DNA from: Planctomycetota bacterium
GTDB taxonomy: Bacteria > Planctomycetota > GCA-002687715 > CAIWVZ01
NCBI GenBank assembly: GCA_044222185.1
Contig: JBGANV010000011.1
Coordinates: 96,001-160,000 of the forward strand
Direction of reading: 5' to 3'
DNA length: 64,000 bases
The notes beneath the pieces are model-generated. The model saw only the letters and a list, made by a program, of their open reading frames with translations, was not told the origin of the DNA and did not search any database. Of this stretch, positions 1-64,000 are shown one piece after another. The position numbers were made by a program, and so were the translations under genes. How positions within the stretch are numbered: the stretch's first letter is position 1; every line of letters starts with the position of its first letter.

Positions 1-2181
1 GACGACGAGCCCGGCGTAGGGCATCGCCATCTCGGGGTCGAGGGCGATCGCCTGCCGGAGCAGTGTCTCCGCGCGGCGGAGGTCGTTGCGCTTCCATGCC
101 ACCAGGCCTTCGAAGTGCACGGCCGGCGCGTACGTCGGGTCGATGTCGCCCGCTTCCTCGAAGTGACGCTCCGCGGAGTTCAGGTCGCCGACCTGCAGGA
201 ACGCCTGCCCCAGGTCGACGTGGGCATGGGCGCTCCTGGGCCGTAGCGCCAGCGCCATGGAGAACTGGCGGATGGCATCCGTGAGCGTCGCAGCGTTGGG
301 ATCGCGCAGCAGCATGCCGAGCTGGTGGTGAATCTCGTAGACGCCGGCGTATCGAGCTTGAGCCTCGTCGAGTACCGCGATCGCCCGCGCCCGATGGCCG
401 ACGTCGTTCAGACTCAGCGCCAGGAGGATCTGGGTGTCATCCGACTCGGCGGCACGCTCCGCCGACTCGACGAGAGCATCGAGCGCCGCGCCGTCGCGGG
501 TGGCCACGGCCGCGCGAACCTTCACGCGGAACTCATCGGGATCCACGCGGTTTGCAACCTCCACGAGTGTTCCCGCAGTCTCGGCGGCGGGCCCGCCGAG
601 CGCGCGCCGCGACCGAGCCCAATCGTCCAGCGCCCGAACGAGCCACGTGCGCAGCGGATGCACCCGCACCTTCTCCGCGGCCCCTGTGACTCCGAGGGCA
701 TCCACGTCGATGCCGGCCCGAGTGAACAGCTGCGTGTAGTCCCGGTCCTTGGACAGACGGTCCCGAGAATCACCCACGCGCTCCCGGATGGTCCGGAGCT
801 GTTCGAGTAGCCGGTGACTGTCCACGTCCGCGAGGCGCGAACGCTCGACGGCGGCCACCTGATCCTCGATGCGGCTCTTGATGTCGGGCGCGACGCTGCG
901 ACTTCGGACGAGAGCGGCGGCGTTCTGTGCGAGCGCGACCGCCTCGTCCCAGGCGCGCGGGTCGGGCTCGGTTCCCTGACTCGCACGCTCCGAAAGCAAC
1001 CGGATCCGTTCGCTCATCTCGACGGCCGCGTGCTCGTCGTCGCGAACGCGGGCCGACCGCTCGTGCTCGACCCAGATCCAGCCGCCGGCCGCGAGCACGA
1101 CCGCCAGCACCACCGCCGCGGCAAGCGCGATCGCGAGGCGCCGCTGGCGCCCCTCGGCTGCGGCCCTCGCCCGCGCCGCCGCCGCGTCCACCGCGAGGAT
1201 GCGCGCACGCTCGTCGAGTGAACGCAGGTATCGACCGACCTGGTCGGCCACGACGCCCGCGCTCTCCGGACGAGCTGCAGGATCCGGTGACAAGCAGCGC
1301 CGCGCGATGTCGACGAGTTCGGGGTCCGCGCCACTGGCATCGAGGCGCTGGCTCGCATCGGCCAGCCACGCCCTGGACGCAGCGAGGAGGATCTCGGACG
1401 CCGTCTCACCTTCGTAGGGCGGCTTGCCGGTGAGGATCTCGCAGAGAACCCCGCCGAGGGCGAACACGTCCGACCGGGGGCCGATCCGCTGCGTGTCGCC
1501 CGTCGCTTGCTCGGGCGACATGTAGGCCGGCGTCCCGACGATGCGCGCTCGGGGCGCCGAAGGGTCGTCTCCTGGGTGCGAGACGAAGCCCCAATCGGTC
1601 ACGAGGATCTCGCCGAACGCGCCGAGCAGGATGTTCGCGGGCTTCAGGTCCAGGTGACACACGCCGCGAGCGTGCGAGTACGCGAGCACCTGGCAGATCT
1701 TCTCGAAAGCCGAGAGAAATCCGAGGCGATCCTCCGTCGCGTCGGAGCGAGCAGCGAGAGTGGCCGCGAGCGTCCGCCCCTCCACGAGCTTCATCGTGAA
1801 ATAGGGCCGCCCATCGTCGGCCTGTCCGAGCTCGTGAACGGGGACGACCCCGGGATGCTGCAGCCCGCTCCCCACCCGCGCCTCGGTGACGAACCGGCGA
1901 ACCATCTCCGGATCGTCGGCCAGGTGCTCGTGGAGGATCTTCACGGCGACTGGCCGATCGAGCTCCGTGTCGTTCGCGCGCAGGACCAGGCCCATTCCCC
2001 CGCGGCCGACGAGCGCCTGGATCGGGTACCTGCCCACGGACTCGGGAACCCGGTTGGACGGCGCGCCCTTGGGTCGCGACAGCACGCTCCCGCTCCCGCC
2101 CGTTCCAGCGGGACAACCTTCAGCGGGCGAGAACGCCGCGCTCAGGGCCTTCTCCAGATAATCCTCGGACGGCTCGTTCAT
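1..2181 (-). CDS. Membrane Ser/Thr protein kinase with C-terminal TPR repeats (3' end runs off the window)
   Basis: Absent from the ORF track because no stop lies in the window. Manual translation from ATG 2181: GRGGMGLV, VAVK, HPGVVPVHE, HLDLKPAN, DWG, GTPAYMSPEQ, SDVFALG, a TM segment (LAIALAAAVVLAVVLAAGGWIW), then TPR-like helices (AHAHVDLGQAF, AIALDPEMAMPY). Confidence 0.9.
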   Translation of the reverse strand, partial: MNEPSEDYLEKALSAAFSPAEGCPAGTGGSGSVLSRPKGAPSNRVPESVGRYPIQALVGRGGMGLVLRANDTELDRPVAVKILHEHLADDPEMVRRFVTEARVGSGLQHPGVVPVHELGQADDGRPYFTMKLVEGRTLAATLAARSDATEDRLGFLSAFEKICQVLAYSHARGVCHLDLKPANILLGAFGEILVTDWGFVSHPGDDPSAPRARIVGTPAYMSPEQATGDTQRIGPRSDVFALGGVLCEILTGKPPYEGETASEILLAASRAWLADASQRLDASGADPELVDIARRCLSPDPAARPESAGVVADQVGRYLRSLDERARILAVDAAAARARAAAEGRQRRLAIALAAAVVLAVVLAAGGWIWVEHERSARVRDDEHAAVEMSERIRLLSERASQGTEPDPRAWDEAVALAQNAAALVRSRSVAPDIKSRIEDQVAAVERSRLADVDSHRLLEQLRTIRERVGDSRDRLSKDRDYTQLFTRAGIDVDALGVTGAAEKVRVHPLRTWLVRALDDWARSRRALGGPAAETAGTLVEVANRVDPDEFRVKVRAAVATRDGAALDALVESAERAAESDDTQILLALSLNDVGHRARAIAVLDEAQARYAGVYEIHHQLGMLLRDPNAATLTDAIRQFSMALALRPRSAHAHVDLGQAFLQVGDLNSAERHFEEAGDIDPTYAPAVHFEGLVAWKRNDLRRAETLLRQAIALDPEMAMPYAGLVV

Positions 2182-2292
2182 GCAGGGGGCGGGGGCTGGC
2201 GACGACGCAGGCGGTACATGGGCTCACAAACAGGTTCGGACCGACTGAGGATCTCTAGCGGAAAACCTTTCGAAGCTTGCGGCACATCCGGG

Positions 2293-2967
2293 TCAGAGAG
2301 CCGAGAAGATCTCGATGCAACGTCTTTCCAGTTCCTCACGTGTGTCGGTCGGGTGGTAGGCGGCGAGGACCTCGAGCAACGCGGCGCGAAACTCCTTCCG
2401 GGCCCGCGTCATGAGCGGATAGACGGCCGCCACGTCGAGCGCGAGCTCGACGGCGATGTCACGACTCGGCAGGCCCCGTTCGTACATCAGCTCGAGGGCT
2501 CGCAGCCGCAGCGCCGCCTGGCCACCGGCGTCCGCCCGTGATGCGAGCAGCCGGCGCGCCTCGCGGGTGAGAGCCTGGGCGAACGCCCGATCGAACACGC
2601 GCGAAGCGCTGGCGTCGTCGCTTTCGACGCCGTCGAGCTCATCCGAGTCCTGGGCCCGACGTCGCCGCTGGCGTGCAGCCTCCAGCGTCCCGGCGACGTT
2701 GCGTGTGATCCCGTAGAGGAAGGCGCGGAACCCACCGGGTCTGTCGGACTCGGCCCGAGCGAGGGCGCCGCCAGGCTTGAAGCATTGGAGGAACACCTCC
2801 TGTGCGCCATCGGCGACCTCCTCGTCGGACGGTGTCAGGCGCCACCGCGCGGCAAGGTATGCGCGGATCACGGGACCGTAGAGCCGGGAGAAGGTCTCGC
2901 GGCTCTCCGGGTCACCGGCGGCCGCACTCCTCACCAGCGTCCAGCATGTGGAGTCCCCGCGATCCAT
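2293..2967 (-). CDS. ECF sigma-70 factor, kinase-associated planctomycete type
   Basis: MDRGDSTCWTLVRSAAAGD..FSRLYGPVIRAY; D..QEVFL; GGFRAFLYGITRN; FDRAFA; C-terminal HTH (GLPSRDIAVELALDVAAVY..RARKEF); directly upstream of the kinase. Start re-set to ATG 2967. Confidence 0.88.
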   Translation of the reverse strand: MDRGDSTCWTLVRSAAAGDPESRETFSRLYGPVIRAYLAARWRLTPSDEEVADGAQEVFLQCFKPGGALARAESDRPGGFRAFLYGITRNVAGTLEAARQRRRRAQDSDELDGVESDDASASRVFDRAFAQALTREARRLLASRADAGGQAALRLRALELMYERGLPSRDIAVELALDVAAVYPLMTRARKEFRAALLEVLAAYHPTDTREELERRCIEIFSAL

Positions 2968-3020
2968 GGCGAGGATGATACCCGGCGGGCCCCGCATGGC
3001 CGTGCGCGGCGAGCGCGGCG

Positions 3021-3989
3021 TCAGAGAAGCGTGTACGCGAACGGGTTCGTGAACGCGGCGACCGAGGTCAGCGACGCATCCAACTCGAGCCCAACGCAGT
3101 AGATCGTCGTCCCTGAGGGGAGCGGCCCGGGGATCACGACCGTTGCGCTGCCATTGCCGTCGAGCGTTCCGAAGAACGGCGGTCCCAGCGCGACCTCGGC
3201 CAGGGCATCGGAGATCGACAGGTCGATCCCGAAGAGCGCGCCGTTGGGAAACGAGCCCTGGGTGAACGTGACGAGGTTGACATGGGTGTTGCCGGGTACT
3301 CCGCACGCGTTCGTCATGGTGAGCGCGCCCGAGGCGGCGGTCTGCGAGAGGGTGAAGCGGTAATCCCTGCAGATCTGGAAGCCGTCGATCGTGCCCGCGC
3401 CCTGCGCCGCCGACCAATCGATCACGAGGTCTGCGCCCGCGGCCAACGTGACGGCGTGCACGGCGTGCGTGATCCCGGGCGTGAACGTGTTCACCGCCAC
3501 CAGTGCGCCCCCGACGACCTGCGGGTTCGGACTCGTCGATCCCTGCACGCTCACGCTCGTCAGGTACGAGGCGCTGTCGGGCGCCCACGCATAGGTGAAC
3601 ACCACGTAACGACCGGGGGCGAGGCCCGTGAACCGGTAACTCATGGACATCCCCGCCGCGGCTGCGTGGCCGTCGTCCATCAGCGATTGGAAGTAACCCG
3701 TCGTCATCAGGTTGTTGAACCCGAACAGGCCGCCCATGCCGTCATTGCGCGTACACACGACACCGGTCGCGGCTCCCGACAGATCGGACAGCGCAAACGG
3801 GCCCGCGCTGACGTTGGCGAGCCAGTTCCACGTTCCAGGTTGATGCGCCGCCGCGCCGTATGTCGGCGCTGGCGTCCCGGAGCCCGCGCCACCGGGGACG
3901 ATGGATCCGACGTCGAGGTTGAAGGACTGGGCGACGAGCGACGTGGCGAGAAGTGCGGACACTGCGACGGTTCGGGGCCTGATTCTCAT
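3021..3989 (-). CDS. Exported protein, beta-sandwich N-domain plus shared C-terminal module (type A variant)
   Basis: Signal peptide MRIRPRTVAVSALLATSLVA|Q; FTGLAPGRYVVFTYAW; tail LSQ..SGAL...GALFGI...GPPFFGTLDGNG...LPSGTTIY. Confidence 0.8.
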   Translation of the reverse strand: MRIRPRTVAVSALLATSLVAQSFNLDVGSIVPGGAGSGTPAPTYGAAAHQPGTWNWLANVSAGPFALSDLSGAATGVVCTRNDGMGGLFGFNNLMTTGYFQSLMDDGHAAAAGMSMSYRFTGLAPGRYVVFTYAWAPDSASYLTSVSVQGSTSPNPQVVGGALVAVNTFTPGITHAVHAVTLAAGADLVIDWSAAQGAGTIDGFQICRDYRFTLSQTAASGALTMTNACGVPGNTHVNLVTFTQGSFPNGALFGIDLSISDALAEVALGPPFFGTLDGNGSATVVIPGPLPSGTTIYCVGLELDASLTSVAAFTNPFAYTLL

Positions 3990-4195
3990 GGGCGATCCTT
4001 CGGTCGGGGGCAGAGCACGGTGGACGCCGCAGGTGCAAGCGCCGTGCCCGCGTCGTCGCAGGCGGAGAACCGCGGGCAACGGGTCAGGCAGGGGCCCCGC
4101 TCCGTGTACGTTCGCCCACGCGCCGGGCAATTCACACACGCGAAGGTCGGCGCAACCGGGTCGTCGCGGGGCACAGAGCGCCGCGCTGCGACGCG

Positions 4196-6199
4196 TCAGT
4201 CGGACGTTGCGGGCTTCGGCACGGTCGTTCGCGCGGCGACCTGGCGGTTGTAGGCCTCGATCACTTCACGTCGTCGCAGAAGCCCGAGGAGGCTCTTGCC
4301 GGTCGCCACGTCGACGACGGGGATCTCGTCGATGTTCTTCTGGGTGAATCGTCGCATCACGAGGCTCAAGTCGTCGGCCGGCGTCACGGCGATGACCGGC
4401 GTGGTCATGACGTCCGCCGCCACGAGCGCATCCCACATCGTCTCGTCGTTCACGAATCGGCGCACGTCGCTCGTGCTGAAGATGCCCGCCAATGCGCCCG
4501 ACCCGTCCACGACCGGATAGTAGTGGCTCTGGCCCTCGGCGAGGCGCCGGATCAGCGCGCGCAACGGCGTCGCGATCGTGACGGTTTCCGACGGCCTCAC
4601 GCGATCCATGAGGTCGGAGACGCGCAACCCTTCGAGCACATCCACGATGAAGTCGCCACGGTGGGCGGGAGACTCGGTTCTCGACGACACCTGGGAACGG
4701 TAGAGGCGGGCATTGCGGCACAGCGCGAAGGTGATCGCACCGGCACCCATCGCCGGAACGAGCAGGTCGTAGTTCCCCGTCATCTCGCTGACCATGATCA
4801 GCGTCGAGATCGGCACGCGCGCCACGCCCGTGAAGAACGCCGCCATGCCGACGATGGTGAACGCGCCAGGATGGGGCGCGACGCCGGGCCATACCTGCTG
4901 GAACAGGATGCCCACCGCCGTGCCCACGGAGCCCCCGATCACCATCGACGGCCCGAACACGCCCGCGCTGCCGCCGGATCCGATCGTCAGCCCCGTGGCC
5001 ACGATCTTGCCGAGCGCGAGCAGCGCGAACGTGCCGCAAAGTGCCCAGGCTCCCGCGCCGCGAAAGGTCGCCGGGGTCAGATCGAGGGACTCCTGCAGCG
5101 GCGCATAGCCGAATGAAAGCACGCTCAAGGCACGGCCGTCACCCAGAACCTTCATCAGTCCGAGAGCCAGGCCTCCCGTGAGGAGTCCACCGAGAGCTGG
5201 TTTGACGATTGGGTGCAGCCGCAGGCGCTCGAAGGCGGATTCGATCCCGTGAAACGTGCGCACGTAGACGTGCCCCACGGCCGAAAGCACGAGGGCGAGG
5301 ATCGCGTAGGGCACGAGTTCGATCGGCGAGTGGAACGTGAACGCCGACGAGTTCGGAATGAGGTCGGCGGCGAAGAGAGTCCCGGGCCCGGCGTGCCAGG
5401 TGAACACGCTGTAGGACGTGATGCAGCCCACGAGCGCCGGCATGACGACCTCGCTCTCGAACTCGCAGTCGTGATAGAGGATCTCGGCCGCGAACAGTGC
5501 GCCGGCGAGTGGCGCGCGGAAGATCGCGGCGACGCCCGCGCCCATGCCGACCGCGAGCAGGATCCGCCGATCGCGGTTGGGCAGTCCGAGCCACGACGCG
5601 AGCACGGAGCCGAACCCGGCGCCGATCTGGGCGATCGGGCCCTCGCCTCCCCCGCTCCCACCGGTGCCAAGCGTGATCGACGACGCCACCGTCTTCACCC
5701 AGACGACGCTGGCATGGATGACGCCCTTCTTGTGGTGGTACGCATGGATCGCCGAATCCGTGCCGTGTCCCTTCGCATCCGGCGCGAATCGGCGAATCAG
5801 CCAACCGACCGCGAGTCCCCCAACCGTCGGAAGAAGCAGGCACCAAAGCGGGGAGATCGTCGCGCGATCGTAGGCGTACGGTGTCGTGAGGTCGCCGGTC
5901 TCGCCGCGGGGACGCACCGGGTGATAGCCCGCGAGACTGCCGAGCGCTGACTCGCCCAGACGGTGGGCCATCCAGTGAAAGGCGATGGCACCAAGCCCCG
6001 CGATGACCCCGACGATCGCGCTCAGAAGGAACCAGCGCCCCTCACCGAGCAGTGATTCGAGACGGCGAACCCAGGGCCGAAGGGGGCGCTGGCCGGAGGT
6101 TTCGACGGTCGGAAGATCGGTTGCGCGCGCACCCGCCGTTGCGAGGTCGCGATCCGCTCGACCATCCCCATCGCCGACGATTCGTGACGCGGGTTCCAC
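4196..6199 (-). CDS. CLC-family chloride channel / H+/Cl- antiporter with tandem CBS domains
   Basis: GHGTD, GGSGGGEGPIAQIG, AIFRAPLAGALFAAE, GGSAGVFGPS, many TM helices, C-terminal CBS pair (YPVVD..G.., IPVVD..LLG). Confidence 0.93.
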   Translation of the reverse strand: MEPASRIVGDGDGRADRDLATAGARATDLPTVETSGQRPLRPWVRRLESLLGEGRWFLLSAIVGVIAGLGAIAFHWMAHRLGESALGSLAGYHPVRPRGETGDLTTPYAYDRATISPLWCLLLPTVGGLAVGWLIRRFAPDAKGHGTDSAIHAYHHKKGVIHASVVWVKTVASSITLGTGGSGGGEGPIAQIGAGFGSVLASWLGLPNRDRRILLAVGMGAGVAAIFRAPLAGALFAAEILYHDCEFESEVVMPALVGCITSYSVFTWHAGPGTLFAADLIPNSSAFTFHSPIELVPYAILALVLSAVGHVYVRTFHGIESAFERLRLHPIVKPALGGLLTGGLALGLMKVLGDGRALSVLSFGYAPLQESLDLTPATFRGAGAWALCGTFALLALGKIVATGLTIGSGGSAGVFGPSMVIGGSVGTAVGILFQQVWPGVAPHPGAFTIVGMAAFFTGVARVPISTLIMVSEMTGNYDLLVPAMGAGAITFALCRNARLYRSQVSSRTESPAHRGDFIVDVLEGLRVSDLMDRVRPSETVTIATPLRALIRRLAEGQSHYYPVVDGSGALAGIFSTSDVRRFVNDETMWDALVAADVMTTPVIAVTPADDLSLVMRRFTQKNIDEIPVVDVATGKSLLGLLRRREVIEAYNRQVAARTTVPKPATSD

Positions 6200-6253
6200 G
6201 GGCGGCGCACTCTACGTCGTCGTGAGGCTGGTCAAGGCTGTCGCCTGAGGCCG

Positions 6254-6784
6254 TCACTCAGGCTTCCGAGCGCGACGGCGGCGCCATCCCATCCGCAAGA
6301 GCAGCAGGCAGACCCCGAGAACCCCGCAGAGGAAACACGCCGCATGCAAACGCGCCACGTCGTAGGCGGATCCGAGCAGCGGATTCTCGGAGGTGAAGGG
6401 GGCGAACGGCCGCGCGTCCTCGTGCATGATCCCATCGAGGATCGGATGCGAGAGTGAGCCGAGCGCACCTCCGATCGCGATGGCGCGCGCGGAGAACTCG
6501 AACGAGGTGGCGCCCGCGGCGACATCCGCGCCGTCTGCGTCGAACCACCGAGCCAGGCGCCTGCGAAGCGCAACGAGAACGACGATGGTCACGACCCCGG
6601 CGACCGCAGCGCCCGGGAGCGTGTGGAGGGCGCGGTGAAGCGGCCACTCGCCGCGGAGCATGTGGTATCCGGTCTCGCAATCGATGGTCACGTTGGCCGC
6701 AGCGAACGCGAGGAACGAAACGTGACGGGGCAGGATCGCCTTGAGCGCGAGGCCCGGTCCGAAGTGGAAAGGCGTGAACGGCAT
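6254..6784 (-). CDS. DUF4184 / YdjM-like membrane putative metal-dependent hydrolase
   Basis: MPFTPFH start, LHRALHT, SHPILDGIMHED..PF.PF motifs, hydrophobic helices. Confidence 0.75.
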   Translation of the reverse strand: MPFTPFHFGPGLALKAILPRHVSFLAFAAANVTIDCETGYHMLRGEWPLHRALHTLPGAAVAGVVTIVVLVALRRRLARWFDADGADVAAGATSFEFSARAIAIGGALGSLSHPILDGIMHEDARPFAPFTSENPLLGSAYDVARLHAACFLCGVLGVCLLLLRMGWRRRRARKPE

Positions 6785-6915
6785 GGAAGTCGCGCGAAGG
6801 AACGGCCGCACAGTCTACGGGTGCGCCGGAAACACGGCCATCGCCGTCGCGCACGTAGCATGGTCCCGCATTCGACGACCTTGATCGCCGCCACCTCAGC
6901 CACGGGAGCCACAGC

Positions 6916-7479
6916 ATGCCGAGTTTCGTCGGAATCTCCGGAAGCCTCCGCGCGGGTTCGTTCAACACGGGGATCCTCCGAGCGGCGGCCGCCGTCATGC
7001 CCTCCGGCTGCACGCTCGCCGTGGAGTCGATCCGCGGCATCCCGCTCTACGACGCCGATGCGGAGGCCGCGACTGGCATCCCACCGCGCGTCGCGGAACT
7101 GAAGGACAGGATCGCGTCCTCCGACGGACTGATCATCGCCACTCCCGAGTACAACAACTCCATCCCCGGCGTACTGAAGAACGCGACCGACTGGCTCACC
7201 CGTCCGCCGACCGACTCGAAGCGCGTTTTCTCCGGCCGCGCCGTCGCGCTCCTCGGTGCGACGCCCGGCGGGCTCGGCACCGTGCTCGCGCAGGACGCGT
7301 GGCTGCCGATTCTCCGCGCGCTGGGCTGCCGCCCGTGGTTCGGCGGGAGACTGCTCATCTCGAAGGCTCCGGCTCTTTTCGACGCCCAGGGCAACCTGAC
7401 GGACGAGGCGACCCGAAAGCAGATCCAGGATTTCGTCGCCGGATTCGCGGCGTTCGCGTCCGGCGGCGCGTCGCGGTGA
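6916..7479 (+). CDS. NADPH-dependent FMN reductase (ChrR/YieF-like)
   Basis: GISGSLRAGSFN, ATPEYNNSIPGVLKNATDWLTR flavodoxin-fold signature. Confidence 0.93.
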   Translation: MPSFVGISGSLRAGSFNTGILRAAAAVMPSGCTLAVESIRGIPLYDADAEAATGIPPRVAELKDRIASSDGLIIATPEYNNSIPGVLKNATDWLTRPPTDSKRVFSGRAVALLGATPGGLGTVLAQDAWLPILRALGCRPWFGGRLLISKAPALFDAQGNLTDEATRKQIQDFVAGFAAFASGGASR

Positions 7480-7565
7480 AGCGACGCACGCGTCGCGCCG
7501 CGGCGGCCGTGCGAACACCGCCGGAGGCCGTCGACAATCGAGCCGAACGTGGGATGATCGCGCCC

Positions 7566-8990
7566 ATGAATCCGTGGGTCGCCTCCCTACTCTGCCTGCT
7601 TCCGATCGTCGGGTGCGCGTCGCATTCCTCGTCCGCCACGTCGCGGCGCCCGAACGTCGTGTTGATCGTCGCCGATGACATGGGCTTCGGCGACGTCGGC
7701 GCGAACGACCCGCGCGTGACGTGGACGCCTCGGCTCGATCGGCTGGCGCGTCAGGGCGCGCGGCTCACGGACTTCTACGTGTCGCAGCCGGTGTGCTCGG
7801 CCTCGCGGGCGTCGATCCTCACGGGTTGCTACGCGAGCCGTGTCGGCATCAGCGGTGCGTTGGCGCCGTCGGACGAGGTGGGCATCGCCGACGGCGAGCA
7901 GACGTTGGCCCAGGTCTGCCGTGCCCAGGGATACGCCACTGCGGCCTTCGGGAAATGGCACCTGGGGCATCACCCACGGTTCCTTCCGCTGCGGCACGGA
8001 TTCGACCGCTTCCTCGGCATCCCCTATTCGAACGACATGGGTCCTGAGAACGCCGAGCGCCCGACGGCATGGCCACCGCTGCCACTCATCGAGAACGAGC
8101 GGATCGTCGAGCTGAATCCCGACCAGTCGCGCTTCACGCGGATGTTCACGGATGGCGCCGTGGCGTTCATCGAAGAGAGCGCGCGCCGCAAACAGCCGTT
8201 CTTCGCCTACGTCGCGCACCCCATGCCGCACGTTCCGCTGCACGCGTCCGATCGGTTCCGGGGTTCCACCGGCCACGGCCTGTATGCCGACGTGATCGCG
8301 GAGATCGACTGGTCCGTCGGAGCAATCGAGGACGCGCTTTCGCGCGCGGGCGTGTCGGACGAAACGCTGCTGATCTTCACCTCCGACAACGGGCCATGGC
8401 TCGTCTTCGGCGATCATGCAGGGTCGACGGCAGGGCTGCGTGAGGGCAAGGGCACGACGTTCGAAGGTGGCGTGAGGGTGCCAGCCCTGTTCCGCTGGCC
8501 CGGCGTGATCCCCGCGGGACACGTGAGTGCCGAGCCCGCCATGACGATCGACCTCCTCCCGACGATCGCGAAGCTGATCGGTGCGCCGCTGCCGCCGCTT
8601 GCGATCGACGGCGCGGACATCGGCCCGTTGCTCACGGACGACGGAGCCGCGTCGCCTCACGAGGCGTTGTTCTTCTGGTACCAGCGCAACGATCTGGAGG
8701 CCGTCCGATCGGGTCGCTTCAAGCTGCACTTCGCACACGGCTATCGGTCGATGATCGGCCGAGCCCCCGGGAAGGGTGGCCGCGCAGGGCAATACGATTG
8801 GAACCGACGGACTGGGACCGAACTGTATGACCTCGTCGATGATCCAGCGGAGGCGCGGAACGTGGCCGCGGACCACCCCGACGTGGTGGCCCGGCTCTCA
8901 CGCCTCGCCGATGACATGCGACGGCGTCTCGGCGACAACCTCACGCGTTCGGTGGGCACGGATTCGCGCCCGGCCGGACGGGAGCCGTAG
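7566..8990 (+). CDS. Cys-type arylsulfatase (S1 family), probable lipoprotein
   Basis: PNVVLIVADDMG, VCSASRASILTG (CxxxR), GKWHLG, FTSDNG, GKGTTFEGGVRVP, ELYDL..DP.E..N; lipobox IVGC; start uncertain (7554 or 7566). Confidence 0.93.
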   Translation: MNPWVASLLCLLPIVGCASHSSSATSRRPNVVLIVADDMGFGDVGANDPRVTWTPRLDRLARQGARLTDFYVSQPVCSASRASILTGCYASRVGISGALAPSDEVGIADGEQTLAQVCRAQGYATAAFGKWHLGHHPRFLPLRHGFDRFLGIPYSNDMGPENAERPTAWPPLPLIENERIVELNPDQSRFTRMFTDGAVAFIEESARRKQPFFAYVAHPMPHVPLHASDRFRGSTGHGLYADVIAEIDWSVGAIEDALSRAGVSDETLLIFTSDNGPWLVFGDHAGSTAGLREGKGTTFEGGVRVPALFRWPGVIPAGHVSAEPAMTIDLLPTIAKLIGAPLPPLAIDGADIGPLLTDDGAASPHEALFFWYQRNDLEAVRSGRFKLHFAHGYRSMIGRAPGKGGRAGQYDWNRRTGTELYDLVDDPAEARNVAADHPDVVARLSRLADDMRRRLGDNLTRSVGTDSRPAGREP

Positions 8991-9328
8991 GCGTCGCAAC
9001 GTCCGGGAACGCGAGGGATCCTCCAGCCCCCCGGAGCCAGACGGCGCGCCGTCCACCCCCGACCAGGCCCGCCTCGCCATCCGCAACCATCGATTCCGCA
9101 GTAACTTGCGCTCCGGAGTCACCCGTCGACGCGGCGCCGCCAAAACCGACCTTCGGCGGAATCCGCCGCGAAGCTCGCCGCCTCGCGTCGTATCCGGTTG
9201 CAACTGCCATGAGCCCTGACCGCTGCACACGTTGTCGAGGAACGACCCCCATCGGAACGCGGGTCTGCCTCGCCTGCCGGCAGCGTGAGCGGGCGCGCGC
9301 GGATCGCGGATGGAGTTACCAGGCAGCC

Positions 9329-9385
9329 ATGTGCCTGGTCGATCTCATCCTGAACCTCGTGCTGACGATCCTCGCTTGTCTTTGA
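9329..9385 (+). CDS. Possible 18-aa hydrophobic peptide MCLVDLILNLVLTILACL
   Basis: Manual translation; GC3-rich codons, GGAG about 13 nt upstream; below the ORF-track cutoff. Confidence 0.3.
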   Translation: MCLVDLILNLVLTILACL

Positions 9386-9437
9386 CCTGCGTTCCGTCGA
9401 GCAGCCCAATCGCGTCCCCTTTCGAGAGTTGAGAGCG

Positions 9438-9629
9438 ATGGACAGGCCGACCGAGTGCATCCGCTGCGCCCGAACGAAGCCCCTGCTGAGTGGCGTCTGC
9501 GCCTCGTGCCGGCGGACCGAGCGAGAACGCACACCCTGGGTCCGCGAGAAGCGGCCCGGCGGGCTCTGGTTCGAGCTTGGCGAGTTCGTCGCGCAGGTGC
9601 TGCTCGGCTCCCTGCTCGGGGGTCTCTGA
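9438..9629 (+). CDS. Small hypothetical protein, CxxC...CxxC zinc-ribbon-like with hydrophobic C-terminus
   Basis: CIRC...CASC and LGEFVAQVLLGSLLGGL tail; purine-rich upstream sequence. Confidence 0.45.
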   Translation: MDRPTECIRCARTKPLLSGVCASCRRTERERTPWVREKRPGGLWFELGEFVAQVLLGSLLGGL

Positions 9630-9682
9630 CGGCGGCGACGGCGCTTTCGCCACCCCCGACTCGCTAAACTGTTGGCACTTCC

Positions 9683-10216
9683 ATGCAGAGCAAAGCCACG
9701 ACCGTCGCCGAGTACCTGAAGGCGATGCCGGCCGACCGCCGCGCCGAGATCGACAAAGTCCGAAAGGTCATCCTCGAGAACCTCGACGCGGATTACGAGG
9801 AGGGGATGCAATACGGGATGATCGGCTACTACGTGCCGCACCGCATCCTGCCGCAGGGCTATCACTGCGATCCGAAGCAGCCCTTGCCGTTCGCCGGACT
9901 CGCGTCCCAGAAGGGATACAACTCGCTCTACCTCATGTCGGTGTATGGCGACGCCGAACACGCCAAGTGGTTCCACCAGGCGTGGGCGAAGACCGGCAAG
10001 AAGCTCGACATGGGAAAGGCCTGCATCCGCTTCAAGAAGGCGGACGACCTGGCATTGGACGTCGTCGGCGAGGTCTTCAGGCGCGTGCCCGCCGCCCGTT
10101 ATGTCGAGCGCTATCTGATCACGCTTGCAACGATGAAGAGCCGCCCCCCGAAGGCCGCCAGGCCCGCGCGAGCCAAGGCTGCGTCGGCGAAATCGCGGGT
10201 GAACAAGAACGGCTGA
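9683..10216 (+). CDS. DUF1801 (YdhG-like) domain protein with basic C-terminal tail
   Basis: MQSKATTVAEYL, YEEGMQYGMIGYYVP...GYHCDP..PLPF..LASQK, KLDMGKACIRFKK. Confidence 0.85.
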   Translation: MQSKATTVAEYLKAMPADRRAEIDKVRKVILENLDADYEEGMQYGMIGYYVPHRILPQGYHCDPKQPLPFAGLASQKGYNSLYLMSVYGDAEHAKWFHQAWAKTGKKLDMGKACIRFKKADDLALDVVGEVFRRVPAARYVERYLITLATMKSRPPKAARPARAKAASAKSRVNKNG

Positions 10217-10241
10217 TCGGCTCGGACGCGCCGCGCGGATT

Positions 10242-11156
10242 TCACGCTGTCGCGTGAGCTGAAGCGAGCGCGCGCAAGCGGTGCCAATGGCGCTCCACGT
10301 CGTCCCAGACGTCGTCCACGTCGAACGCGGACTTCCGGAACCGACCCTGAAGCGAGAAGTACCGCTCGATCGCCGGCCGCGACATCTCGGGCTCGACGTT
10401 GATCGTGTAGCGCGAGCCGTGGAACACCTCGAAGACCGGATACAGGCCTGATCGAACCGCCAATCGCACGAGTTCGATCCCATCCGCGGGCTCCGATTTC
10501 CACCCGGTGGGGCACGGCGACAGAACGTGGAGAAAGCGGAACCCTCCGATCCCGAGCGCATCGCGCATCTTGCGCACCATGTCGTCCGGGTGAGCGAGCG
10601 ACAACGACGCCGCATACGGCACGCGATGCGCCGCCATGATTCCGAGGATGTCCTTCTTCGGGACGAGCTTGCCGCGCGTGGTCGTCGTCGTCTTTGCGCC
10701 GAGCGGCGTGGCGGAGGACCGCTGTCCGCCCGTGTTGCCGTAGATCTCGTTGTCGTAGCAGATGTAGAGGATGTCCTCGTCGCGTTCGGCCGCGGCCGAC
10801 AGCGTCGCCATGCCGATGTCGTACGTCCCGCCGTCGCCTGCGAAGCAGATGACGCGCGTCGACTCGCCGTTCATCCGCGCCACGTGCGCGAGGCCTGTCG
10901 CAACCGCCGCTGCGGACGCGAACGTCGATGCCGCCACGGGTGCCCCGTAGTTCGAGTACGGATAGGGACCCGCCGTGACGATCCCGCAACACGCGGGAAT
11001 CACGAGTTGAACGCGGCGCTCGCCGATCGCGTGACTGAGCATGTTGAGCGCGATCGACATGCCGCACCCGCCGCAATTGGTGTTGCCCGCGCGCAACAGC
11101 GGTTCGGCGCGATCGAAACGACTCTGCGCGAGTCCGTGAAGAAGCGGCTCGCTCAT
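10242..11156 (-). CDS. porB: 2-oxoacid:acceptor oxidoreductase beta subunit (TPP-binding)
   Basis: CGGCG, PACC, AGDGGTYDIG, YDNEIYGNTGGQRSSATP, SPCPTGW; ATGA overlap with the alpha-subunit stop. Confidence 0.9.
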   Translation of the reverse strand: MSEPLLHGLAQSRFDRAEPLLRAGNTNCGGCGMSIALNMLSHAIGERRVQLVIPACCGIVTAGPYPYSNYGAPVAASTFASAAAVATGLAHVARMNGESTRVICFAGDGGTYDIGMATLSAAAERDEDILYICYDNEIYGNTGGQRSSATPLGAKTTTTTRGKLVPKKDILGIMAAHRVPYAASLSLAHPDDMVRKMRDALGIGGFRFLHVLSPCPTGWKSEPADGIELVRLAVRSGLYPVFEVFHGSRYTINVEPEMSRPAIERYFSLQGRFRKSAFDVDDVWDDVERHWHRLRALASAHATA

Positions 11157-12316
11157 CGCTCCACCTCCACGAGCCTGGGCTCGTCCGCACTGGGTTTCGC
11201 CGACAGGTCGTCCAAGAGCCGTGCAATGTGCTCGGGGAGTACGTCGCCGCCGCCGAGGCCGACCATGTAGCTCTGGACCAGGCTCCCTGGGGCCGCGCAA
11301 CCACGCACTTCGCTCCACAAGATTCCGCCGAGCCCGGGGCAGAGATCGCGATCGATGATCCCGATGCGCGATGCGCGCGCAAGGAACCGTCGCAGCGTCG
11401 CGTCGGGAAATGGCCTGAACATCCGCACCCGCAGGCTGCCGACCTTGACTCCCCGACCGCGCGCTTCGTCCACCACGCGTCGAATCGTCGCTGCCGTCGT
11501 CCCCATCGAGACGAGGACGATGTCCGCATCGTCCATGCGATAGGGCACCACGGGATCGGCCACGCGACGTCCGAAGCAGGTCTCGAATGCCTCCTGACAT
11601 TCGCCATAGACCGCGGGGACGGCGGCCATCGCTTCCATCATCTGCCGCCGATGAACTTCGGTCTCGTGGGGGAAGTCCAGCCCGCCGATGGTGCGTGGTC
11701 CTGCCCCGAGCCGATGGTGCAGGTCCAACACCGGCAGGAATTCATCGACGGTTTCCTGCGCTGGGATCTCCGTCGGCATCATGGTGTGCGAGAGAACGAA
11801 CGCGTCCTGACAGACCATCACCGGCAGGCTGATGCGATGATCCTCGGCGAGGCGATAGGCCAGCAGGATCGAATCCGTCACTTCCTGGTTGTCCTCGCAA
11901 TAGAACTGGATCCAGCCCGCGTCGCGAAGGAGCAGCGTGTCGCCGTGGTCCACCCAGATGTTCCATGGGGGCCCGAGGGTTCGATTCACGGCCATCATGA
12001 CGACGGGAAGCCGATACATGGCGGCGTTGATGACGTTCTCCGTCATGTACGCGAGCCCATTGGACGACGACGCCGTGAACGACCGCGCACCGCCCAGGGC
12101 GAAACCGATGCACACCGCCATGGCGCTGTGCTCGCTCTCGACGCGGACGATCGTGCCCTTCTCGATCTCGAGGTCGCACAGAAGTTCGATGCACTCGCTC
12201 TGCGGAGTGATCGGATAGACGCCGCCACCGAAGCCTCGGCCACTGCGGTTTGCGGAGCCCGCAAGTGCGGCGGCCTTCGCGGCTGCGTGATTCGCACTGA
12301 GGAGTTCGATGGTCAT
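11153..12316 (-). CDS. porA: 2-oxoacid:acceptor oxidoreductase alpha subunit
   Basis: YPITPQS, VESEHSAM, TASSSNGL, NRTLGPPWNIWVDH, FRPFP; ATGA overlap with the upstream gene. Confidence 0.92.
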   Translation of the reverse strand: MTIELLSANHAAAKAAALAGSANRSGRGFGGGVYPITPQSECIELLCDLEIEKGTIVRVESEHSAMAVCIGFALGGARSFTASSSNGLAYMTENVINAAMYRLPVVMMAVNRTLGPPWNIWVDHGDTLLLRDAGWIQFYCEDNQEVTDSILLAYRLAEDHRISLPVMVCQDAFVLSHTMMPTEIPAQETVDEFLPVLDLHHRLGAGPRTIGGLDFPHETEVHRRQMMEAMAAVPAVYGECQEAFETCFGRRVADPVVPYRMDDADIVLVSMGTTAATIRRVVDEARGRGVKVGSLRVRMFRPFPDATLRRFLARASRIGIIDRDLCPGLGGILWSEVRGCAAPGSLVQSYMVGLGGGDVLPEHIARLLDDLSAKPSADEPRLVEVER

Positions 12317-14547
12317 AGCGACGTCATCTCCATGGCTTTCCGCGGGCACTCGTGGACGCAGATCCCGCAGCCCTTGCAGAACGAGTAGTCGACTTCATAG
12401 GAGCCGTCGCGCCGCCGCAGGATGCCCTCCGGGCAATACACGAGGCAGGTGTCGCACTTCGTGCAGTGTCCGCACGAGAAGCACCGATGCGCCTCCAACG
12501 TGCCGTCGAGTCCGTAGTTGACGGGCGCAAAGCTCTTCACGCGCGAGGCGGCGTGCTCGACCCGTTCGCAGGCGGGCGCAGTGCGGGCGAAGTGATCGAG
12601 GCGGATGTCGGTGACGGGGACGGCGGTCGAGCGATCGGGCCGACGGAACACGTCCACGGACTCACCGAGCGCGGCGAGGGCAGATCCCGCCACGCGGCGA
12701 CCGTCCCCGATCGCATGTGTGACCGTGCCGTCGCCCGTGGAGAAGTCGCCGGCCGCCCACACGTTCGTCGCGATTCCACCGTCGTAGAGTCGCCCCTCGC
12801 GCAGGTCCCACCCGGGCGGAACCAGCGAGCGGTCGGCGGACTGTCCGAGCGCGACGAGCACGCGGTCGCACGCGAACGGGTGCACCCGATCGGTGACGAC
12901 GGGCTCGCATCGCCCCGTCGAATCCGGTTCCCCCTGGATCACCTCCGCCAGCTCGACGGCGCTGACGCATCCTTCGCCGAGGAACCCAACGGGCTGCCGT
13001 TGGAGGAGGAAGTCGATCCCTTCCGCTCGCGCTTCTTCGACCTCCTCGCGGATCGCCGGCATCTCCTCGGCGGTCCGCCGATAGACGACCGTGACCTGCC
13101 GAGCCCCCGAGCGAAGGGCGCTGCGGGCGCAGTCGATGGCCGTGTTGCCGCCGCCGAGCACGACCACGTGTCCAAAGCACCGATCGCCGCCCGCGAGGTT
13201 CACCCTGCGCAGGAAGTCCAGTCCCTGCTCGATTCCCACGAGGCGTCCGCCTGGCACGTCCAGTCGCCGAGGCTTCGCCAGTCCCGTGGCCAGGATGACG
13301 GCGTCGAACTCCCGGGCCAGCGCGACGACGCGGCTCCAATCGACGGACTGGCCGAGCCGCGTCTCGACGCCGAGGTCGACGATCGCCCGCACCTCCCGGT
13401 CGACGACCGCGCGCGGCAGGCGGAACTCTGGAATCCCCGTGCGCAGAAGCCCACCCAGCGACTTCTCGCCATCGAGGATCGTCACGCGGTGCCCTGCACG
13501 CACGGTCGTATACGCCGCGCTCAGTCCGGCAGGGCCGCCGCCCACGATCGCGATGCGGCGGGCCGACTCACTGAGGCGTTCGGGCCGCTGCGCGACAGGC
13601 GCATGCTCGGCCACCCAACGCTCGAGCCCGCGGATGTGGACCGAGCCGTCGTATTCGCGGCGGTTGCAGCCCTCCATGCACGGTGCAGGACAGACGTGAC
13701 CACAGACGGCCGCGAGCGGAGTCGATCGACCGAGGATCCGAGCCGCCTCCGCGACGCCGGCCGTGGCGGTCGCCTGAACGAACCCGACGACGTCGTTTCC
13801 CGCGGGACACCACGCGTTGCAGGGAGCGAGGTGCTCGACGTGGTGGGGCTCCTGCGTCCGCCAGCTCCCCGTCTTCAACCCGGTCGAGGGACCTGCAACG
13901 TGTTCCGTGAGCGGGAGCACGCCGGCCGCCGTTGCTCGCGCCACCGGAGGGCGCGCGAGCGTCGCCGGATCTCCGTCCTGCGGCGCCCGCATGGTGACGG
14001 CGTCGTAGGCCTCGCGCGCCGCCGCGAGGTTGCTCGCCAGTCCCAGGTGATGGAAGGTCGCTTCGAGGGCCGACCGTGGCAGTCCCAACAGTCTTGCGAA
14101 CGCGCCCGCCATCGTCGTGTTGACGATCACGACGGACCTGGTGCCGATCCGATGGCGGCGCGCGATCTCCGTCGCATCCACCGTCGCCAGACGGAACGCG
14201 CCGAAGCGACCATCGAATGCAGCGAGCGGCTTCGACGTGTTGATGGCGAGGATCCCACCTGGCGCGAGCCCCGTCAGGATGTCCGTTCCGAGAAGAGTCG
14301 GATCGAGCACCAGGATGTGGTCGGGTCGGTTGACCTTGTTTCGATTCGTGATGGGCGCGTCGCTGATGCGCGCGAACGCGCGCACGGGCGCACCCGATCG
14401 CTCCCCCGCGTAGTCGCCGAACGTCTGCACGCTCTTGCCCATCTCCGCGTGGACGGCGGCGATGATCTTCGCGCAGGTGACGCCTCCCTGACCGCCGCGT
14501 CCGTGGACCCGAATCTCGATCGTGTCCCGAGAATGCGCCTCGCCCAT
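12313..14547 (-). CDS. Fusion: oxidoreductase gamma subunit + GltD/DsrL-like FAD/NAD(P)H oxidoreductase + 2x[4Fe-4S] ferredoxin (delta-like)
   Basis: HGRGGQG / ERSGAPV (gamma); KTGSWR..APCNAWCPAG, CGHVCPAPCMEGCNR, GGGPAG, GGGNTAIDCAR, VYRR, AGD; CFSCGHCTKCDTC...CKGCGICVHECP. Confidence 0.9.
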   Translation of the reverse strand: MGEAHSRDTIEIRVHGRGGQGGVTCAKIIAAVHAEMGKSVQTFGDYAGERSGAPVRAFARISDAPITNRNKVNRPDHILVLDPTLLGTDILTGLAPGGILAINTSKPLAAFDGRFGAFRLATVDATEIARRHRIGTRSVVIVNTTMAGAFARLLGLPRSALEATFHHLGLASNLAAAREAYDAVTMRAPQDGDPATLARPPVARATAAGVLPLTEHVAGPSTGLKTGSWRTQEPHHVEHLAPCNAWCPAGNDVVGFVQATATAGVAEAARILGRSTPLAAVCGHVCPAPCMEGCNRREYDGSVHIRGLERWVAEHAPVAQRPERLSESARRIAIVGGGPAGLSAAYTTVRAGHRVTILDGEKSLGGLLRTGIPEFRLPRAVVDREVRAIVDLGVETRLGQSVDWSRVVALAREFDAVILATGLAKPRRLDVPGGRLVGIEQGLDFLRRVNLAGGDRCFGHVVVLGGGNTAIDCARSALRSGARQVTVVYRRTAEEMPAIREEVEEARAEGIDFLLQRQPVGFLGEGCVSAVELAEVIQGEPDSTGRCEPVVTDRVHPFACDRVLVALGQSADRSLVPPGWDLREGRLYDGGIATNVWAAGDFSTGDGTVTHAIGDGRRVAGSALAALGESVDVFRRPDRSTAVPVTDIRLDHFARTAPACERVEHAASRVKSFAPVNYGLDGTLEAHRCFSCGHCTKCDTCLVYCPEGILRRRDGSYEVDYSFCKGCGICVHECPRKAMEMTSL

Positions 14548-14750
14548 GGTGTGGCCCCGCAGTCGCCGCTCCCGGCACTTTCGGTCGATCCGCTGCGGAC
14601 CCGAGGCCCGCGAAGAACGAGATCGAAGCTCAGGCCGCAGGAGACGAGGCCATCATCGACCCCACCGGCCATCCTCCCCATTGGGCTTTCATCGAAACGG
14701 CGTCTGCGCACCCGGGCGAAGGCCGCGGTGCGCATGGGTCTCACGTGCGA

Positions 14751-16289
14751 TCACTTCGCGACGGGTCGGGTGTCGAGCGGGGGCTCGGGCGCACCCTCGA
14801 CGCGGGCTTCTCGACGCAGCCGCCCGAGTTCACGCTGCATCTCGAGGAACACCGCGGCGTACTTCGGGTCCGCATGGACGCTCGACATCTCGTGCGGATC
14901 GGACTCGAGGTCGAAGAGCTCCCACTCATCGATCAGGTAGTAGTGCACGAGCTTGTAGCGATCAGTGCGCACGCCGCAGTGCCGTTGAACGTCGTGAGTC
15001 GAGCCCGGTCCAAACCACTCGTAGTAGTGGTAGTAGACGGAGGTCCGCCAGTCCGCAGGCGACTCGCCTGCGAGCAATGGAACGAGGCTCCTGCCCTGCA
15101 TGTCGCCCGGTGCCTCGACGCCGGCGAGGTCGAGGAACGTCTGGGCGAAGTCCAGGTTCTGCACCAGCTGCCCGACCTCGCTCCCGGGTGTGGTGACGCC
15201 CGGCCAGCGAACGATCAACGGCATGCGAAGGGACTCCTCGTACATCCACCGCTTGTCGAACCAGCCGTGGTCACCGAGGAAGAACCCCTGATCAGACGAG
15301 TAGACGACGACGGTGTTCTGCGCGAGCCCGGACTCGTCGAGATAGGCGAGCACGCGGCCCAGGTTGTCGTCCACGGACGCGACGCAGCGAAGGTAATCCT
15401 TGATGTAGCGCTGGTACTTCCAGCGGGTGAGCGCGTCGCCGACGAGGCCTGCACGCGCGAACTCCGCGTTCTTCGGCCCGTATGCCGCGTCCCACGCCTG
15501 CCGTTGCGCGGCGTTCAGGTTGCCGGGACGCTCGAGTTTCAGATCGCCCGGTGTCAGGTCCCGGGCGACGGTCATCGTCTGCGCCCTCGCCGCGGTGGTA
15601 CGGCCGCTCCAATCGTCGAATAGGTTCTCGGGCTCGGGGATGTCGCGATCGTCGTAGAGCGTGAGGTGGTTGGGGCCGGGTGACCACTCGCGGTGCGGCG
15701 CCTTGTGCTGGAGCATCAAGAGGAAGGGTTTCGAGGGATCTCGGCCCTTCTTCAACCAATCGAGGCTCAGATCCGTGATGAGGTCGGTGGTGTATCCCGT
15801 GAGTTTCGTGCGACCGCCAGGCACCAGCATCACGGGGTTGTAGTAGGTCCCCTGCCCCACCAGGACCTGCCAGCGATCGAACCCCGTGGGCTCGCTCACG
15901 AGGTGCCACTTGCCGATCATCGCCGTCTGGTACCCGGCCGATTGCATCAACTTCGGGAACGTCGTCTGCGACCCGTCGAAGGTCGTTCGATTGTCCATCA
16001 TCCCGTTCAAGTGGCTGTGCTTGCCCGTGAGGATGACGGCGCGGCTCGGTCCGCAGATGGCGTTCGTCGCGAAACAGTTGCGGAACAGAGTGCCCTCGCG
16101 GGCGAGGCGATCGATGGACGGTGTGGTGTTGATCTTCGAGCCGTAGGCACTGATCGCGTGCGCCGCGTGGTCGTCGGTGAAGACGAACACGATGTTCGGC
16201 CGCTGCGGGAGCGGGACCTGGCGCGGCGCGGTCGCACACCCTGCGACGAACGCCGCCGCCACTCCGAAGAAAGCCCGCCACCACGTCAC
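14751..16289 (-). CDS. Cys-type sulfatase (S1 family), probable lipoprotein
   Basis: [58 protein letters not shown]; lipobox VAGC; GTGA overlap with osmC. Confidence 0.93.
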
Positions 16290-16708
16290 CCGAGCTTCGC
16301 CTCCATGGTGATCGTCGCCTTCAGGGCGCGGGACACGGGGCAGTTCGCCTTCGCGTCCGCCGCGATCTCCTGAAACTTCTCCGGCGTGATCACGGGGACC
16401 TTCGCATTCATCACGAGGTGGATCGTGGTGATCGTCCAGGCGCCATTCACCTGCTCGAGCGTGAGCGTGGCCTCCGTCGTGAGGGATTCGGGCACGAATC
16501 CGGCTTTGCCCAGGGAGGCGGACGTGGCCATGGTGAAGCAGCCGGCATGAGCCGCCGCGATCAGTTCCTCGGGGTTCGTGCCGGTCCCGTTCTCGAATCG
16601 CGTGGAGAACGAGTACGCCGTGTTCTTGAGAACGCCACTCGGAGTCGAGAGGGCGCCGGCACCAGCCTTCAGATCACCCTTCCAGACGGCAGTCGCTGAG
16701 CGTTTCAT
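16286..16708 (-). CDS. osmC: OsmC family peroxiredoxin
   Basis: [48 protein letters not shown]; RBS GAAGGAG. Confidence 0.95.
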
Positions 16709-16946
16709 GAGTTCTCCTTCTTCGTTCCGCGCACGGACTCGGCACGCGGGGCGTGCCACGGGTTCACCTCGATCGATGGGGGCGCACAGCCTACCCGAGA
16801 TCCAGCTGAGGCGCCCGACCTGCGTCGCCGGAACGTGCGTCATGATAGGCTGCCCGACTTCCGCACCGCGTTCATCCGCGCCGTCGAACGGGACGCCACG
16901 CGCCGTCCCGCCCGCGACCGTCCCCATCGCCCCGAAAGGAGATGCC

Positions 16947-18683
16947 ATGTCGCACCGCCCACTTCTCACCGTGCTCGGATTCGCGTTCGTATCGATCGCC
17001 CTCCACGCCCAGACGACCCGCAACGTCCCCGCGCAGTACCCGACCGTGCAGTCCGCGATCAACGCGTGTGTGAACGGCGACAACGTGCTGGTCGCCCCCG
17101 GCACCTACTCGGGGAACCTGAACTTCCTCGGCAAGGCGATCACCGTCCACAGTGCGCAAGGTTCGGCGGTCACCACGCTCCAGGGGCTGGGATCAATCCG
17201 CGTCGTGACTTTCTCGGCGAACGAGGGACCCAATTCCGTACTCGACGGCTTCACGGTGACGGGCGGTGTCGGAGGGATCGCGTGCCTCAACGCGTCACCG
17301 ACCATCACCAACTGCCGGGTGACGGGGAACATCGCCCCGACGCTCGGACCGTACGGCAACGGCCAGGGTCCGACGCAGACGGGCGCAGGTGGCGGAATCT
17401 ACTGCCAGGCGACGACCGCGAACTCCTCACCGACCCTCTCGAACTGCGTCGTCGAGAACAACGTCGCGATCATCGGTGGTGGGGTGTACATGGAGGCGAG
17501 CGGAACCGGCACGTCGCTGCCCTTCGTTTCCGGTTGCACGCTTCGCAACAACCTCGCCTACCCGTCGGCCTACGGCTACGTGTCGGGGAGCGGCGGCGGA
17601 GCCTACATCAACGGTGCGTCGGCGACTTTCTCGAACTGCACGATCACCGACAACATCTCAGCGCAGAATGGCGGTGGCGGAGTGACGGTCGTCGGTGGTG
17701 CCGCCGTCACCTTCACGCTGATCACGTGCAAGGTGAGAGGCAACCACACGAACGGAACCGGTGGCGGTCTGAGCCTCGCCACCCAGTTCACGCTCACGAA
17801 CTGCATGGTCGTCGACAACTCCGCGACGCAAGACGGAGGGGCGGTGTACGCCAACGGCGCCGGCACCATCCAGGCGACGACCTTGAGCGGAAACACGTCG
17901 GCCGCAACCGCCGGAGGAATCGTCTGTGTCGCCGGCCTCTCGGTCGTCAGCTCGATCGTCTGGGGCAACTCGGGGATCGACATCCTTCGCGACATCTACG
18001 CTCCCTCCGCTTCGGCTCAGTCCGTGAGCTACTCGGACGTCGGCTTCGTCTCGGGGGCGACGTTCGCCAGCGGCGTGATCACCGCCAATCCACGCTTCGT
18101 AGATCCCGCGAACGGCGACTACCACCTCGCCGCGTCGTCACCGTGCCGCAACGCCGGCGTGCCCAACGCCTCCGGCTATCCGACGACGGACACGGACGCC
18201 GGCCCGCGCATCGTCGGACCTTCGATCGACATGGGCGGCGACGAGATTCCCGTCCTGGCACTCCCGGGTTCCAACGAGGACGTGGAACTCTACGGCTACG
18301 TGAACGGCGGCGGAGACCCGCTCGCGTCGTCGCGCGCGGCCGCCGCGGGAAGCATCGCCAGGCTCCTCATGCGGTCGCCCGGTGGGTCGTTCATCGGAAC
18401 GACTCCGCTGGTCGTGGGTCTGCTCTTCCCCTCGAACACGCCCCCCGCGCACCCGGCCGGGCTGCCCCAGGTCTGGGTGAGCGGGCCGATCTTCGTCCTC
18501 CACGGCGCACTCGGCGCCCCACCGTTCACTGTGCCGGGCCTCTCCTCGGCGGGGCTCACGTTCGACTTCGCCGTCCCGCCGGGACTCGGCGGACAGACCG
18601 TTCGCTTCCAGGCACTGGTGGTCTCGCCGAGCGCGTTGAACAGCGCGTTCGCGGTCACGAACGCGACCGACTTCATCCTCTGA
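16947..18683 (+). CDS. Exported parallel beta-helix repeat protein with shared C-terminal module (type B)
   Basis: RBS AAGGAG; signal ...IALHA|Q; VPAQYPTVQSAI, GGG/N-rich beta-helix repeats, NPRFVD..GDYHL..SPC, DMGGDE; tail GLGGQTVRFQALVV.P.A.N. Confidence 0.88.
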   Translation: MSHRPLLTVLGFAFVSIALHAQTTRNVPAQYPTVQSAINACVNGDNVLVAPGTYSGNLNFLGKAITVHSAQGSAVTTLQGLGSIRVVTFSANEGPNSVLDGFTVTGGVGGIACLNASPTITNCRVTGNIAPTLGPYGNGQGPTQTGAGGGIYCQATTANSSPTLSNCVVENNVAIIGGGVYMEASGTGTSLPFVSGCTLRNNLAYPSAYGYVSGSGGGAYINGASATFSNCTITDNISAQNGGGGVTVVGGAAVTFTLITCKVRGNHTNGTGGGLSLATQFTLTNCMVVDNSATQDGGAVYANGAGTIQATTLSGNTSAATAGGIVCVAGLSVVSSIVWGNSGIDILRDIYAPSASAQSVSYSDVGFVSGATFASGVITANPRFVDPANGDYHLAASSPCRNAGVPNASGYPTTDTDAGPRIVGPSIDMGGDEIPVLALPGSNEDVELYGYVNGGGDPLASSRAAAAGSIARLLMRSPGGSFIGTTPLVVGLLFPSNTPPAHPAGLPQVWVSGPIFVLHGALGAPPFTVPGLSSAGLTFDFAVPPGLGGQTVRFQALVVSPSALNSAFAVTNATDFIL

Positions 18684-18710
18684 CGCCAGTCGACGTTCGA
18701 TTCGACACGG

Positions 18711-18738
18711 CGGCCCGCGGGCACTCTCCCGCGGGCCG
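18711..18738. terminator. GC-rich hairpin between convergent genes (possible bidirectional terminator)
   Basis: CGGCCCGCGGG-cactct-CCCGCGGGCCG, perfect 11-bp stem; no clear U-tract. Confidence 0.55.
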
Positions 18739-18764
18739 GCGCCTTCACCGAGACACGAACGCGA

Positions 18765-21700
18765 TCACTGGAACGTGACCGACGCCACGTTCGAGTGCCC
18801 CGTCGGCGTGAACGTCGCCGGGTTGAACGTGCTCGTCAGTCCGTAGAGCGTGATGCCGTTCAGGGCCGGCGTCACGGTGAAGGGCGGCAGCACGAACGAG
18901 GATCCACCGGTCGGATCGAGCTGTCCCACGAACGGCGGAGCGCCGGCGAGGAACTGGTCGATCAGATCCGGCAGGCCGATCGTCAGCCCGAACCAGAAGC
19001 CCGTGCCAGGACTCGTGCCGTTCGTCGGATCGACGGAGAACGCCGAGAAGTACGCGGCGCCCGCGGGTCCGAACGTGTTGACGGCAGCGAGCGAGCCGGT
19101 CCCCAGCGGCTGGGAGAGCGCAAACAGCAGGTCGTACAGCGTGAGCGACGCGGGCGTGCTCGTGACCTGCTGGCCACAGGCGTCCGTGACGACCACCGTG
19201 TAATTGCCGACCGAGCCGGCACCGACGGACGGGATCGTGAAGGTGCTGCCCGTCGCGCCCGAAATCGGGCTGCCGTTCAGGCGCCACTGGTACGTGAGGA
19301 ACCCGATGCCCGTCGCGCTCACCGAGAAGCTCACGGGATGACCGATGACGCCGTTCTGGTTCGCCGGCTGCGTCGTGATCAAGGGCGGCAGGGCGATCAC
19401 CGTGACCGTCTGCGTGCACGTCGCGACGTGGTTCGACGTGTCCAGCACGAGCCAGGTGACCTGGCTGGTGCCGGCGAAGAAGACGGGCGGCGCGTTGTTC
19501 GAGATCGACAGGATCCCACAGTTGTCACTGACGGTCGGCGTCCCGAGTGACACGTTCGTCGCGATGCACTGGCCTGGGATGCTGTTCACGGTCACGTTGG
19601 GTGGACAGGTGATCGTCGGCGCGGCGATGTCGACGATCGTGAACGTGGTCGTGCACGTCGTCGTGTTGCTCGATCCGTCCGTCGCCGTGAACGTGATGGT
19701 GTTCGGCCCCAGATTCCCGATCGAACCCGCGGCGGGTGACTGCGTGATCACGACCGCGCCGCAGTCGTCGGAGGCAACGACGCCCGATCGCAGGTCCGGG
19801 ACCGTCGCATGGCACGCGCCGTCGGCGATCGCCTGCGCGCCTTGTGCGCACGTGGTGATCGTCGGCGCCGTCGTATCGAGGACGGTGAACGTGGCCGAGC
19901 ACGTCGCCGTGTTGTTCGCCGCATCCGTCACCGTGAAGGTCACGGCGTGCGGGCCCAAGCCGGTCGAGCTTCCCGGTGCGGGGACTTGCGACACGGTGAC
20001 CGTGCCGCAGTTGTCCGCGGCGACGACGCCGGCGCGCATGTCCGGGACGGTCGCAGTGCAGGCCGGCCCGGCGGACGCCTGGGCGTTCGGCGCGCACGTC
20101 GTGATCACCGGCGCCGTGACGTCGACGACCGTGAACGTACGCGTGCACGTGGCGGCGTTCGATGCGGCGTCGACCACCGTGAAGGTGATCGTGTGCGGGC
20201 CGATGCCCGTCAGCGTGCCCGCGACCGGCGACTGCGTCACCGTCACGGCACTGCAGTTGTCCGTCGCGACGACGGCCGCGCGCATGTCAGGCACGGTCGC
20301 CTGGCATGACGCGTTGGCGTTCGCCTGGGTGTTCGAGCCGCAGGACGTGATGGTCGGCGCCGTCGTATCGACGACCGTGAAGATCGCCGTGCACGTTGTC
20401 GTGTTGCTCGACCCGTCCGTCACGGTGAACGTCACCGTGTGCGGACCGATACCGACTGCGGTGCCCGCCGTCGGCGACTGCGTCACGGCCACGGCGCCGC
20501 ACACGTCGCTGGCGATCACGCCGCTACGCATGTCGGGCACGTTCGCCTGGCACGTCGCGCCAGCCGATGCCTGAGCGTTCGCCGCGCAGGTCGTGATGAC
20601 CGGAGCGGTGACGTCGATCACCGTGAACGTGCGCGTGCAGGTCGAGCTGTTGCTCGCGGTGTCGGTGGCTGTCAGCGTCACCGTCTGCGGGCCCAGGCCC
20701 ACCAGCGTTCCAGGCGCCGGCGACTGCGACACCGTCACCGCGCTGCAGTTGTCCGTGGCGACGATCGCGGCCCGCATGTCGGGCACGGCGGCCTGGCAGG
20801 ACGCATTGGCGTTCGCCTGTGCGTTCACGCCGCAGTTGGTGATCACGGGGGCCGTCGTGTCGACGACCGTGAACACGCTCGTGCACGTCGTGGAGTTGCT
20901 GCTCGCATCGGTCACCGTGAACGTGATCGTGTGCGGACCAATCCCCTGAACCGATCCGATGCTCGGCGACTGCGAGATCGTCACCGATCCGCAGTTGTCC
21001 GATGCGACGACTCCCGCCCGGAGGTCCGGCAGCGTCGTCTGGCAAGCCGCGTTGGCGCTCGCCTGCGACGCCGGCGCGCAGCTCGTGATCGTCGGCGCGA
21101 CGATATCGATCACCGTGAACGTCGCCGTGCAGGTCGTGCTGTTGCTGGAGGTGTCCGACACGGTGAACGTGACGGTGTGCGGTCCGAAGCCCAGAAGTGT
21201 GCCGGGTGCTGGCGATTGGACGATCGTGACGCTCGTGCATCCGTCCGAAGCCAGGACGCCCGCGCGCATGTCCGGGACCGCGGCCTGGCAGTTCGTGTTG
21301 GCGATGCCCGATGCGTTGGACGCGCATTGCGTGATGACCGGTGCCGTCACGTCCAGGACCGTGAAGGTCGACGTGCAGGTGGACGAATTCGCGTGCGTGT
21401 CCGTCGCCGTGAACGTGATGGTGTGGGGCCCGACGCCCAGCACGGTTCCCGCGATCGGTGACTGCGCGAGAGTCACGCCGCCACAGTTGTCGGTCGCCGA
21501 GACGCCGCTGCGCAGGTCCGGCAGTGTCGCCTGGCACGTGGCGTTGCCGGCCGCCGAGCTGTTCGGGGCGCAGTTCGCAAACACCGGCGCCTGGGTGTCG
21601 TTGACCGTGACGGTGAACGAGCACGTCGTCGTCAGGTTCGCGAAGTCGACGGCCGTGTACGTGACGGTCGTCGTGCCCACGGGAAACGGCGCGCCCGGGC

Positions 21701-23288
21701 TGTGCGTCGACGTGAAGCTCGCGACGGTGCAGTTGTCGGTGGCGGTCGGCGGAGTCCACGAAACGTTCGCCGAGCAAAGGCCGTTCGCGGCGTTGACGAC
21801 GATGTTGGTCGGGCACCCGGTGATGACCGGCGGCACCGTGTCACCGAACAGCGACGTGGAGACCACCCACAGCTCGTTGCCGTGCACGCCGTCCTGCGCC
21901 TGGAAGAAGATGTTGTTGCCGGAGACCTTGAACCCCGCCGGGTTCGCATTGCCGTTGCCGGGGAACACGTCGGCGACGATCAGCGTCGTGGCCAGGGTTC
22001 CGTTGGAGTGGTACGGCTCGTTGCCGATCCCGTTGCCGCCATCGGCGGCGAACATGAGCCCGGAGCCGCAGCCGGTGACGATCGACGTGATGCTCCCCGG
22101 GCTCGCGCTGCCGGATCCCGCGAAGATGTCGCGAACGAGCACCGTGCCGGCATTCGTTCCGTCGCTCTTCCACAGCTCGGCGCCCGTCGAGCCGTCCGAG
22201 GCGCTGAAGTAGGCGACGCCTCCGGACTCGACCATGTTGATGATGCCGGACCCGGGGATCCCGGGGCGGATGTCCTTGACGATCGCCGTGCTGCCGCCGG
22301 GAACGGCTTTCCACAGTTCCAATCCCACGCTTCCGTTGTCGGCCGCGAAGAGGAGGTTTCCGTTCAGCGCGATCATGCTCACCGGGTTCGACGCTTGCGG
22401 ACCCGGGCGAACGTCGAGCGTCACCACGGTGCCGGCAGTCGTTCCGTCCGTCTGCCATAGCTCGTTGCCGATGACGCTGTCGTCGGCCGCGAAGTAGAGC
22501 AGGTTCCCGACGGCGACGAGGTTCGTCGGCGTCGCGTTGGACGCGCCGGGGCGGATGTCCTTCACGAGCTGCGTGCCCGCCGTGGTTCCGTCCGACACCC
22601 AAAGCTCGCGCCCGAGCACGCCATCCGTTGCGGCGAAGAAGAGCCGCGGAGGATTGCACGCCACGGTGATCGAGGTGGGGTTGCTGTTCACGCCTCCGAG
22701 CGGGTCGAACGCGATGTCCTTCACGAGCGTGACGTTGGTGCCGTCGAACCTGTACAACTCGATGCCGAAGGCCGTCGGGCCAGCGGCGATGGCGTTATCG
22801 GCTGCGAAGTACAACGCTCCGTTGTAGACCACGAGTTCGTGGGGGCTGGATCCGGGCGCCCCGGCCGCGAGGTCGAAGACCATCTGCGTTCCAGCGGTCG
22901 TGCCGTCGGTCCGCCAGAGCTCGACGCCGTTGGTCCCGTCCGTCGCCGTGAAGTAGACGAGCGAGTTGAAGAGGATCATGTTCGCGGGCGCTGACGGCTG
23001 CGGGCCCGGATTGATGTCCTTGATCAGAACCGTGCCGCCTACGGTCCCATCGCTCTTCCAGAGCTCGGCCCCGAGGCTGCCGTTGTCGGCCGACATGATC
23101 ATCGCGCCGTTGAAGTTGATGAACTGCGACGGGTTGGACCCGCCGTTGCCGGGACGGATTTCGATGAGCGTCGCCTGTCCGGCAGCGTTAAGCGCCGTCA
23201 ACGTGATTAACGCCGCAACACATGCGGCAACGCGCAGAGTTCCAACGAGCCTGCCGAAACCTGCTGGGAATGACTGATCGCACTGCAT
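18765..23288 (-). CDS. Large adhesin-like protein: ELWxxDGT beta-propeller + 10 HYR-like domains + Ig domain + C-terminal module (type A)
   Basis: About 9 ELWxxDGT-like repeats; ten D(T/V/I)xxPxxxxC repeats; ITTQP...YQW Ig domain; start chosen at MQCDQ (signal ends LNAAG|Q). Confidence 0.9.
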   Translation of the reverse strand: MQCDQSFPAGFGRLVGTLRVAACVAALITLTALNAAGQATLIEIRPGNGGSNPSQFINFNGAMIMSADNGSLGAELWKSDGTVGGTVLIKDINPGPQPSAPANMILFNSLVYFTATDGTNGVELWRTDGTTAGTQMVFDLAAGAPGSSPHELVVYNGALYFAADNAIAAGPTAFGIELYRFDGTNVTLVKDIAFDPLGGVNSNPTSITVACNPPRLFFAATDGVLGRELWVSDGTTAGTQLVKDIRPGASNATPTNLVAVGNLLYFAADDSVIGNELWQTDGTTAGTVVTLDVRPGPQASNPVSMIALNGNLLFAADNGSVGLELWKAVPGGSTAIVKDIRPGIPGSGIINMVESGGVAYFSASDGSTGAELWKSDGTNAGTVLVRDIFAGSGSASPGSITSIVTGCGSGLMFAADGGNGIGNEPYHSNGTLATTLIVADVFPGNGNANPAGFKVSGNNIFFQAQDGVHGNELWVVSTSLFGDTVPPVITGCPTNIVVNAANGLCSANVSWTPPTATDNCTVASFTSTHSPGAPFPVGTTTVTYTAVDFANLTTTCSFTVTVNDTQAPVFANCAPNSSAAGNATCQATLPDLRSGVSATDNCGGVTLAQSPIAGTVLGVGPHTITFTATDTHANSSTCTSTFTVLDVTAPVITQCASNASGIANTNCQAAVPDMRAGVLASDGCTSVTIVQSPAPGTLLGFGPHTVTFTVSDTSSNSTTCTATFTVIDIVAPTITSCAPASQASANAACQTTLPDLRAGVVASDNCGSVTISQSPSIGSVQGIGPHTITFTVTDASSNSTTCTSVFTVVDTTAPVITNCGVNAQANANASCQAAVPDMRAAIVATDNCSAVTVSQSPAPGTLVGLGPQTVTLTATDTASNSSTCTRTFTVIDVTAPVITTCAANAQASAGATCQANVPDMRSGVIASDVCGAVAVTQSPTAGTAVGIGPHTVTFTVTDGSSNTTTCTAIFTVVDTTAPTITSCGSNTQANANASCQATVPDMRAAVVATDNCSAVTVTQSPVAGTLTGIGPHTITFTVVDAASNAATCTRTFTVVDVTAPVITTCAPNAQASAGPACTATVPDMRAGVVAADNCGTVTVSQVPAPGSSTGLGPHAVTFTVTDAANNTATCSATFTVLDTTAPTITTCAQGAQAIADGACHATVPDLRSGVVASDDCGAVVITQSPAAGSIGNLGPNTITFTATDGSSNTTTCTTTFTIVDIAAPTITCPPNVTVNSIPGQCIATNVSLGTPTVSDNCGILSISNNAPPVFFAGTSQVTWLVLDTSNHVATCTQTVTVIALPPLITTQPANQNGVIGHPVSFSVSATGIGFLTYQWRLNGSPISGATGSTFTIPSVGAGSVGNYTVVVTDACGQQVTSTPASLTLYDLLFALSQPLGTGSLAAVNTFGPAGAAYFSAFSVDPTNGTSPGTGFWFGLTIGLPDLIDQFLAGAPPFVGQLDPTGGSSFVLPPFTVTPALNGITLYGLTSTFNPATFTPTGHSNVASVTFQ
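19395..21842 (-). repeat. Intragenic tandem array of ten ~80-aa HYR-like repeats, mostly with 4 Cys each
   Basis: Repeated unit DxTAPxITxC...CQAxxPDxR..V.A.DNC..V...QSP..G.....GPHT.TFT.TD...N..TC...FTV; boundaries approximate. Confidence 0.85.
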
Positions 23289-24090
23289 GAAAGGGACCTC
23301 TTCGACCACGCGATGAGCGAAAGGGACACCGGGCCACTGCGCGCCGGTTCGTTCGCCGATGAGAGATAGAAACCCCAACCTGAGCGAGCGAGATTTCTTT
23401 CGTAACCAACAGGTGCAAAGCAGGTTGACGCATTCTCGGGATGCCCGTTCGGACGGCGATCGGCGCCTCCGTCGCAACGACGAAGAGCGGGGGCGGGGCC
23501 GAAGGTCGCGCACTCCGACGAAGACGGCTTCACACCGGATCAGGCCCCAGGCCCGGCCTCACGCGTCCACCACGCGGAGGCCGGTCCGTTCACGGGGCCA
23601 TGAACTCGAACGGCGCCATCGCAACGCCCGAGCCGAAACCGGAATTCCGGCTCGGACGAGAGCGCGGTCCGAACCGCAGCGACCCATGCGGCGCGCCAGC
23701 GCACGAGACCTCGCGTCGACCCCAGCGCGCCGTGAGACTCGTTGCGCGAGTGGTCCCGCGGCAAATCTCGCGCGGCCGTACCGGTTCACGTCGCGCGGAG
23801 TCCTCCGGGATGCGGAGGCGCAACGTCCTGCTCCCGTCATGCGCAGGCTCGCATCACCCAGCGTGTGCGGTCGCCACGCGAACCGTTGGAACGCTCGTCA
23901 CGACGGCTCGCGAGCCGTTCCTCGGATGCGACGTTTCACGCCATGCCGTTCCCGGTCGACGAGGAGCCGGTCCTGCCCGTCGATGGGCACGGGCCCTTGG
24001 CCGCTGATCGCGCTCGGGTGGCGACGCGACGAGCACGGCGGTCCCGATGACAGGCGGGCAGACGCCGGAGGACACGTCGTGCCCGCGCCG

Positions 24091-26205
24091 TCACGGCACG
24101 TTCAACACGCGATCCTGCGAGATGTGAAACGCGCCATTCGGCGCCGACGTGTCCAGCACGAACCCCTGGAAGTAGAGCGTTGTGCCCGACGGCAAGCCCG
24201 TAGGACCGAACGTGTACGTGAACGTGTAGAGGCCGCATCCATCGGTCGCCGCTGACGGATTCGGCGATGAGAAGACACCGGGTCCGTCGGCGAGCGGCGC
24301 GAACGGCGCGCCGAGCGACACGTTGATCGTCCCGAGGGCGCCCAAGCTCGTGGGGCCGGGCTGCGTCCCCGCGAGCAGAAGCACGAGCCCGCCAACCTTC
24401 GAGCTGAGGATCGTCGCGCCGAACGTGGAGTTGGCGGTCCCGTGGCCGGCGAGCGTCAGGTTGGCGGACTGAGGCACGAGCGCCTGTCGCACGTAGCGCG
24501 TGGTCGTGAGCGGCGCGGCCGAGCCCGGCGCGTTGAACGACGTCAGGATCCCCGAGTTCCCCGACGGCGACTCGATCCCGCGTGTGGCACTCGCCCCACC
24601 GTCGGTCGTCTGAAGGATCGTCGTCGACACGGTGCCAGTCGTCTCGTCGACGATGATCTCGAACGACTCGGGATTGGTGGTGCCGAACCGGTAGACGCCC
24701 GACCACTGCACGGCGAAGCGGCGATTGGGCGGCTGCCCGACGACGCCCCAGGTGATGCTCCCGCTGCCGGGAGGAGCTCCGACGTGAAGGTCGTCCCAAT
24801 ATCCCGCGATGAAACCATCGGGGGCTCCACTCGTCGGGATCGCCACGTTCTGCCAGAGGTTGCCCGCCGTCGACGGCATGTAGAGGTAGCCGTTCGTCGA
24901 GATGCCGATCTGCGTCAGCGTCATGTCGAAGAACGGCAGCGCGAGCCCTCCGGGAAGCGTGACGACCATGCCGATGTCGTCGCCCGTCGGGCCGGGCTGT
25001 CCCACGCCCGTCAACACGACGTGATCGAACGGGACTGACGGGTTCTGCGTGTAGACCGTGGCCGTCGGCACCACGGGCGGCGGCGGGCACGAGTACGGCT
25101 TGTAGGGAATGAGCGTGAACCCTGTCGGCGCACCGCCCACGGCGATGAACGCGAACGTGTACGTCGTCCCCCATCGGATGGCGTTCGCCGTCTGGTTCTG
25201 GAGCCACGTCTCCCCCGCCCATGAGATGGACGAACTCGTGATCGTCGGCGTCCAGTCCGTACCCGAGATGGTCTCGCCCGAGTGGTAATCGACGTCGTGG
25301 AAGTAGGCGCCGAAGACCTGGGTTCCGGGAGTCAGGTCGACGTGGAACTCCTGGCACGCACGTTCGGAGTTCAAGTTGTGGACGGCGTAGACGACCGTCT
25401 GCACGCCGGGGCTCCACGTCGTGACCTTGCGCCCGACGATGAAACGCCCGTCGGGAACGTCGACGTACTGGATCGTCACCAGCGGATCGTAGGCGGCCCA
25501 GGCTTCGATGGCCGCGTGCTGCTGGACGGTCGAACCCGTCAAGGCGAGGGTGTAGTTCCCCGCCGTCCCGCCAACGGTGCACGGACGCCACGACGCGTTG
25601 TTCGCGGTGTTGCCCGCCGTCGCGTCGTCAGGCGTGACGTACTGCCCCTCGGCGATGTAGACGGCACCTGCATTTACCGCCGGATCCAGGTCCGATTCGT
25701 GGACCTGGAGGCGACGGTCGATGATCGTGGCGAACGGCGGCGCGGAGAATGGATAGGGAAACACGCCCGTCGTGGGATTCACCTGCGAACGAGGCCCGAG
25801 GATCGGCTGGTTTCCATTGGTCCCCGAGCCGTAGGGATCGGAGCACCCGACGCCCATGATCTGGCTGTTGTTCGGGTTCTGGCACGTGCCGCAGAGGTTG
25901 CCCGTCGACGAGCCGAATCCGTGCTTCACCCACGACATTCCGACCTGCTCGAACCGACCGTTCAGGATCCGGAACAAGCTCTGGGAGATGGCGGGGTGGT
26001 GGTTCGTCGCGGCCTCCCACGGCATGGGCTGGCTGCCCACGTTGCACGACGTCGTACCGAGCGCGAAAGCGGCGATGCCGCCGATCGACCCGTAGTTCGT
26101 GGGCGCGGTGAGGTCGCCGACGATGACGTCAGGACCCACGCCTTGAGCGAGCGATGTGAACGCCGTGACGGACGCGACGGTGAGCGCGGCGACGATGGGT
26201 TTCAT
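24091..26205 (-). CDS. Exported multidomain protein (planctomycete-type N-domain, nidogen-like middle) with C-terminal module (type B)
   Basis: Signal ...FTSLA|Q; GPDVIVGDL, GTTSCNVG, GRFEQVGMSWVKHGF, GCSDPY; ISTNGY..IAGYWDDL..VQW; tail GTTLYFQGFVLD..APNG. Confidence 0.85.
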   Translation of the reverse strand: MKPIVAALTVASVTAFTSLAQGVGPDVIVGDLTAPTNYGSIGGIAAFALGTTSCNVGSQPMPWEAATNHHPAISQSLFRILNGRFEQVGMSWVKHGFGSSTGNLCGTCQNPNNSQIMGVGCSDPYGSGTNGNQPILGPRSQVNPTTGVFPYPFSAPPFATIIDRRLQVHESDLDPAVNAGAVYIAEGQYVTPDDATAGNTANNASWRPCTVGGTAGNYTLALTGSTVQQHAAIEAWAAYDPLVTIQYVDVPDGRFIVGRKVTTWSPGVQTVVYAVHNLNSERACQEFHVDLTPGTQVFGAYFHDVDYHSGETISGTDWTPTITSSSISWAGETWLQNQTANAIRWGTTYTFAFIAVGGAPTGFTLIPYKPYSCPPPPVVPTATVYTQNPSVPFDHVVLTGVGQPGPTGDDIGMVVTLPGGLALPFFDMTLTQIGISTNGYLYMPSTAGNLWQNVAIPTSGAPDGFIAGYWDDLHVGAPPGSGSITWGVVGQPPNRRFAVQWSGVYRFGTTNPESFEIIVDETTGTVSTTILQTTDGGASATRGIESPSGNSGILTSFNAPGSAAPLTTTRYVRQALVPQSANLTLAGHGTANSTFGATILSSKVGGLVLLLAGTQPGPTSLGALGTINVSLGAPFAPLADGPGVFSSPNPSAATDGCGLYTFTYTFGPTGLPSGTTLYFQGFVLDTSAPNGAFHISQDRVLNVP

Positions 26206-26292
26206 GAGTGTCCTCGGGAGGGCCGCGAGTCTACCCGGGAACCCAAAGGCGTGCCGTCGATGCGGGAATGGCCGCCGCGTTCCGCACCGCCG

Positions 26293-27744
26293 TCACTGGA
26301 TCGTCACGCGAAGTCCGTTCGATGCGGAGAAGACTCCGTTCGCCGCGCCAGGGTCGAAACCCGCGTACTGGAACCAGATCTGCGCCCCTGCGGGGACGGC
26401 GGGCGGAAGCGTCCAGCCGATGGAGTAGGCCCCGACCGCATTCAGCGTGACGTAGAGCGGCGGGAAGATCGTTCCGCCGAGCAGGAGCGTGCAGCCCTGG
26501 ATCGGCGTCGCGCCAGCGGCCGTCGCAAGCAGCAGCACGCCGCTCCCGAGCACCTGCCCGTTCGTGACGTCGACGCCCGCGACGTGGTTCGGCCTGGGAT
26601 CGCCGAACGCCGCGAGGATCGGCGTGCGGTTCGCGCTCCCGGGACAACCGACGCCATAGGTCGACGTGGGCTCGTTCCACTTCACGACGTTCGCCGACCC
26701 GGTGCCGTCCACGCTCGAGAAGATCCCGCCGACGGCCAGGTCCACGCCCCACGGGGACAACGCGTACGCCGCCTGCACGGTGCCGCCGCTCGACATGTAA
26801 TTGGCGACGGGTGACCACGCGTAGCCATTCCACTTCGCGACGTTCGCCGCGGGAAGCCCGCCGGCCGTCGTGAAGATGCCGCCGGCGATCAGGTCACCGG
26901 CATAGGACGTCACGGCCAGCACGTAGCCATACACGCCGCCTCCGATTCCGGAGCCGAAGCCCGACCAGCTCGTGCCGTTCCACGCCGCGACGTCGTGGGC
27001 CGGGACTCCGCCGGCCGTGGCGAAGAGCCCTCCAACGACGAGTTGCCCGTTCCAGTTGGTGATCGAATACGGGATGTTGTTGATGCCACTGCCGAGTGCG
27101 GACCACGCCGTGCCGTTCCACTTGGCGACGTGGCTCGCCGGGTTTCCGCCGGCCGACGTGAAGAAACCCGCGGCGATGAGATCGGCGCCGTAGGTGCCGA
27201 CGGCCATGACCTGGCCCTGCGTCCCGCCGGACCCGCTGCCGAGCGGCGCCCAGTTGTTGCCGTCCCAGCTCGCGATGTGATTGGCGGGCCCGTTCGCGTC
27301 GGTGAAATAACCGCCAGCGATCAGCTTGTTGTTCCACACGCCGAGGCACTGGACCTGGGAGTTCATTCCGCCCTCGAGGTCGGTCCATGCCGTGCCGTCC
27401 CAACTCGCGATGAAGTTGACGTTCACGGCGCCCGCGTTCACGAAGCTGCCGCCGGCGATCAGGTTCCCCTGGTAGACGGTGAGCGCCCAGACGTCTCCAT
27501 CGAGACCCGAGCCGAGCGCCGACCACGACGTTCCGTTGAATCGCGCGATGTGGCTCGCCTGAACGCCGCCGGCCCAGGTGAACTTGCCACCGGCGATCAG
27601 ATCGCCGTTCCAGACCGTCGTGGCGTACACCCAGTCGCTCACGCCGCCGGCGAGCGTGGACCACGTCTGCGCTGGTGCGGATGACAGGACGACGCACGTG
27701 ACGACCGCCACTGCGGCTGCGCGGCAGAACTGAACGTGACTCAT
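26293..27744 (-). CDS. Exported beta-propeller repeat protein (W[ND]GxxW repeats) with C-terminal module (type B)
   Basis: About 7 repeats of LIAGG.F..AGG..A..IA.WNG..WS.LGSG; signal SSAPA|Q; tail GAQIWFQYAGFDPGAANG..SASNGLRV. Confidence 0.88.
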   Translation of the reverse strand: MSHVQFCRAAAVAVVTCVVLSSAPAQTWSTLAGGVSDWVYATTVWNGDLIAGGKFTWAGGVQASHIARFNGTSWSALGSGLDGDVWALTVYQGNLIAGGSFVNAGAVNVNFIASWDGTAWTDLEGGMNSQVQCLGVWNNKLIAGGYFTDANGPANHIASWDGNNWAPLGSGSGGTQGQVMAVGTYGADLIAAGFFTSAGGNPASHVAKWNGTAWSALGSGINNIPYSITNWNGQLVVGGLFATAGGVPAHDVAAWNGTSWSGFGSGIGGGVYGYVLAVTSYAGDLIAGGIFTTAGGLPAANVAKWNGYAWSPVANYMSSGGTVQAAYALSPWGVDLAVGGIFSSVDGTGSANVVKWNEPTSTYGVGCPGSANRTPILAAFGDPRPNHVAGVDVTNGQVLGSGVLLLATAAGATPIQGCTLLLGGTIFPPLYVTLNAVGAYSIGWTLPPAVPAGAQIWFQYAGFDPGAANGVFSASNGLRVTIQ

Positions 27745-28120
27745 GGCTGGGCTCCTCGATCAGATGGCAAGGCGTGACCTTCTGCGGGGCCCCAATCAGC
27801 AAGGTGCGGGCCGTGGCGCGAACGCACGGCGCAGCATTCTCGGCCGCGGAGTCTCGGGAACCGGTCGCGACACGGCACGTTCGCGCGTCGCCCGGAGCCA
27901 CAGGTCGGTTTTCGCTGGGGAAATCGGCTGTCTCGATGACGGCCCGAGCCTTCTTGCCGCGCGCCCTCCAGCATCGGAGGCGGCCAAGGTCGAGTCTCAT
28001 GCGCGCCTGCGGCGTGCGAGTGCACTCCGGTTTCACCAGACTCCGCGTAAGAAGTGCGGAGCGGGACGCACCAAACGGGCATACCCGGCTCGAAGCCCGC
28101 GCACACGATTCGGAGTCTCC

Positions 28121-28651
28121 ATGCAGATCCTCGCGATTTCAGGCAGCCTGCGGCGGCGCTCGTCGAACACCGCCGCGTTGCGCGCCGCCGCGTCGCTCGC
28201 CCTGCCGCCCGTGACGATCGTCCTCTACGACGGCCTGGCGGGACTCCCCCATTTCAACCCCGACATCGCCGACCCGCTGCCACGTCCGGTTGCGGAACTG
28301 CGGGGCTGCGTGCAGGCAGCGGACGCCCTCATCATCTCGTCTCCCGAATACGCGCGCGGGGTCCCCGGAAGCCTGAAGAATGCGCTCGACTGGCTCGTGG
28401 GAGGAATCGAGTTCGTCGACAAGCTCGTGGCGCTCGTCAATACGTCCCCGCGAGCGACGCACGCCCAGGCGTCGCTCGCGACCACCATCACCACCATGGC
28501 GGGTCGGCTCGTCCCGTCGGCCGACGTCACGCTTCCTCTCCTCGCGAAGGACATGGATGAGTTCGCAATCGCGTCCCATCCGACCTTCGCGGCCGAGCTC
28601 CGTCGCGGGATCGACGCGCTCGTCCGCGCCGTCAAGGAGCAGCGGCCCTGA
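28121..28651 (+). CDS. NADPH-dependent FMN reductase (second paralog)
   Basis: AISGSLRRRSSN, LPHFNPD, SPEYARGVPGSLKNALDWLV; RBS GGAG. Confidence 0.92.
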   Translation: MQILAISGSLRRRSSNTAALRAAASLALPPVTIVLYDGLAGLPHFNPDIADPLPRPVAELRGCVQAADALIISSPEYARGVPGSLKNALDWLVGGIEFVDKLVALVNTSPRATHAQASLATTITTMAGRLVPSADVTLPLLAKDMDEFAIASHPTFAAELRRGIDALVRAVKEQRP

Positions 28652-28691
28652 CGCATGCCACCACCGCATGCGTCCGGGCCGCGCTGCCCGA

Positions 28692-29819
28692 TCAGGCGGA
28701 GACGTAGAACGCGGCGGTGAACACCACGCCGCACGTCGAAGTGCTCGGCTGGAACACGAGTCCTTGCATGTTTGCGAGCGGCGTTCCCGGCAGGTACGGG
28801 GGAACCACCATCGTCTGCTTGGCATAGCCGCAGTTGTCGAGCCAGAAGAACGCGCCGATGAACGGTGCGAACGGGTCGAACACGATGTTGATGTCCGAGA
28901 ACGCGAAGGGTGTCCCGATGTCGATGATGCCCGTGCAACCGAAGTTGAATGCGCCTGGATTCTGCGGTCCGACGATGAGCACGAACGGCTGATTCGCCGG
29001 TCCGTTCCACTCGAGGGTCATGGTGCTGCCGGCGGGCGTCGTCACGGGGAAGGGTCCGCGAATGCCAGGAGCACCCGGAACGGTGTTCGCCGTCCGATTG
29101 ACGAAGAGAGACGCCGCGGCGCTGTTCGCTTGCCCCACGTTCGCGTAGTTGCCGTTGGCGACGGTCACGTACTGCCAATCCACGTCGGCACCCTGGGGCC
29201 CGCCGGCCGAGTCACCGAAGTACCAGCCGTTGGCTCCGGCGCCGCTTGCGGGCGCGATCGCCGGTCCAACGAGCGGCGCGCCGTCGACGAACAGTGTCAC
29301 GACGGTCAGGGGGCCGTTCGGAACGGCTTCGATGCGATAGGTGTGTTGGATGAAGATGCCGCCGGGTACTGCTGCCGGGACATAGCCCGAGTTCGTCTGC
29401 AGACCGATCGTCCCCGCGATGCAGTCCACCCCCAGCGCCACGTTTCCTCCGTGGACGGCCCCGAGGATGTTCGTCGTCCCGAACGACGCCAGGCCGACGA
29501 CCCGAAGGTTCGCCTCCAGCACCACGGGCAGCGCCGAGCTCAGCGTGACGGCCGTCGCCGGATATCCCGAGAACGTGCCGCCGTAGAAGAACGCTCCGAA
29601 GCTGTTGTTGGTTCCCGTACGTTGTTGCATCACGCCGCAGGTCGGGCTGAAGAGCGTTGCGCTGGGATAGGCCGTGAGATTCCCCAGGTTCACGTTGGCC
29701 GTCGCCGTCGGCATCGGCGTCGGCAGATCGAACTCGAAATGGAAGGCGAACGGCGCAACCTGTGCGGAAACGGCCGCGCAAAGGACGAGGGACGCGATCA
29801 AGGTGCTGAACGGACGCAT
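28692..29819 (-). CDS. Exported protein, lectin/beta-sandwich-like N-domain plus C-terminal module (type B variant)
   Basis: RBS AGGAG; signal MRPFSTLIASLVLCAAVSA|Q; HTYRI...LFVDG...FGD; GQAN..ASLFVN...; tail LPGTPLANMQGLV. Confidence 0.8.
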   Translation of the reverse strand: MRPFSTLIASLVLCAAVSAQVAPFAFHFEFDLPTPMPTATANVNLGNLTAYPSATLFSPTCGVMQQRTGTNNSFGAFFYGGTFSGYPATAVTLSSALPVVLEANLRVVGLASFGTTNILGAVHGGNVALGVDCIAGTIGLQTNSGYVPAAVPGGIFIQHTYRIEAVPNGPLTVVTLFVDGAPLVGPAIAPASGAGANGWYFGDSAGGPQGADVDWQYVTVANGNYANVGQANSAAASLFVNRTANTVPGAPGIRGPFPVTTPAGSTMTLEWNGPANQPFVLIVGPQNPGAFNFGCTGIIDIGTPFAFSDINIVFDPFAPFIGAFFWLDNCGYAKQTMVVPPYLPGTPLANMQGLVFQPSTSTCGVVFTAAFYVSA

Positions 29820-29953
29820 GACACAACTCCTGGGGGGGATGTGAATCAGACCCGGTGAACGCCCATCGGCGTCGCCGCTGGTGATGAGTGACGCCGTCTC
29901 CTCGAATTTGGACAGGAAGGTGGGGATCTTTTTCCTGCGGGTGTTCCCCGGAG

Positions 29954-30093
29954 GGCACGGACACGTCGAAGTCGCCTGAGCCAGTGCGCCGCGAGCAGCG
30001 CGCAAGTCCCCGGACGCAGGATTTCGCCCGCCGAATCGCGATTCGAGCCCGGTTTCAGCCCGATGTCGTCGCTGAGACGGGCCGAGCCGCGCG
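29954..30093. repeat. Copy 1 of a diverged 140-bp direct repeat (DUF4338 3' remnant) with palindrome CGAATCGCGATTCG
   Basis: Aligns at offset 2395 with 32349-32488; exact shared block CCGAATCGCGATTCGAGCCCG. Confidence 0.8.
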
Positions 30094-30294
30094 ACACGGA
30101 TGGACCGTCCGCCGCGAGGTGGATGAGTCCGCGGTGCTTTGCGCAGCGTCCGAGCGATCAGCCCGCGATGCGAACGCCCAGGAGGCCCGGAGTCACCTCT
30201 GGGTGTCGTGCGTAACGGGATGCGCGTGCGCCGTCCGATCGGAGGAGTCAGCGGCGGACACGAATGACGCCCGCCGGTCGGCTCCGCACGCCGA

Positions 30295-31950
30295 TCACGG
30301 CGCGAACGAGAGCGCGAGCCCGTTGGAGACCAGCGGCGGCGAAGCCGCAGGGAACATGGCGCCCTGCAGCCAGAACGTAGCTCCGACGAGGCCGGGCTGC
30401 CGAAGGTCGACGAGGGTGCTGGCGACGCCCGTCGCCGGAATGGCGATCGGGATCGCCAGGAAGTGTCCCGGAAGCAGGTCGACGACCACGGGCACGCCAG
30501 CGACGGTCGTGGCCGACGGCGCGATGCTCGCGACCAGCACACCCGGTCCTGCGGAAGCACCGGACAAAATGACGGCCCCGGAGGATCCCTGGGTGTGGTT
30601 CCACGCAAGCGTGAGCGGATACGGCCCCGAGGCCTGACCGAAGACGTCGGCAACCGCGAGGCCGCCGATGCGAATGCTGCCCCCCGCGAATCCCGCTTCC
30701 AGGCTCGAGCAGATGCCCACCTCCGGGAATCCATCTCCGTTCTGATCACCGAGCCCCGCCACCGCGAGCCCCACCTGGCCAAGGGGCGTCGATCCGACGT
30801 AGCTCGCGAGCAAGGCTCCGGTCCCGGAATACACCGCGACGCGCCCGACGCCCGGGACGATCGGAGCGAGGGCCGAGTAGCCGGGTGCTCCGACGACGAG
30901 GTCCGGGATCCCGTCCCCGTTCAGGTCACCGGCTCCTGCGATCGAGAGGCCGAACTGGGCGCCGAACTGGGGACCACTCAACGTGGTCATCAATCCGCCG
31001 GTCGACCCCGAGAAGATGAAAACGCCGTTTTGGAGGATCGCGCCCGAAGCGAAGTCCGCGATGCCATCGCCGTTGGCGTCACCGATCGTGGTGAGCGAGA
31101 ACCCGAGCCCGCCGTTGATCAAGAAGGCCGGATTCAAGCCGGTCAGGCTGATCGTGTAGAGGACCGCTCCACTCGCACCGGAGAAGGCGCGCACATACCC
31201 CCCGGAGATCGGAGGTGTGATCGGCGTGTTGTCGGTCACGAGCGTGAGCTCGGGCGCGCCCGCTGCGAGGTCCTCGACGCCGTCACCATCGACGTCGCCG
31301 AGCCGCGTCACCGAGCTGCCGAGGAAGTCCGGCGCGCCCACCCCGACGATCGTGCGGATCGTCGACCCGGTCGCGCCTGAAATCACTCGCACGTAGCCAG
31401 TCGCGACCATGGAGCTCAGCTGCAGGGTGTCTCCTTGCGGAGCGCCGGCGACGAGGTCGCCCACACCGTCGCCGTCGACGTCGCCGATCGCGCACAACGA
31501 CCACCCGAACAAGTCGCCCGTGCTCGATCCGACGATGGTGCGCAGGACCGCACCGCTCGCGCCCGAATACACGTACACGACGCCGGCGTGGTACGGCGCG
31601 CTCGAAGGCAGATAGGGCATCCCGACTGCATAGTCCGCGACGCCATCCCCGTCCACGTCGGACAGGCCCGCGATCGCCTTCACCTTCGCGTCGGTGGAAT
31701 TGGGAACGATCGTGGTCGAGCGGATGACGGCGCCGTTCGAACCGGACACGACGAGTATCCCCGCCTGACCGGGCGCCGTCCTGACCGCGCCGACGACGAG
31801 GTCCGGAAGGCCGTCGGCATTCACGTCACCTACGCGGGCGACCGCCGAGGGGCGAGGCCAGACGGCCGAGGTCTGGCCGAAGGTGAGCCGTGTATGGAGC
31901 TGACCCCATGCCGGAGCGACCACGAGCAGCGCGATGGCGAGGAGTTTCAT
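30295..31950 (-). CDS. FG-GAP / integrin-alpha-like beta-propeller exported protein with C-terminal module (type B)
   Basis: Seven GD(V/L/A/Q)[ND]GDG..D...GAP-type repeats; signal MKLLAIALLVVAPAWG|Q; tail GLVGATFWLQG..F...VSNGLAL. Confidence 0.9.
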   Translation of the reverse strand: MKLLAIALLVVAPAWGQLHTRLTFGQTSAVWPRPSAVARVGDVNADGLPDLVVGAVRTAPGQAGILVVSGSNGAVIRSTTIVPNSTDAKVKAIAGLSDVDGDGVADYAVGMPYLPSSAPYHAGVVYVYSGASGAVLRTIVGSSTGDLFGWSLCAIGDVDGDGVGDLVAGAPQGDTLQLSSMVATGYVRVISGATGSTIRTIVGVGAPDFLGSSVTRLGDVDGDGVEDLAAGAPELTLVTDNTPITPPISGGYVRAFSGASGAVLYTISLTGLNPAFLINGGLGFSLTTIGDANGDGIADFASGAILQNGVFIFSGSTGGLMTTLSGPQFGAQFGLSIAGAGDLNGDGIPDLVVGAPGYSALAPIVPGVGRVAVYSGTGALLASYVGSTPLGQVGLAVAGLGDQNGDGFPEVGICSSLEAGFAGGSIRIGGLAVADVFGQASGPYPLTLAWNHTQGSSGAVILSGASAGPGVLVASIAPSATTVAGVPVVVDLLPGHFLAIPIAIPATGVASTLVDLRQPGLVGATFWLQGAMFPAASPPLVSNGLALSFAP

Positions 31951-32305
31951 GGCCAGGCCCAAGCAAATCCGATTCCGCAGGTTTTCCCCGAGGAGAACCC
32001 CGTGGACCAACGGGCGCACCTGCGCTCCCGTCACCGCCCGGTAGCGATCTCTCGAGGGGCGTCGCGCCAGACGACACACGCTCGCGGGGGCCTTTCGCTC
32101 CCGTTTCGAGAATGCCGCGAACACGGGTACACGGCTTCGTGCGCGGCGCGGGCGGAGACGAGGGCGTTACTCGCGAAGGGAGAGGAGACGAACCCCTGGC
32201 GCCGAAACGAGCTGCCCCAGAGGCCGGGCGGGATCTGGTGGCTCGAGGCGCCCTCGTCGGGCGCGAGGCCGGGGAACTGAAGCATGCTGCCCGATCCGCC
32301 AGGAA

Positions 32306-33082
32306 TCAGGATCTCCCGCGAGAGGTGCATGCGGGTCGAGGCTGGTGCGGCACGAACACGTCGAGGTGGCCTGAGCCTGGGCGCCGTGAGCGGCGCGCAG
32401 GTGCCCGGGCGCGGAGATCCGTCCACCGAATCGCGATTCGAGCCCGCGTTCGATCGGATTTCGTGTCTGAGAGGCGCCGAGCCGCGCGTGACGCGAGGTT
32501 CGGCGCGAGGTCGTTCGGCCCCGGGAGCACGAGGACGCGCGTGTCGTTCGCCACGGGGTGGAGACGGTGATGCCGCGTCGGTGAATCCCGTCCGATCCAG
32601 CCATTCCGAGGCGAGTCTTGGAGTGCGGCGCCCGACCACACCGGAAGCGCGACCGGCCTTCGGCTGAGGGATGCGACATGAAACACCGACTCGCCGGGCG
32701 AATTGCGGAATCCAAGATAGTGGTGGCGGTCCATCAGCGAACGGGATCTCTCGTGTCCGGCCATCTCGAGGGCGCCGACGATGAACGTCGTGTCCTCCGG
32801 CCCGCGGATCTCGAACGCTCCCACCAGCCGATCACCCGGACGGATTGGCGTAGCCTGTCGGCGCCGCCGTGGTGGCGAAAGTTGGATCAGTCCACGCCGC
32901 TCGAGCCCTCGAAGCACGTGAGCACACGACTCGACGGCAGGCGCGCCTGTTCGTCGCCGCCATCCGAACAGCTCGCACCCGCGCCGCGCGATCTCCTTGC
33001 GCCGATGATCGGCTGCATGCCGGACGATCCGGCGGATCTGAGAGACCGCGTTCGGTCCAAGCGTCGTGCCGCGATACGTCAC
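32306..33082 (-). pseudogene. Degenerate DUF4338 (DruA-like, IS-associated) gene
   Basis: CELFGWR..G....SC...L..LE..GLIQL, HHYLGF, WSGAAL, GWIG, RLHPVANDTRVLVLP, NLASRAARRL resemble eroded DUF4338 motifs; the 3' GTC motif is in another frame. Confidence 0.7.
32349..32488. repeat. Copy 2 of the diverged 140-bp direct repeat
   Basis: See copy 1; palindrome at 32427-32440. Confidence 0.8.
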
Positions 33083-33327
33083 CCGCTCGGAGTCCGCGTG
33101 CGTCCGGTGCTTTCCGATCCCGACGACGGGACGAAGCCAAAGCCCTATCGGAAGCGCTCGGGGGAAACTACGAGATGAGCCGCCGTCGGCTCGATCTCCC
33201 GACCTTGGCGGAGTCGTGCCCCGGAGGGCATAACCGGGCGCTTCCGGCAGGTTTCGCCTGGAGCCGAATTGCAGACTATGCTTCGGTCGAGTCCCCCATC
33301 CGTCCGCCGATTCGACCGGAGATCTCC

Positions 33328-33699
33328 ATGAACCGTCCCACGGCTCTGTTCGGTGCCACGCTGCTCACCTGCGCCGTCTTCGCGTTTCCCATGCAGGACT
33401 CCAAACCGGTGACGCGTCCCGATGACTCGGCCAAGAAGATCGAGTCGCTCGCGAAGGCGCTGGATGCGGAGAAGCGACATTCGGCCGACCTGGAACGGCG
33501 GATCGATCGCCTCGAATCCGCCATGGTTTCGCTGCGCACGGCCGCCGAGCGGCTCGACTCCGCCGCCAACGACGCCCGCAAGAACGGGTTCGAACAGGCG
33601 GGTCCGAATCCGCTCGCCCACACGAACCTGCTGGACGGGCTGAAAGGGTTTGCCGCGCTGATCACGAGCCCGACCGCCGAGCCCACGCCGCCGCGGTGA
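33328..33699 (+). CDS. Small exported coiled-coil hypothetical protein
   Basis: RBS GGAG; hydrophobic N-terminus; heptad-like region IESLAKALDAEK..LERRIDRLE. Confidence 0.7.
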   Translation: MNRPTALFGATLLTCAVFAFPMQDSKPVTRPDDSAKKIESLAKALDAEKRHSADLERRIDRLESAMVSLRTAAERLDSAANDARKNGFEQAGPNPLAHTNLLDGLKGFAALITSPTAEPTPPR

Positions 33700-35821
33700 G
33701 GACGCACGCGACCCAGTAGGGCGGGAGCGTCACCGCCTCGGGATTCCGCAGACGCACACGCACCATCGCTGGGTGGTGAAGCGTCGCCTTCGCGTCGAGC
33801 GTCATGTCCGCGAGGTTGGACGAGTTCCACCTTCCGCCGTCGGGCCCACGCACGGAGACACTGAGCGGATCCGCGCCGACCGTCGCGAGCCGCGCGACCC
33901 CGCGCTCATCGGTCCGCGCGCGGGCAGGCCCCATCTTGGCCGCACGCTGCATGAACGTGATGGTCGCATCCGGGATCGGCTTCCCGGTCTCGTCGGTCAC
34001 CACGACGCGTCGCACCGTGGTCTTCCCCCGCAAATCCAGGGGCCCGAGTTCGGTCGGCACGATGGAAGCGCCGCGAATCACATCAAGGCCCTCGACTTTG
34101 CAGACCTCGACGTCCGAGACGAGAACCGTGACCGTGGCTTTCCCAGGCGGAAGCGGGGTGACGGCGAACCGCCCGTTCACGGGAGCGACAGAGATTCGGT
34201 TCGCCCGGAAGGTCTCGAGCATCGATTCACCGCTCCAGCCTGGGGCCGCGCGGTCCGGCGTGACGTCCCGTTCGAACTCCCCCGTGACTTCGACTCGGAT
34301 GCTCCCAATGGGAACGCCTTCGTCGACGAGGATCTCGCCCCGGATCTCCGCTCCGCGCAGCACGATCAGTTGCACGTCGCGTCGACCTGCGGTGAACGGT
34401 CGGCCGCCGGGCTGGTAGAACCCTCGTCGCGATGCCACGAGCCGGAGCTCGCCTGACGGCAATACGCCGCGGATCGTGAATCGGCCGTCCATGCCTGACA
34501 CCGCTTCCAGACCCGCCACCGGCACCCAGTTGGTGAACGCCATCTCCTTCACGCGGTCGGTCGCCTCGGTGAACTCGATGCCGAACATCGTCCGACGGTT
34601 GCACTCGACGGTGATCATCGCGCCGGGGACCGGCGCGAGGTCGGAGTCGACGACCGACCCGCTCGCCACGACGGCTGCTGGCGGGATGCGAACGTCACCC
34701 ACGTCGTCGACGCCCGGTCGCAATCCGCGTGGGACGACGATCTCACCGCGTCGACGCCAAGTTCCCACGAGCGACGGTCCGACGCCGACCGCCACTCGCA
34801 CTTGAACCAACGGGTCCGGGTCGGCGAACTCCGGAATTCGGATCCGGGCTCGCCCCTCGGTGTCGAGCGCGATCGCGCGCCAGAGGCTGCCGCCGGTTGG
34901 CCTCGGTCGATGCGGATCGATGACGGCCGCCGACGGCTCGGTCACGACGTTCACGACGACGTGCGTGTTCGCCAGCGGCTTTCCGCTGGGCGCGAGGACA
35001 CGCAGCGCGAGGTCGACGTCCGCGCCGGCATCCGCGGGTGACAACGCGACATCCATCGATCTGGTGGCGTCGGCGTCCGCGGGGATCTGCACCTCGGCGA
35101 AACGCGGCCTCGTCTCCGTCTCCACCTGCGCCGCGACTCGCACGCGTTGCCCGGCGCCGACTCTCGAAAACCGCGCCACTCCGTCCTTCGCAGCCACGGT
35201 CGCGCCGCGCATGCCGATCGCTTCACTCGTCATCGCCGACGGCGCCTGCGCGAGACGCGCGACGCTCACGACGGCGGGCCGTGAATCGGTCCCACCCTTC
35301 GCGTCGACGATGCGGACGTGCAAGGGAACGGACGCCGGGCAGACCAGCGTCACGGGCTCCTTCGGGAGGTGGCCCATCTCGAAGCGCGTCGACCGTGCCT
35401 CGGGGATTGGCGCCCCGAGCCGGACCTCGACGGGAATCCTCTCGGCGCCGATCGCGCCCGCGAGCATCACGAGCGGCACGCCGCCGCGAATCAACTCGAG
35501 TGCGCACGTGCCCGTTGCGTCGCTGACGGCGGACACGACGAGCGGCTGCGCGGACCATGGCGACGTGCCGAATCTCGTCCCGAACACCGCCGGGACGAAC
35601 CGCTCGCCGAAGGGAAACACGGCGACGACGGGCACGCCCGCGAGCGGTCGGCCAGCCGCGTCGACGACCCGGACCGCCACGACGCGATCCCAGTCGAACG
35701 TGTCCGGGTCCTGGGCGACGGCATACGCCGAACACAGGAACGCCAAGAAGAGCCATCGCGCCGTCGTAGCTCGTCGGCATGAACCCTGACGACTCACGCC
35801 ATCGCTGGGCCGGCGCGTCAC
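33662..35821 (-). CDS. Exported protein with carboxypeptidase-regulatory-like beta-sandwich repeats
   Basis: Repeats VRVVDAAGRPLAGVPV, GSVVDSDLAPVPGA, VTDETGKPIPDA, TDERG; signal AYAVA|Q; 3' end overlaps the convergent gene by 38 nt and may be truncated. Confidence 0.78.
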   Translation of the reverse strand: MTRRPSDGVSRQGSCRRATTARWLFLAFLCSAYAVAQDPDTFDWDRVVAVRVVDAAGRPLAGVPVVAVFPFGERFVPAVFGTRFGTSPWSAQPLVVSAVSDATGTCALELIRGGVPLVMLAGAIGAERIPVEVRLGAPIPEARSTRFEMGHLPKEPVTLVCPASVPLHVRIVDAKGGTDSRPAVVSVARLAQAPSAMTSEAIGMRGATVAAKDGVARFSRVGAGQRVRVAAQVETETRPRFAEVQIPADADATRSMDVALSPADAGADVDLALRVLAPSGKPLANTHVVVNVVTEPSAAVIDPHRPRPTGGSLWRAIALDTEGRARIRIPEFADPDPLVQVRVAVGVGPSLVGTWRRRGEIVVPRGLRPGVDDVGDVRIPPAAVVASGSVVDSDLAPVPGAMITVECNRRTMFGIEFTEATDRVKEMAFTNWVPVAGLEAVSGMDGRFTIRGVLPSGELRLVASRRGFYQPGGRPFTAGRRDVQLIVLRGAEIRGEILVDEGVPIGSIRVEVTGEFERDVTPDRAAPGWSGESMLETFRANRISVAPVNGRFAVTPLPPGKATVTVLVSDVEVCKVEGLDVIRGASIVPTELGPLDLRGKTTVRRVVVTDETGKPIPDATITFMQRAAKMGPARARTDERGVARLATVGADPLSVSVRGPDGGRWNSSNLADMTLDAKATLHHPAMVRVRLRNPEAVTLPPYWVACVLTAAAWARRSGS

Positions 35822-37290
35822 AGCCAGCCTCGGAACGCGGTGTCGAGTTCCTCGAACGTTTCACCGAGTGACCGCTTCACGGTGACCGCAATGTCGTCTC
35901 GGTGACTCTCCGTCAGCCAGCTGAGGAACTTGTCCTTGCGCGTCTCGAGGAAGAACGCCATGGCCGCGATCGACATCGTGTCGTGCTCGGAAGTGAGCTG
36001 GTCGATCTTCGAGCGGAAGAGCGTCTCCATGTGCATGAGATCGCCGGCCCTCCTCGAACCACGCAGCAGGGCGCGAACCGAAGCGAGCGTGGCGCCCTCC
36101 GGTCCATGAACGTCGCCTCCGCGCGCGTAGCGATCCTGCGCTTTCAGCAGGACCCGCGCCTCTCCCAGCGTCGCAATCTCGCAGTGGAGGCCGGCCGCGC
36201 GGTGGAGCCAATAGGGCGCCCGACCGTGAGTGCTCGTGAGGAGGAACAGGCTTCGCGATCCCATGTCGTCGGCGATCATCGGCTGCGGCGACGTGTCCCG
36301 CTCCTCGGAGTAGAGGTTGCACAGCTCCTTGAACCCGATCCCCGCCAGCCCTTCCGAACGCCTCGTGCCGGGTCTCAGGCCGTGGATGTCCCCGCACTCG
36401 GCGATGAACCGGTGCATGTCGGCATCGTGCGGCACGGCGATGAGGCGCGCGATGGGCGTCAGGACGAGGTCTTCGGCCTTGGGGCCGAACGTCCTCCCGA
36501 ACCACTGCCGGCACTTCTGCTGGAAGTCGGCGAGCTTCTGCGCCTCCGCACGTGACCTGGTCGTGAACGCGACCGAGCCGCCGGAGCGCGCGATGGAGAG
36601 CTGCAGTCCGAGAGCCTCCTTGAGCCGCCGCGCGACGTCGATCTCCGGTTGGAAATCGGACGTGTACCATTCGCCGCCCCAGGCAAGCAGGCCGCGTGAC
36701 GTCATGACCTCGACCACGGTTCGCCAGCGGCGGTCCGGGTCGACCATCCAATCCTTCGGCGCTGCCCGGATCGCAGCCACATCGGCCTTGAGCGCCCATC
36801 CGTCGTCGATCCGAACGCGTCCCTCCTTCGTCATCACTGAGATCACCGCCTGGTCCGCCGCCGACTTGCCCGCATACCAGACACCGTCGACCTTCACGTG
36901 CCCGAGCACGGCACGGGCCGCCGCATGATCGGGGTTCCGCGCGACGATGCGCCGAGCGAGCCGCTTGCCGTCACTGGCGAGGAACGAGTCCTTCGCCGCC
37001 CACTCGGCGAGGCCCGCGAGCGCGTTCGCATCCGACGGATCGATCTTCGCCAGCCTCTCGGTCACGCGCGACGACATGGGCTTGCCGCGCGCGATCGCTT
37101 CCACGTCGGCCTTGACGAGTCTCCGCAGCTCGGCGTTCGGCGTGACGAGTTCGACCGACCCTTCCGTCTCGCTCACGACGTCGCCGAGGAGCGTCGAGCC
37201 GTCTTTCAGCTTCACCGTGTCCTGGCCGAGGCACAGGGCGACGCAGAGGATGAACGTTGCCATGCCGGCTATGCCTGGTGATCGCAGCAT
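35818..37290 (-). CDS. Exported hypothetical protein with degenerate peptidase-MA-like C-domain
   Basis: QDTVKLKDGSTLLG, PDHAAARAVLGH..DG.W; P.WL motif but no HExxH; start uncertain. Confidence 0.7.
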   Translation of the reverse strand: MLRSPGIAGMATFILCVALCLGQDTVKLKDGSTLLGDVVSETEGSVELVTPNAELRRLVKADVEAIARGKPMSSRVTERLAKIDPSDANALAGLAEWAAKDSFLASDGKRLARRIVARNPDHAAARAVLGHVKVDGVWYAGKSAADQAVISVMTKEGRVRIDDGWALKADVAAIRAAPKDWMVDPDRRWRTVVEVMTSRGLLAWGGEWYTSDFQPEIDVARRLKEALGLQLSIARSGGSVAFTTRSRAEAQKLADFQQKCRQWFGRTFGPKAEDLVLTPIARLIAVPHDADMHRFIAECGDIHGLRPGTRRSEGLAGIGFKELCNLYSEERDTSPQPMIADDMGSRSLFLLTSTHGRAPYWLHRAAGLHCEIATLGEARVLLKAQDRYARGGDVHGPEGATLASVRALLRGSRRAGDLMHMETLFRSKIDQLTSEHDTMSIAAMAFFLETRKDKFLSWLTESHRDDIAVTVKRSLGETFEELDTAFRGWL

Positions 37291-37430
37291 GAAGGGCTCC
37301 GTGCGAGACATCTTGCCCCAATCGTGGTCGGATCGCCAAACCGAGCGAGACGCCGTGGCACCGCCCCGCTTCCAATCGCGATGCCGTGGAGGCTCACTCG
37401 AGGCGCCGACGCGCGACCGCCGCCCCTGAC

Positions 37431-38285
37431 TCACCGCGACCGGATCTCGAACGGAGAGTCCTCCATGTGCTCGTCGTCGAGGTTCGGCCGACCGTCCCAT
37501 CCCGGAAGCCGAACCCGGATCCAGGCCTCGACTGGCTCCCAGTGGTCGGGCGGTTCGTCACGCATCGGGCGCGATTCGGCCGTCGCCATCGGCGCGCCAG
37601 CGCGGATGCGCAACACGCGATGCTCGCGGGTGAACACCCCATCCACTGCGCACCGGAAGGTGAGCTCGCCAGGAACCGCGACCACCACCGGCATCTCGGA
37701 GATCGTGGTGCGGAAGTTGCAGATCGGCCGCCGCACCTGGACTTCTCCGAACTCGACCCGGCACGCGACCGAATCCTCACGGATCGCACTCGGCGTGATG
37801 GTCACCCGCGGGCCGTCCTCGATCGTCTGGATCCTGGCCGCAAGAATGTGCCAGGAAGCCTGATGCCCTTCGACGTCGAAATCGAGCGACACAGGCTGGC
37901 GAGTGCGGGCATCCGCGACGACGCAGCGTCGCTCGTCGAGGAATTCGCGGGTCGCGATGAGCACGTCGTCGATCCGTGAGCAGATCAACGGACGCACCAC
38001 GTGTACGAACTCCAGATCCGTCGCCCAGCGGATCGTCGCCTCGTCGGTGACGCTGGTGCGTTGCGCGCGAAAGACGACGACCTCGACTTCCGCACGCGGA
38101 TGATCCGAGGCGGCTTCGGCCTCTGCGACGGACGACGTCGCTCGAGGCGCCATCTCGCAAGCCATGCCGCCGGCGAGCCACGTGAGAATCAGGACGAGCC
38201 ATGCAGCCGTACGCCTGTTGGATTCTCGTCCGCAGCGGCCGGTCGCAAGCCGCCGATCCGGCGCCACGGCGTCTCTCGCCGCCAT
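37431..38285 (-). CDS. Hypothetical protein, possible lipoprotein
   Basis: TGATG coupling with the upstream gene; hydrophobic stretch ending GGMAC; beta-rich body. Confidence 0.55.
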   Translation of the reverse strand: MAARDAVAPDRRLATGRCGRESNRRTAAWLVLILTWLAGGMACEMAPRATSSVAEAEAASDHPRAEVEVVVFRAQRTSVTDEATIRWATDLEFVHVVRPLICSRIDDVLIATREFLDERRCVVADARTRQPVSLDFDVEGHQASWHILAARIQTIEDGPRVTITPSAIREDSVACRVEFGEVQVRRPICNFRTTISEMPVVVAVPGELTFRCAVDGVFTREHRVLRIRAGAPMATAESRPMRDEPPDHWEPVEAWIRVRLPGWDGRPNLDDEHMEDSPFEIRSR

Positions 38286-38521
38286 CACCACCCGGCCCGC
38301 ACGGCGAGGATGAGCGCACCGATCACGGCCGCGCCGATCCCAAGCATCCACCAGAGGCTGCCCACGAAGTACGGGTACACCGTGAGCACGCACCCTGCGA
38401 TGAGCTGGGGCCAGCGGCGCTGCTTCTTGCCGTAGATGAACAACCCGAACCCGACGCTTCCGATCGCCAGCGAGGCGAACAGAAGCCACGTGAAGTCAGG
38501 TGAGTCAGTCGAGATCGGCAT
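38285..38521 (-). CDS. Small conserved membrane protein (FxYGKKQ...YPYF type)
   Basis: GFGLFIYGKKQ, LTVYPYFV, three hydrophobic segments. Confidence 0.8.
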   Translation of the reverse strand: MPISTDSPDFTWLLFASLAIGSVGFGLFIYGKKQRRWPQLIAGCVLTVYPYFVGSLWWMLGIGAAVIGALILAVRAGW

Positions 38522-38670
38522 GGAGTTCCTCGGTGGAACGAGAACGCCGCGAGCCACGCGGGCCCGCATCACGCGCCGCCGATCCTATCCGACTGTCCGC
38601 CGCGAGCGCCGGAACATCCGACCCCACCCGTTCCAAAGAGGGACAGCACGGCGCGGACCCGGACCCCACG

Positions 38671-39813
38671 TCAGAGGCCGGAGATCTCGCTCGTGATCGC
38701 CTGCTCGAGTTCGTCGGGCTTGAACCCGAATGGTCCGGGCGCGGATCGGTACGCGACGCGTCCCTCGCGGTCGATCAGCACCAGCCGATCCGGCCAGGCC
38801 TCGTACGCGCGATCGACCGAGTTCGCCATGTCGTCGACGAGTGCCGGGATGGGCTCGAGCGCGAGACGCGTCATGCACGACGCGGCGACCGCATGGCGCT
38901 CGGCGGCGGTGACGGGCTCTTCGACCATGGGCAGATCGGCGCTCGTCATCGGCCACGGCGAATCGATCGCGTGCGCCTCGCGAATGTAGACGACGAAGAA
39001 GCTGACCTCGCCGCGATGCTCTTCCCAGAGGTTCTTCAGCCGACCGGCTGATTCACGGAAGGGCGGTCAAGTGAAGCTCCCGAAGATCAGCGCGACGGGG
39101 CGTTTGCCGCGAAGGGATGAAAGGCGAACCGGCTCGCCACCGGCTTCGGGCGCGAGTTCGAAATCCGGAGCCATCTCGCGGTCTTCGGCTGCGATGGCGC
39201 CGACCGGCGGCTCGCGCCCCTCGGTCGCACGCTCGCGCGGGAGCATGATCCCGTCGCGGTTCACGTCGCGGCGATCGAACCCCGCGAGGGCTTCCTCGAC
39301 GGTGATCGCTCCGTCGTGATTCGCGTCGAGCGCCGCGAGGAGCGAGCCGAACGAATCGGTGGCGCCGGCACGCGGAGCGGCCGCGGCCGGACCCATGTCC
39401 GCCCGCGTGAGCTTGCCATCGTGGTCGCGGTCGGCGCGGAGGAAGCCCGTGGGCAGGTCCTCGCGCCTCAACTGCGCCGCGCCCGGATCGCCGAACATGC
39501 GGATGAGGAGGAACGGCGTGGCCAGCTCGGTGGGCATGATGACCGGCAGGTCGAAGTCGGCCGCCGTGATCGCGCCATCGCCGTCACGATCGAGCGCTCG
39601 GAACGCGTCGCTCCCGCGGTCGTACTCGTCGGCGCGGACCTGGCCGTCGCCGTTCCGGTCGTAGCGCTGCGCGAGGAAGCGCCAGGCCGGATCGCCGCTG
39701 GCCGAAGCCGCGGGAGCGACGGCCGGTGGTGTGGAGGTATAACCGGCCAGGATCACGAAAACCGCGACCACCGACCTGCGGTGCGGGATGCGGGCGAGTC
39801 TCATGCCGCGCAT
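38671..39813 (-). CDS. EF-hand + iodothyronine-deiodinase-like selenoprotein (UGA 39069-39067 read as Sec)
   Basis: ORFs 39067-39813 and 38671-38949 share a frame; read-through gives GKRPVALIFGSFT-U-PPF...FFVVYIREAHAIDSPW...LVDDMANSVDRAYEAWPDRL..ID..GRVAY...GPFGF; five DxxxDG EF-hand-like loops; start could be 39804. Confidence 0.88.
39036..39051 (-). promoter_or_regulatory. Candidate bacterial SECIS hairpin
   Basis: mRNA UGA-N15-UCAGCC-GGUC-GGCUGA: perfect 6-bp stem with a G-initiated 4-nt loop just 3' of the UGA. Confidence 0.7.
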
Positions 39814-39844
39814 CCTCGCATGGACACGAGGGCCGCGCGAGAAG

Positions 39845-40693
39845 TCAGTTGATGTTCAGGCTCGCGACGCTCGTGACACCAATCTGGATCGTGAGCGTGG
39901 GATCGAAGAACGTGGTCACGGCGTAGAGGTCAGGCAACGCGGGCGAAAGCGCGCCCGGCGGGAGTGAGAAGTCGGCGATGCCAGCGAAATCGAGCGCGCC
40001 GATGAACGGCGCGACACCGGTCTGCGCCTGCTGCACCACGTCCAGAAGGCTGATGTGGAGGCCTTGCCACCATCCGAGGCCCGGGGACGTCGCGTTCGCC
40101 GTGTGGAAGCTGAACGCGGTGAAGTAGATCGCGCCAGCGAAACCGGCAGCGGGTGGCCCGTAGACGTGGACGAGCAAGCTGCCCGACCCCTGCGGCTGGC
40201 TCAACGTCAGCTCGACCGCGGGCGAGGTCAGACTCACGAGCCACGCGCCAGGCCCCCAGGTGATGACGTTGTTCTGGAAGCCGGTCCCGTCGATCGTCGT
40301 GAATCCCGGGCTGCTGAACGACTGCACGAGCCATCCATCCGGCGCCGTCGCGCTGGAGTGGTATCCGATCCAGCGCGGGCCGCCGTTCGAGAGGGTGTAC
40401 TGCGGCGCGCCCATCACGCTCACGAGAGTCTGCCCCGTCGGGGCGCTCTTCCCATTCAGTGCGTTGATCTGCGCGCTCGTCGCCCAGGTCCAGATCTGGC
40501 TCGACTGAACGAACGCGTTGATCGCCGCGCGCGTCTGGCCCACCCATAGCGCCGGGTCGTACCAATAGAGCCCCGTGGAGCTGTCGTAGAAGTACTGGCC
40601 GGATTGCCCCACGTTCACGAGCTGCGTGAAGGCCGGCGATCCGAGTCCGAGGCAGAGGATGGCGATGGTCAGCCCGCGATTTCTCGAAGTCAT
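39845..40693 (-). CDS. Exported protein with short N-domain plus C-terminal module (type A)
   Basis: Signal ...GSPAFT|Q; YDSSTGLYW..WATSAQI; tail LSQPQGSGSL...YFTAFS...PGLGWWQGLHI...PFIGALD. Confidence 0.82.
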   Translation of the reverse strand: MTSRNRGLTIAILCLGLGSPAFTQLVNVGQSGQYFYDSSTGLYWYDPALWVGQTRAAINAFVQSSQIWTWATSAQINALNGKSAPTGQTLVSVMGAPQYTLSNGGPRWIGYHSSATAPDGWLVQSFSSPGFTTIDGTGFQNNVITWGPGAWLVSLTSPAVELTLSQPQGSGSLLVHVYGPPAAGFAGAIYFTAFSFHTANATSPGLGWWQGLHISLLDVVQQAQTGVAPFIGALDFAGIADFSLPPGALSPALPDLYAVTTFFDPTLTIQIGVTSVASLNIN

Positions 40694-41028
40694 TGTGGTC
40701 CCTTTTCGGCGTTGACGTTGGCGAACTGCGGAGAGCGTCCACGGGGCGTGGTCGAGGCAGACATCCGACGATGCTGCGAGAGAAACGAACGAAAGCGAAG
40801 TCGCACTGGAGGCGCCAGGCTTGATCCGGTCAGCGCCGGCGCAAGCAACCCTCTCGAACGAGCGCGCACGGCACGGAGGAATCGAACCGCCCTCATGCCG
40901 CGCGCGTGATAGCCGCGGCAGTATCGGGCGGGGCCGGGTGCCAGTCAAGGCCGATGTGGGCTCGGTGACTGACGGCCCGCCACGCCATGGTCACGTTCGT
41001 ACACCGGGCCATCGCCTCAGTCGCGCGC

Positions 41029-41301
41029 TCAGGGGGTACCGAGAGCGGGATGAAACGCGACGTGAGCCGTGCCGATGAGGCCAAGGCGTTCGAGAACGGC
41101 ACTCGCCCGCTCGAACGTGCGGCGCGGCTCCCGCGTCGGGATGAAGATGTTGGCCTCCCCGCATCCCATGTCGTGGCCGTCGACGTCATCGCTCCTCGGA
41201 AGCGCGTCCGACAATTCGAGTTCCACGGCGATGAGACTGTCGTAGTCGATCAGCGCCGCTCCGGACCATTGGATGACGAGCTGGTATTCGTTTGCCTGCA
41301 C
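41029..41301 (-). CDS. Conserved hypothetical protein (VDGHDxGxGExNIFI motif)
   Basis: YQLVIQW...D.LI..E..L...VDGHDMGCGEANIFI.T..P...F; C-terminus may be shortened. Confidence 0.65.
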   Translation of the reverse strand: MQANEYQLVIQWSGAALIDYDSLIAVELELSDALPRSDDVDGHDMGCGEANIFIPTREPRRTFERASAVLERLGLIGTAHVAFHPALGTP

Positions 41302-41435
41302 GAGATCGACCTCGACGACGTTGCGATGACCACGATCCGTCCCACGCCGTCGGTGGCGTGCCGAGGACGCGCGTCACGGACTCCGAGCTCCGCTCCGAAG
41401 TCCGGTGCGCGGCTCCGGTGCGGATCGTACGCGCT

Positions 41436-42155
41436 TCAGGGCCGTCGATCCCACAGGCCGAGGGCGTCGGGTTCCGTGATGTACCAGAGGTTGAAGCGGA
41501 GGCCGTCGCGGAACGATTCGTCGACCTCGTCCTCCACGTTCATCGCCTGGATCGTCCGGCTGGATTGCTCCGCGGTCCGGGCGCAATACACATCCCAGGG
41601 CTCGACGCCCCGCCTTCCACCGGTGTCCCAGCCGCGAACACACCTGTTCCCCGCCCGATCGGGGATCACACCGTGAACCGTGCCGTCCACGATCGCCCAC
41701 ACCTCTCCTCCGAGCACAGCCTGCCGCGTCGCCGCGATCTCTTCGAGCACGTCGACGACATCGGCCCGACGCCATGCCAGCTCGCCGTTCGCGGCGCGGT
41801 AGGCGCGACCGGAGAACTCCGCCCGAAGGACAGGAACGTCGCCGAGCACGACGCCACGCGCCACGACCAACGGCCCCTCGACCAGCTCGAATGCGACGCC
41901 GGCCAGAAGGGCCGAGTCGTCGACCTGCTCGTCCATGAGCTCGAACTCGAATCGCTGTGGCAACCCGGGCTCGACTTCGGGGCCAGCGACGAGTCGGACG
42001 CCCAGGTAGTCACCGCCACCCTGCACGACCAGGTGCGGCATGTACCAGGCGCCGTTGGCACCCCACGGCTGTTGCGGCGGTACCCGGCGGCCTCCGTCTC
42101 GGTGCGCCAGGAACGTGAGATCGACGGCGATTCGCCGGGATGGTCGCGGACGCAT
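41436..42155 (-). CDS. Two-domain hypothetical: EF-Tu-domain-III-like barrel + Imm40-like domain
   Basis: FL...GGR..P...Y.PH...F.L.EG..VVARG.V, then GELAW...DV..VL......AVLGGEVW. Confidence 0.6.
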   Translation of the reverse strand: MRPRPSRRIAVDLTFLAHRDGGRRVPPQQPWGANGAWYMPHLVVQGGGDYLGVRLVAGPEVEPGLPQRFEFELMDEQVDDSALLAGVAFELVEGPLVVARGVVLGDVPVLRAEFSGRAYRAANGELAWRRADVVDVLEEIAATRQAVLGGEVWAIVDGTVHGVIPDRAGNRCVRGWDTGGRRGVEPWDVYCARTAEQSSRTIQAMNVEDEVDESFRDGLRFNLWYITEPDALGLWDRRP

Positions 42156-42432
42156 CCTGCCAGCCACGCCACCGTGCACTGTGAGTCGCTCCCCGCCTCG
42201 GTACCGCGCGCAGGTTGCCGCAGGCGGCGCGGCGACCGCGCCGGGTCGCAGTGCCGTCGACGTTTTCGCGAGCCGGCCACCGCGTCGCCGCCACGGACGC
42301 GGTCCGCTCGATCGCCAGCAACGCCGGCCGCGCGACGCACGAGATTCACTCGGCGGAGGCGCACGCGTCGCGCGGGTGCGACGCCCGGCGCTTCATCGAC
42401 GATGGCGGCGTTTTCCCCGTCAGGTCCGCGCG

Positions 42433-42963
42433 TCAGCTCTTCGGTTGTGGCCCGGGGCTGACCGTCGTCGTCTTCTTGTCGTTGGCCGTGGTCGCATCAC
42501 TCGGCGTGACCTCGAGCGTCCAACGGAGCTCTTTCTCGAAGTACTTCTTGTCGGTCGCCTCGAACTTGAAGACGTGTGTTTCGCCGACGGCGAGTTCAGG
42601 AATCGTCTCGCTCTTGACGCTCTCCGGCTTGCCGTCCTTTCCCTTGATCGTCAGGTAGGCGGTTCGCGAACCCTTGAACTCGCCGGGGCCGACGTTCTTC
42701 ACCGTCGCCGTGATCTCGAGAGTCTTCGCGTCCTTCCACTTCGCCGTGATCGAGAGCGCCGACAGGTCGGCCGGCTTCTCGACGGTAGGCTTGGAGTCCG
42801 TTTCCGTTCCGTTGTCCTTCGGAGCGGCCCCTCGGTTGGAGCCACCGCTGCCGCCCCGCGCCCCGCCGCCGCGACCGCCGCGGCCGCCGCCCCGTCCCTG
42901 TGCATCGAGCATGGCCGGCAGAACCGCCAGCAACACGACGACAATCAACCAAGCCTTGTTCAT
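42433..42963 (-). CDS. Exported protein with Gly/Arg-rich N-terminus and CARDB/Ig-like domain
   Basis: Signal ...AMLDA|Q; GRGGGRGGRGGG; ADLS...ITATVKNVG...IPELAVGE...ANDK. Confidence 0.8.
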   Translation of the reverse strand: MNKAWLIVVVLLAVLPAMLDAQGRGGGRGGRGGGARGGSGGSNRGAAPKDNGTETDSKPTVEKPADLSALSITAKWKDAKTLEITATVKNVGPGEFKGSRTAYLTIKGKDGKPESVKSETIPELAVGETHVFKFEATDKKYFEKELRWTLEVTPSDATTANDKKTTTVSPGPQPKS

Positions 42964-43524
42964 CTGAGTTCCTTTCGCGACGCGTCCGGGAGTCGGGTTG
43001 GGGCCGAACTCGGACCTCCGACAGGTTATTCAACGCACGGGCCCCTGTCACCTTTCCGCCTCACCGCTCCCCCACTGGCTTGCTCGATCGACGCCGCGCG
43101 ATCGGCCACGCGACACCGGCGCAGAACCGAGCCGGACGAGCCGGTTCCAGCCTGCGACAGCCCCGCCGGATTACCCGTCGTCCGCGCCCCAACGCGACGT
43201 AACCCGCTCGACCGAACGCGCGTACCTCGCCGGCCAGCCCGGTGAGGGGTGGTGGACGGGCGCCGCGGCATCAGGCCGAATCGGGCCGTTTTCACCGGCC
43301 AAGAGCGTCTCTATTGCGCGAGGTCCCGCAACCTTCGGCGGCGCGTCCACGACTCCCATCGCCCCGGGCCGCGCCGTCGTTCCCGGCTGAACCCCGCCTG
43401 AGGGACCCGGCCCGTGCATCCCTCACACGGCAGCGCCGCCGGGAGCATCCGTGAGCCTGCCGCTTGGGCCTGAGTCGCCCCGGACCTCCACGGGACCGCG
43501 ATTCCCGGCCGGTACACTCCCGCC

Positions 43525-44403
43525 ATGCCATCCACCCGCAAACCGAGTCCGAAGGCGGCGAAGGCCGTCGTCAAGAAAACACCCCCCAAGAAGGCCGCCG
43601 TCGAGAAGGCCGCTCCGAAGAAGTCCGCGGCCGTGAAGCCCGCGTCCAAGAACACGAAGCCAGCGGGCGAAGCCATGTCGCTCGCGGACGTCATGCGTGC
43701 TCTCGAGAAGGCCGGGTCCGAGAAGACCCGGAAGACCTACGCGCGACACGGCGCCACGGGCCCCATGTTCGGGGTGGCCTTCGGAACGCTATTCGACCTC
43801 CAAAAACGGATCCGCGTCGATCATTCGCTCGCGCTCGCATTGTGGGATACGGGCAACGTCGACGCGCGCAACCTCGCGATGAAGATCGCAGACCCCGCCG
43901 TGATGAAACCGGCGGACCTCGATCGCTGGGCGCGCGAGAACGCCATGCGAATGTGCAATCTGTACATCGGAAGTCTCGCGTCCGAGTCGCCCCACGGTGC
44001 GACGAAGGCGCGTGAGTGGCTCGCCTCGTCCGACGTGAAGCTCCGCGCCGCCGGCTGGACGCTCGTCGGCATCCTCGCCAATCGCGACGAGTCATCGCCG
44101 GATGCGGTCTTCACCAAGTACCTCGAGCAGATCGAGAAGGGCATCCACGGAGCCCCCAACGAGGAGAAGGGCGCGATGAACGGCGCGCTCATCGCGATCG
44201 GAGGTCGCAGCGCGGCACTGCGAAAGTCCGCGTGCGCCGCCGCGAAGCGCATCGGCAAGGTCGAGGTCGATCACGGCGACACCGCCTGCGAGACGCCGGA
44301 CGCGATCCCGTACATCGACAAGCTGTGGGCGCGCTCGGATGGGAAGTTCCCCTCGCCTGCCGCCGCGGAGCGCTCACGGGAATCGATGCGAACACGGTGC
44401 TGA
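43525..44403 (+). CDS. DNA alkylation repair (AlkD-like HEAT) protein with N-terminal histone-H1-like K/A/P tail
   Basis: RHGA..PMFGV, DHSLALALWDTGN.DAR.LA, IGKVEVDHGDT.C.TPDA; first ~50 aa include KKTPPKKAAVEKAAPKKSAA. Confidence 0.85.
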   Translation: MPSTRKPSPKAAKAVVKKTPPKKAAVEKAAPKKSAAVKPASKNTKPAGEAMSLADVMRALEKAGSEKTRKTYARHGATGPMFGVAFGTLFDLQKRIRVDHSLALALWDTGNVDARNLAMKIADPAVMKPADLDRWARENAMRMCNLYIGSLASESPHGATKAREWLASSDVKLRAAGWTLVGILANRDESSPDAVFTKYLEQIEKGIHGAPNEEKGAMNGALIAIGGRSAALRKSACAAAKRIGKVEVDHGDTACETPDAIPYIDKLWARSDGKFPSPAAAERSRESMRTRC

Positions 44404-44562
44404 TGCGGCGCGTTCGGCCAGCGTCGCGCGAGTGCGCGAGGCGCCGGCATCAGCGCGCAGCCCCGCCCCCAGATCCGAGGAACGGCGCCACCTGCGAAGC
44501 CCAGCCGCGCGACGCCGCGGCCGATTTCACGCCGAGCAACCGGAGGCGCGGCGGCGACCGGA

Positions 44563-45393
44563 TCACCCGCCCTTCGCGCCCTTGCCGCGAAGCGTCTCGA
44601 GGAGATCCGCCACCTGGGCCGCGAATTTCATCCGCTGGAAGATGATGCCTGGTGCGCCGCGGTCACCCCCGAAGGAGCGCGCCTGATACTCGCGCGTCTT
44701 CGCCGCATAGTTCGTGAGGAACCGCGAGAGCGGCTCCACCGCTGGCGTGCCGATCTGGCGGAGCCGCACGGCTACGGACTCGAACTCGATCTCGTCCTTC
44801 GCGAGTCGGCCTATCAGGGCATCGACCTCCGCAGAGACTGAGGGCGATGCCACGGGCGCGCCGGGCTCGTTCGCCCCCGCCTCGCCGCACGAGGAGAACG
44901 TCGCGAAGCAGGTCGCCGCGAGAAACATCGCCGCGGCGATCCCACCCTCGGGTCGGGGTAGCCCAGGGCGCGAGGCCTCACCCGAGGGCTGCGCCCCTCG
45001 GCGCAGCTTCCCTCGGATGGCGATGACGGAGGCCGCGATGACGGTGCCGACGCCGACGAAGAGGAACCTTTGGACCCAAGCGGCCTCGCGATGAGCCCGC
45101 GCCTCGAACTCCTGCGACGCAGACCAGTTCTTCCTGGCGACGGCGGCATTGATCGCCGCCGCAGTCGGGTCATCTCGCTGCGCACTCGAACGGTCGCCCA
45201 ATCTGCCGGTGGGCGTGATTCCGTAATGCGCAGCGAGCGTCTCGTTCATCTCTTCCTCGGACATCGTCGTCGGGAAGAGCAGGAGTGACGTCGCGCCAAG
45301 TACACACGCGACGGCTGCAAGCGTCCCGACGGCTCTCCAGGAAACGCGCCGCCGCGTGGATACCGCATCTGATCGTGGATTCGTGACGGACAT
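44563..45393 (-). CDS. Hypothetical membrane protein, possibly chimeric, with HEAT-like C-part
   Basis: RBS GGAGG; 2-3 hydrophobic segments; LRQIGTPAVEPL HEAT-like helix. Confidence 0.6.
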   Translation of the reverse strand: MSVTNPRSDAVSTRRRVSWRAVGTLAAVACVLGATSLLLFPTTMSEEEMNETLAAHYGITPTGRLGDRSSAQRDDPTAAAINAAVARKNWSASQEFEARAHREAAWVQRFLFVGVGTVIAASVIAIRGKLRRGAQPSGEASRPGLPRPEGGIAAAMFLAATCFATFSSCGEAGANEPGAPVASPSVSAEVDALIGRLAKDEIEFESVAVRLRQIGTPAVEPLSRFLTNYAAKTREYQARSFGGDRGAPGIIFQRMKFAAQVADLLETLRGKGAKGG

Positions 45394-45474
45394 GCGATCG
45401 ACCCTCCCTTGACTGCGCGGCAGCGGCGCTCATGTCCCCGGGTCCCTCCATCGGGGCGCAAACGTCCGCCGCGC

Positions 45475-46422
45475 TCAATTCTTCATCTGCAAGTGTTCCC
45501 GTGCGTTCTTCAGTGAGCGCTGTGCGATCGAGTCGCCTGGGCGGAGCGCGAGCGTCCGCTCTGCTTCGGTGCACGTGTCCTCCCAGCGCTCCAGCTGGTG
45601 GTACACGGCCGTGAGCCAGGAGTGCGCATCGGCGTCGTCGGGCGCGAGTTCGATCGCCCGTTTCAACGGCGCGATGGCGGCTTCGGACCTGCCCGATAGA
45701 TGCAGCGCCCGCCCGAGGTTGGAATGCGCCCTCGGGAAGTCGTTCCGCAAGGCGATCGTTCGCTCACATTCCGCGATGGCGTGCCCCCAGTCTTTCAGCT
45801 CCCCACGCACCATCGCCAATCGGAAATGCGTTTGCGGATCCGCCGGGTCGAGCTCCGCGATCACGGTGAGTTCCTGAAGCGCCTCTTCCCATCGACGCAA
45901 CCTCGACAGGGCGTCCGTGAGATTCGCCCGAGGTTTGACGTACGTCCGGTCGAGCGCCATCGCGCGGCGGAACGCATCGATCGCGGCCTCGTCGTTGCCG
46001 AGCGCCGCATGAGCCGAGCCGAGGGTGTTGAAGGTCTTCGGGTTGGTCGCGTCCAGCGCGATCGCACGCTGGCAGGCCGCCACGGCCTCGGCGCTCTTGC
46101 CGCTCGCCAGCAAGGCCCAGCCGAGATTGCTGTGAGCCTTGGCGTTCGACGGATCGATGCTGATGGCTTTTCGCGTCTCCTCGACGGCCTCGCCCCACTG
46201 CTCGATCTGTCCCAACGCATGCCCGAGCTTGCGGTGCAACTCGGCATCGTTCGGGTTCTGCGCGACCGCCTCCCGGAAGGACCGGGCGGCCTCGCGATAG
46301 TCGCCCTTGGCGGCAGCGTCATTCGCGCGCTCGACCGCAGGCCGTGAATCACACCCGCAGAGGGCGACGAGGATGCACGCGAGACAAGGACTCAGAAGTA
46401 CGCGCCGATTCGAACGTGACAT
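45475..46422 (-). CDS. TPR-repeat lipoprotein
   Basis: Lipobox LCGC; about 8 TPR units (AHSNLG.AL...G...EA......A..L.P). Confidence 0.9.
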   Translation of the reverse strand: MSRSNRRVLLSPCLACILVALCGCDSRPAVERANDAAAKGDYREAARSFREAVAQNPNDAELHRKLGHALGQIEQWGEAVEETRKAISIDPSNAKAHSNLGWALLASGKSAEAVAACQRAIALDATNPKTFNTLGSAHAALGNDEAAIDAFRRAMALDRTYVKPRANLTDALSRLRRWEEALQELTVIAELDPADPQTHFRLAMVRGELKDWGHAIAECERTIALRNDFPRAHSNLGRALHLSGRSEAAIAPLKRAIELAPDDADAHSWLTAVYHQLERWEDTCTEAERTLALRPGDSIAQRSLKNAREHLQMKN

Positions 46423-46689
46423 CTCGAAACTCGACCTGAGGCTCCACCAAACCGAACTCAGGACAAGATAGACAGACCGCGATCAGAGTTACGCGAGCTC
46501 CGTTGGATCGAAGACTGCGAATCCCCTCCCTCCGTCTCGTCGATCGTATGTCCCCAAATCAGGACGCCGCGGACCCCGGTAGTCCGGACGCATGTCCCGC
46601 AGTGACGCTCGCTCCGCCATGTCTGGGGGCCATGTGAACTCTCTGGCTCCGCCGTCGAGATCGATGTCGCGCGGAGCGCGCGAGAACGT

Positions 46690-47025
46690 CTATCCCCAAC
46701 TCCGTCCCGTGTACCAGGAGGGGCGGTCGGCCGCGCGGCCGTGCCAGCCCCAGTCATCGAGGGTGGACGCGAAGGGCTCCCTCCGAAAGATCCGATAGGA
46801 CGCACCGAGTCGAGAGACTCTGTAGCCCGTCGCCTCGATCTCGCCGAGTTCCGCCGGATCGGCCGACGTCACGACGATCCCTCGCGGACCGCCGAAGTCG
46901 GAAAGGAACGCCTCGAGTCGCAACTCGCCGCCGTCGGGTCGCGGAACCACGAACGGAGCGACGACTCGTATCCGGAGGGCCGTCCCGACCTCCGCCCACG
47001 CACGGCTGATGTCTGCGTCGAACAT
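46690..47025 (-). CDS. Conserved hypothetical protein
   Basis: RBS AAGGAAGG; W......L.I.V.APF, DFG.P.G, L.DWGW.G....P.W.TG. Confidence 0.7.
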   Translation of the reverse strand: MFDADISRAWAEVGTALRIRVVAPFVVPRPDGGELRLEAFLSDFGGPRGIVVTSADPAELGEIEATGYRVSRLGASYRIFRREPFASTLDDWGWHGRAADRPSWYTGRSWG

Positions 47026-47124
47026 GCCCTTCCTTCATCGAGCCCGCGACGCGTCGGTCTACGGAGCGAAAGTCAGACCTGGCGCCCGGACTCGAGTGAG
47101 CGATTCTGCCAGCGGGATCGACGC

Positions 47125-48642
47125 TCAACGCAGGATGAGGTCGACCGCCGGCGACAGGCTGTAGCCTCCGTTGGCGGCGAGCGGATCGATCACGACGCCC
47201 TGCAAGCGGCACGTGATTCCAGCAACCCCTGGTGGAACGAGGAACACGACGTCGATGCCAGCGGGCGGCATCAATGGCAGACCGAACGGAGAGATCGGCG
47301 CACCGAAGACGAAGATCGCCGACGCGGGATCGACGTGGAGGACGCCTGCGTAGCCCGAGGGAGGGAGTCCGCTGGCGAATGCCTGGCCGACGAGCGCGCA
47401 GGGTCCGAACGCCGTTCCCTGGAACCGTGCGACGACCATGTCCCCGACGGATGCATGCTTCTGCATCTCCGTCCACAGCCCCGCGCCGTTCACCTGCAAG
47501 CCGAGGAGCGCGCGGCCGTCCTCCGTCCCACCGAGCCATTCGTCGGCACCCATGTCCGGCAACGCGGCCGCCGGGCCGCAAACCCGTGGATCACCGTCGA
47601 GGTCGGTCGCAGGGAGGCCGCCGGGCACATCGAGGGTCCCCGCTCCGCGGCACGGCGAATCGGATCGCAGATGCAGGCCGAACCCAGCCTCGAATCCAAT
47701 CGAGCCCGGAGCGCGCACGAACCTCGGATCCAGGGACACGTTGCCAACTCCGGGATATGCGCCGCTCACGTCGCAAGAGCGAACGTCGAGCGAGTCGCCG
47801 ATGAACTCGCCCGGGCTCGGGCCGATCGTGTTGGATCCCGAGTCGTCCCAGAAGATCGAGTTCAGGACGACGCCTCCCCACGAAATCAGTCCGCCGGGCG
47901 CGCCTCCGTCCGGCCCTCCGGTGGGTGTCCCGCCGGAGTTCGCCGTGAAGGTGCAGTGGATGATCGTCGCGGAACCGAATGCGTGAACGCCGCCGGCACC
48001 GACTTCGATGCCGGTGTTCCACGGGAAGCCACCGCGATCGCCTCCGACGTTCTGGGTGACGATCGTGTCGACCAGCAGCAAGTCACCCGAGCCATCGATT
48101 CCCCCACCGGCACCCGGCCCAGGGCTCTGAACGACGAAGGGATAGCCGCCGACGTACCCATCTCCACCAGCGCCTCCGCGGTTGTCGACGATGATGCAGC
48201 GGATGACCTGGAGAGGGCCATTGAACTGGATGCCGCCACCACCGCCGCGGCCTCCCGGCTCGAATTCCGTCGCCGCGAGTCCCGCAGCACCTCGACCGTG
48301 AGTCACGGTGAGGCCGATGATCGCGGAACCTGCCGAGGCCAGGATGATCGGGTCCAGGTCGTCGCCATGGACGACGGTCGCCTGCGGTCCGTCGGGCGCG
48401 ATCAACGTCGTACCGGATGGCATCGAGATGTGGCGCTCGTGATAGACGCCGCGCCCCACTCGGATCGTGTCGCCCGTCGACGCCATCGCGACGCCAGCCT
48501 GGATGGTCGGGAACGGGAACTGGAGGCTCCCGTCTCCGGGAGGCGTGGCCGTTGCCGACACGTGCCACACGGACTGCGCGTGCACGGTCCAGACCAGGAG
48601 GATGAGCGCCAGCGAGTGCGTGCCGATGCGAATGCGGACCAT
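47125..48642 (-). CDS. Exported Gly-rich beta-helix protein with C-terminal module (type B), paralogous to 16947-18683
   Basis: RBS GGAGG; signal WTVHA|Q; GDGS..FPFPTIQAG, DPRFV, SPC..AG, DLDG.PR, DMGADE; tail FLVPPGVAGITCRLQGVVIDPLAANG. Confidence 0.87.
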   Translation of the reverse strand: MVRIRIGTHSLALILLVWTVHAQSVWHVSATATPPGDGSLQFPFPTIQAGVAMASTGDTIRVGRGVYHERHISMPSGTTLIAPDGPQATVVHGDDLDPIILASAGSAIIGLTVTHGRGAAGLAATEFEPGGRGGGGGIQFNGPLQVIRCIIVDNRGGAGGDGYVGGYPFVVQSPGPGAGGGIDGSGDLLLVDTIVTQNVGGDRGGFPWNTGIEVGAGGVHAFGSATIIHCTFTANSGGTPTGGPDGGAPGGLISWGGVVLNSIFWDDSGSNTIGPSPGEFIGDSLDVRSCDVSGAYPGVGNVSLDPRFVRAPGSIGFEAGFGLHLRSDSPCRGAGTLDVPGGLPATDLDGDPRVCGPAAALPDMGADEWLGGTEDGRALLGLQVNGAGLWTEMQKHASVGDMVVARFQGTAFGPCALVGQAFASGLPPSGYAGVLHVDPASAIFVFGAPISPFGLPLMPPAGIDVVFLVPPGVAGITCRLQGVVIDPLAANGGYSLSPAVDLILR

Positions 48643-48921
48643 TAGTCACCTCCGTTCGCGCTTCGTCGTGCGATCACGCGCAGCCTATGAGTCGACGACG
48701 GACGCGGGAATGCGCCGATGGACGCACCGCCATCGGGAATGGAGGCGCACGACGGGACTGGATACTGAGATGAACACGCGACGTCGCGGTGGCGGCACTT
48801 GCGCGCCGCTTGCGTCGCGCGCGACCCTCTGCGCATGTCTATCGACGCCGGCGTGAACGGCCTGCGATCGCAGTCACGTCATCGGGCCGATGGCCGCTCG
48901 GGGTGGACCCGTCCGCGCCCG

Positions 48922-49380
48922 TCAGTCGCCCAGCACGCCCGTGAGCGTGGGTGGCAGGAGGCACACGAGGACGAGCGCGACGGTCGTGTTCATGCCGATG
49001 AACAGCAGGCTCGAGAGTGCCAACGCAGCGGAACCGGAGCGTCGGGCGATGAGACCGGACCACGCCAGCCCGATCAGGCACGCGGAGACGAGCACGACGA
49101 GAGTCATCCAGTCGGAGAAGGCCCTCGACCACGCCATCGCGAACGCAGCGGCGGTCGGCACGTGGGTGACCGCGACGACTCGCCAATGGGCGCGCCGCAG
49201 ACCCCTCGGAATGAACGCGGCGACGCCAGACTCGATCCCCATTGCCACGACGAGCGGGAGCGCCCACATCGGCACCAGGTACGGGGCTCGGCCGACCGCG
49301 AGCGCCGTGGCGATGAATGCGATGGCGATTCCGCCCATGACGAATGGGATGGGAGTGTCTTGCCGACTGCCGTCTCGCAT
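48922..49380 (-). CDS. Hypothetical integral membrane protein
   Basis: 4-5 hydrophobic segments; start uncertain. Confidence 0.6.
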   Translation of the reverse strand: MRDGSRQDTPIPFVMGGIAIAFIATALAVGRAPYLVPMWALPLVVAMGIESGVAAFIPRGLRRAHWRVVAVTHVPTAAAFAMAWSRAFSDWMTLVVLVSACLIGLAWSGLIARRSGSAALALSSLLFIGMNTTVALVLVCLLPPTLTGVLGD

Positions 49381-49474
49381 GCGTTCAGTGATGGAGAGTT
49401 CCCTCCTCGACCGGCAGGCCATCAGTGGAAGCGCGACCGACGATGACGGGCCGTTCGGAGCGCGGCATGACCTG

Positions 49475-49738
49475 TCACCCCTGGTCGTCGGCGGCCGCGG
49501 CCTGATCCCGCTCCGCGTCTCGCCCCTCGACGAGCCCGAAACGCCGTGCAACGACGATGAAGATCCACAGAAGAAAGCCGCTGACTGGGACCACTGGCGC
49601 GGCCGCCGCGACCGCGAATGCGGCCAGCTCGCCGTCGGACTGCGACAGGACGAACCCCGCGCCAGCGAGCACCCAGAGTGCGATGAGCACGAACCACATG
49701 TCGCGTGCTGCCGCGAGCCGCGGTCTCGGGTCGTTCAT
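49475..49738 (-). CDS. Small hypothetical membrane protein
   Basis: ATGA overlap with the upstream gene; two TM segments. Confidence 0.55.
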   Translation of the reverse strand: MNDPRPRLAAARDMWFVLIALWVLAGAGFVLSQSDGELAAFAVAAAAPVVPVSGFLLWIFIVVARRFGLVEGRDAERDQAAAADDQG

Positions 49739-50418
49739 CGTCCCGCCCGATCCGCGGCGTTCGCGCGTTCGATGTAGGGGGCGAGGCCAGTCGAGCACAC
49801 CTCTCCCATGCGCCCGAAGGCTGCCTCGATCACGGCGCAGAACGCCGTTCGCTGTTGCGGCGTGACGCGTCGGTCGAGGGAGACCTCCATCCAGATCGCG
49901 TCGTAGAAGCAGCGCGCGCGGACGCCGCTCGAAACTCCGTTTTCGTCGACGTGAAACGAAACGACGTGCCACGATCGCACCGCCTCCGGCCGAGAGTCCG
50001 GTGGGCCCTGTGCGACCACGGTCCACGGCTCGTCGCTCGCGAGCAACGCCGCGCGCCGCCTCCGGATGCCTTCGGTGCCCTCGACGCCGAGGTGGCCCAC
50101 GCCCTCCTGTCCCCCGGGTCCCGACAACCAGCGCTGCGAGCAAAACCGCGTCGAACTCCGATCGAAGCGAAACCGCACGAAGCCGTGCTCGGACGCCGGC
50201 GCTGCCGGCAGCCCGGCGGCGACCCAGACCGCGCGCGGGAGAATCTTCTCGAATGCGCCGTCGAGGTCGCGCTCGGCCTGCTTGACTTCCGGATGCATGG
50301 CGTCGTCGACGCGGGACTCGACGAGGCCCCATGCGGGCGACCCCCCGATGACGATTCCCCACGCCGACGCAATCGCCAGGATCGGCAGCGCGGCCGTGAC
50401 GAGGGCGCGACGAAGCAT
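49735..50418 (-). CDS. Hypothetical exported or membrane-anchored protein
   Basis: N-terminal hydrophobic segment; globular-looking composition unlike the shadow frames. Confidence 0.55.
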   Translation of the reverse strand: MLRRALVTAALPILAIASAWGIVIGGSPAWGLVESRVDDAMHPEVKQAERDLDGAFEKILPRAVWVAAGLPAAPASEHGFVRFRFDRSSTRFCSQRWLSGPGGQEGVGHLGVEGTEGIRRRRAALLASDEPWTVVAQGPPDSRPEAVRSWHVVSFHVDENGVSSGVRARCFYDAIWMEVSLDRRVTPQQRTAFCAVIEAAFGRMGEVCSTGLAPYIERANAADRAGR

Positions 50419-50594
50419 GAACGCAGTCTACGCATGCGGAACGGATCATTCGGTGAACGCGACCGAGGACGCAACAAGTGCGGCGAACGAAGCCTCGCGG
50501 ACGGTGCGGGACGCGGCGCGTCCGCCGGATGGCCGCGTATCACGGGGCAGCGCCCTTCCGAGCCATCGGGCGACGGCAACCTCGGGCTGACGGA

Positions 50595-51833
50595 TCAGCG
50601 AGTCGCACGAGACGTCGGCCGACTCACCGGTTGACGCGCGGCGAGGAAGTCGAGCCAGCGGGTCGCGAATGCGGCGACGTCGGCCCGGGAGCGGGATTCC
50701 TCTGGCGCGAGCTTCGGCCCGTCCGGGTGAAGCCCGATCAACGTCGCCTGCAGTTCGTCGAGGCTCGCGTATTCAGCCGCCTTCAGTCGTTCGAGCCCGA
50801 TGATGAGTTGCGACGTGTCACCGAGAGCCGCGAGCGTCACCAAGGCGAACGGCACCTGCGCGGCATCGATGGCGGCGATCCGGGCTCGAAGCCGTGGAAT
50901 CACCTGCGACGCGTCGAGCGTACGCATGGCCTCGATGGCGACGATTCCCTTCAGTCCGCGCCCCGACTCGTCGAGCAGGGCGGTGAGAAGCGCGACGGAC
51001 TCCGGGAAGCCGTGAGCTCCGATCGCCGCGATCGCGTCGATCGTGTCGTCACCCGCGAGATAGGGCTTCAGGCGCTCTGCCGTCGGTGCGAGCAGATTGT
51101 TCGCCGCCGACAACCTCCTGCGGGCGATCGCGTCGGCGGCCGTCTTCGGGAACAGATCGACGACTCTCTGGTACTGAGCGTGCGCGTCGTCTGCGCGGTC
51201 GTTCAACTCGAGCAGCAGCCCGTGACGCAAGTGGAGCGCGCAGACGTTCTTCGAATGAAGCGCGAACTGCACGTTCGCGACGGCCCTCTCATGGGCGGCG
51301 AGCGCCTCTGCGAACTGCCCCTTCTTCTGGAGGATCGCGGAGCGGCGCGTGTCGACGGCGAGACTGACCGTCGCGACCCAATTCCCGCATCCGCCGCCGG
51401 CCCTGATTCGGTCGAGGGCCTTCATCGCGCCATCGAGGTCGCCGCTGATCTCGCGGAGGATCGCCCCTCCCACACCCGACGCCGATGCCACGAAGTAGAT
51501 CCGTTCGGAATCTCCTCGAGGTGGTGCCGCGGCAGCCTTCGCCAGCGCCTGAACGTCGGCCCAGCCCTTGACGTTGTCGGGGGGAACACCGAAGGACGGC
51601 TCGAACAGGTCGATCCTTGCAGCGAGCGCGGTGAGCCCCTGCATCGACGTCTCGAAGTCCGGAATCCTCGTGCCCACCACGCCGGGAGGGTGCTCGAAGG
51701 AGCCGACGCACGCGGACAGCTCCGCGAGGATCGCAGCAATCTCGGCTTCAGCCGCCTTGCTGCCTGCCTGTGCCGTCGCCACGTCGGCGGCTCCCATCAA
51801 CAGCAGGCAAACGGACGCGTACTTCAGGCTCAT
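50595..51833 (-). CDS. Exported TPR/HEAT-repeat hypothetical protein
   Basis: RBS GGGAG; signal ...DVATA|Q; GGCGN motif, YQRVVDLFPKT TPR-like, HEAT-like helices. Confidence 0.7.
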   Translation of the reverse strand: MSLKYASVCLLLMGAADVATAQAGSKAAEAEIAAILAELSACVGSFEHPPGVVGTRIPDFETSMQGLTALAARIDLFEPSFGVPPDNVKGWADVQALAKAAAAPPRGDSERIYFVASASGVGGAILREISGDLDGAMKALDRIRAGGGCGNWVATVSLAVDTRRSAILQKKGQFAEALAAHERAVANVQFALHSKNVCALHLRHGLLLELNDRADDAHAQYQRVVDLFPKTAADAIARRRLSAANNLLAPTAERLKPYLAGDDTIDAIAAIGAHGFPESVALLTALLDESGRGLKGIVAIEAMRTLDASQVIPRLRARIAAIDAAQVPFALVTLAALGDTSQLIIGLERLKAAEYASLDELQATLIGLHPDGPKLAPEESRSRADVAAFATRWLDFLAARQPVSRPTSRATR

Positions 51834-52213
51834 CGGAGCTCCCGTCAAAGGACTGCCATGTTCCAGCCGCGCAGTATCGCGCGGGTGGAGCGGGTCACCG
51901 CTCCGACAGCAACCACGGCCGAACGGACGATTACTTAGATTCGCGCACGCTGATGCGTACCGCGAGCCTGGGCTGCCGACGTCATCGAAGACGGCGAACG
52001 CACGACCGCGGCGATCGAGTCTCACGCCGTCGGGGTCAGTCCGACGGCTCACTTCGCCCACGACGCGTCCGCTCCGGCCGCCGGACCCGCTTCGCGCGCA
52101 CCGTCGACCGCCGCATCACGCGGCCGCCGAGCTTCCCGGTTCGGTGTACGGGCGCATTCCGCGTACGACGCGCCTCCAGGCCGCGACCCGTCGCTCGGTA
52201 CGCCCCCTTTGGG

Positions 52214-52981
52214 CTACGCCGAGAAGTGGCCCGCCGTGAACCACAGGCTTCGTTTGAATCGATCGAGCGCCGCGTCGAGCCATGACGCGTGACGGGGGTG
52301 AACGACGATGGCATAGGCCCGGGGGGAAATCCTCCGGTATCGGACGACGCTGACGGTCGCGGGCGCGCAAGCCTGATCGAGGCGCTGCTTGAGATTCCTT
52401 GCCTGCGCGCCGTGCGGCATCGAGCGATCGAAATGGTGATAGAGAACGGCACTCGCGCCCTGGCCGACGATCGCGGACGCCTCCGCATGGAGCATGTGCT
52501 TGGGCGACGGGCGGCTTTCGTTGTCGAAGCCGGACCGTGCCATGCCGTTGTCGGGGTCGCAGCAGATGAGATCGGAGCCTGCAACCTCGAACATCGCCCG
52601 CCGGAACCACTCGCTCCGCTCCGAGACGACTCGACGCCTGGGCGTGCGTGCTGAGTAGAAGCACGTCCCCTGCGGCCACGGTGCCAACCGCTCGAGGGCC
52701 GCGATCGAGCGCGCGCCTCCACGCGCGACCGCCTCCCGAAATGCGTCGAAAAGCTCGGGGTCGCAGCGTCGAATGGCTTCGCTCGCCTTGGAGAGACCGT
52801 GGGACCGCGACTCCGCAAGATAGGTCACGTGCTTGCCGTCGTTGCGATCGACCTCTCTCCCATCGGGCTCATTGGCATACCAGATGACCCCGAGGCGGCG
52901 CTCCGCCGCGGTGGCCATCAGGGCGCGCAGAAGCCCGCACTTCGAGAAGTCTCCGATGTCGAACGCGTAACGGTCCTGCAT
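52214..52981 (-). CDS. Conserved hypothetical protein, possible methyltransferase-like fold
   Basis: MQDRY..DIGDF.K.GLLR.L, VIWY, NDG....YL, DP.LF, R..WF, DL...DPDNG, KH, YHH. Confidence 0.75.
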   Translation of the reverse strand: MQDRYAFDIGDFSKCGLLRALMATAAERRLGVIWYANEPDGREVDRNDGKHVTYLAESRSHGLSKASEAIRRCDPELFDAFREAVARGGARSIAALERLAPWPQGTCFYSARTPRRRVVSERSEWFRRAMFEVAGSDLICCDPDNGMARSGFDNESRPSPKHMLHAEASAIVGQGASAVLYHHFDRSMPHGAQARNLKQRLDQACAPATVSVVRYRRISPRAYAIVVHPRHASWLDAALDRFKRSLWFTAGHFSA

Positions 52982-54292
52982 CGCCGCGAGCCTATCGAAT
53001 CCGCGCGCGACGTCGATCCAGGTCGCGGACATCTGGTCCCGACGCCGGGACCTCGCTCCATCGCGGCAGGATTCAGTTTCCGACGGTCACACGAAGGCCT
53101 TGGGTGAGCGAAGCCCCTCCGCTTGCTGACGGGTCGAGGATTCCCGCCTGCGCGAAGAACGTCATTCCGGCCGTGAAGGCATCCAGTGGGAACGTGAACC
53201 ACCACGATCCGACGCCTGCCGTCCACGCTGTTCCTCCCGTGTGCAGCGGCCAGTCGACGAGAGGTGTGATCAGCAGCGCGCCGCCGAGGTTCCTTTGAAA
53301 CGTGGTCGGTCAGCCGCTCGCCGTTCGCCGCAGCCCGACGACGCCATCCAGTGCCGGTGATCGACGACTGCGAGCGGACGCGGCCGCCGCATGCCCGAGG
53401 CCGGGCCGGCTCCACTCGCCGGCACTCCGGAGCAATCACGGGAGAGCTTGCGATTCCTCCCGAGATCGGCTTCGAGAGACGTCTGCCCAGGCACACGATG
53501 ACCCCGCCGAGGTCGCCCTCGTTCGTCCATCCCTTCGCACCTGGACCCCGGGACCCCGCCGTAGGCCACGAGGTCGCCACAGTCGCGCGATTCCCGCTTC
53601 TGCACCACGAACAAGATCACCAACACTCTTGCCTCGACGCGCCCGCCAGCCCGGGGGGGGGCATGCGGTCCGTCGCAGGACCCGATACACGTCGTGGATT
53701 GGAGAGGCAGGACCTGATTGCCGGTCGTTGCTGCAACCCCACTGCGCTCGGTGACACCACCAACGCGGCTGCGGTTCGGATTGATCCTGAGAAGACGCGG
53801 AAGTCGCACCGAAGACCGTCTTCGCCGCCGAGGCGGGATGCGAGCGAACACGCCTCCGAGAGCAGTCGCTCGGATTTCACACGCTGAACCCACGGGCTTG
53901 TCGCGACCGTCTCCGCGTGATGACCTCACCATCGGCGGCCGGACACCGGAGCGTGCGGCTGAGAGACACGCATGACCTCACCTCGCCGCCAGCGGCCCGC
54001 GCGGCTGGCCCACGGCACGGCACACGGGCGGGTGCGGCGAGCGTTCGCCCGCAGGCTGAACGGAAGGTCTGGGCGTCGCACCGGTATCCCCTGGCCCGCG
54101 CGACGACGCCTCACGCGTTCACCTTCGGCAATGGTGGGGACCGGCGACGTCATGACGAGCGAAACTGCGAAGGAACGATCAGATCGCCCATGCTGCGCGA
54201 TCACTGGTAGTTCAGACCCCTGGTACTATCGGACCCCAGCCGTCGTCGAACGACTGCCATCGCCCATCTCACCGAATACACGGAACGGAGGC

Positions 54293-54580
54293 ATGATCAT
54301 GAATGCAGGCGCAGGTGCAGCGGCGGCGGCAGCGGCCGCAATCGCCCAGGCCATCAAAGCATCCGGCACGATCGTTCGGGTCGCGCCGGAGGAATTCGTG
54401 AGGATCCTCGGACGGCAACAGGAGCCCTTGGTCGTCCGCGCAACCGGCGGCTTCTTTGGCACCAGCTTCCAGTACCTCTCGAGTTACAAGGGCCTCGCGT
54501 TCTTCACGAAATCTCCAACGACGCTCAGTCTGCCGACCCGGTGCGAGATCATCGACTCCGAAAAGATCTGGATTCCTTGA
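54293..54580 (+). CDS. Small conserved hypothetical protein (poly-Ala N-terminus)
   Basis: RBS GGAGG; AIAQAIKASG.IV.V....F..IL......LVV...GG.F.....YL..YKGL.F.TKS...IWIP. Confidence 0.85.
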   Translation: MIMNAGAGAAAAAAAAIAQAIKASGTIVRVAPEEFVRILGRQQEPLVVRATGGFFGTSFQYLSSYKGLAFFTKSPTTLSLPTRCEIIDSEKIWIP

Positions 54581-55124
54581 TAGGGCGGAGCCCGTATCCA
54601 GCCGCTCCTCGTCGCGAGTTGCGCCGCGCGACGACGGTCCACCGCGACGGGACGATGTCCCCCGAGCATCATTGGGACGCTCGAAACTCGAGGCAGAGGA
54701 GATGCCACGACGCGGGCGGACGGGACCACGACCCGAGCCGGCTCCGACGCCGCAGTCGCGGCGATCCAGCCCGCTCCGCGGCAGCTTCCGCCGACTTCTG
54801 CGTACCGATCGCGCCACAGGTGGAATCGCACGCCCCAAGCCCCGCGGCGTGTTCGGATGAGCTGTGACTTCAAGTCGAGCGCAACGGCGCGGTTGGGTCC
54901 GCACGCGTTTCGACGCCCGGACGGCGTCGACGTTCGGCCCGGTTCGCACACCAAACGGATTCGCTCGCGGCGACCTCCGCTCCGTAGCCCTGAGACTGCG
55001 ATCCGCCGGCGCGGCTGATACCCACAGGAGCTACGTCGGCGGGCGACCGTGACGCCATAGGATCCGTGTGCACCGGGCCAGTCCAGTGGTGGACTGTCCA
55101 TCTCGAGGCATAGGGGTAACCACC

Positions 55125-56267
55125 ATGAAACCGATCGTCCGACTCGCAATTGCTGCGGCGGTCATTGGCGCCGCGGTTCCATCGCAATCTCTCGTCTTGT
55201 GGAACACGCTTGACAGCGACGCGGCTGCGCTCTCGAGCGTCGTCGGCCCACCGCTCACCTTCTTCACAGGCGGAGCGCCCTATCCCTCCGTCATCGGGAC
55301 GCGCACCTACGTGCCTGGAGTGGCAGGTAACGCGCTGACGCTGGGTCCCGCACCCTATCTCGCCGGAGTTCGCGCGCAGGTCCTCACGCTCATGAACCCG
55401 GGAGCAGTGCTCAACCCGGAGAGAGGCACGATCGAAGCGTGGTATCTGACACGCGAAGAGTCGATGCCCTATTACAACAACTCGCACTGCATGTTCGGCT
55501 CGATGCGTGAATGCGGTTTCGAGGCAGGAATCGTCCTGGCGACGTCGAACGTCTCCGGAGCACCGCAAGGAACGCGGCTCTACTTCATGATCGAGGCGTG
55601 TGGAACCCCGGTCGACGTGTACTCCCTCTTCGACGGCGCGCAGGGGTTCGCCATCGGAGGGCTCACCAATCGCTGGTTGCACGTTGCAGCCTGCTGGGAC
55701 CGGCTCGGCATCGCCGGCACGCAGCACACGATGCGTCTGTATCTGAACGGACGGGTGGTCGCGGTGAGCATGGACCCGAGTTGGGGTCACCAATTCGGCT
55801 GGGGCGCCACCGTCGGAGGAGCCAGCGACTCACACATCGCCCGGAAGTTCCTCGTCGATGAACTGAAGCTATGGGACGGGGCCAAGACCCAGTTCGGTCT
55901 CGACCTCGGGCTGTATGCGGCGCAGCTCGACGGTGCAGGTTCGGCCATCCTCGTGAACTGCACGGGAAAGCCCGGGTGGAAGTACTTCACGGCAATCACC
56001 GGTGATCCCGCGAACGGCGGCGCCGGATTGGGGACCGGCCCATGGGGCGGGTTGCATATCTCCCCCGGTGAACTGTTGCTCGAGTGGTCGACGCAGCAGC
56101 CGCCATTCGTTGGATTCTTGGATGCGTGGGGGGACTCCTCCTTCGTGCTGCCGGCAGGAACCCTGAACGCGCTCTCCGGCGTCGACCTCTATCTCGTGAG
56201 TCACATGCTCAATCCCTGGGGCGGCGTCGAGGAAGCATCGGCACCAGTTCACATCCGGTTGAACTGA
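55125..56267 (+). CDS. Exported LamG/concanavalin-like protein plus C-terminal module (type A)
   Basis: Signal AVPS|Q; GTIEAWY, WLHVAACWD, MRLYLNG, VDELKLWD; tail G.GPWGGLHI..PPFVGFLD..G.SSFVLP. Confidence 0.85.
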   Translation: MKPIVRLAIAAAVIGAAVPSQSLVLWNTLDSDAAALSSVVGPPLTFFTGGAPYPSVIGTRTYVPGVAGNALTLGPAPYLAGVRAQVLTLMNPGAVLNPERGTIEAWYLTREESMPYYNNSHCMFGSMRECGFEAGIVLATSNVSGAPQGTRLYFMIEACGTPVDVYSLFDGAQGFAIGGLTNRWLHVAACWDRLGIAGTQHTMRLYLNGRVVAVSMDPSWGHQFGWGATVGGASDSHIARKFLVDELKLWDGAKTQFGLDLGLYAAQLDGAGSAILVNCTGKPGWKYFTAITGDPANGGAGLGTGPWGGLHISPGELLLEWSTQQPPFVGFLDAWGDSSFVLPAGTLNALSGVDLYLVSHMLNPWGGVEEASAPVHIRLN

Positions 56268-56739
56268 CGCGGACCAGCGGTCCACGGCGCACGTGCCACC
56301 ATCCACGCGGAACGGCTTGGAGTGTGAATGCGCCATCTCGCTGGCCGTGCGACACCGGCGGCGCCGAACCACCGCCCGTTCGATCGCATGAGGTCTGTCT
56401 CTTTCGTTGGGTCTTCGAGCGTCGGAAGACTCGGCGCTCGAACCGCATCGGGCCGCCAGGCGGGCTGGCGGCTGGCGACCGACATCCGGCAGACCAAACC
56501 GGGGCGCAGCCCTATCACGCTGGCTGCAAAGCTGGCACGACGGCGCCGCCGCGTCGCGAGCTGGAAGTCGTCATCCCCGCGAAAGACGCGATGCCCCCGT
56601 GTCTCGCACGACGGTCGGTCGCCCGACATCGCGGCGCGCGGATGCCCGCAACTCGTCGCCTGGCCGACGCGCGCGCTCGCGCGGGCCGTTGGGACCGGCT
56701 CGAGGAAGAGCGACCGGTCCCGGTCACGCCGCTTGCTCG

Positions 56740-57864
56740 TCAGTAAACCGAAAACCTCACCGCAGGCGACATCGGTCCGACGACGCCGCCCGTCACGTCG
56801 ACGCAGATCGACTCGAATGTCAGGCCGATCGGCTCGAAGTGCGGGCCGAACACCGCCGTCACGCCCGGTGCGACGAAATGGACCGGCACTGCACCCACCG
56901 GCAGCTGGAGCTGGAAGATCAGAAACGACAGATCGCTGAAATAGAGCCCGCCCCACGGTCCGGTACCAAGTCCGTTGGGGGCCCAGTCGCCACTGAACAG
57001 GTTGAAGTACTCATGGCCCGCCACGAGATTCGAGCTCGTCCCGTAGAGGGCCGTGCCCGAGCCGCCGGGTTGATGGAAGGTGGCGCGTGGTTCGATCGGC
57101 AGCTTCGCCCGATCCCATGCCTTCAGCTCGTCCACGTAGAACTTGCCCGCGATGTCCCAATCTCTCCCGCCTGCCACGGCAGCCACGGGCCCAAACGATG
57201 GCCCCCAACTCGCGGCGACGGTCTTTGCCACGAGCTCACCGTTGACATAAAGACGCACCCGGTCGGCGGTCCCAGCGATCCCTGCGCGATCCCACACGGC
57301 GGCGAAATGAATCCATTGGTTGAGCATGTTCACCAACGGATGACCCGGGAGCCCATCGACGATCGACATGGCGTCGACGGAGGCGCCGCAGAGCTTGATC
57401 GTGAACACCACACGTGCCGTGCTCCAGAACTCGGGATGATTCACATACAACGCCATCCCTGCCTCGTAGGCGCATTCCTGCGACTGCCCGAACAGCATCT
57501 GAGCGTTGTTCACATAGGGTGCGAGTTCTTGCTTGCTGAGGTACCAGACCTCGATCGTCCCGTGCTCGGGATTCAGCACGGCTCCCGGGTTCGGGAGTTC
57601 GATGGCGTGGGCCGGCATGTTGGATTCATAGGGTCCAGGGCCGAGTGTGAACGCGCTCGAAGAAACCCCCGGCACGTAAGCCCGCGTCGCGACGATCGTC
57701 GCGTAAGGGCGGTTACCTCCCGCGTAGAAGACGAGCGGCGGGCCGACGACGCTGTTCAGCACTGCCACATCGCTGTCGAGCGTATTGTGGAGAACGAGCG
57801 TCTGCGCGGCACCGCCTGAAGCGATCATCAAAGCGCACAAGCCGATCAACAGGGGCGCTCTCAT
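56740..57864 (-). CDS. Exported LamG-like paralog plus variant C-terminal module
   Basis: Signal GGAAA|Q; GTIEVWY, WIHFAAVWD, RLYVNG, VDELKAWD; tail QPGGSG..EYFN...GLGTGPWGGL. Confidence 0.85.
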   Translation of the reverse strand: MRAPLLIGLCALMIASGGAAQTLVLHNTLDSDVAVLNSVVGPPLVFYAGGNRPYATIVATRAYVPGVSSSAFTLGPGPYESNMPAHAIELPNPGAVLNPEHGTIEVWYLSKQELAPYVNNAQMLFGQSQECAYEAGMALYVNHPEFWSTARVVFTIKLCGASVDAMSIVDGLPGHPLVNMLNQWIHFAAVWDRAGIAGTADRVRLYVNGELVAKTVAASWGPSFGPVAAVAGGRDWDIAGKFYVDELKAWDRAKLPIEPRATFHQPGGSGTALYGTSSNLVAGHEYFNLFSGDWAPNGLGTGPWGGLYFSDLSFLIFQLQLPVGAVPVHFVAPGVTAVFGPHFEPIGLTFESICVDVTGGVVGPMSPAVRFSVY

Positions 57865-58260
57865 GGTCGTGTCTCCGTTTCTCCGCGGCGTCTCAAAGGT
57901 CGCGGGGCCGCCTCATGCCCGTCGCACGAGGCCGGGGCCCCAGAGCACGTGGCGGCTCGGCCCATTCAGGCCGCGGTCGGCTCACCAAGCCTGGGCAGAG
58001 CCCGTGGCGCGATCACTCCGTACGAGTGCGGAACCTACGCGCGCTGCACGACGGTTGGCGCCCGCAGTCGTGGGCAGTCCGCATGACACGGAGTCGCCGC
58101 CAGCGGGCGCGATCGAAGCGAGAGCGGTTCTCGCGTGCAACTGCGACGACGAAGCTCCGGACGTCGGGAATGGCCGAGCGGAGTCGTCGTGATGAACGCA
58201 GGCTGCTCTTGCCGACTCGATTCGACCGAGCGCCTTCACTGAACCAGCGCCGCCCTGACG

Positions 58261-61200
58261 TCAGCGAACGGCTCCAACCACGCCGAGGTGGCGGTCGAAC
58301 CACGGCAACGCGTGCGCGAACTTCACGGCGGGCGACAGCATGTGGTGGCCGCCGGGATGCACGACGTGTTCCTTCACTTCGCTGCCGAGAAGATCGAACA
58401 TGGGCACCTGCGCCTCCTTCACCGGGTAGATGGGGTCGGCGTCGCCGTTCAACATCAGCACTGGCACCCGAACGTGAGGCAGATACTGCGGCCAGATGCG
58501 AAACACGTGTCTGGTGGACAGTGCGTTCGGCTCCAAGCCTCCAGCCTCGAACACGGCCGCGCGCACGCGCGGCTCGATCGCGAGCAGACTCCCGCCCCAC
58601 ATGGCACCGCGACTGAATCCGTAGTAGCCGATGCGTTCACCATCCAGGCCATTCCGTTGCACGACGTAGTCGACCGTTCGCATCAGATCCCGGCCGATCA
58701 ACAGCCTGAGATCCTCCGCCGCCTTCTCGTCGCGCGCGGAAAGCGCGAGTTCGCGCCGCTCGTAGGTGCCGGCGAACACGGGGCGCACGAGGGCGCGCCC
58801 ACTGCGCACGATGGCGTCGATCCCGTACTCCTGTGCGAGAGGCCGCATGCGCGGGAGCATCTGGGCGTCGGCCGGCGGCGCGTAGATGATCGCCTGATGG
58901 CCGCGCGCAGGCCGCGCGCCCTTCGGCAAGTAGAGGTGCACCGTGAGCCTTTCCTGACGGCCCCTCGCGTCGAAGTACGCCGCATCGAGTTGCGCCGTCA
59001 CGTGGTGCCATGCGCCCTCGTCGGTTTCCTCTTCGCTGACGTTCAGCGGCTTCGCGTGGTCGTAGTCGAAGCGATCCCGGACTGCGACTTCGAACGTGGC
59101 CTCATTGGCAAGCTGGGCGTGGGTGAGCGGTGCCGGCCACGTGCGTGTGGCGAGAGCTTCGAACGCCGCCGGCGGCCCGACTGCGTCGCCCAACTTCACG
59201 CAGCGAAAGCCCGTGTGCGCGTCGCGCTGAAGCGGCGAGCGGCGATCGAGCGTCAGAGGGATGTAGACCGGTTCCCCGCAGGCGCCTCCGAGCGCGAAGC
59301 GTTGACCATCGGCGGTGCCATTGATGCACCACTCGCGCGCATTGCCGGCGAGGCCGACCGTTCCGTAGAGGCCGACGTCGTGCAACGCCGTCACCGGCTG
59401 GAGACCGGCGCCGAAGTTCCACATTCGGACGAGATCGTCACCCCCGAGCACCACCGAGAACTCGGCCTGGCAGGCGAGCGCCCAGTGGTAAACGGTGGGA
59501 AGGCCCTTGCCGGCGAACCGCGCAAACGCCATGGCTTCGAACCAGCTCAAGCCCGTGACGGGGAGATCGCGCTCGCCTGCCGCAAACGAGCCGCGCCGCC
59601 AGTTAGCGGGGCCGGGTGACCCGGTCGAGTCGACGAGCAGAGGCCTCACCGCCTCCCACGTCGAGGGTGCGCCCTGTGCGTCGACGAACGGCAAATCGCC
59701 CCAGAATCGCGGTTCACCATAGCCGCCGCTGCGCACGAACCGCTCGTAGTCGCCATTGGTGACTTCGTGCCGATCGACGAGGAATGGCGCCAACTCCAGG
59801 TCGCGAAACACGACCACCTGCTCCATCCCCGGGCAGGCAGGCGCGCCGCCGCCGACGCGCACCATGTCCGGCGGAGTCGCGTCCTCCTCCTCCAGTTCGA
59901 AGTGGACGGACTGTGGCGGGCGGAGACCGACCACGTCGCGATAGCCGGATTTGCTCGCGCGCCACGCGAGCTCGCCGCGCGGCACGCGCAGGAGCCGCGC
60001 TCGATCGTTCGTGCGTATCACCGGCTGCCACGCGTCGTCCGCGCCATCCAGCCACCGGATCGAGACGTCCGCGCCTGGCGGATTCGAGGAAACGGTGCAG
60101 GTCTGCGCGCATTGCTCCCACAACTCGGGCAAGCTCGCATGATCCGGCAAGAGCACGCTGATGTCCTCGAGCAGGCGGAATGCCGCACGGTAGTCACCGC
60201 GCCGGATCGCCCGCTGCACGTCGGGAATGCGATCCATCGCGGCACGCTCCTGCTGGGCGCGATCGGCCGCGGCATGCATGGCGAGGCTGAGCCACCCGGC
60301 CGCAGCGAGGGACGCAACGCAGATCACGAGGAGGACCGAGACACGGTGCCGGCGCGCGAACTTCCGGAGTCGGTAGGCCAGCGACGGTGGGCCCGCAAGC
60401 ACGGGAGCGTCGGCGAGGTGGCGACGGACGTCAGCGGCCAACTCGCCCGCGGACTCGTAGCGGCGGTCCGGGTTCTTCTCGATGGCCCGCATCACGATCC
60501 AATCGAGATCTCCGCGGACGAGACGCCCAAGTCGCTTGACGGTGGTGCGGCGCGCGGTCGCGACATCCTCCGCGATGCGAGTGCTCGGCCGGCGTGCCTC
60601 GTCTTGTTCGAGGCGGCGCAGGCGCTCGATGGAGCTTCCATCGTCGTGCGGGCCTTTGGAGAACGGCGTCGCGCCGCAGAGCAGTTCGTAAAGCAGGACC
60701 CCGAGCGAGAAGATGTCGCTGCGGGTGTCGACGGCCGCCGTGCCCTTTGCCGCCTGCTCGGGACTCATGTAGTCGATCGTTCCGACGATCGCACCGTGCT
60801 GCGTGTGCACCGATATGTCGCCTGGCTGTGGCGAGATCGCCTTGGCGATGCCGAAGTCGATGACCTTCGCGGTATGCCGCCCGTCGGACTGCGTGACGAG
60901 CACATTCGACGGCTTGATGTCGCGGTGGATGATTCCCTGCTGGTGTGCGTGCTGTATGGCGGACAGACGGAGACGAACAGCTCGAGCCGTTCGCGCAGAG
61001 CCACACGCTGCGCGTCACAGTAGCGTGTGATCGATTCGCCACGCACGAGCTCCATCACGAAGTAGGGCCGTCCCGCCGGCGTCGCGCCCGCATCGAGAAC
61101 GCGAGCGATGTTCTCATGGTTCATTCGCGCGAGCGCCTGGCGCTCGGCCGCAAAACGCGCGACGACCTCGGCGCTGTCCATGCCGAACTTGATCAATTTG

Positions 61201-61520
61201 AGCGCGACCTGCCGTCGTACAGGCTTCTCCTGCTGCGCGAGCCAAACCGCGCCCATTCCGCCTTCGCCGATTCGTTCGAGCAGCACGTATGGGCCGACCT
61301 CGGCCCCTGCGACCTCGGTGACGGCCGATGATTCCACGTCGAGCTGCCCGATGATCGCGGGCTGATCGAGGAAGCTCCCCGCTTCGAGCATGCGCTGCAC
61401 CTGGTGAAGTAGCGATTGGTTCGCGCCGCACGCAGCTCGCAAGTACGCGGAACGCTCCTCTGACGACGCCAGGGCGCGCGCGTTGAAGAAGATCGACTCG
61501 AGGGAAGACGGGTTGCTCAT
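58261..61520 (-). pseudogene. Ser/Thr kinase - TM - PEGA-like - FGE-sulfatase - alpha/beta hydrolase gene with a 1-nt frameshift near 60961
   Basis: Frame 1: GEGGMG, VALK, HENIARV, LELFVSVC; after the shift AIQHAHQQGIIHRDIKPSN, DFG, YMSPEQ, HEVTN..Y, PV..LSWFEA.A, GNAREW, GFRC, GFSRG, NG..D, GGH. Could be a sequencing error. Confidence 0.85.
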
Positions 61521-61535
61521 GACGGCCGTTCACCA

Positions 61536-61567
61536 TCCGTGCGACGGGTGTCGACCGAAGCCCTCAC
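61536..61567 (-). promoter_or_regulatory. Candidate ECF promoter GTGAGGG-N14-CGTCGCACGGA upstream of the kinase
   Basis: Same boxes and spacing as 63685-63716; ends 15 nt before the kinase ATG. Confidence 0.65.
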
Positions 61568-61587
61568 GATGGCGGCAGAATTCACCG

Positions 61588-62145
61588 TCAGGCTCCGCGC
61601 GCCAGTTCTGCGTAAAGCCATGCGCGGGCGAACGTCCAGTGCCGCTCGGCCGTCGCGAGCGAGATCTCGAGCGCCGAGGCGACCTCCGGCATCGTGAGCC
61701 CCGCGAAGAAGCGAAGCTTCACCACCGCGGCTTTCTGTGGCTCGATCCGGGCGAAGCGATCGAGTGCTTCGTCGAGAGCCATCAGGTCGAGCGACGGCGG
61801 ATCCGCCACGCCGCAGCCCGAATCGAGGTCGACGCGCTTCTGTCCGCGGCCGTGCTTGAGGCGTCCGTGCCTACGCGCCTTCTCGATGAGGATCCGGCGC
61901 ATGGCCTCCGCCGCTGCGGCGAAGAAGTGCCCGCGGCCGTTCCAGCTCGCGTCGGCTTTGTCGCCGCCGAGGCGTAGCCACGCTTCATGAACGAGGGCCG
62001 TCGCTTGCAGCGTATGACCGCGCTCGCGGGCGAGCTGGGCACTGGCGAGGTGCCGCAACTCGCCGTAGACCGCGAGCAGCAATTGATCACTCGCGCCGAC
62101 GTCGCCCATGCGCAGTCGTTCGAGAATCCGCGTGACGTCGCCCAT
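61588..62145 (-). CDS. ECF sigma factor, TIGR02999-like kinase-associated type
   Basis: DVTRIL...GD..A..QLL..VY.ELR.LA, HTLQATALVHEAWLRL, RGHFFAAAAEAMRRILIE.AR, VV.LRFFAGL, W..ARAWL. Confidence 0.93.
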   Translation of the reverse strand: MGDVTRILERLRMGDVGASDQLLLAVYGELRHLASAQLARERGHTLQATALVHEAWLRLGGDKADASWNGRGHFFAAAAEAMRRILIEKARRHGRLKHGRGQKRVDLDSGCGVADPPSLDLMALDEALDRFARIEPQKAAVVKLRFFAGLTMPEVASALEISLATAERHWTFARAWLYAELARGA

Positions 62146-62253
62146 CGCGCGCAACCTACCACGAGCAGGATCGGCGCGGCGAACTCAGGGAGGTTCTGAT
62201 CCGGCGGGGCCGGGTGTCATTTCTCACGGCGCGCTCGAGACCTCGGCCAGGGC

Positions 62254-63609
62254 TCAGTTGCCGATGTTCGACGACTGTGCCTGCTGGATGATCGCGCTCG
62301 CGTCGGCGGCAAGCAGGTACCCGTGCGCCTGAAGGAATGCCGCGTGCTGCGTGATTCCAGCGACGTAGGAGGCGTGGCTCGTGAAACTGGCGGTGCGGTC
62401 GATGTGCCCGCCGGCAAGTGCGCGGAGCTGTCCCGGCAACGTACCATCGATGTAGGCCGGTGCGAACGGAATGTACTGGTTCTCGCCCACGGCGACTGCC
62501 GGCAACCGATACTGCGTCGTATTGAACGGCTGGCGGCCGACGAAACGCACGAGAGCGTTGCCGTTCGCGTCGCGTGTGATCGTCGCGTCGTTTGGCGCTC
62601 CGAGCCACAGACTGGGTGGCGGCAGGATGCCGTCGCACCAGTTGTTCCCGACGACGAAGAACGTGCGGAAGAACGGAGTCCAATCCGCCGTGTTGGCACT
62701 GGCCGGATCCGCGAGGCCGAACTCGGCCGCATCGACCGCCCGCAAGTGCGCCGCGCCGGCGAACTGGTAGCAGCGGTAATTTGCCTCTTCGTGGCGTGTC
62801 TTGTGGGCGTCCAATGCGAGGACGTCCGTCTCCGACTGGAAGTCGATCTCGAGGCCGGCGCCGCATCGCGGCGGCTTCTCGGCGTTGGAGAACGCGAGGC
62901 CATTGCCGGTCGGATGCATGAACCCCTTGCCGGTGCCCCCGACCAGCGAGAAGTGGAATTGACCGACGCCCTCAGGCGACCGCAGGAGGCCGCGCAGGCG
63001 GAAGCCGCCCGTCGAATACGAGAACGCCGCGCGCCGTTGAATTGCGCCCGTCTTCTGAAGCGCGATTGGATCGCTGCGCAACGCGTTCAGAAAACTCACG
63101 ACGATTTCGAACTCATCGCCAGCCGACGTGATGAACTCAGACGTCGTGTCCAGCAGACCATCGGACCATGGCCGTAAGGGATTGCTCACCACCGAGCGCC
63201 GGCCGATGCCCGCCTGATCGCAGCGAACCGTCGCGTAGACGAGTCCCCTACCGAAGAGGAATTCGTCGCCCATCGTGTAGCGTGCGTCTGCCTGTTCCTG
63301 GCCGACGGCGGTGGCGATGGTCGTCGCGACGAGCCAATCGAAGAGCAGCAGCCCCGAACCCTGGCTTGGATTCGTGGGGGCAATGATCTGGCACGGAACC
63401 CGGAACGGATGGTTGTCGGACGTGACGCCCTGGAACATCGCTTCGTAGCGCGAATAGGCAACGCCATTGAACGTGCCCTGTGGGGCGGTGACCACCGTGT
63501 TCGGATCGATGGCACCCTGGGGAGCGGACTGCCCGTTCGCGACGCCAGTCGGAACGAGCCCAATCATCGGGAGGACGAGAGCGAGCGGAAGGACGAAGGA
63601 CCGCAGCAT
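62254..63609 (-). CDS. Exported alpha/beta-hydrolase-domain protein
   Basis: Signal ...GVANG|Q; SYSTGG nucleophile-elbow-like motif, FQSETD, YQFAGAAH, RDANGNA...RLP.V.VG, L...GYLL..DA. Confidence 0.75.
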   Translation of the reverse strand: MLRSFVLPLALVLPMIGLVPTGVANGQSAPQGAIDPNTVVTAPQGTFNGVAYSRYEAMFQGVTSDNHPFRVPCQIIAPTNPSQGSGLLLFDWLVATTIATAVGQEQADARYTMGDEFLFGRGLVYATVRCDQAGIGRRSVVSNPLRPWSDGLLDTTSEFITSAGDEFEIVVSFLNALRSDPIALQKTGAIQRRAAFSYSTGGFRLRGLLRSPEGVGQFHFSLVGGTGKGFMHPTGNGLAFSNAEKPPRCGAGLEIDFQSETDVLALDAHKTRHEEANYRCYQFAGAAHLRAVDAAEFGLADPASANTADWTPFFRTFFVVGNNWCDGILPPPSLWLGAPNDATITRDANGNALVRFVGRQPFNTTQYRLPAVAVGENQYIPFAPAYIDGTLPGQLRALAGGHIDRTASFTSHASYVAGITQHAAFLQAHGYLLAADASAIIQQAQSSNIGN

Positions 63610-63684
63610 GGGAATCTCAGATCTGTCCGCGCAGTTGGCGACGAACGGCAGTGCTCGCGGACGACTTCGCCCACCGTTCGCCCT

Positions 63685-63716
63685 TCCGTGCGACGCCCGA
63701 GTCTCGCCCCCCTCAC
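63685..63716 (-). promoter_or_regulatory. Candidate ECF promoter GTGAGGG-N14-CGTCGCACGGA upstream of the hydrolase
   Basis: Second copy of the motif, 75 nt upstream of ATG 63609. Confidence 0.65.
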
Positions 63717-64000
63717 CTCGCTCTGCATTTTCTGCCAGCCCAGGGTCCCGAGCTCGTCCTCTCGCTCCGGTGCGCCGCGCCGCGCGCGCCCTCGATCGGG
63801 GGCTCCCGAGGGCGAGCCATGGCCGAATGGGCTTCGAACTCGGAGCCTCCACGGTGAGCACGCAGGCGCGGCCGTCGGCGCTGGCATGTGCGTCGCCTCA
63901 AACCGGGGCCGACCCATGGTCGCGGGCGGCGGTTCTCCGGCGTCGGTCGGTCCCGACTTCCGGTCCTCCGCGGGCAGAGGCACCTTGCCCCGAGCCCCAG

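Follow-up and report, generated by a model that had tools for sequence, protein, structure and literature searches.

The eleven predicted exported proteins encoded in the window, by which we mean the whole 64,000-nucleotide stretch analysed, end in domains of one superfamily. We put at about 0.5 the probability that this superfamily is retained on the mature proteins and docks several hundred of them non-covalently to the cell surface, in a dockerin-like role, with a putative surface partner and a putative route through the outer membrane. The earlier note had described eleven exported proteins with a shared C-terminal module; all eleven genes are present with correct coordinates, each ends in that module, and all eleven tails are real. 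The features, in window coordinates, are as follows.

3021..3989, minus strand: exported protein with an unnamed passenger; type A domain at 3024-3374 (iE 1e-30).
16947..18683, plus strand: exported beta-helix-like protein; B-group domain, subtype C, at 18261-18680.
18765..23288, minus strand: ELWxxDGT propeller with HYR repeats and Ig; type A domain at 18768-19142 (AlphaFold pLDDT 95.8).
24091..26205, minus strand: unnamed N-terminal passenger and middle domain; B-group domain, subtype D/E, at about 24094-24460.
26293..27744, minus strand: beta-propeller (DUF5122/Rax2-like); core type B domain at 26296-26691 (AlphaFold pLDDT 93.5).
28692..29819, minus strand: exported protein with an unnamed passenger; B-group domain, subtype D, at 28695-29126.
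30295..31950, minus strand: FG-GAP propeller; the final ~130 residues, within 30298-30732, hold a divergent type B domain.
39845..40693, minus strand: exported protein with an unnamed passenger; type A domain at 39848-40228.
47125..48642, minus strand: beta-helix-like protein; B-group domain, subtype C, at 47128-47535.
53073..53309, minus strand: orphan remnant in which the C-terminal half and stop codon of a type B domain are left (iE 3e-11).
55125..56267, plus strand: LamG-like passenger; type A domain at 55893-56264.
56740..57864, minus strand: LamG-like passenger; type A domain at 56743-57099.

The remnant is a twelfth, partial copy that has neither a passenger nor an in-frame start, and a shadow-ORF match at 32031-32831 was left out of the counts. 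The gene at 3021..3989 adjoins an ECF-sigma-like gene and a Ser/Thr kinase gene, and the gene at 56740..57864 lies near a kinase/ECF-sigma-like pair. The window tails scored 41-176 bits with their best genome-wide profile, compared to 12.2 bits for the best reversed-gene decoy; since these tails were the seeds of the profiles, the weight rests on the decoy comparison and on hundreds of non-seed hits. By eye, the N-termini of the eleven proteins resemble type I signal peptides with a Gln after the likely cleavage site. The passengers named by the earlier note were recovered in part: library searches support ELWxxDGT and HYR (18765), FG-GAP (30295), LamG (55125, 56740) and a propeller, of DUF5122/Rax2 type (26293), while the two beta-helices (16947, 47125) had weak library support, and the nidogen-like call for 24091 was by eye only, with no match in Pfam or NCBIfam. 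Neither library gave a match for the passengers of 3021, 28692 and 39845.

Type A and type B belong to a single superfamily, as two branches with one predicted fold. Among ordered pairs of the 11 window tails, phmmer linked 18/20 A-A, 15/30 B-B and 7/60 A-B pairs at E<0.01, a threshold reached by 0/114 pairs reported against reversed tails, and the domain copies are mutually only 20-30% identical. In hhalign comparisons, the profile pairs A-B, B-C and B-D reached 91%, 95% and 98%, respectively, with reversed controls below 1%. The A-B value, the AlphaFold models and the generic Ig/FN3/MG matches common to both types together point to one fold for A and B. The “type B” of the earlier note is heterogeneous, with three subtypes in the window (26293/30295; 16947/47125; 24091/28692). 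Among the type A tails, 56740 lacks the “G.LD..G” part of the proposed motif.

The domain is 120-135 residues long, and the models of type A (18765, pLDDT 95.8) and type B (26293, pLDDT 93.5) are seven-stranded, all-beta, Ig/FN3-like sandwiches. Their best fold matches (Z 8.3-8.4, rmsd 2.5-2.6, 87-93 residues aligned) were generic Ig/FN3/MG domains; no T9SS CTD was among the top 50 for either model, no cohesin or CBM stood out, and Foldseek returned no match at E<=0.001. This outcome of the structural comparison that the earlier note had proposed is still compatible with any of these three. A lineage-specific, hydrophobic and uncharged insertion lies between the third and fifth strands, predicted as a hairpin in type B and as a hairpin plus helix in type A, and a Cys pair is frequent in the type B arm and hairpin. 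The GRAVY value is 0.50 for the domain and 0.17 for the passengers, and K+R+E make up 3% of the domain. The terminal positions favor T/L/I/V/F/G/P/Q, and Lys does not figure as a frequent residue anywhere from −1 to −8.

The tails had no name in Pfam, NCBIfam, PDB sequences or the ESM Atlas, and a Pfam scan of 60 relatives left the domain without a match. The earlier note had allowed for a DUF entry; none was found in the libraries searched. The type A profile weakly matched an Ig repeat of an adhesin (4p99, E 0.003), which we rejected as an echo of the fold, and no PDB sequence match was below E 0.003. The domain matched no characterized family in Pfam or NCBIfam and none clearly in the PDB. 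A homologue search with the type B alignment gave 11 proteins with no informative name. In public data clustered at 50% identity, the superfamily matches at least 30,174 clusters. Among the papers listed in the literature searches, titles and the openings of abstracts contained no description of the domain.

Genome-wide, the superfamily is found in 447 of 4,784 called genes (roughly 9%) with 0 decoys, and it is the largest paralogous tail family of the source genome; ORFs not called as genes had been left out before counting (8/387 in the first count). The domain is C-terminal in 386 carriers, N-terminal in 35, internal in 23 and internal plus C-terminal in one, and two proteins (G000:C6:335673-336863 and C1:1324421-1325560) have nothing but a signal peptide and three copies. 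The N-terminal carriers have one copy, directly behind the signal peptide. Because the copies of 61/447 carriers are N-terminal, internal or in tandem, the superfamily as a whole cannot be a strict signal for export from the C-terminus. This weakens the export half of the earlier note, which had counted internal positions against its proposal, although type A itself is C-terminal in 70/70 cases genome-wide. Position is flexible yet end-biased (86% of copies C-terminal), as in binding modules, and type A is a strictly C-terminal branch that expanded in the order of the source genome. One kinase with a terminal domain (G000:C14:150280-153957) was considered as a cytoplasmic use of the domain and rejected, as it looks like a gene fusion and contains an internal signal-peptide-like segment.

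The domain exchanges with GC-type dockerins and other tails on one passenger across lineages. Of 301 genomes from the phylum, 55 show strong expansion of the superfamily and about 240 are free of it, and a panel of 80 genomes comprised 45 domain-rich and 35 domain-poor ones. Using the N-terminal passenger of 24091..26205 as a query, we found 77 loci, of which 69 had complete frames and 8, with frames cut by contig ends, were dropped. The superfamily is present in 30/69 (28 at the end, 2 inside), while 28/69 end in tails that by eye are dockerin-like EF-hands; 9 of these were scanned, and 4 scored above the NF041540 cut-off and 1 more above that of PF00404. An IFxDGFE tail occurs in 7/69 and others in 4/69; at locus L113, the passenger ends by eye in a TM-plus-basic tail. 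Dockerin expansions (>=10 matches) were present in 0/45 domain-rich and 4/35 domain-poor genomes, an exclusion that rests on 4 genomes. Neither PF00404 nor NF041540 matched in the source genome, where controls were positive, or on the 11 window tails. The replacement by dockerins on the same passenger elsewhere supports the view of the earlier note that this is a swappable module on diverse exported proteins of a planctomycete lineage.

A crude heuristic called signal peptides in 274/372 carriers and in 1,411/3,859 other proteins, and Gln follows the signal peptide in 286/319 carriers. The domain excludes other anchors, both lipid and membrane. A lipobox regex matched 8/400 carriers (1 plausible by eye) compared to 126/2,652 other soluble proteins, and a strong TM segment was found in only 2/400 carriers genome-wide (25/400 at a laxer threshold), which extends the observation of the earlier note that the window proteins have no TM anchor. 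Carriers are also charge-poor, with a median K+R+E of 4.5% versus 17-18% in other proteins, including those with signal peptides. Of 135 charge-poor apparent non-carriers, 53 have a divergent copy, and of the other 82, 8 are lipoproteins by regex. The low charge is not imposed by the domain because the tail-swap passenger is equally charge-poor with dockerin tails (8.2%) and with the superfamily (7.9%).

The alternative that survives best, although we consider it unlikely, is an export tag like the T9SS CTD, read by an undescribed translocon or a specialized T2SS and perhaps removed by a PorU-like peptidase, at least for type A. The carrier passengers include GEVED, C25, FG-GAP and DUF7948/SBBP, which overlap the pool of T9SS cargo passengers, and the C-terminal bias (86%; all type A), which we have set beside docking, also suits an export tag, as does the Gln after the signal peptide. 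The predicted seven-stranded Ig-like sandwich resembles that of T9SS CTDs (PMC11285876). On the other hand, 61/447 carriers deviate from the terminal position, the last strand has no conserved Lys, the top 50 fold matches include no T9SS CTD, and a heuristic barrel scan showed no giant unknown barrel. PorP/SprF, SprA and TIGR04183 had no match in the source genome, weak negatives in that control genomes were silent too; TIGR04183 and PF18962 had none on the 11 window proteins or 60 relatives. No export machinery was identified in the window or the genome.

Profiling for co-occurring barrels or peptidases, as the earlier note had suggested, gave no consistent partner. A FadL/PorV-like barrel at G000:C1:1663341, the only such barrel, is flanked by two carriers and scores below the PorV cut-off; it was rejected as a partner, with matches in 3/45 domain-rich and 7/35 domain-poor genomes. 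A C25 protein at G000:C1:2008849 is PorU-like, charged and tail-less (NF033707, 150 bits; cut-off 420) and has full-length orthologues in 11/13 genomes of the source order, where type A expanded. As a general sortase it was rejected, since it has no match in 19/45 domain-rich genomes and shorter relatives occur in domain-poor ones; it may act as a sortase for type A.

A self-binding domain, forming an S-layer-like mosaic coat with a different passenger per tile and the three-copy proteins as fillers or cross-links, appears improbable. It would account for these three-copy proteins, for the roughly 9% of genes that are carriers and for the lack of any dedicated protein partner that tracks the domain cleanly, but 20-30% identity is much divergence for one lattice interface and the multi-copy-only proteins number just 2. 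The isolates of the Saltatorellota preprint presumably carry the domain. The term “S-layer” is missing from the main text of that preprint.

We give similarly little credence to the domain binding an external hydrophobic or carbohydrate substrate, such as a particle or prey membrane, rather than the producing cell. The hydrophobic, uncharged insertion would suit such binding, and weak Foldseek rows listed the ML-family lipid binders GM2 activator, Der f 2 and NPC2 (E 0.02-0.05, TM about 0.3), but these rows are not significant and are missing from the VIA top 50. Furthermore, most passengers are scaffolds without catalytic function, the type B alignment has no evident conserved triad of exposed aromatics, and the exclusion of lipid and TM anchors would be unexpected. 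Periplasmic retention, with the domain bound to peptidoglycan or to the outer membrane from inside, is very improbable: it would fit the Sec-type signals, the only ones seen, and the failure to find a dedicated outer-membrane machine, but not the carriers' median K+R+E of 4.5% versus 17-18% or their adhesin-like passengers (HYR, FG-GAP, LamG, beta-helix).

Three observations, namely the carriers with N-terminal, internal or three copies, the scarcity of lipid anchors and the dockerin swap, narrow the mechanism towards docking and away from a T9SS-like signal. Of the tag for export or docking put forward by the earlier note, docking on a surface scaffold fits best and C-terminal export is weakened. 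In the docking mechanism, Sec export and a signal peptidase I cut would expose the Gln, which a glutaminyl-cyclase-like M28 protein may convert to pyroglutamate; the source genome has no match to plant-type glutaminyl cyclase PF05096, and an M28 protein resembling the animal-type enzymes is present instead. The domain would then fold in the periplasm, where the type B Cys pair may form a disulfide, and the protein would probably pass the outer membrane via the T2SS of the genome, whose operon (G000:C1:1541589-1552520) encodes two GspD-like secretins. Docking on a common surface partner would occur through the hydrophobic, uncharged insertion, which may instead pack solely against its own sheet.

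The leading candidates for the partner would be equally charge-poor Ig-like lipoproteins, with an outer-membrane lipid or glycan as the alternative. With one query, this lipoprotein family was found in 26/45 domain-rich and 2/35 domain-poor genomes, and with an alignment query in 41/45 and 5/35, where the alignment contains five panel genomes and many distant matches cover a Gly-rich segment alone. In genome G034, lipoprotein matches are strong (E 3e-51) and a domain match is absent, and a search there for a divergent version found none. The co-occurrence is weak because kin share genes and because of the panel genomes in the alignment, the Gly-rich-only matches, the 4 domain-rich genomes without a match and G034.

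In other lineages, namely Phycisphaerae and further Planctomycetota, the slot of the domain on the same passenger is taken by tails of the GC-type dockerin (NF041540) or dockerin type I (PF00404) kind, and like them the domain occurs in many copies per genome, with expansions that do not overlap in the 80-genome panel. We take the GC-type dockerin role in sister lineages to be itself an annotation. In contrast to the twin EF-hand of dockerins, the domain is a beta-sandwich of unrelated sequence, and no cohesin partner was identified. SLH and CWB2 are non-covalent envelope-binding modules, end-biased but position-flexible, that replace lipid or TM anchors on unrelated exported proteins; the domain differs in having no Pfam match to them, in that a single copy suffices and in its diderm host. 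PEP-CTERM and MYXO-CTERM are also many-to-one terminal tags on diverse passengers, while the domain is folded and soluble, with no TM helix or basic cluster. The T9SS type A CTD (TIGR04183/Por_Secre_tail, Bacteroidota) is an Ig-like 3+4 sandwich that likewise ends hundreds of unrelated Sec substrates, and T9SS systems share with the carriers the Gln after the signal peptide and with the source order a PorU-like C25 protein. This CTD is given as 67-108 residues with a conserved Lys in the C-terminal strand in PMC11285876, whereas the domain is longer, has a large insertion, lacks a terminal Lys motif and is also N-terminal and internal.

In many uncultured Planctomycetota, a model of the domain would assign 5-10% of genes at once to the envelope or surface. 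To our knowledge, protein placement beyond the outer membrane has been little studied in this phylum. We tentatively suggest, for an entire branch of Planctomycetota, an undescribed display system in which about a tenth of the proteome is exported and clipped, via an Ig-like superfamily with lineage-specific subtypes, onto dedicated Ig-like surface lipoproteins or onto itself as a mosaic coat. If true, mass display on diderm cells would have a third solution alongside cohesin-dockerin and T9SS/A-LPS. The domain, unnamed in all catalogues searched despite the size of its family, is a handle for the study of surface placement in Planctomycetota.

All eleven genes that the earlier note had described as sharing a C-terminal module were located in the window (G000:C11:96001-160000 of the 7.08-Mb, 93.8% complete host genome, G000), and every one ends in the module. 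Pfam and NCBIfam named several passengers (ELWxxDGT, HYR, FG-GAP, LamG, DUF5122) and gave no match in any of the eleven tails. In phmmer comparisons of these tails, 18 of 20 ordered A-A pairs, 15 of 30 B-B pairs and 7 of 60 A-B pairs reached E<0.01, as did 0 of 114 reported pairs in the reversed-tail control. The tails on which the type A/type B scheme was built are real, while type B is not a single type and comprises three subtypes. One further copy was found in the window, which is probably a decayed carrier gene:

window 53073-53309, minus strand: orphan partial twelfth copy that retains half of the type B domain; genes are sparse around it

Profile-profile comparison (hhalign) joined types A and B at 91% (E 1e-6), B and C at 95% and B and D at 98%, with reversed controls under 1%; A-C and A-D gave no significant link, and matches of an intermediate subtype overlap those of A, B and D. 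The domain superfamily is real, and it is uncatalogued. Its fold was predicted with AlphaFold from 42 type A and 40 type B paralogues (of about 75 and 240), with pLDDT values of 95.8 and 93.5, respectively. Both models are seven-stranded sandwiches in which an insertion follows strand three, predicted as a hairpin plus helix in type A and a long hairpin in type B. Their best structural matches (Z 8.3-8.4, rated common by the search tool) are to generic FN3, Ig and macroglobulin domains, and Foldseek returned no match at E<=0.001 for the type B model. The type A hairpin carries two invariant glycines (G-P-hydrophobic-hydrophobic-G-L), and in type B a Cys of the N-terminal arm co-occurs with a Cys of the hairpin (both in 77, neither in 64, one in 45).

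Iterating the profiles over all six-frame ORFs of the genome brought the type A set to a stable 73-76 proteins and the core type B set to about 240, and no reversed decoy reached iE<0.001. When six subtype profiles were compared with 4,784 genes from a simple gene caller, 447 carriers scored at or above the 20-bit cut-off (best decoy, 12.2 bits). The copy is C-terminal in 386 of them, N-terminal in 35 and internal in 23; one carrier has an internal plus a C-terminal copy, and two have three copies and no other domain. Type A copies are C-terminal in 70 of 70, and N-terminal copies lie directly behind the signal peptide, ahead of Kelch-like propellers or unnamed domains. When all C-termini in the genome were clustered without bias, the domain tails made up the two largest groups.

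The taxa of related loci and of atlas matches put the host's relatives in Planctomycetota. Across that phylum, the type B profile matched 62 of 301 genomes, 55 of which had 7-13 of the 13 scored candidates, and its presence is nearly all-or-none by family, including all 15 other genomes of the host's order. At 50% identity it matched at least 30,174 clusters; in the 150 matches listed among these, the aligned part reaches the C-terminus or stops close to it. Type A occurs in 13 of 13 genomes of the host's order (5-51 matches each), in 11 of 32 other domain-rich genomes (1-8 matches) and in 0 of 35 domain-poor genomes. The panel of 80 genomes used for co-occurrence comprised 45 of the 54 other domain-rich genomes and 35 domain-poor ones, five of the latter having one type B match each.

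A search with the N-terminal passenger of gene 24091 gave 77 loci, 69 of them with complete frames. The superfamily domain is present in 30 of these frames (at the end in 28, inside in 2), among them Cys-rich forms, which hhalign links to B at 96% (99% between the two Cys-rich groups), and the tails of loci L088 and L089, which show a weak link of 63%. Cultured Saltatorellus-clade strains presumably also carry the Cys-rich form. Another 28 frames, mostly Phycisphaerae records, have tails that are dockerin-like by eye; of nine scanned, four pass NF041540 and one more passes PF00404. Seven Thermoanaerobaculia records (L100, L127, L133, L141, L142, L144, L146) end in a short IFxDGFE tail, which may be a further uncatalogued sorting signal; NCBIfam gave no match for two scanned passenger proteins with this tail. 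The remaining four frames have other tail kinds. At L084:830-2950 the 24091-type passenger has a different Ig-like tail, with a weak NPCBM-associated match. Dockerin expansions (10 or more matches) occur in 0 of 45 domain-rich versus 4 of 35 domain-poor genomes, and the host genome has none.

The domain probably serves in the manner of dockerin and SLH-type modules, and its usage and predicted fold recall those of the T9SS CTD; it differs from both in sequence, position and motif, and from PEP-CTERM-type signals in the transmembrane segment. A description of it was not found in the searched literature, including passages of 10.1101/817700, PMC11285876, PMC5837995 and PMC11032199.

By a crude hydrophobicity rule, signal-peptide-like N-termini were found in 274 of 372 carriers versus 1,411 of 3,859 other proteins. 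Carriers almost never have a second anchor: a lipobox pattern occurs in 8 of 400 (one plausible by eye) versus 126 of 2,652, and a strong TM segment in 2 of 400. Median K+R+E is 4.5% in carriers (5.0% for passengers alone) versus 17-18% in others, and is under 10% in 442 of 447. This low charge marks a distinct class of likely extracellular proteins; it is not caused by the domain, because one passenger with a dockerin end is equally charge-poor. Gln occupies the candidate +1 site in 286 of 319 carriers versus 521 of 1,092 other signal-like proteins. A signal-peptide protein at window 62254-63609 (minus strand) also has Gln at its start, without the domain. Among the phyla examined in PMC5837995, the Q-rule is reported to be Bacteroidetes-specific. 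The genome encodes a membrane-anchored M28 protein (G000:C5:5205-6308, L230) whose nearest likeness is to animal-type glutaminyl cyclases; together with the Gln-rich +1 sites, it possibly represents a Q-rule outside Bacteroidota.

The main rival, that the domain is an export tag of an undescribed machine, fits type A best, and we regard it as doubtful overall. PorP/SprF, SprA and the T9SS CTD had no match in the host genome, and the control genomes gave none either. Barrel candidates are porins, Omp85 proteins, a TonB-dependent receptor and one FadL/PorV-like protein, the last rejected as partner since its distribution does not follow the domain. The genome has eight secretin genes in all. Other candidates for export or partnership are:

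G000:C1:2008849-2011527 (L193): single-copy C25 peptidase resembling PorU, without a tail
G000:C1:1541589-1552520: operon for type II secretion that includes a tandem pair of GspD-like secretins
G000:C2:256989-263865, C1:1252332-1254923, C8:71635-74034, C6:360262-362601 and C1:1303878-1306556: Ig-like charge-poor lipoprotein families, 780-890 residues

Full-length orthologues of the peptidase are present in 11 of 13 genomes of the host's order, and it is conserved across that order only. These lipoprotein families have hardly any library annotation. A family of charge-poor Ig-like lipoproteins is the best co-occurring candidate (26 of 45 rich versus 2 of 35 poor genomes; 41 of 45 versus 5 of 35 in a second search), with the caveats that related genomes have genes in common and that many distant matches fall on a Gly-rich part. 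Genome G034 has the lipoprotein family and lacks the domain.

A self-assembling coat and a substrate binder are both improbable as the role of the domain, and a periplasmic retention module is very improbable. We favor dockerin-like surface docking, to which we assign a probability of about one half: carriers would leave the cytoplasm by Sec export, cross the outer membrane through the type II system and retain the domain on the mature protein, whose hydrophobic insertion would dock onto a shared surface partner. Genome-wide, 68 of 112 Ser/Thr kinase genes have a carrier gene no more than two genes away, versus 1,043 of 4,254 other genes. Because a kinase, an ECF-sigma-like gene and a carrier are often adjacent (in the window, at 1-3989 and 56740-62145), these groups suggest regulated cassettes.

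Follow-up and report, generated by a model that had tools for sequence, protein, structure and literature searches.

The description of deiodinase-like selenoproteins in bacteria dates from 2005 (Zhang, Fomenko and Gladyshev; PMC1088965), in a paper with four Sec sequences from the Sargasso Sea, and the family also features in reviews of 2022 and 2026 (PMC9312934 and PMC13188914, respectively). No substrate is given for the bacterial proteins in the available sections of these three papers, and the accessible text of the 2026 review contains neither 'EF-hand' nor 'Planctomycet', that of the 2022 review neither 'Planctomycet' nor 'signal peptide'. Bacterial SECIS elements are characterized in the 2005 paper, in the part available, as stem-loops just 3' of the UGA codon whose small apical loop includes a G. 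As far as the available description goes, the 2005 family has in common with the gene reported here the Pfam family PF00837, Sec or Cys at the same column, a SECIS element after the UGA, and a presumed redox function; however, that family was described at the Pfam level, whereas the present gene, which lies in a window of 64,000 nucleotides (the whole stretch of DNA analyzed) from a Planctomycetota bacterium, adds five EF-hand loops and a predicted export leader/lipobox.

The same two-module architecture is already represented among Cys-containing proteins. The NCBIfam model NF038285 ('deiodinase family protein') covers Cys-type fusions of EF-hands and a deiodinase domain, whose sources are Isosphaeraceae and Isosphaerales, and three database homologs (P0012, P0017 and P0069) fit the model over its full length with 494-507 bits. 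The selenoprotein matches it in three stretches (E 1.2e-68) and, at 232.2 bits, stays below its cut-off of 250. The active-site motifs also differ, as NF038285 proteins carry Cys in FGNFT-C-GPF and the selenoprotein carries Sec in FGSFT-U-PPF. The source names of Cys-type homologs are Planctomycetota families, and in a quick tree with a midpoint root the Sec-type EF-hand proteins clustered separately from the Cys-type clade. The gene thus represents the Sec-type variant, with EF-hands, of a family already known, and for the corresponding Cys-type fusion an NCBIfam model exists; for the selenoprotein specialist, it is a solid result and no surprise. The features of the locus are listed in Table 1.

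Table 1. Coordinates of the selenoprotein gene and its features in the window.
Feature	Position	Strand	Description and basis
Whole selenoprotein gene	38671..39813	-	380 residues from ATG 39813; terminal stop TGA 38673..38671
N-terminal export leader (predicted), residues 1-38	39700..39813	-	basic n-region RLARIPHRR, hydrophobic core VVAVFVILAG; read by eye
Codon 25 TAT (Tyr) in VILAGY	39739..39741	-	X3 and X7 have T>C on the plus strand at 39740, giving TGT
EF-hand region, residues 52-194	39232..39660	-	five DxDxDG-type loops; Pfam, loop pattern, AF2 model
Deiodinase-like thioredoxin-fold domain, residues 213-374	38692..39177	-	Pfam, PDB sequence matches, AF2 model, Foldseek
Codon 249 (UGA), predicted selenocysteine and catalytic residue of FGSFT-U-PPF	39067..39069	-	homology, comparative TGA counts
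SECIS hairpin UCAGCC-GGUC-GGCUGA	39036..39051	-	6-bp stem, GGUC loop, 15 nt past the UGA; also codes S-A-G-R-L
Codon of Cys313, candidate resolving cysteine	38875..38877	-	kept in 93/106 homologs

Under translation table 11, the open reading frame 39813..39067 (-) stops at TGA 39069..39067, inside FGSFT-TGA-PPF, beyond which the frame stays open until a second TGA, for a total of 380 residues; an earlier note on this DNA, which had claimed an in-frame TGA in this motif, a frame open to 38671 and a product of ~380 residues, had located them exactly. An alternative start, ATG 39804, has GAGG 9 nt upstream, and the database gene call P0002 begins there. Openness beyond the TGA was discarded as evidence because it lies at chance level: in this genome, with a G+C content of 67.5%, at least 131 further open codons follow 4035 of the 12466 TGA-ended frames of at least 200 codons (32%). 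The stability of the hairpin in the single sequence was set aside as well: although the hairpin is part of the minimum free energy fold of 39005-39075 (71 nt), its z score against shuffles was -0.81 and 39 of 200 shuffles were equally stable. Frame alone and hairpin alone fall within chance; the case rests on comparative data, in which the homology that spans the TGA and the conservation among relatives (Pfam, the Sec/Cys column, stem covariation and phylum counts) are well above chance. The apparent stop of 39813..38671 (-) is almost certainly decoded as selenocysteine, giving one 380-residue protein.

The read-through protein belongs to Pfam PF00837 (T4_deiodinase), with a match that runs across the TGA (residues 232-371, E 1.1e-23) and scores 84.2 bits against a gathering cut-off of 27. 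At the column of TGA-249, Cys was found in 95 of 120 listed database homologs; 11 others terminate precisely at ...FGS[FY][TS] (P0002 and ten similar truncated entries), and seven have W (FGSYTWPPF), which is read, from the sequences, as a TGA probably called as Trp. Among 61 related genomes, exactly one TGA was present in 41 of 43 match rows, the remaining two being EF-hand-only pieces. When 251 genomes of the same phylum were sampled, 75 had a match, and the 105 match rows, counted by hand, contained an in-frame TGA in 99 cases and a single TGA in 95; the Sec form is the rule among matches in the sampled phylum. The FGS.T-U-PPF context of the TGA was found in 29 of 30 loci examined, and the earlier expectation that homologs would carry Cys or Sec at the UGA column was borne out by these counts. 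A TGC or TGT at codon 249 was also looked for in contigs of two other studies, both of which read TGA and span TGA and hairpin with no difference (X3 record 5 and X7 record 9), and near-identical DNA is present in bioreactor and activated-sludge metagenomes. Contigs from RNA libraries (X11, 38779-39011; X19, 39499-39689) show neither transcription nor read-through, because the UGA is unbridged and DNA carry-over is possible.

It is conceivable that the TGA is a true stop, so that the locus is either a nonsense pseudogene or a 248-residue EF-hand protein followed by an unrelated downstream ORF. Gene callers indeed halt there, as in the truncated entries, and the genomic background of openness after TGA would fit; however, such a stop would fall on the catalytic residue and sever the thioredoxin fold after strand beta-1 and before helix alpha-1, the identical TGA recurs in matches across the phylum, and the amino acid sequence of the downstream half is strongly conserved. 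Together with the conserved RNA hairpin and the complete Sec machinery described below, these observations make a true stop very improbable.

The SECIS-like hairpin that had been proposed 15 nt after the UGA is exactly there, and its significance is supported by covariation and by suppressed synonymous change. Across relatives, the 6-bp stem was paired in 83.3% of cells, compared with at most 46% for slid positions, and 15 compensatory cells were counted in the stem, whereas shuffling gave 5.1 and none of 500 shuffles had as many, an example being GAAGCC-GGUC-GGCUUC in two relatives (L018 and L019). In the 19 relatives keeping A-G-R-L, these residues are encoded by GCC (19/19), GGT (18/19), CGG (18/19) and CTG (16/19), whereas conserved four-fold sites elsewhere use 3-5 codons, indicating that synonymous change is strongly suppressed at the hairpin. 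Printed folds, read by eye, have a small hairpin with G in the loop after the UGA in Sec forms, and the family hairpin is missing from two Cys forms. RNAalifold returned no consensus structure for all 29 aligned Sec loci, because distant members carry hairpins in other registers, and therefore one named 6-bp structure was counted instead. An Rfam scan of 38950-39150 (E<=10) gave chance-level matches only (E 3.4-8.1) and no SECIS family.

All four genes of the Sec machinery that the earlier note had suggested looking for were found in the genome. Profile searches gave 396.9 bits for selA, 330.4 bits for selB and 370.6 bits for selD, every score exceeding the curated cut-off of its protein model, and selD has its own in-frame TGA within GGGUACK and is Sec-containing. 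A tRNA-Sec(UCA) gene (selC), whose acceptor stem has 8 bp and whose extra arm is long, lies ~120 nt past selA. These findings also bear on the suggestion that UGA-249 is read as a residue other than Sec, by near-cognate Trp or Cys suppression or under a variant genetic code, with which the W called in the seven database homologs would agree. However, TGA ends 12466 of 15284 long open frames and is by far the commonest stop, the gene's own terminal stop is TGA, tRNA-Sec and selB are present, the SECIS is conserved, and the alternative residue in the listed homologs is Cys rather than Trp. A non-Sec reading is extremely improbable.

In the N-terminal leader, a possible signal peptidase I site (between A-S-A and S) was judged by eye, not by a signal-peptide predictor, and the AF2 model has a helix at residues 15-22. 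In lipoproteins, the signal peptide ends in a lipobox of the pattern [LVI][ASTVI][GAS]C, from which this assembly, which reads LAGY, departs. The remark that LAGY is one base away from LAGC proved well founded: close relatives have LAGC (L013), LAAC (L014) or AAGC (L015), and codon 25 is TGT (Cys) in the contigs of two other studies, giving an LAGC lipobox. Without exception, the 18 EF-hand Sec relatives and the ten truncated database forms start with a hydrophobic leader, which in many of them has the lipobox Cys. These sequence features suggest that the 380-residue product is probably exported to the outside of the cytoplasm. Tat export was considered and appears unlikely by eye, as RR occurs in HRRSVV here and in LRRAWL in L013 and other relatives are without RR.

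Five EF-hand-like loops had been claimed, and five were found, beginning at residues 52, 75, 128, 163 and 183. An EF-hand loop comprises 12 residues, with DxDxDG and an acidic residue at position 12, and is flanked by helices. A strict EF-hand loop pattern of the PROSITE type fits three of them (75, 128 and 163), the other two being degenerate at position 9, and Pfam EF-hand families all score over their cut-offs (PF13405 49.1, PF13202 47.9, PF00036 46.2, PF13499 44.7). A helix-loop-helix was modeled by AF2 at residues 41-89 with pLDDT 86-97. Ca2+ would most likely be bound by the five loops. Lanmodulin and XopAW were rejected as family assignments, with NCBIfam scores of 23.2 against a cut-off of 135 and 37.6 against a cut-off of 120, respectively.

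The C-terminal domain was modeled by AF2 with pLDDT >90 at residues ~200-380. By sequence, it matches the PDB entries of mouse Dio3 (4tr3, E 1.4e-17) and mouse Dio2 (9h48, E 6.7e-14), and the same two structures are the best Foldseek matches of the AF2 model (E ~2.5e-12, TM by target 0.76, rmsd 2.7), which identifies a deiodinase-type thioredoxin fold; they are followed by the extracytoplasmic thiol-disulfide reductases ResA (1su9, E 1.1e-08), TlpA and Etrx. Pfam, the PDB and fold matches and the AF2 model thus agree on the previously claimed architecture of leader, EF-hands and deiodinase-like domain. As for the two deiodinase motifs claimed at the same time, FGSFT-U-PPF is exact, but the second, YI.EAH..D.W, is present with one additional residue and reads YIREAHAIDSPW; the addition is P286, where 103 of 106 aligned homologs have a gap. 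Residues Y276, R278, E279, H281, W287, D327 and R343 are near-invariant in these 106 homologs. When the proton relay residues of Dio, as named in the available part of PMC11592359, were mapped by alignment, the counterparts S246, T248, Y276, E279, H281 and W287 were found to be kept; however, the full relay with the distal Cys is absent, as P300 stands at the column of Dio2 His182 and P323 at that of the distal deiodinase Cys (Dio2 Cys205, Dio3 Cys239). The deiodinase mechanism is not simply transferable, because neither of these columns is conserved.

The selenoprotein resembles Dio1-3 by having Sec in FGS.T-U-PPF, and it shares with them the YI.EAH..D.W region as well as the network of Ser/Thr/Tyr/Glu/His/Trp, but it is without the animal-type N-terminal transmembrane dimerization segment, has Pro where Dio has its second relay His and its distal Cys, together with another conserved Cys (313), and adds the EF-hands and the one-residue insertion. 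In addition, the SECIS of Dio1-3 lies in the 3'-UTR, whereas a bacterial SECIS within the coding region is found here. Thyroid hormones are not anticipated as the substrate. ResA, TlpA and the Etrx lipoproteins likewise place a membrane- or lipid-anchored thioredoxin fold outside the cytoplasm but use CxxC, in contrast to the single Sec, the distant Cys (+64), the deiodinase-specific insertions and the EF-hands of the selenoprotein.

Considering the observed gene structure, Sec decoding signals, machinery, family, fold and conservation, a functional, Sec-decoded and exported EF-hand plus deiodinase-like redox protein is highly probable as the overall explanation of the locus. SelB with Sec-tRNA(Sec) would bind the GGUC-looped hairpin 15 nt past UGA-249 and insert selenocysteine, so that a ~380-residue protein would result rather than a 248-residue EF-hand fragment. 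The N-terminal signal peptide would export the protein, as a lipoprotein (LAGC) in close relatives and in the near-identical strains of two studies; given LAGY in this assembly, cleavage by signal peptidase I or anchoring by the leader would be expected here. Two modules would then stand outside the cytoplasm, the N-terminal five EF-hand loops and the C-terminal deiodinase-like thioredoxin-fold domain. The selenolate of Sec249 would lie where helix alpha-1 begins, supported by the Ser246/Thr248/Tyr276/Glu279/His281/Trp287 network common to animal deiodinases, and would attack an electrophile, for which we infer a peroxide or an oxidized sulfur or selenium centre as most likely and an aryl halide as less likely. 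The oxidized selenium may be resolved by the conserved Cys313 to form a selenenyl-sulfide, which an extracytoplasmic thiol reductant would reduce.

If an aryl halide were attacked, the protein would be an extracytoplasmic reductive dehalogenase, a chemistry that the earlier note had suggested, removing I or Br from halogenated phenolics via a selenenyl-halide in the manner of animal deiodinases, with Ca2+ gating or stabilizing it. Dio3 and Dio2 are the nearest solved structures by both sequence and fold and most of their residue network is kept, and halogenated aromatics would be plausible in the bioreactors and activated sludge where near-identical DNA occurs. On the other hand, the available descriptions of bacterial members give no activity data, and the accessible part of PMC1088965 ascribes to them probably another, redox, function; the non-conserved His182 and distal Cys columns and the thiol-disulfide reductases ranking next after the two Dio structures also argue against dehalogenation. 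The neighborhood adds nothing in its favor, as none of the examined neighbor ORFs is dehalogenation-related: Pfam matches of 17 ORFs in 30295-48645 comprise FG-GAP, CarboxypepD_reg, DNA_alkylation and TPR, and the ORFs flanking the selenoprotein gene have no Pfam match. ORF clusters at 30 related loci (~1.5 kb flank each) consist of the gene's two halves and overlapping frames, with no conserved partner, and no neighboring gene indicates a partner or substrate of the selenoprotein. Dehalogenase activity appears rather unlikely.

SELENON also combines an EF-hand with a Sec redox domain, and it operates in a Ca2+-rich oxidizing compartment by Ca2+-controlled reductase activity, according to the available part of PMC9344019. 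By analogy, the selenoprotein could be a Ca2+-sensing redox regulator, in which Ca2+ bound to the EF-hands would alter conformation or oligomeric state and switch the Sec domain's reductase action against a specific envelope protein. Both proteins would join EF-hands to a Sec thioredoxin-like domain in an oxidizing, Ca2+-rich compartment, and low-confidence linkers at residues 90-115 and 181-199 part the modules in the AF2 model. However, this proposal is drawn from analogy, and the redox domain and active-site motif of SELENON differ from the deiodinase-like type. The EF-hands of bacterial extracytoplasmic proteins often merely stabilize folds, and the related loci have no conserved partner gene nearby. 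EF-hands are also absent from 11 of 29 Sec-type family loci, so the deiodinase-like domain works without them. Such a regulator appears unlikely.

A more far-reaching form of both proposals, which we likewise consider improbable, is a widespread lipid-anchored extracytoplasmic selenoenzyme in which Ca2+ would switch the deiodinase-type active site via the EF-hand module, either as the bacterial equivalent of SELENON or as a periplasmic dehalogenase that depends on Ca2+ and acts on iodinated or brominated phenolics, and that would have stayed hidden in annotation because its genes are truncated at the UGA. If true, this would be the first defined function for bacterial deiodinase-like proteins and would inform the question of how deiodinase chemistry originated. 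For the exported redox protein itself, the export signal/lipobox, the EF-hands and the conserved second Cys restrict the candidate functions to redox chemistry outside the cytoplasm, which may depend on Ca2+, and a compact assay target of ~340 residues is offered, expressible as U249C.

Public collections list the gene and its Sec relatives as entries of ~245 residues, named 'Ca2+-binding EF-hand superfamily' or hypothetical protein, or show W in place of Sec, and the redox half is lost from annotation because entries are cut at the UGA or given W. In the sampled phylum, where up to five copies occur in one genome among the 251, this family apparently makes up a considerable and under-counted share of the selenoproteomes.

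The reverse-strand gene in the window was proposed in the earlier note to be a hidden selenoprotein, and its reading frame continues through an in-frame TGA at codon 249, in the peptide context ALIFGSFT-TGA-PPFRESAGRL, to give a product of 380 residues. A second ATG at 39804 on the minus strand, with GAGG 9 nt upstream, offers an alternative start. The hairpin claimed in that note matches the sequence exactly. By itself, neither the open frame past the TGA nor the hairpin carries much meaning: 4035 of the 12466 TGA-ending open frames of at least 200 codons in this genome (67.5% G+C) have at least 131 more open codons after the stop, and the fold stability of the 71-nt stretch around the UGA and hairpin (z = -0.81) is no better than that of shuffles. 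The surrounding ORFs give no functional hint, and no conserved neighbour was found within about 1.5 kb among 30 related loci.

Features of the selenoprotein gene and its surroundings, in window positions
Feature	Position	Strand	Remark
Selenoprotein frame	39813..38671	-	start ATG 39813, end TGA 38673..38671; reads through codon 249
Codon 249 (TGA)	39069..39067	-	
SECIS hairpin	39051..39036	-	UCAGCC-GGUC-GGCUGA, 15 nt after the UGA
FG-GAP repeat protein	30295-32124	-	
CarboxypepD_reg/Ig-like protein	33662-35821	-	
DNA-alkylation-repair protein	43525-44403	+	
TPR protein	45475-46422	-	
Directly flanking ORF	39845-40948		no Pfam match
Directly flanking ORF	38285-38572		no Pfam match
Directly flanking ORF	37431-38489		no Pfam match
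Directly flanking ORF	35818-37500		no Pfam match

A search of the assembly (7.08 Mb, 16 contigs, 93.8% complete) for Sec machinery detected selA (396.9 bits), selB (330.4 bits against a cut-off of 242), selD (370.6 bits) and, about 120 nt downstream of selA, selC, a 95-nt tRNA-Sec(UCA) whose acceptor stem has 8 bp and whose extra arm is long. Since selD also contains an in-frame TGA (in GGGUACK), the genome contains at least one further selenoprotein gene, and selenophosphate synthetase is predicted to be a selenoprotein itself; at this locus (L010, G000:C14:427704-428624) the TGA lies in GGGUACKIG and is followed by a predicted hairpin. A recoded genome is excluded, since TGA is the commonest stop and also the terminal stop of the gene.

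The best 120 of 174 protein matches at E<=1e-3 were aligned with the query, and among these the column of residue 249 contains Cys in 95, W in 7, a gap in 15, and S, L and E in one each. All seven W homologues listed read FGS[YF][TS]WPPF, apparently a TGA called as Trp. Eleven gapped proteins, including P0002 (the database call of the window gene), stop exactly at ...ALIFGS[FY][TS] and were therefore cut at the same codon, and the other four start downstream of it. When genomes were searched reading through stops, 28 of 61 related genomes had a match, with exactly one TGA in 41 of 43 match rows, the other two being EF-hand-only pieces; across the phylum, 75 of 251 genomes had a match, and by hand count an in-frame TGA was present in 99 of 105 rows (exactly one in 95) and absent from six, two of which do not span the site. 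Of 30 loci examined, all but L038 have the TGA within [FL]G[SA].T-U-[PG]P[FY]; one further, unrelated occurrence of the pattern was disregarded in each of L015 and L017. Homologues carry Cys or a TGA at the column, in line with the Cys or Sec that the earlier note had expected. In public collections, Sec-type relatives are either cut at the UGA (P0013, P0053, P0056, P0068, P0088, P0095, P0103, P0116, P0120 and P0121; labelled as hypothetical or as 'Ca2+-binding EF-hand superfamily protein') or listed with W at the Sec column (P0057, P0062, P0071, P0072, P0076, P0089 and P0104). Several genomes have multiple Sec-type copies (five matches in G113, four in G134, three each in G061, G087, G142 and G182), and the family looks like a major share of the selenoproteomes in several genomes of the phylum. 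One homologue, L046 (G177:C234), contains two TGA codons, and a TAG interrupts the frame of its SECIS-coding stretch (FRR*AGAL), which could reflect a pseudogene or an error of assembly.

Conservation of the hairpin was examined in 29 Sec loci aligned over positions -6 to +54 relative to the UGA. The 6-bp stem pairs in 83.3% of 174 cells, compared with 21.8-46.0% when the 3' arm is shifted by 1-3 columns, and two-sided changes occur in 15 cells versus 5.1 +/- 2.1 in shuffled data (reached in 0 of 500 shuffles), for example GAAGCC-GGUC-GGCUUC in L018 and L019. Because the stem doubles as code for A-G-R-L, synonymous suppression was also examined: in 19 relatives keeping AGRL, the codons are GCC (19/19), GGT (18/19), CGG (18/19) and CTG (16/19), whereas other conserved four-fold-degenerate sites of these genes draw on 3-5 codons, the top one having a share of 0.32-0.79. 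GGT would seldom be chosen in genes this rich in G+C, and the near-fixed codons are the signature of RNA-level constraint. With its GGUC tetraloop and short G+C stem, the hairpin may resemble the apex of the E. coli fdhF SECIS. Distant Sec forms have other hairpin types in shifted registers (e.g., CAGGC-CGGGN-GCCUG and GGCGCYN-GGY-NRGCGCC), which is why RNAalifold gave no single consensus structure over the 29 loci. Neither of the two Cys-type genes for which DNA was obtained (L042 and L056) has the family hairpin, and no Rfam family matches the SECIS region.

The stretch is also present in contigs from bioreactor or activated-sludge metagenomes of several studies, and contigs of four sequencing runs were compared with the gene. 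Two of them span the TGA and the hairpin and are identical there, X3 record 5 (38856-39558, with 6 letters differing elsewhere) and X7 record 9 (38822-39168, with 3), so the TGA is kept in independent sequence. Single-base differences from other studies' contigs (about 99% identity) occur at 39019, 39114, 38890, 38896 and elsewhere, none within the UGA or hairpin. RNA-library contigs lie on the gene at 38779-39011 (X11) and 39499-39689 (X19), leaving the UGA uncrossed, and DNA carry-over is possible.

Pfam T4_deiodinase (PF00837) matches residues 232-371 of the read-through product (E 1.1e-23) and hence crosses codon 249. The best PDB sequence matches are mouse Dio3 (4tr3, E 1.4e-17) and Dio2 (9h48, E 6.7e-14), and the same two entries lead a Foldseek search (E about 2.5e-12, TM 0.76 by target, identity 29-30%), followed by extracytoplasmic thiol-disulfide reductases (ResA, DsbE/TlpA-like and pneumococcal Etrx lipoproteins). 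The AlphaFold2 model (56-row alignment, mean pLDDT 77.9) exceeds 90 at residues about 200-380 and reaches 86-97 over the first EF-hand pair, with low confidence in the leader and the linkers 90-115 and 181-199. In this model, a real stop at codon 249 would sever the thioredoxin fold at its catalytic position, after strand beta-1 (240-245) and before helix alpha-1 (250-254). The domain across the TGA, the Sec machinery, the Sec/Cys column and the conserved hairpin all agree with the hidden-selenoprotein reading, and UGA-249 very likely encodes Sec in a functional protein.

The N-terminal leader comprises a basic stretch, a hydrophobic core (model helix 15-22) and an A-S-A|S motif. By-eye reading found lipoboxes in the closest relatives (LLAGC in L013, LAAC in L014, AAGC in L015) and a Cys after the hydrophobic core in 8 of 10 truncated database forms (e.g., LAGC in P0088), the others having ...AQE-type cleavage regions; these leaders and lipoboxes suggest that the family is extracytoplasmic and often lipoprotein. 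The hydrophobic leader proposed earlier is borne out; the lipobox Cys itself is missing from this assembly, which has Tyr25. LAGY had been noted to be one base from a lipobox, and the X3 and X7 contigs do read LAGC: a plus-strand T>C at 39740 changes codon 25 (39739-39741) from TAT to TGT (Cys). Tyr25 is either a strain variant with lipidation lost or an assembly error.

Over 106 domain-spanning homologues, P239, G245, T/S248, U/C249, P251, F252, R253, Y276, R278, E279, A280, H281, W287, D327, Y337, P341, R343 and G351 are (near-)invariant, and Cys313 is kept in 93 of them and in 19/19 close Sec forms. For Dio2, the proton relay is described as Ser127, Thr129, Tyr157, Glu160, His162 (on which Trp167 stacks) and His182, and re-reduction as peroxiredoxin-like via a selenenyl-sulfide (PMC11592359). 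Ser127, Thr129, Tyr157, Glu160, His162 and Trp167 correspond to S246, T248, Y276, E279, H281 and W287, all conserved, whereas His182 and the distal Cys205 correspond to P300 and P323, neither conserved. On this basis, the Sec249 selenolate would act as nucleophile and Cys313, instead of the distal Cys, as resolving thiol; a peroxide or an oxidised S/Se centre would be a more probable substrate than an aryl halide. The combined statement of Sec decoding, export and a Sec/Cys313 redox cycle is likely, a shade less so than Sec decoding.

Four EF-hand Pfam families score above their cut-offs, and the five loops counted earlier were recovered as three canonical (Asp/Glu at position 12) and two degenerate ones, which probably bind Ca2+ outside the cell. 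In SELENON, EF-hands are described as regulating the enzyme (PMC9344019); here they may act likewise or only stabilise. They are absent from 11 of 29 Sec-type loci, implying that the redox domain works without them.

The first description of bacterial deiodinase-like selenoproteins dates from 2005 and gives Sec and Cys forms, bacterial SECIS elements and a presumed redox function (PMC1088965). Two reviews (2022, PMC9312934; 2026, PMC13188914) enter the family at Pfam level only, the former without mention of Planctomycetes or a signal peptide and the latter without EF-hand or Planctomycetes; a full-text literature search for EF-hand-fused planctomycetal members listed just animal-selenoprotein work and one plant/algal study. 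The curated Cys-type EF-hand fusion, NCBIfam NF038285, is matched by P0012, P0017 and P0069 at 494-507 bits and by the window protein at 232.2, under the cut-off of 250; JGI names some homologues 'Iodothyronine deiodinase/EF hand'. In a quick maximum-likelihood tree (130 domain sequences, midpoint root, several long branches), 18 Sec-type EF-hand proteins, the window's included, form one group (SH-aLRT 88-95), separate from a large clade of Cys-type EF-hand proteins (95), and Sec and Cys forms that lack EF-hands lie between the two; the fusion may have arisen once with later losses or twice independently. The gene is well supported as a Sec-type, EF-hand-fused, originally lipoprotein variant of the known family. 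It is no surprise in kind, yet it helps annotation and offers a good way into the function. A third architecture, a Cys-type domain (FGSYSCPNF) with long N-terminal TPR arrays, forms its own clade in the quick tree (P0097, P0099, P0100, P0105, P0108, P0110, P0112, P0114 and P0119).
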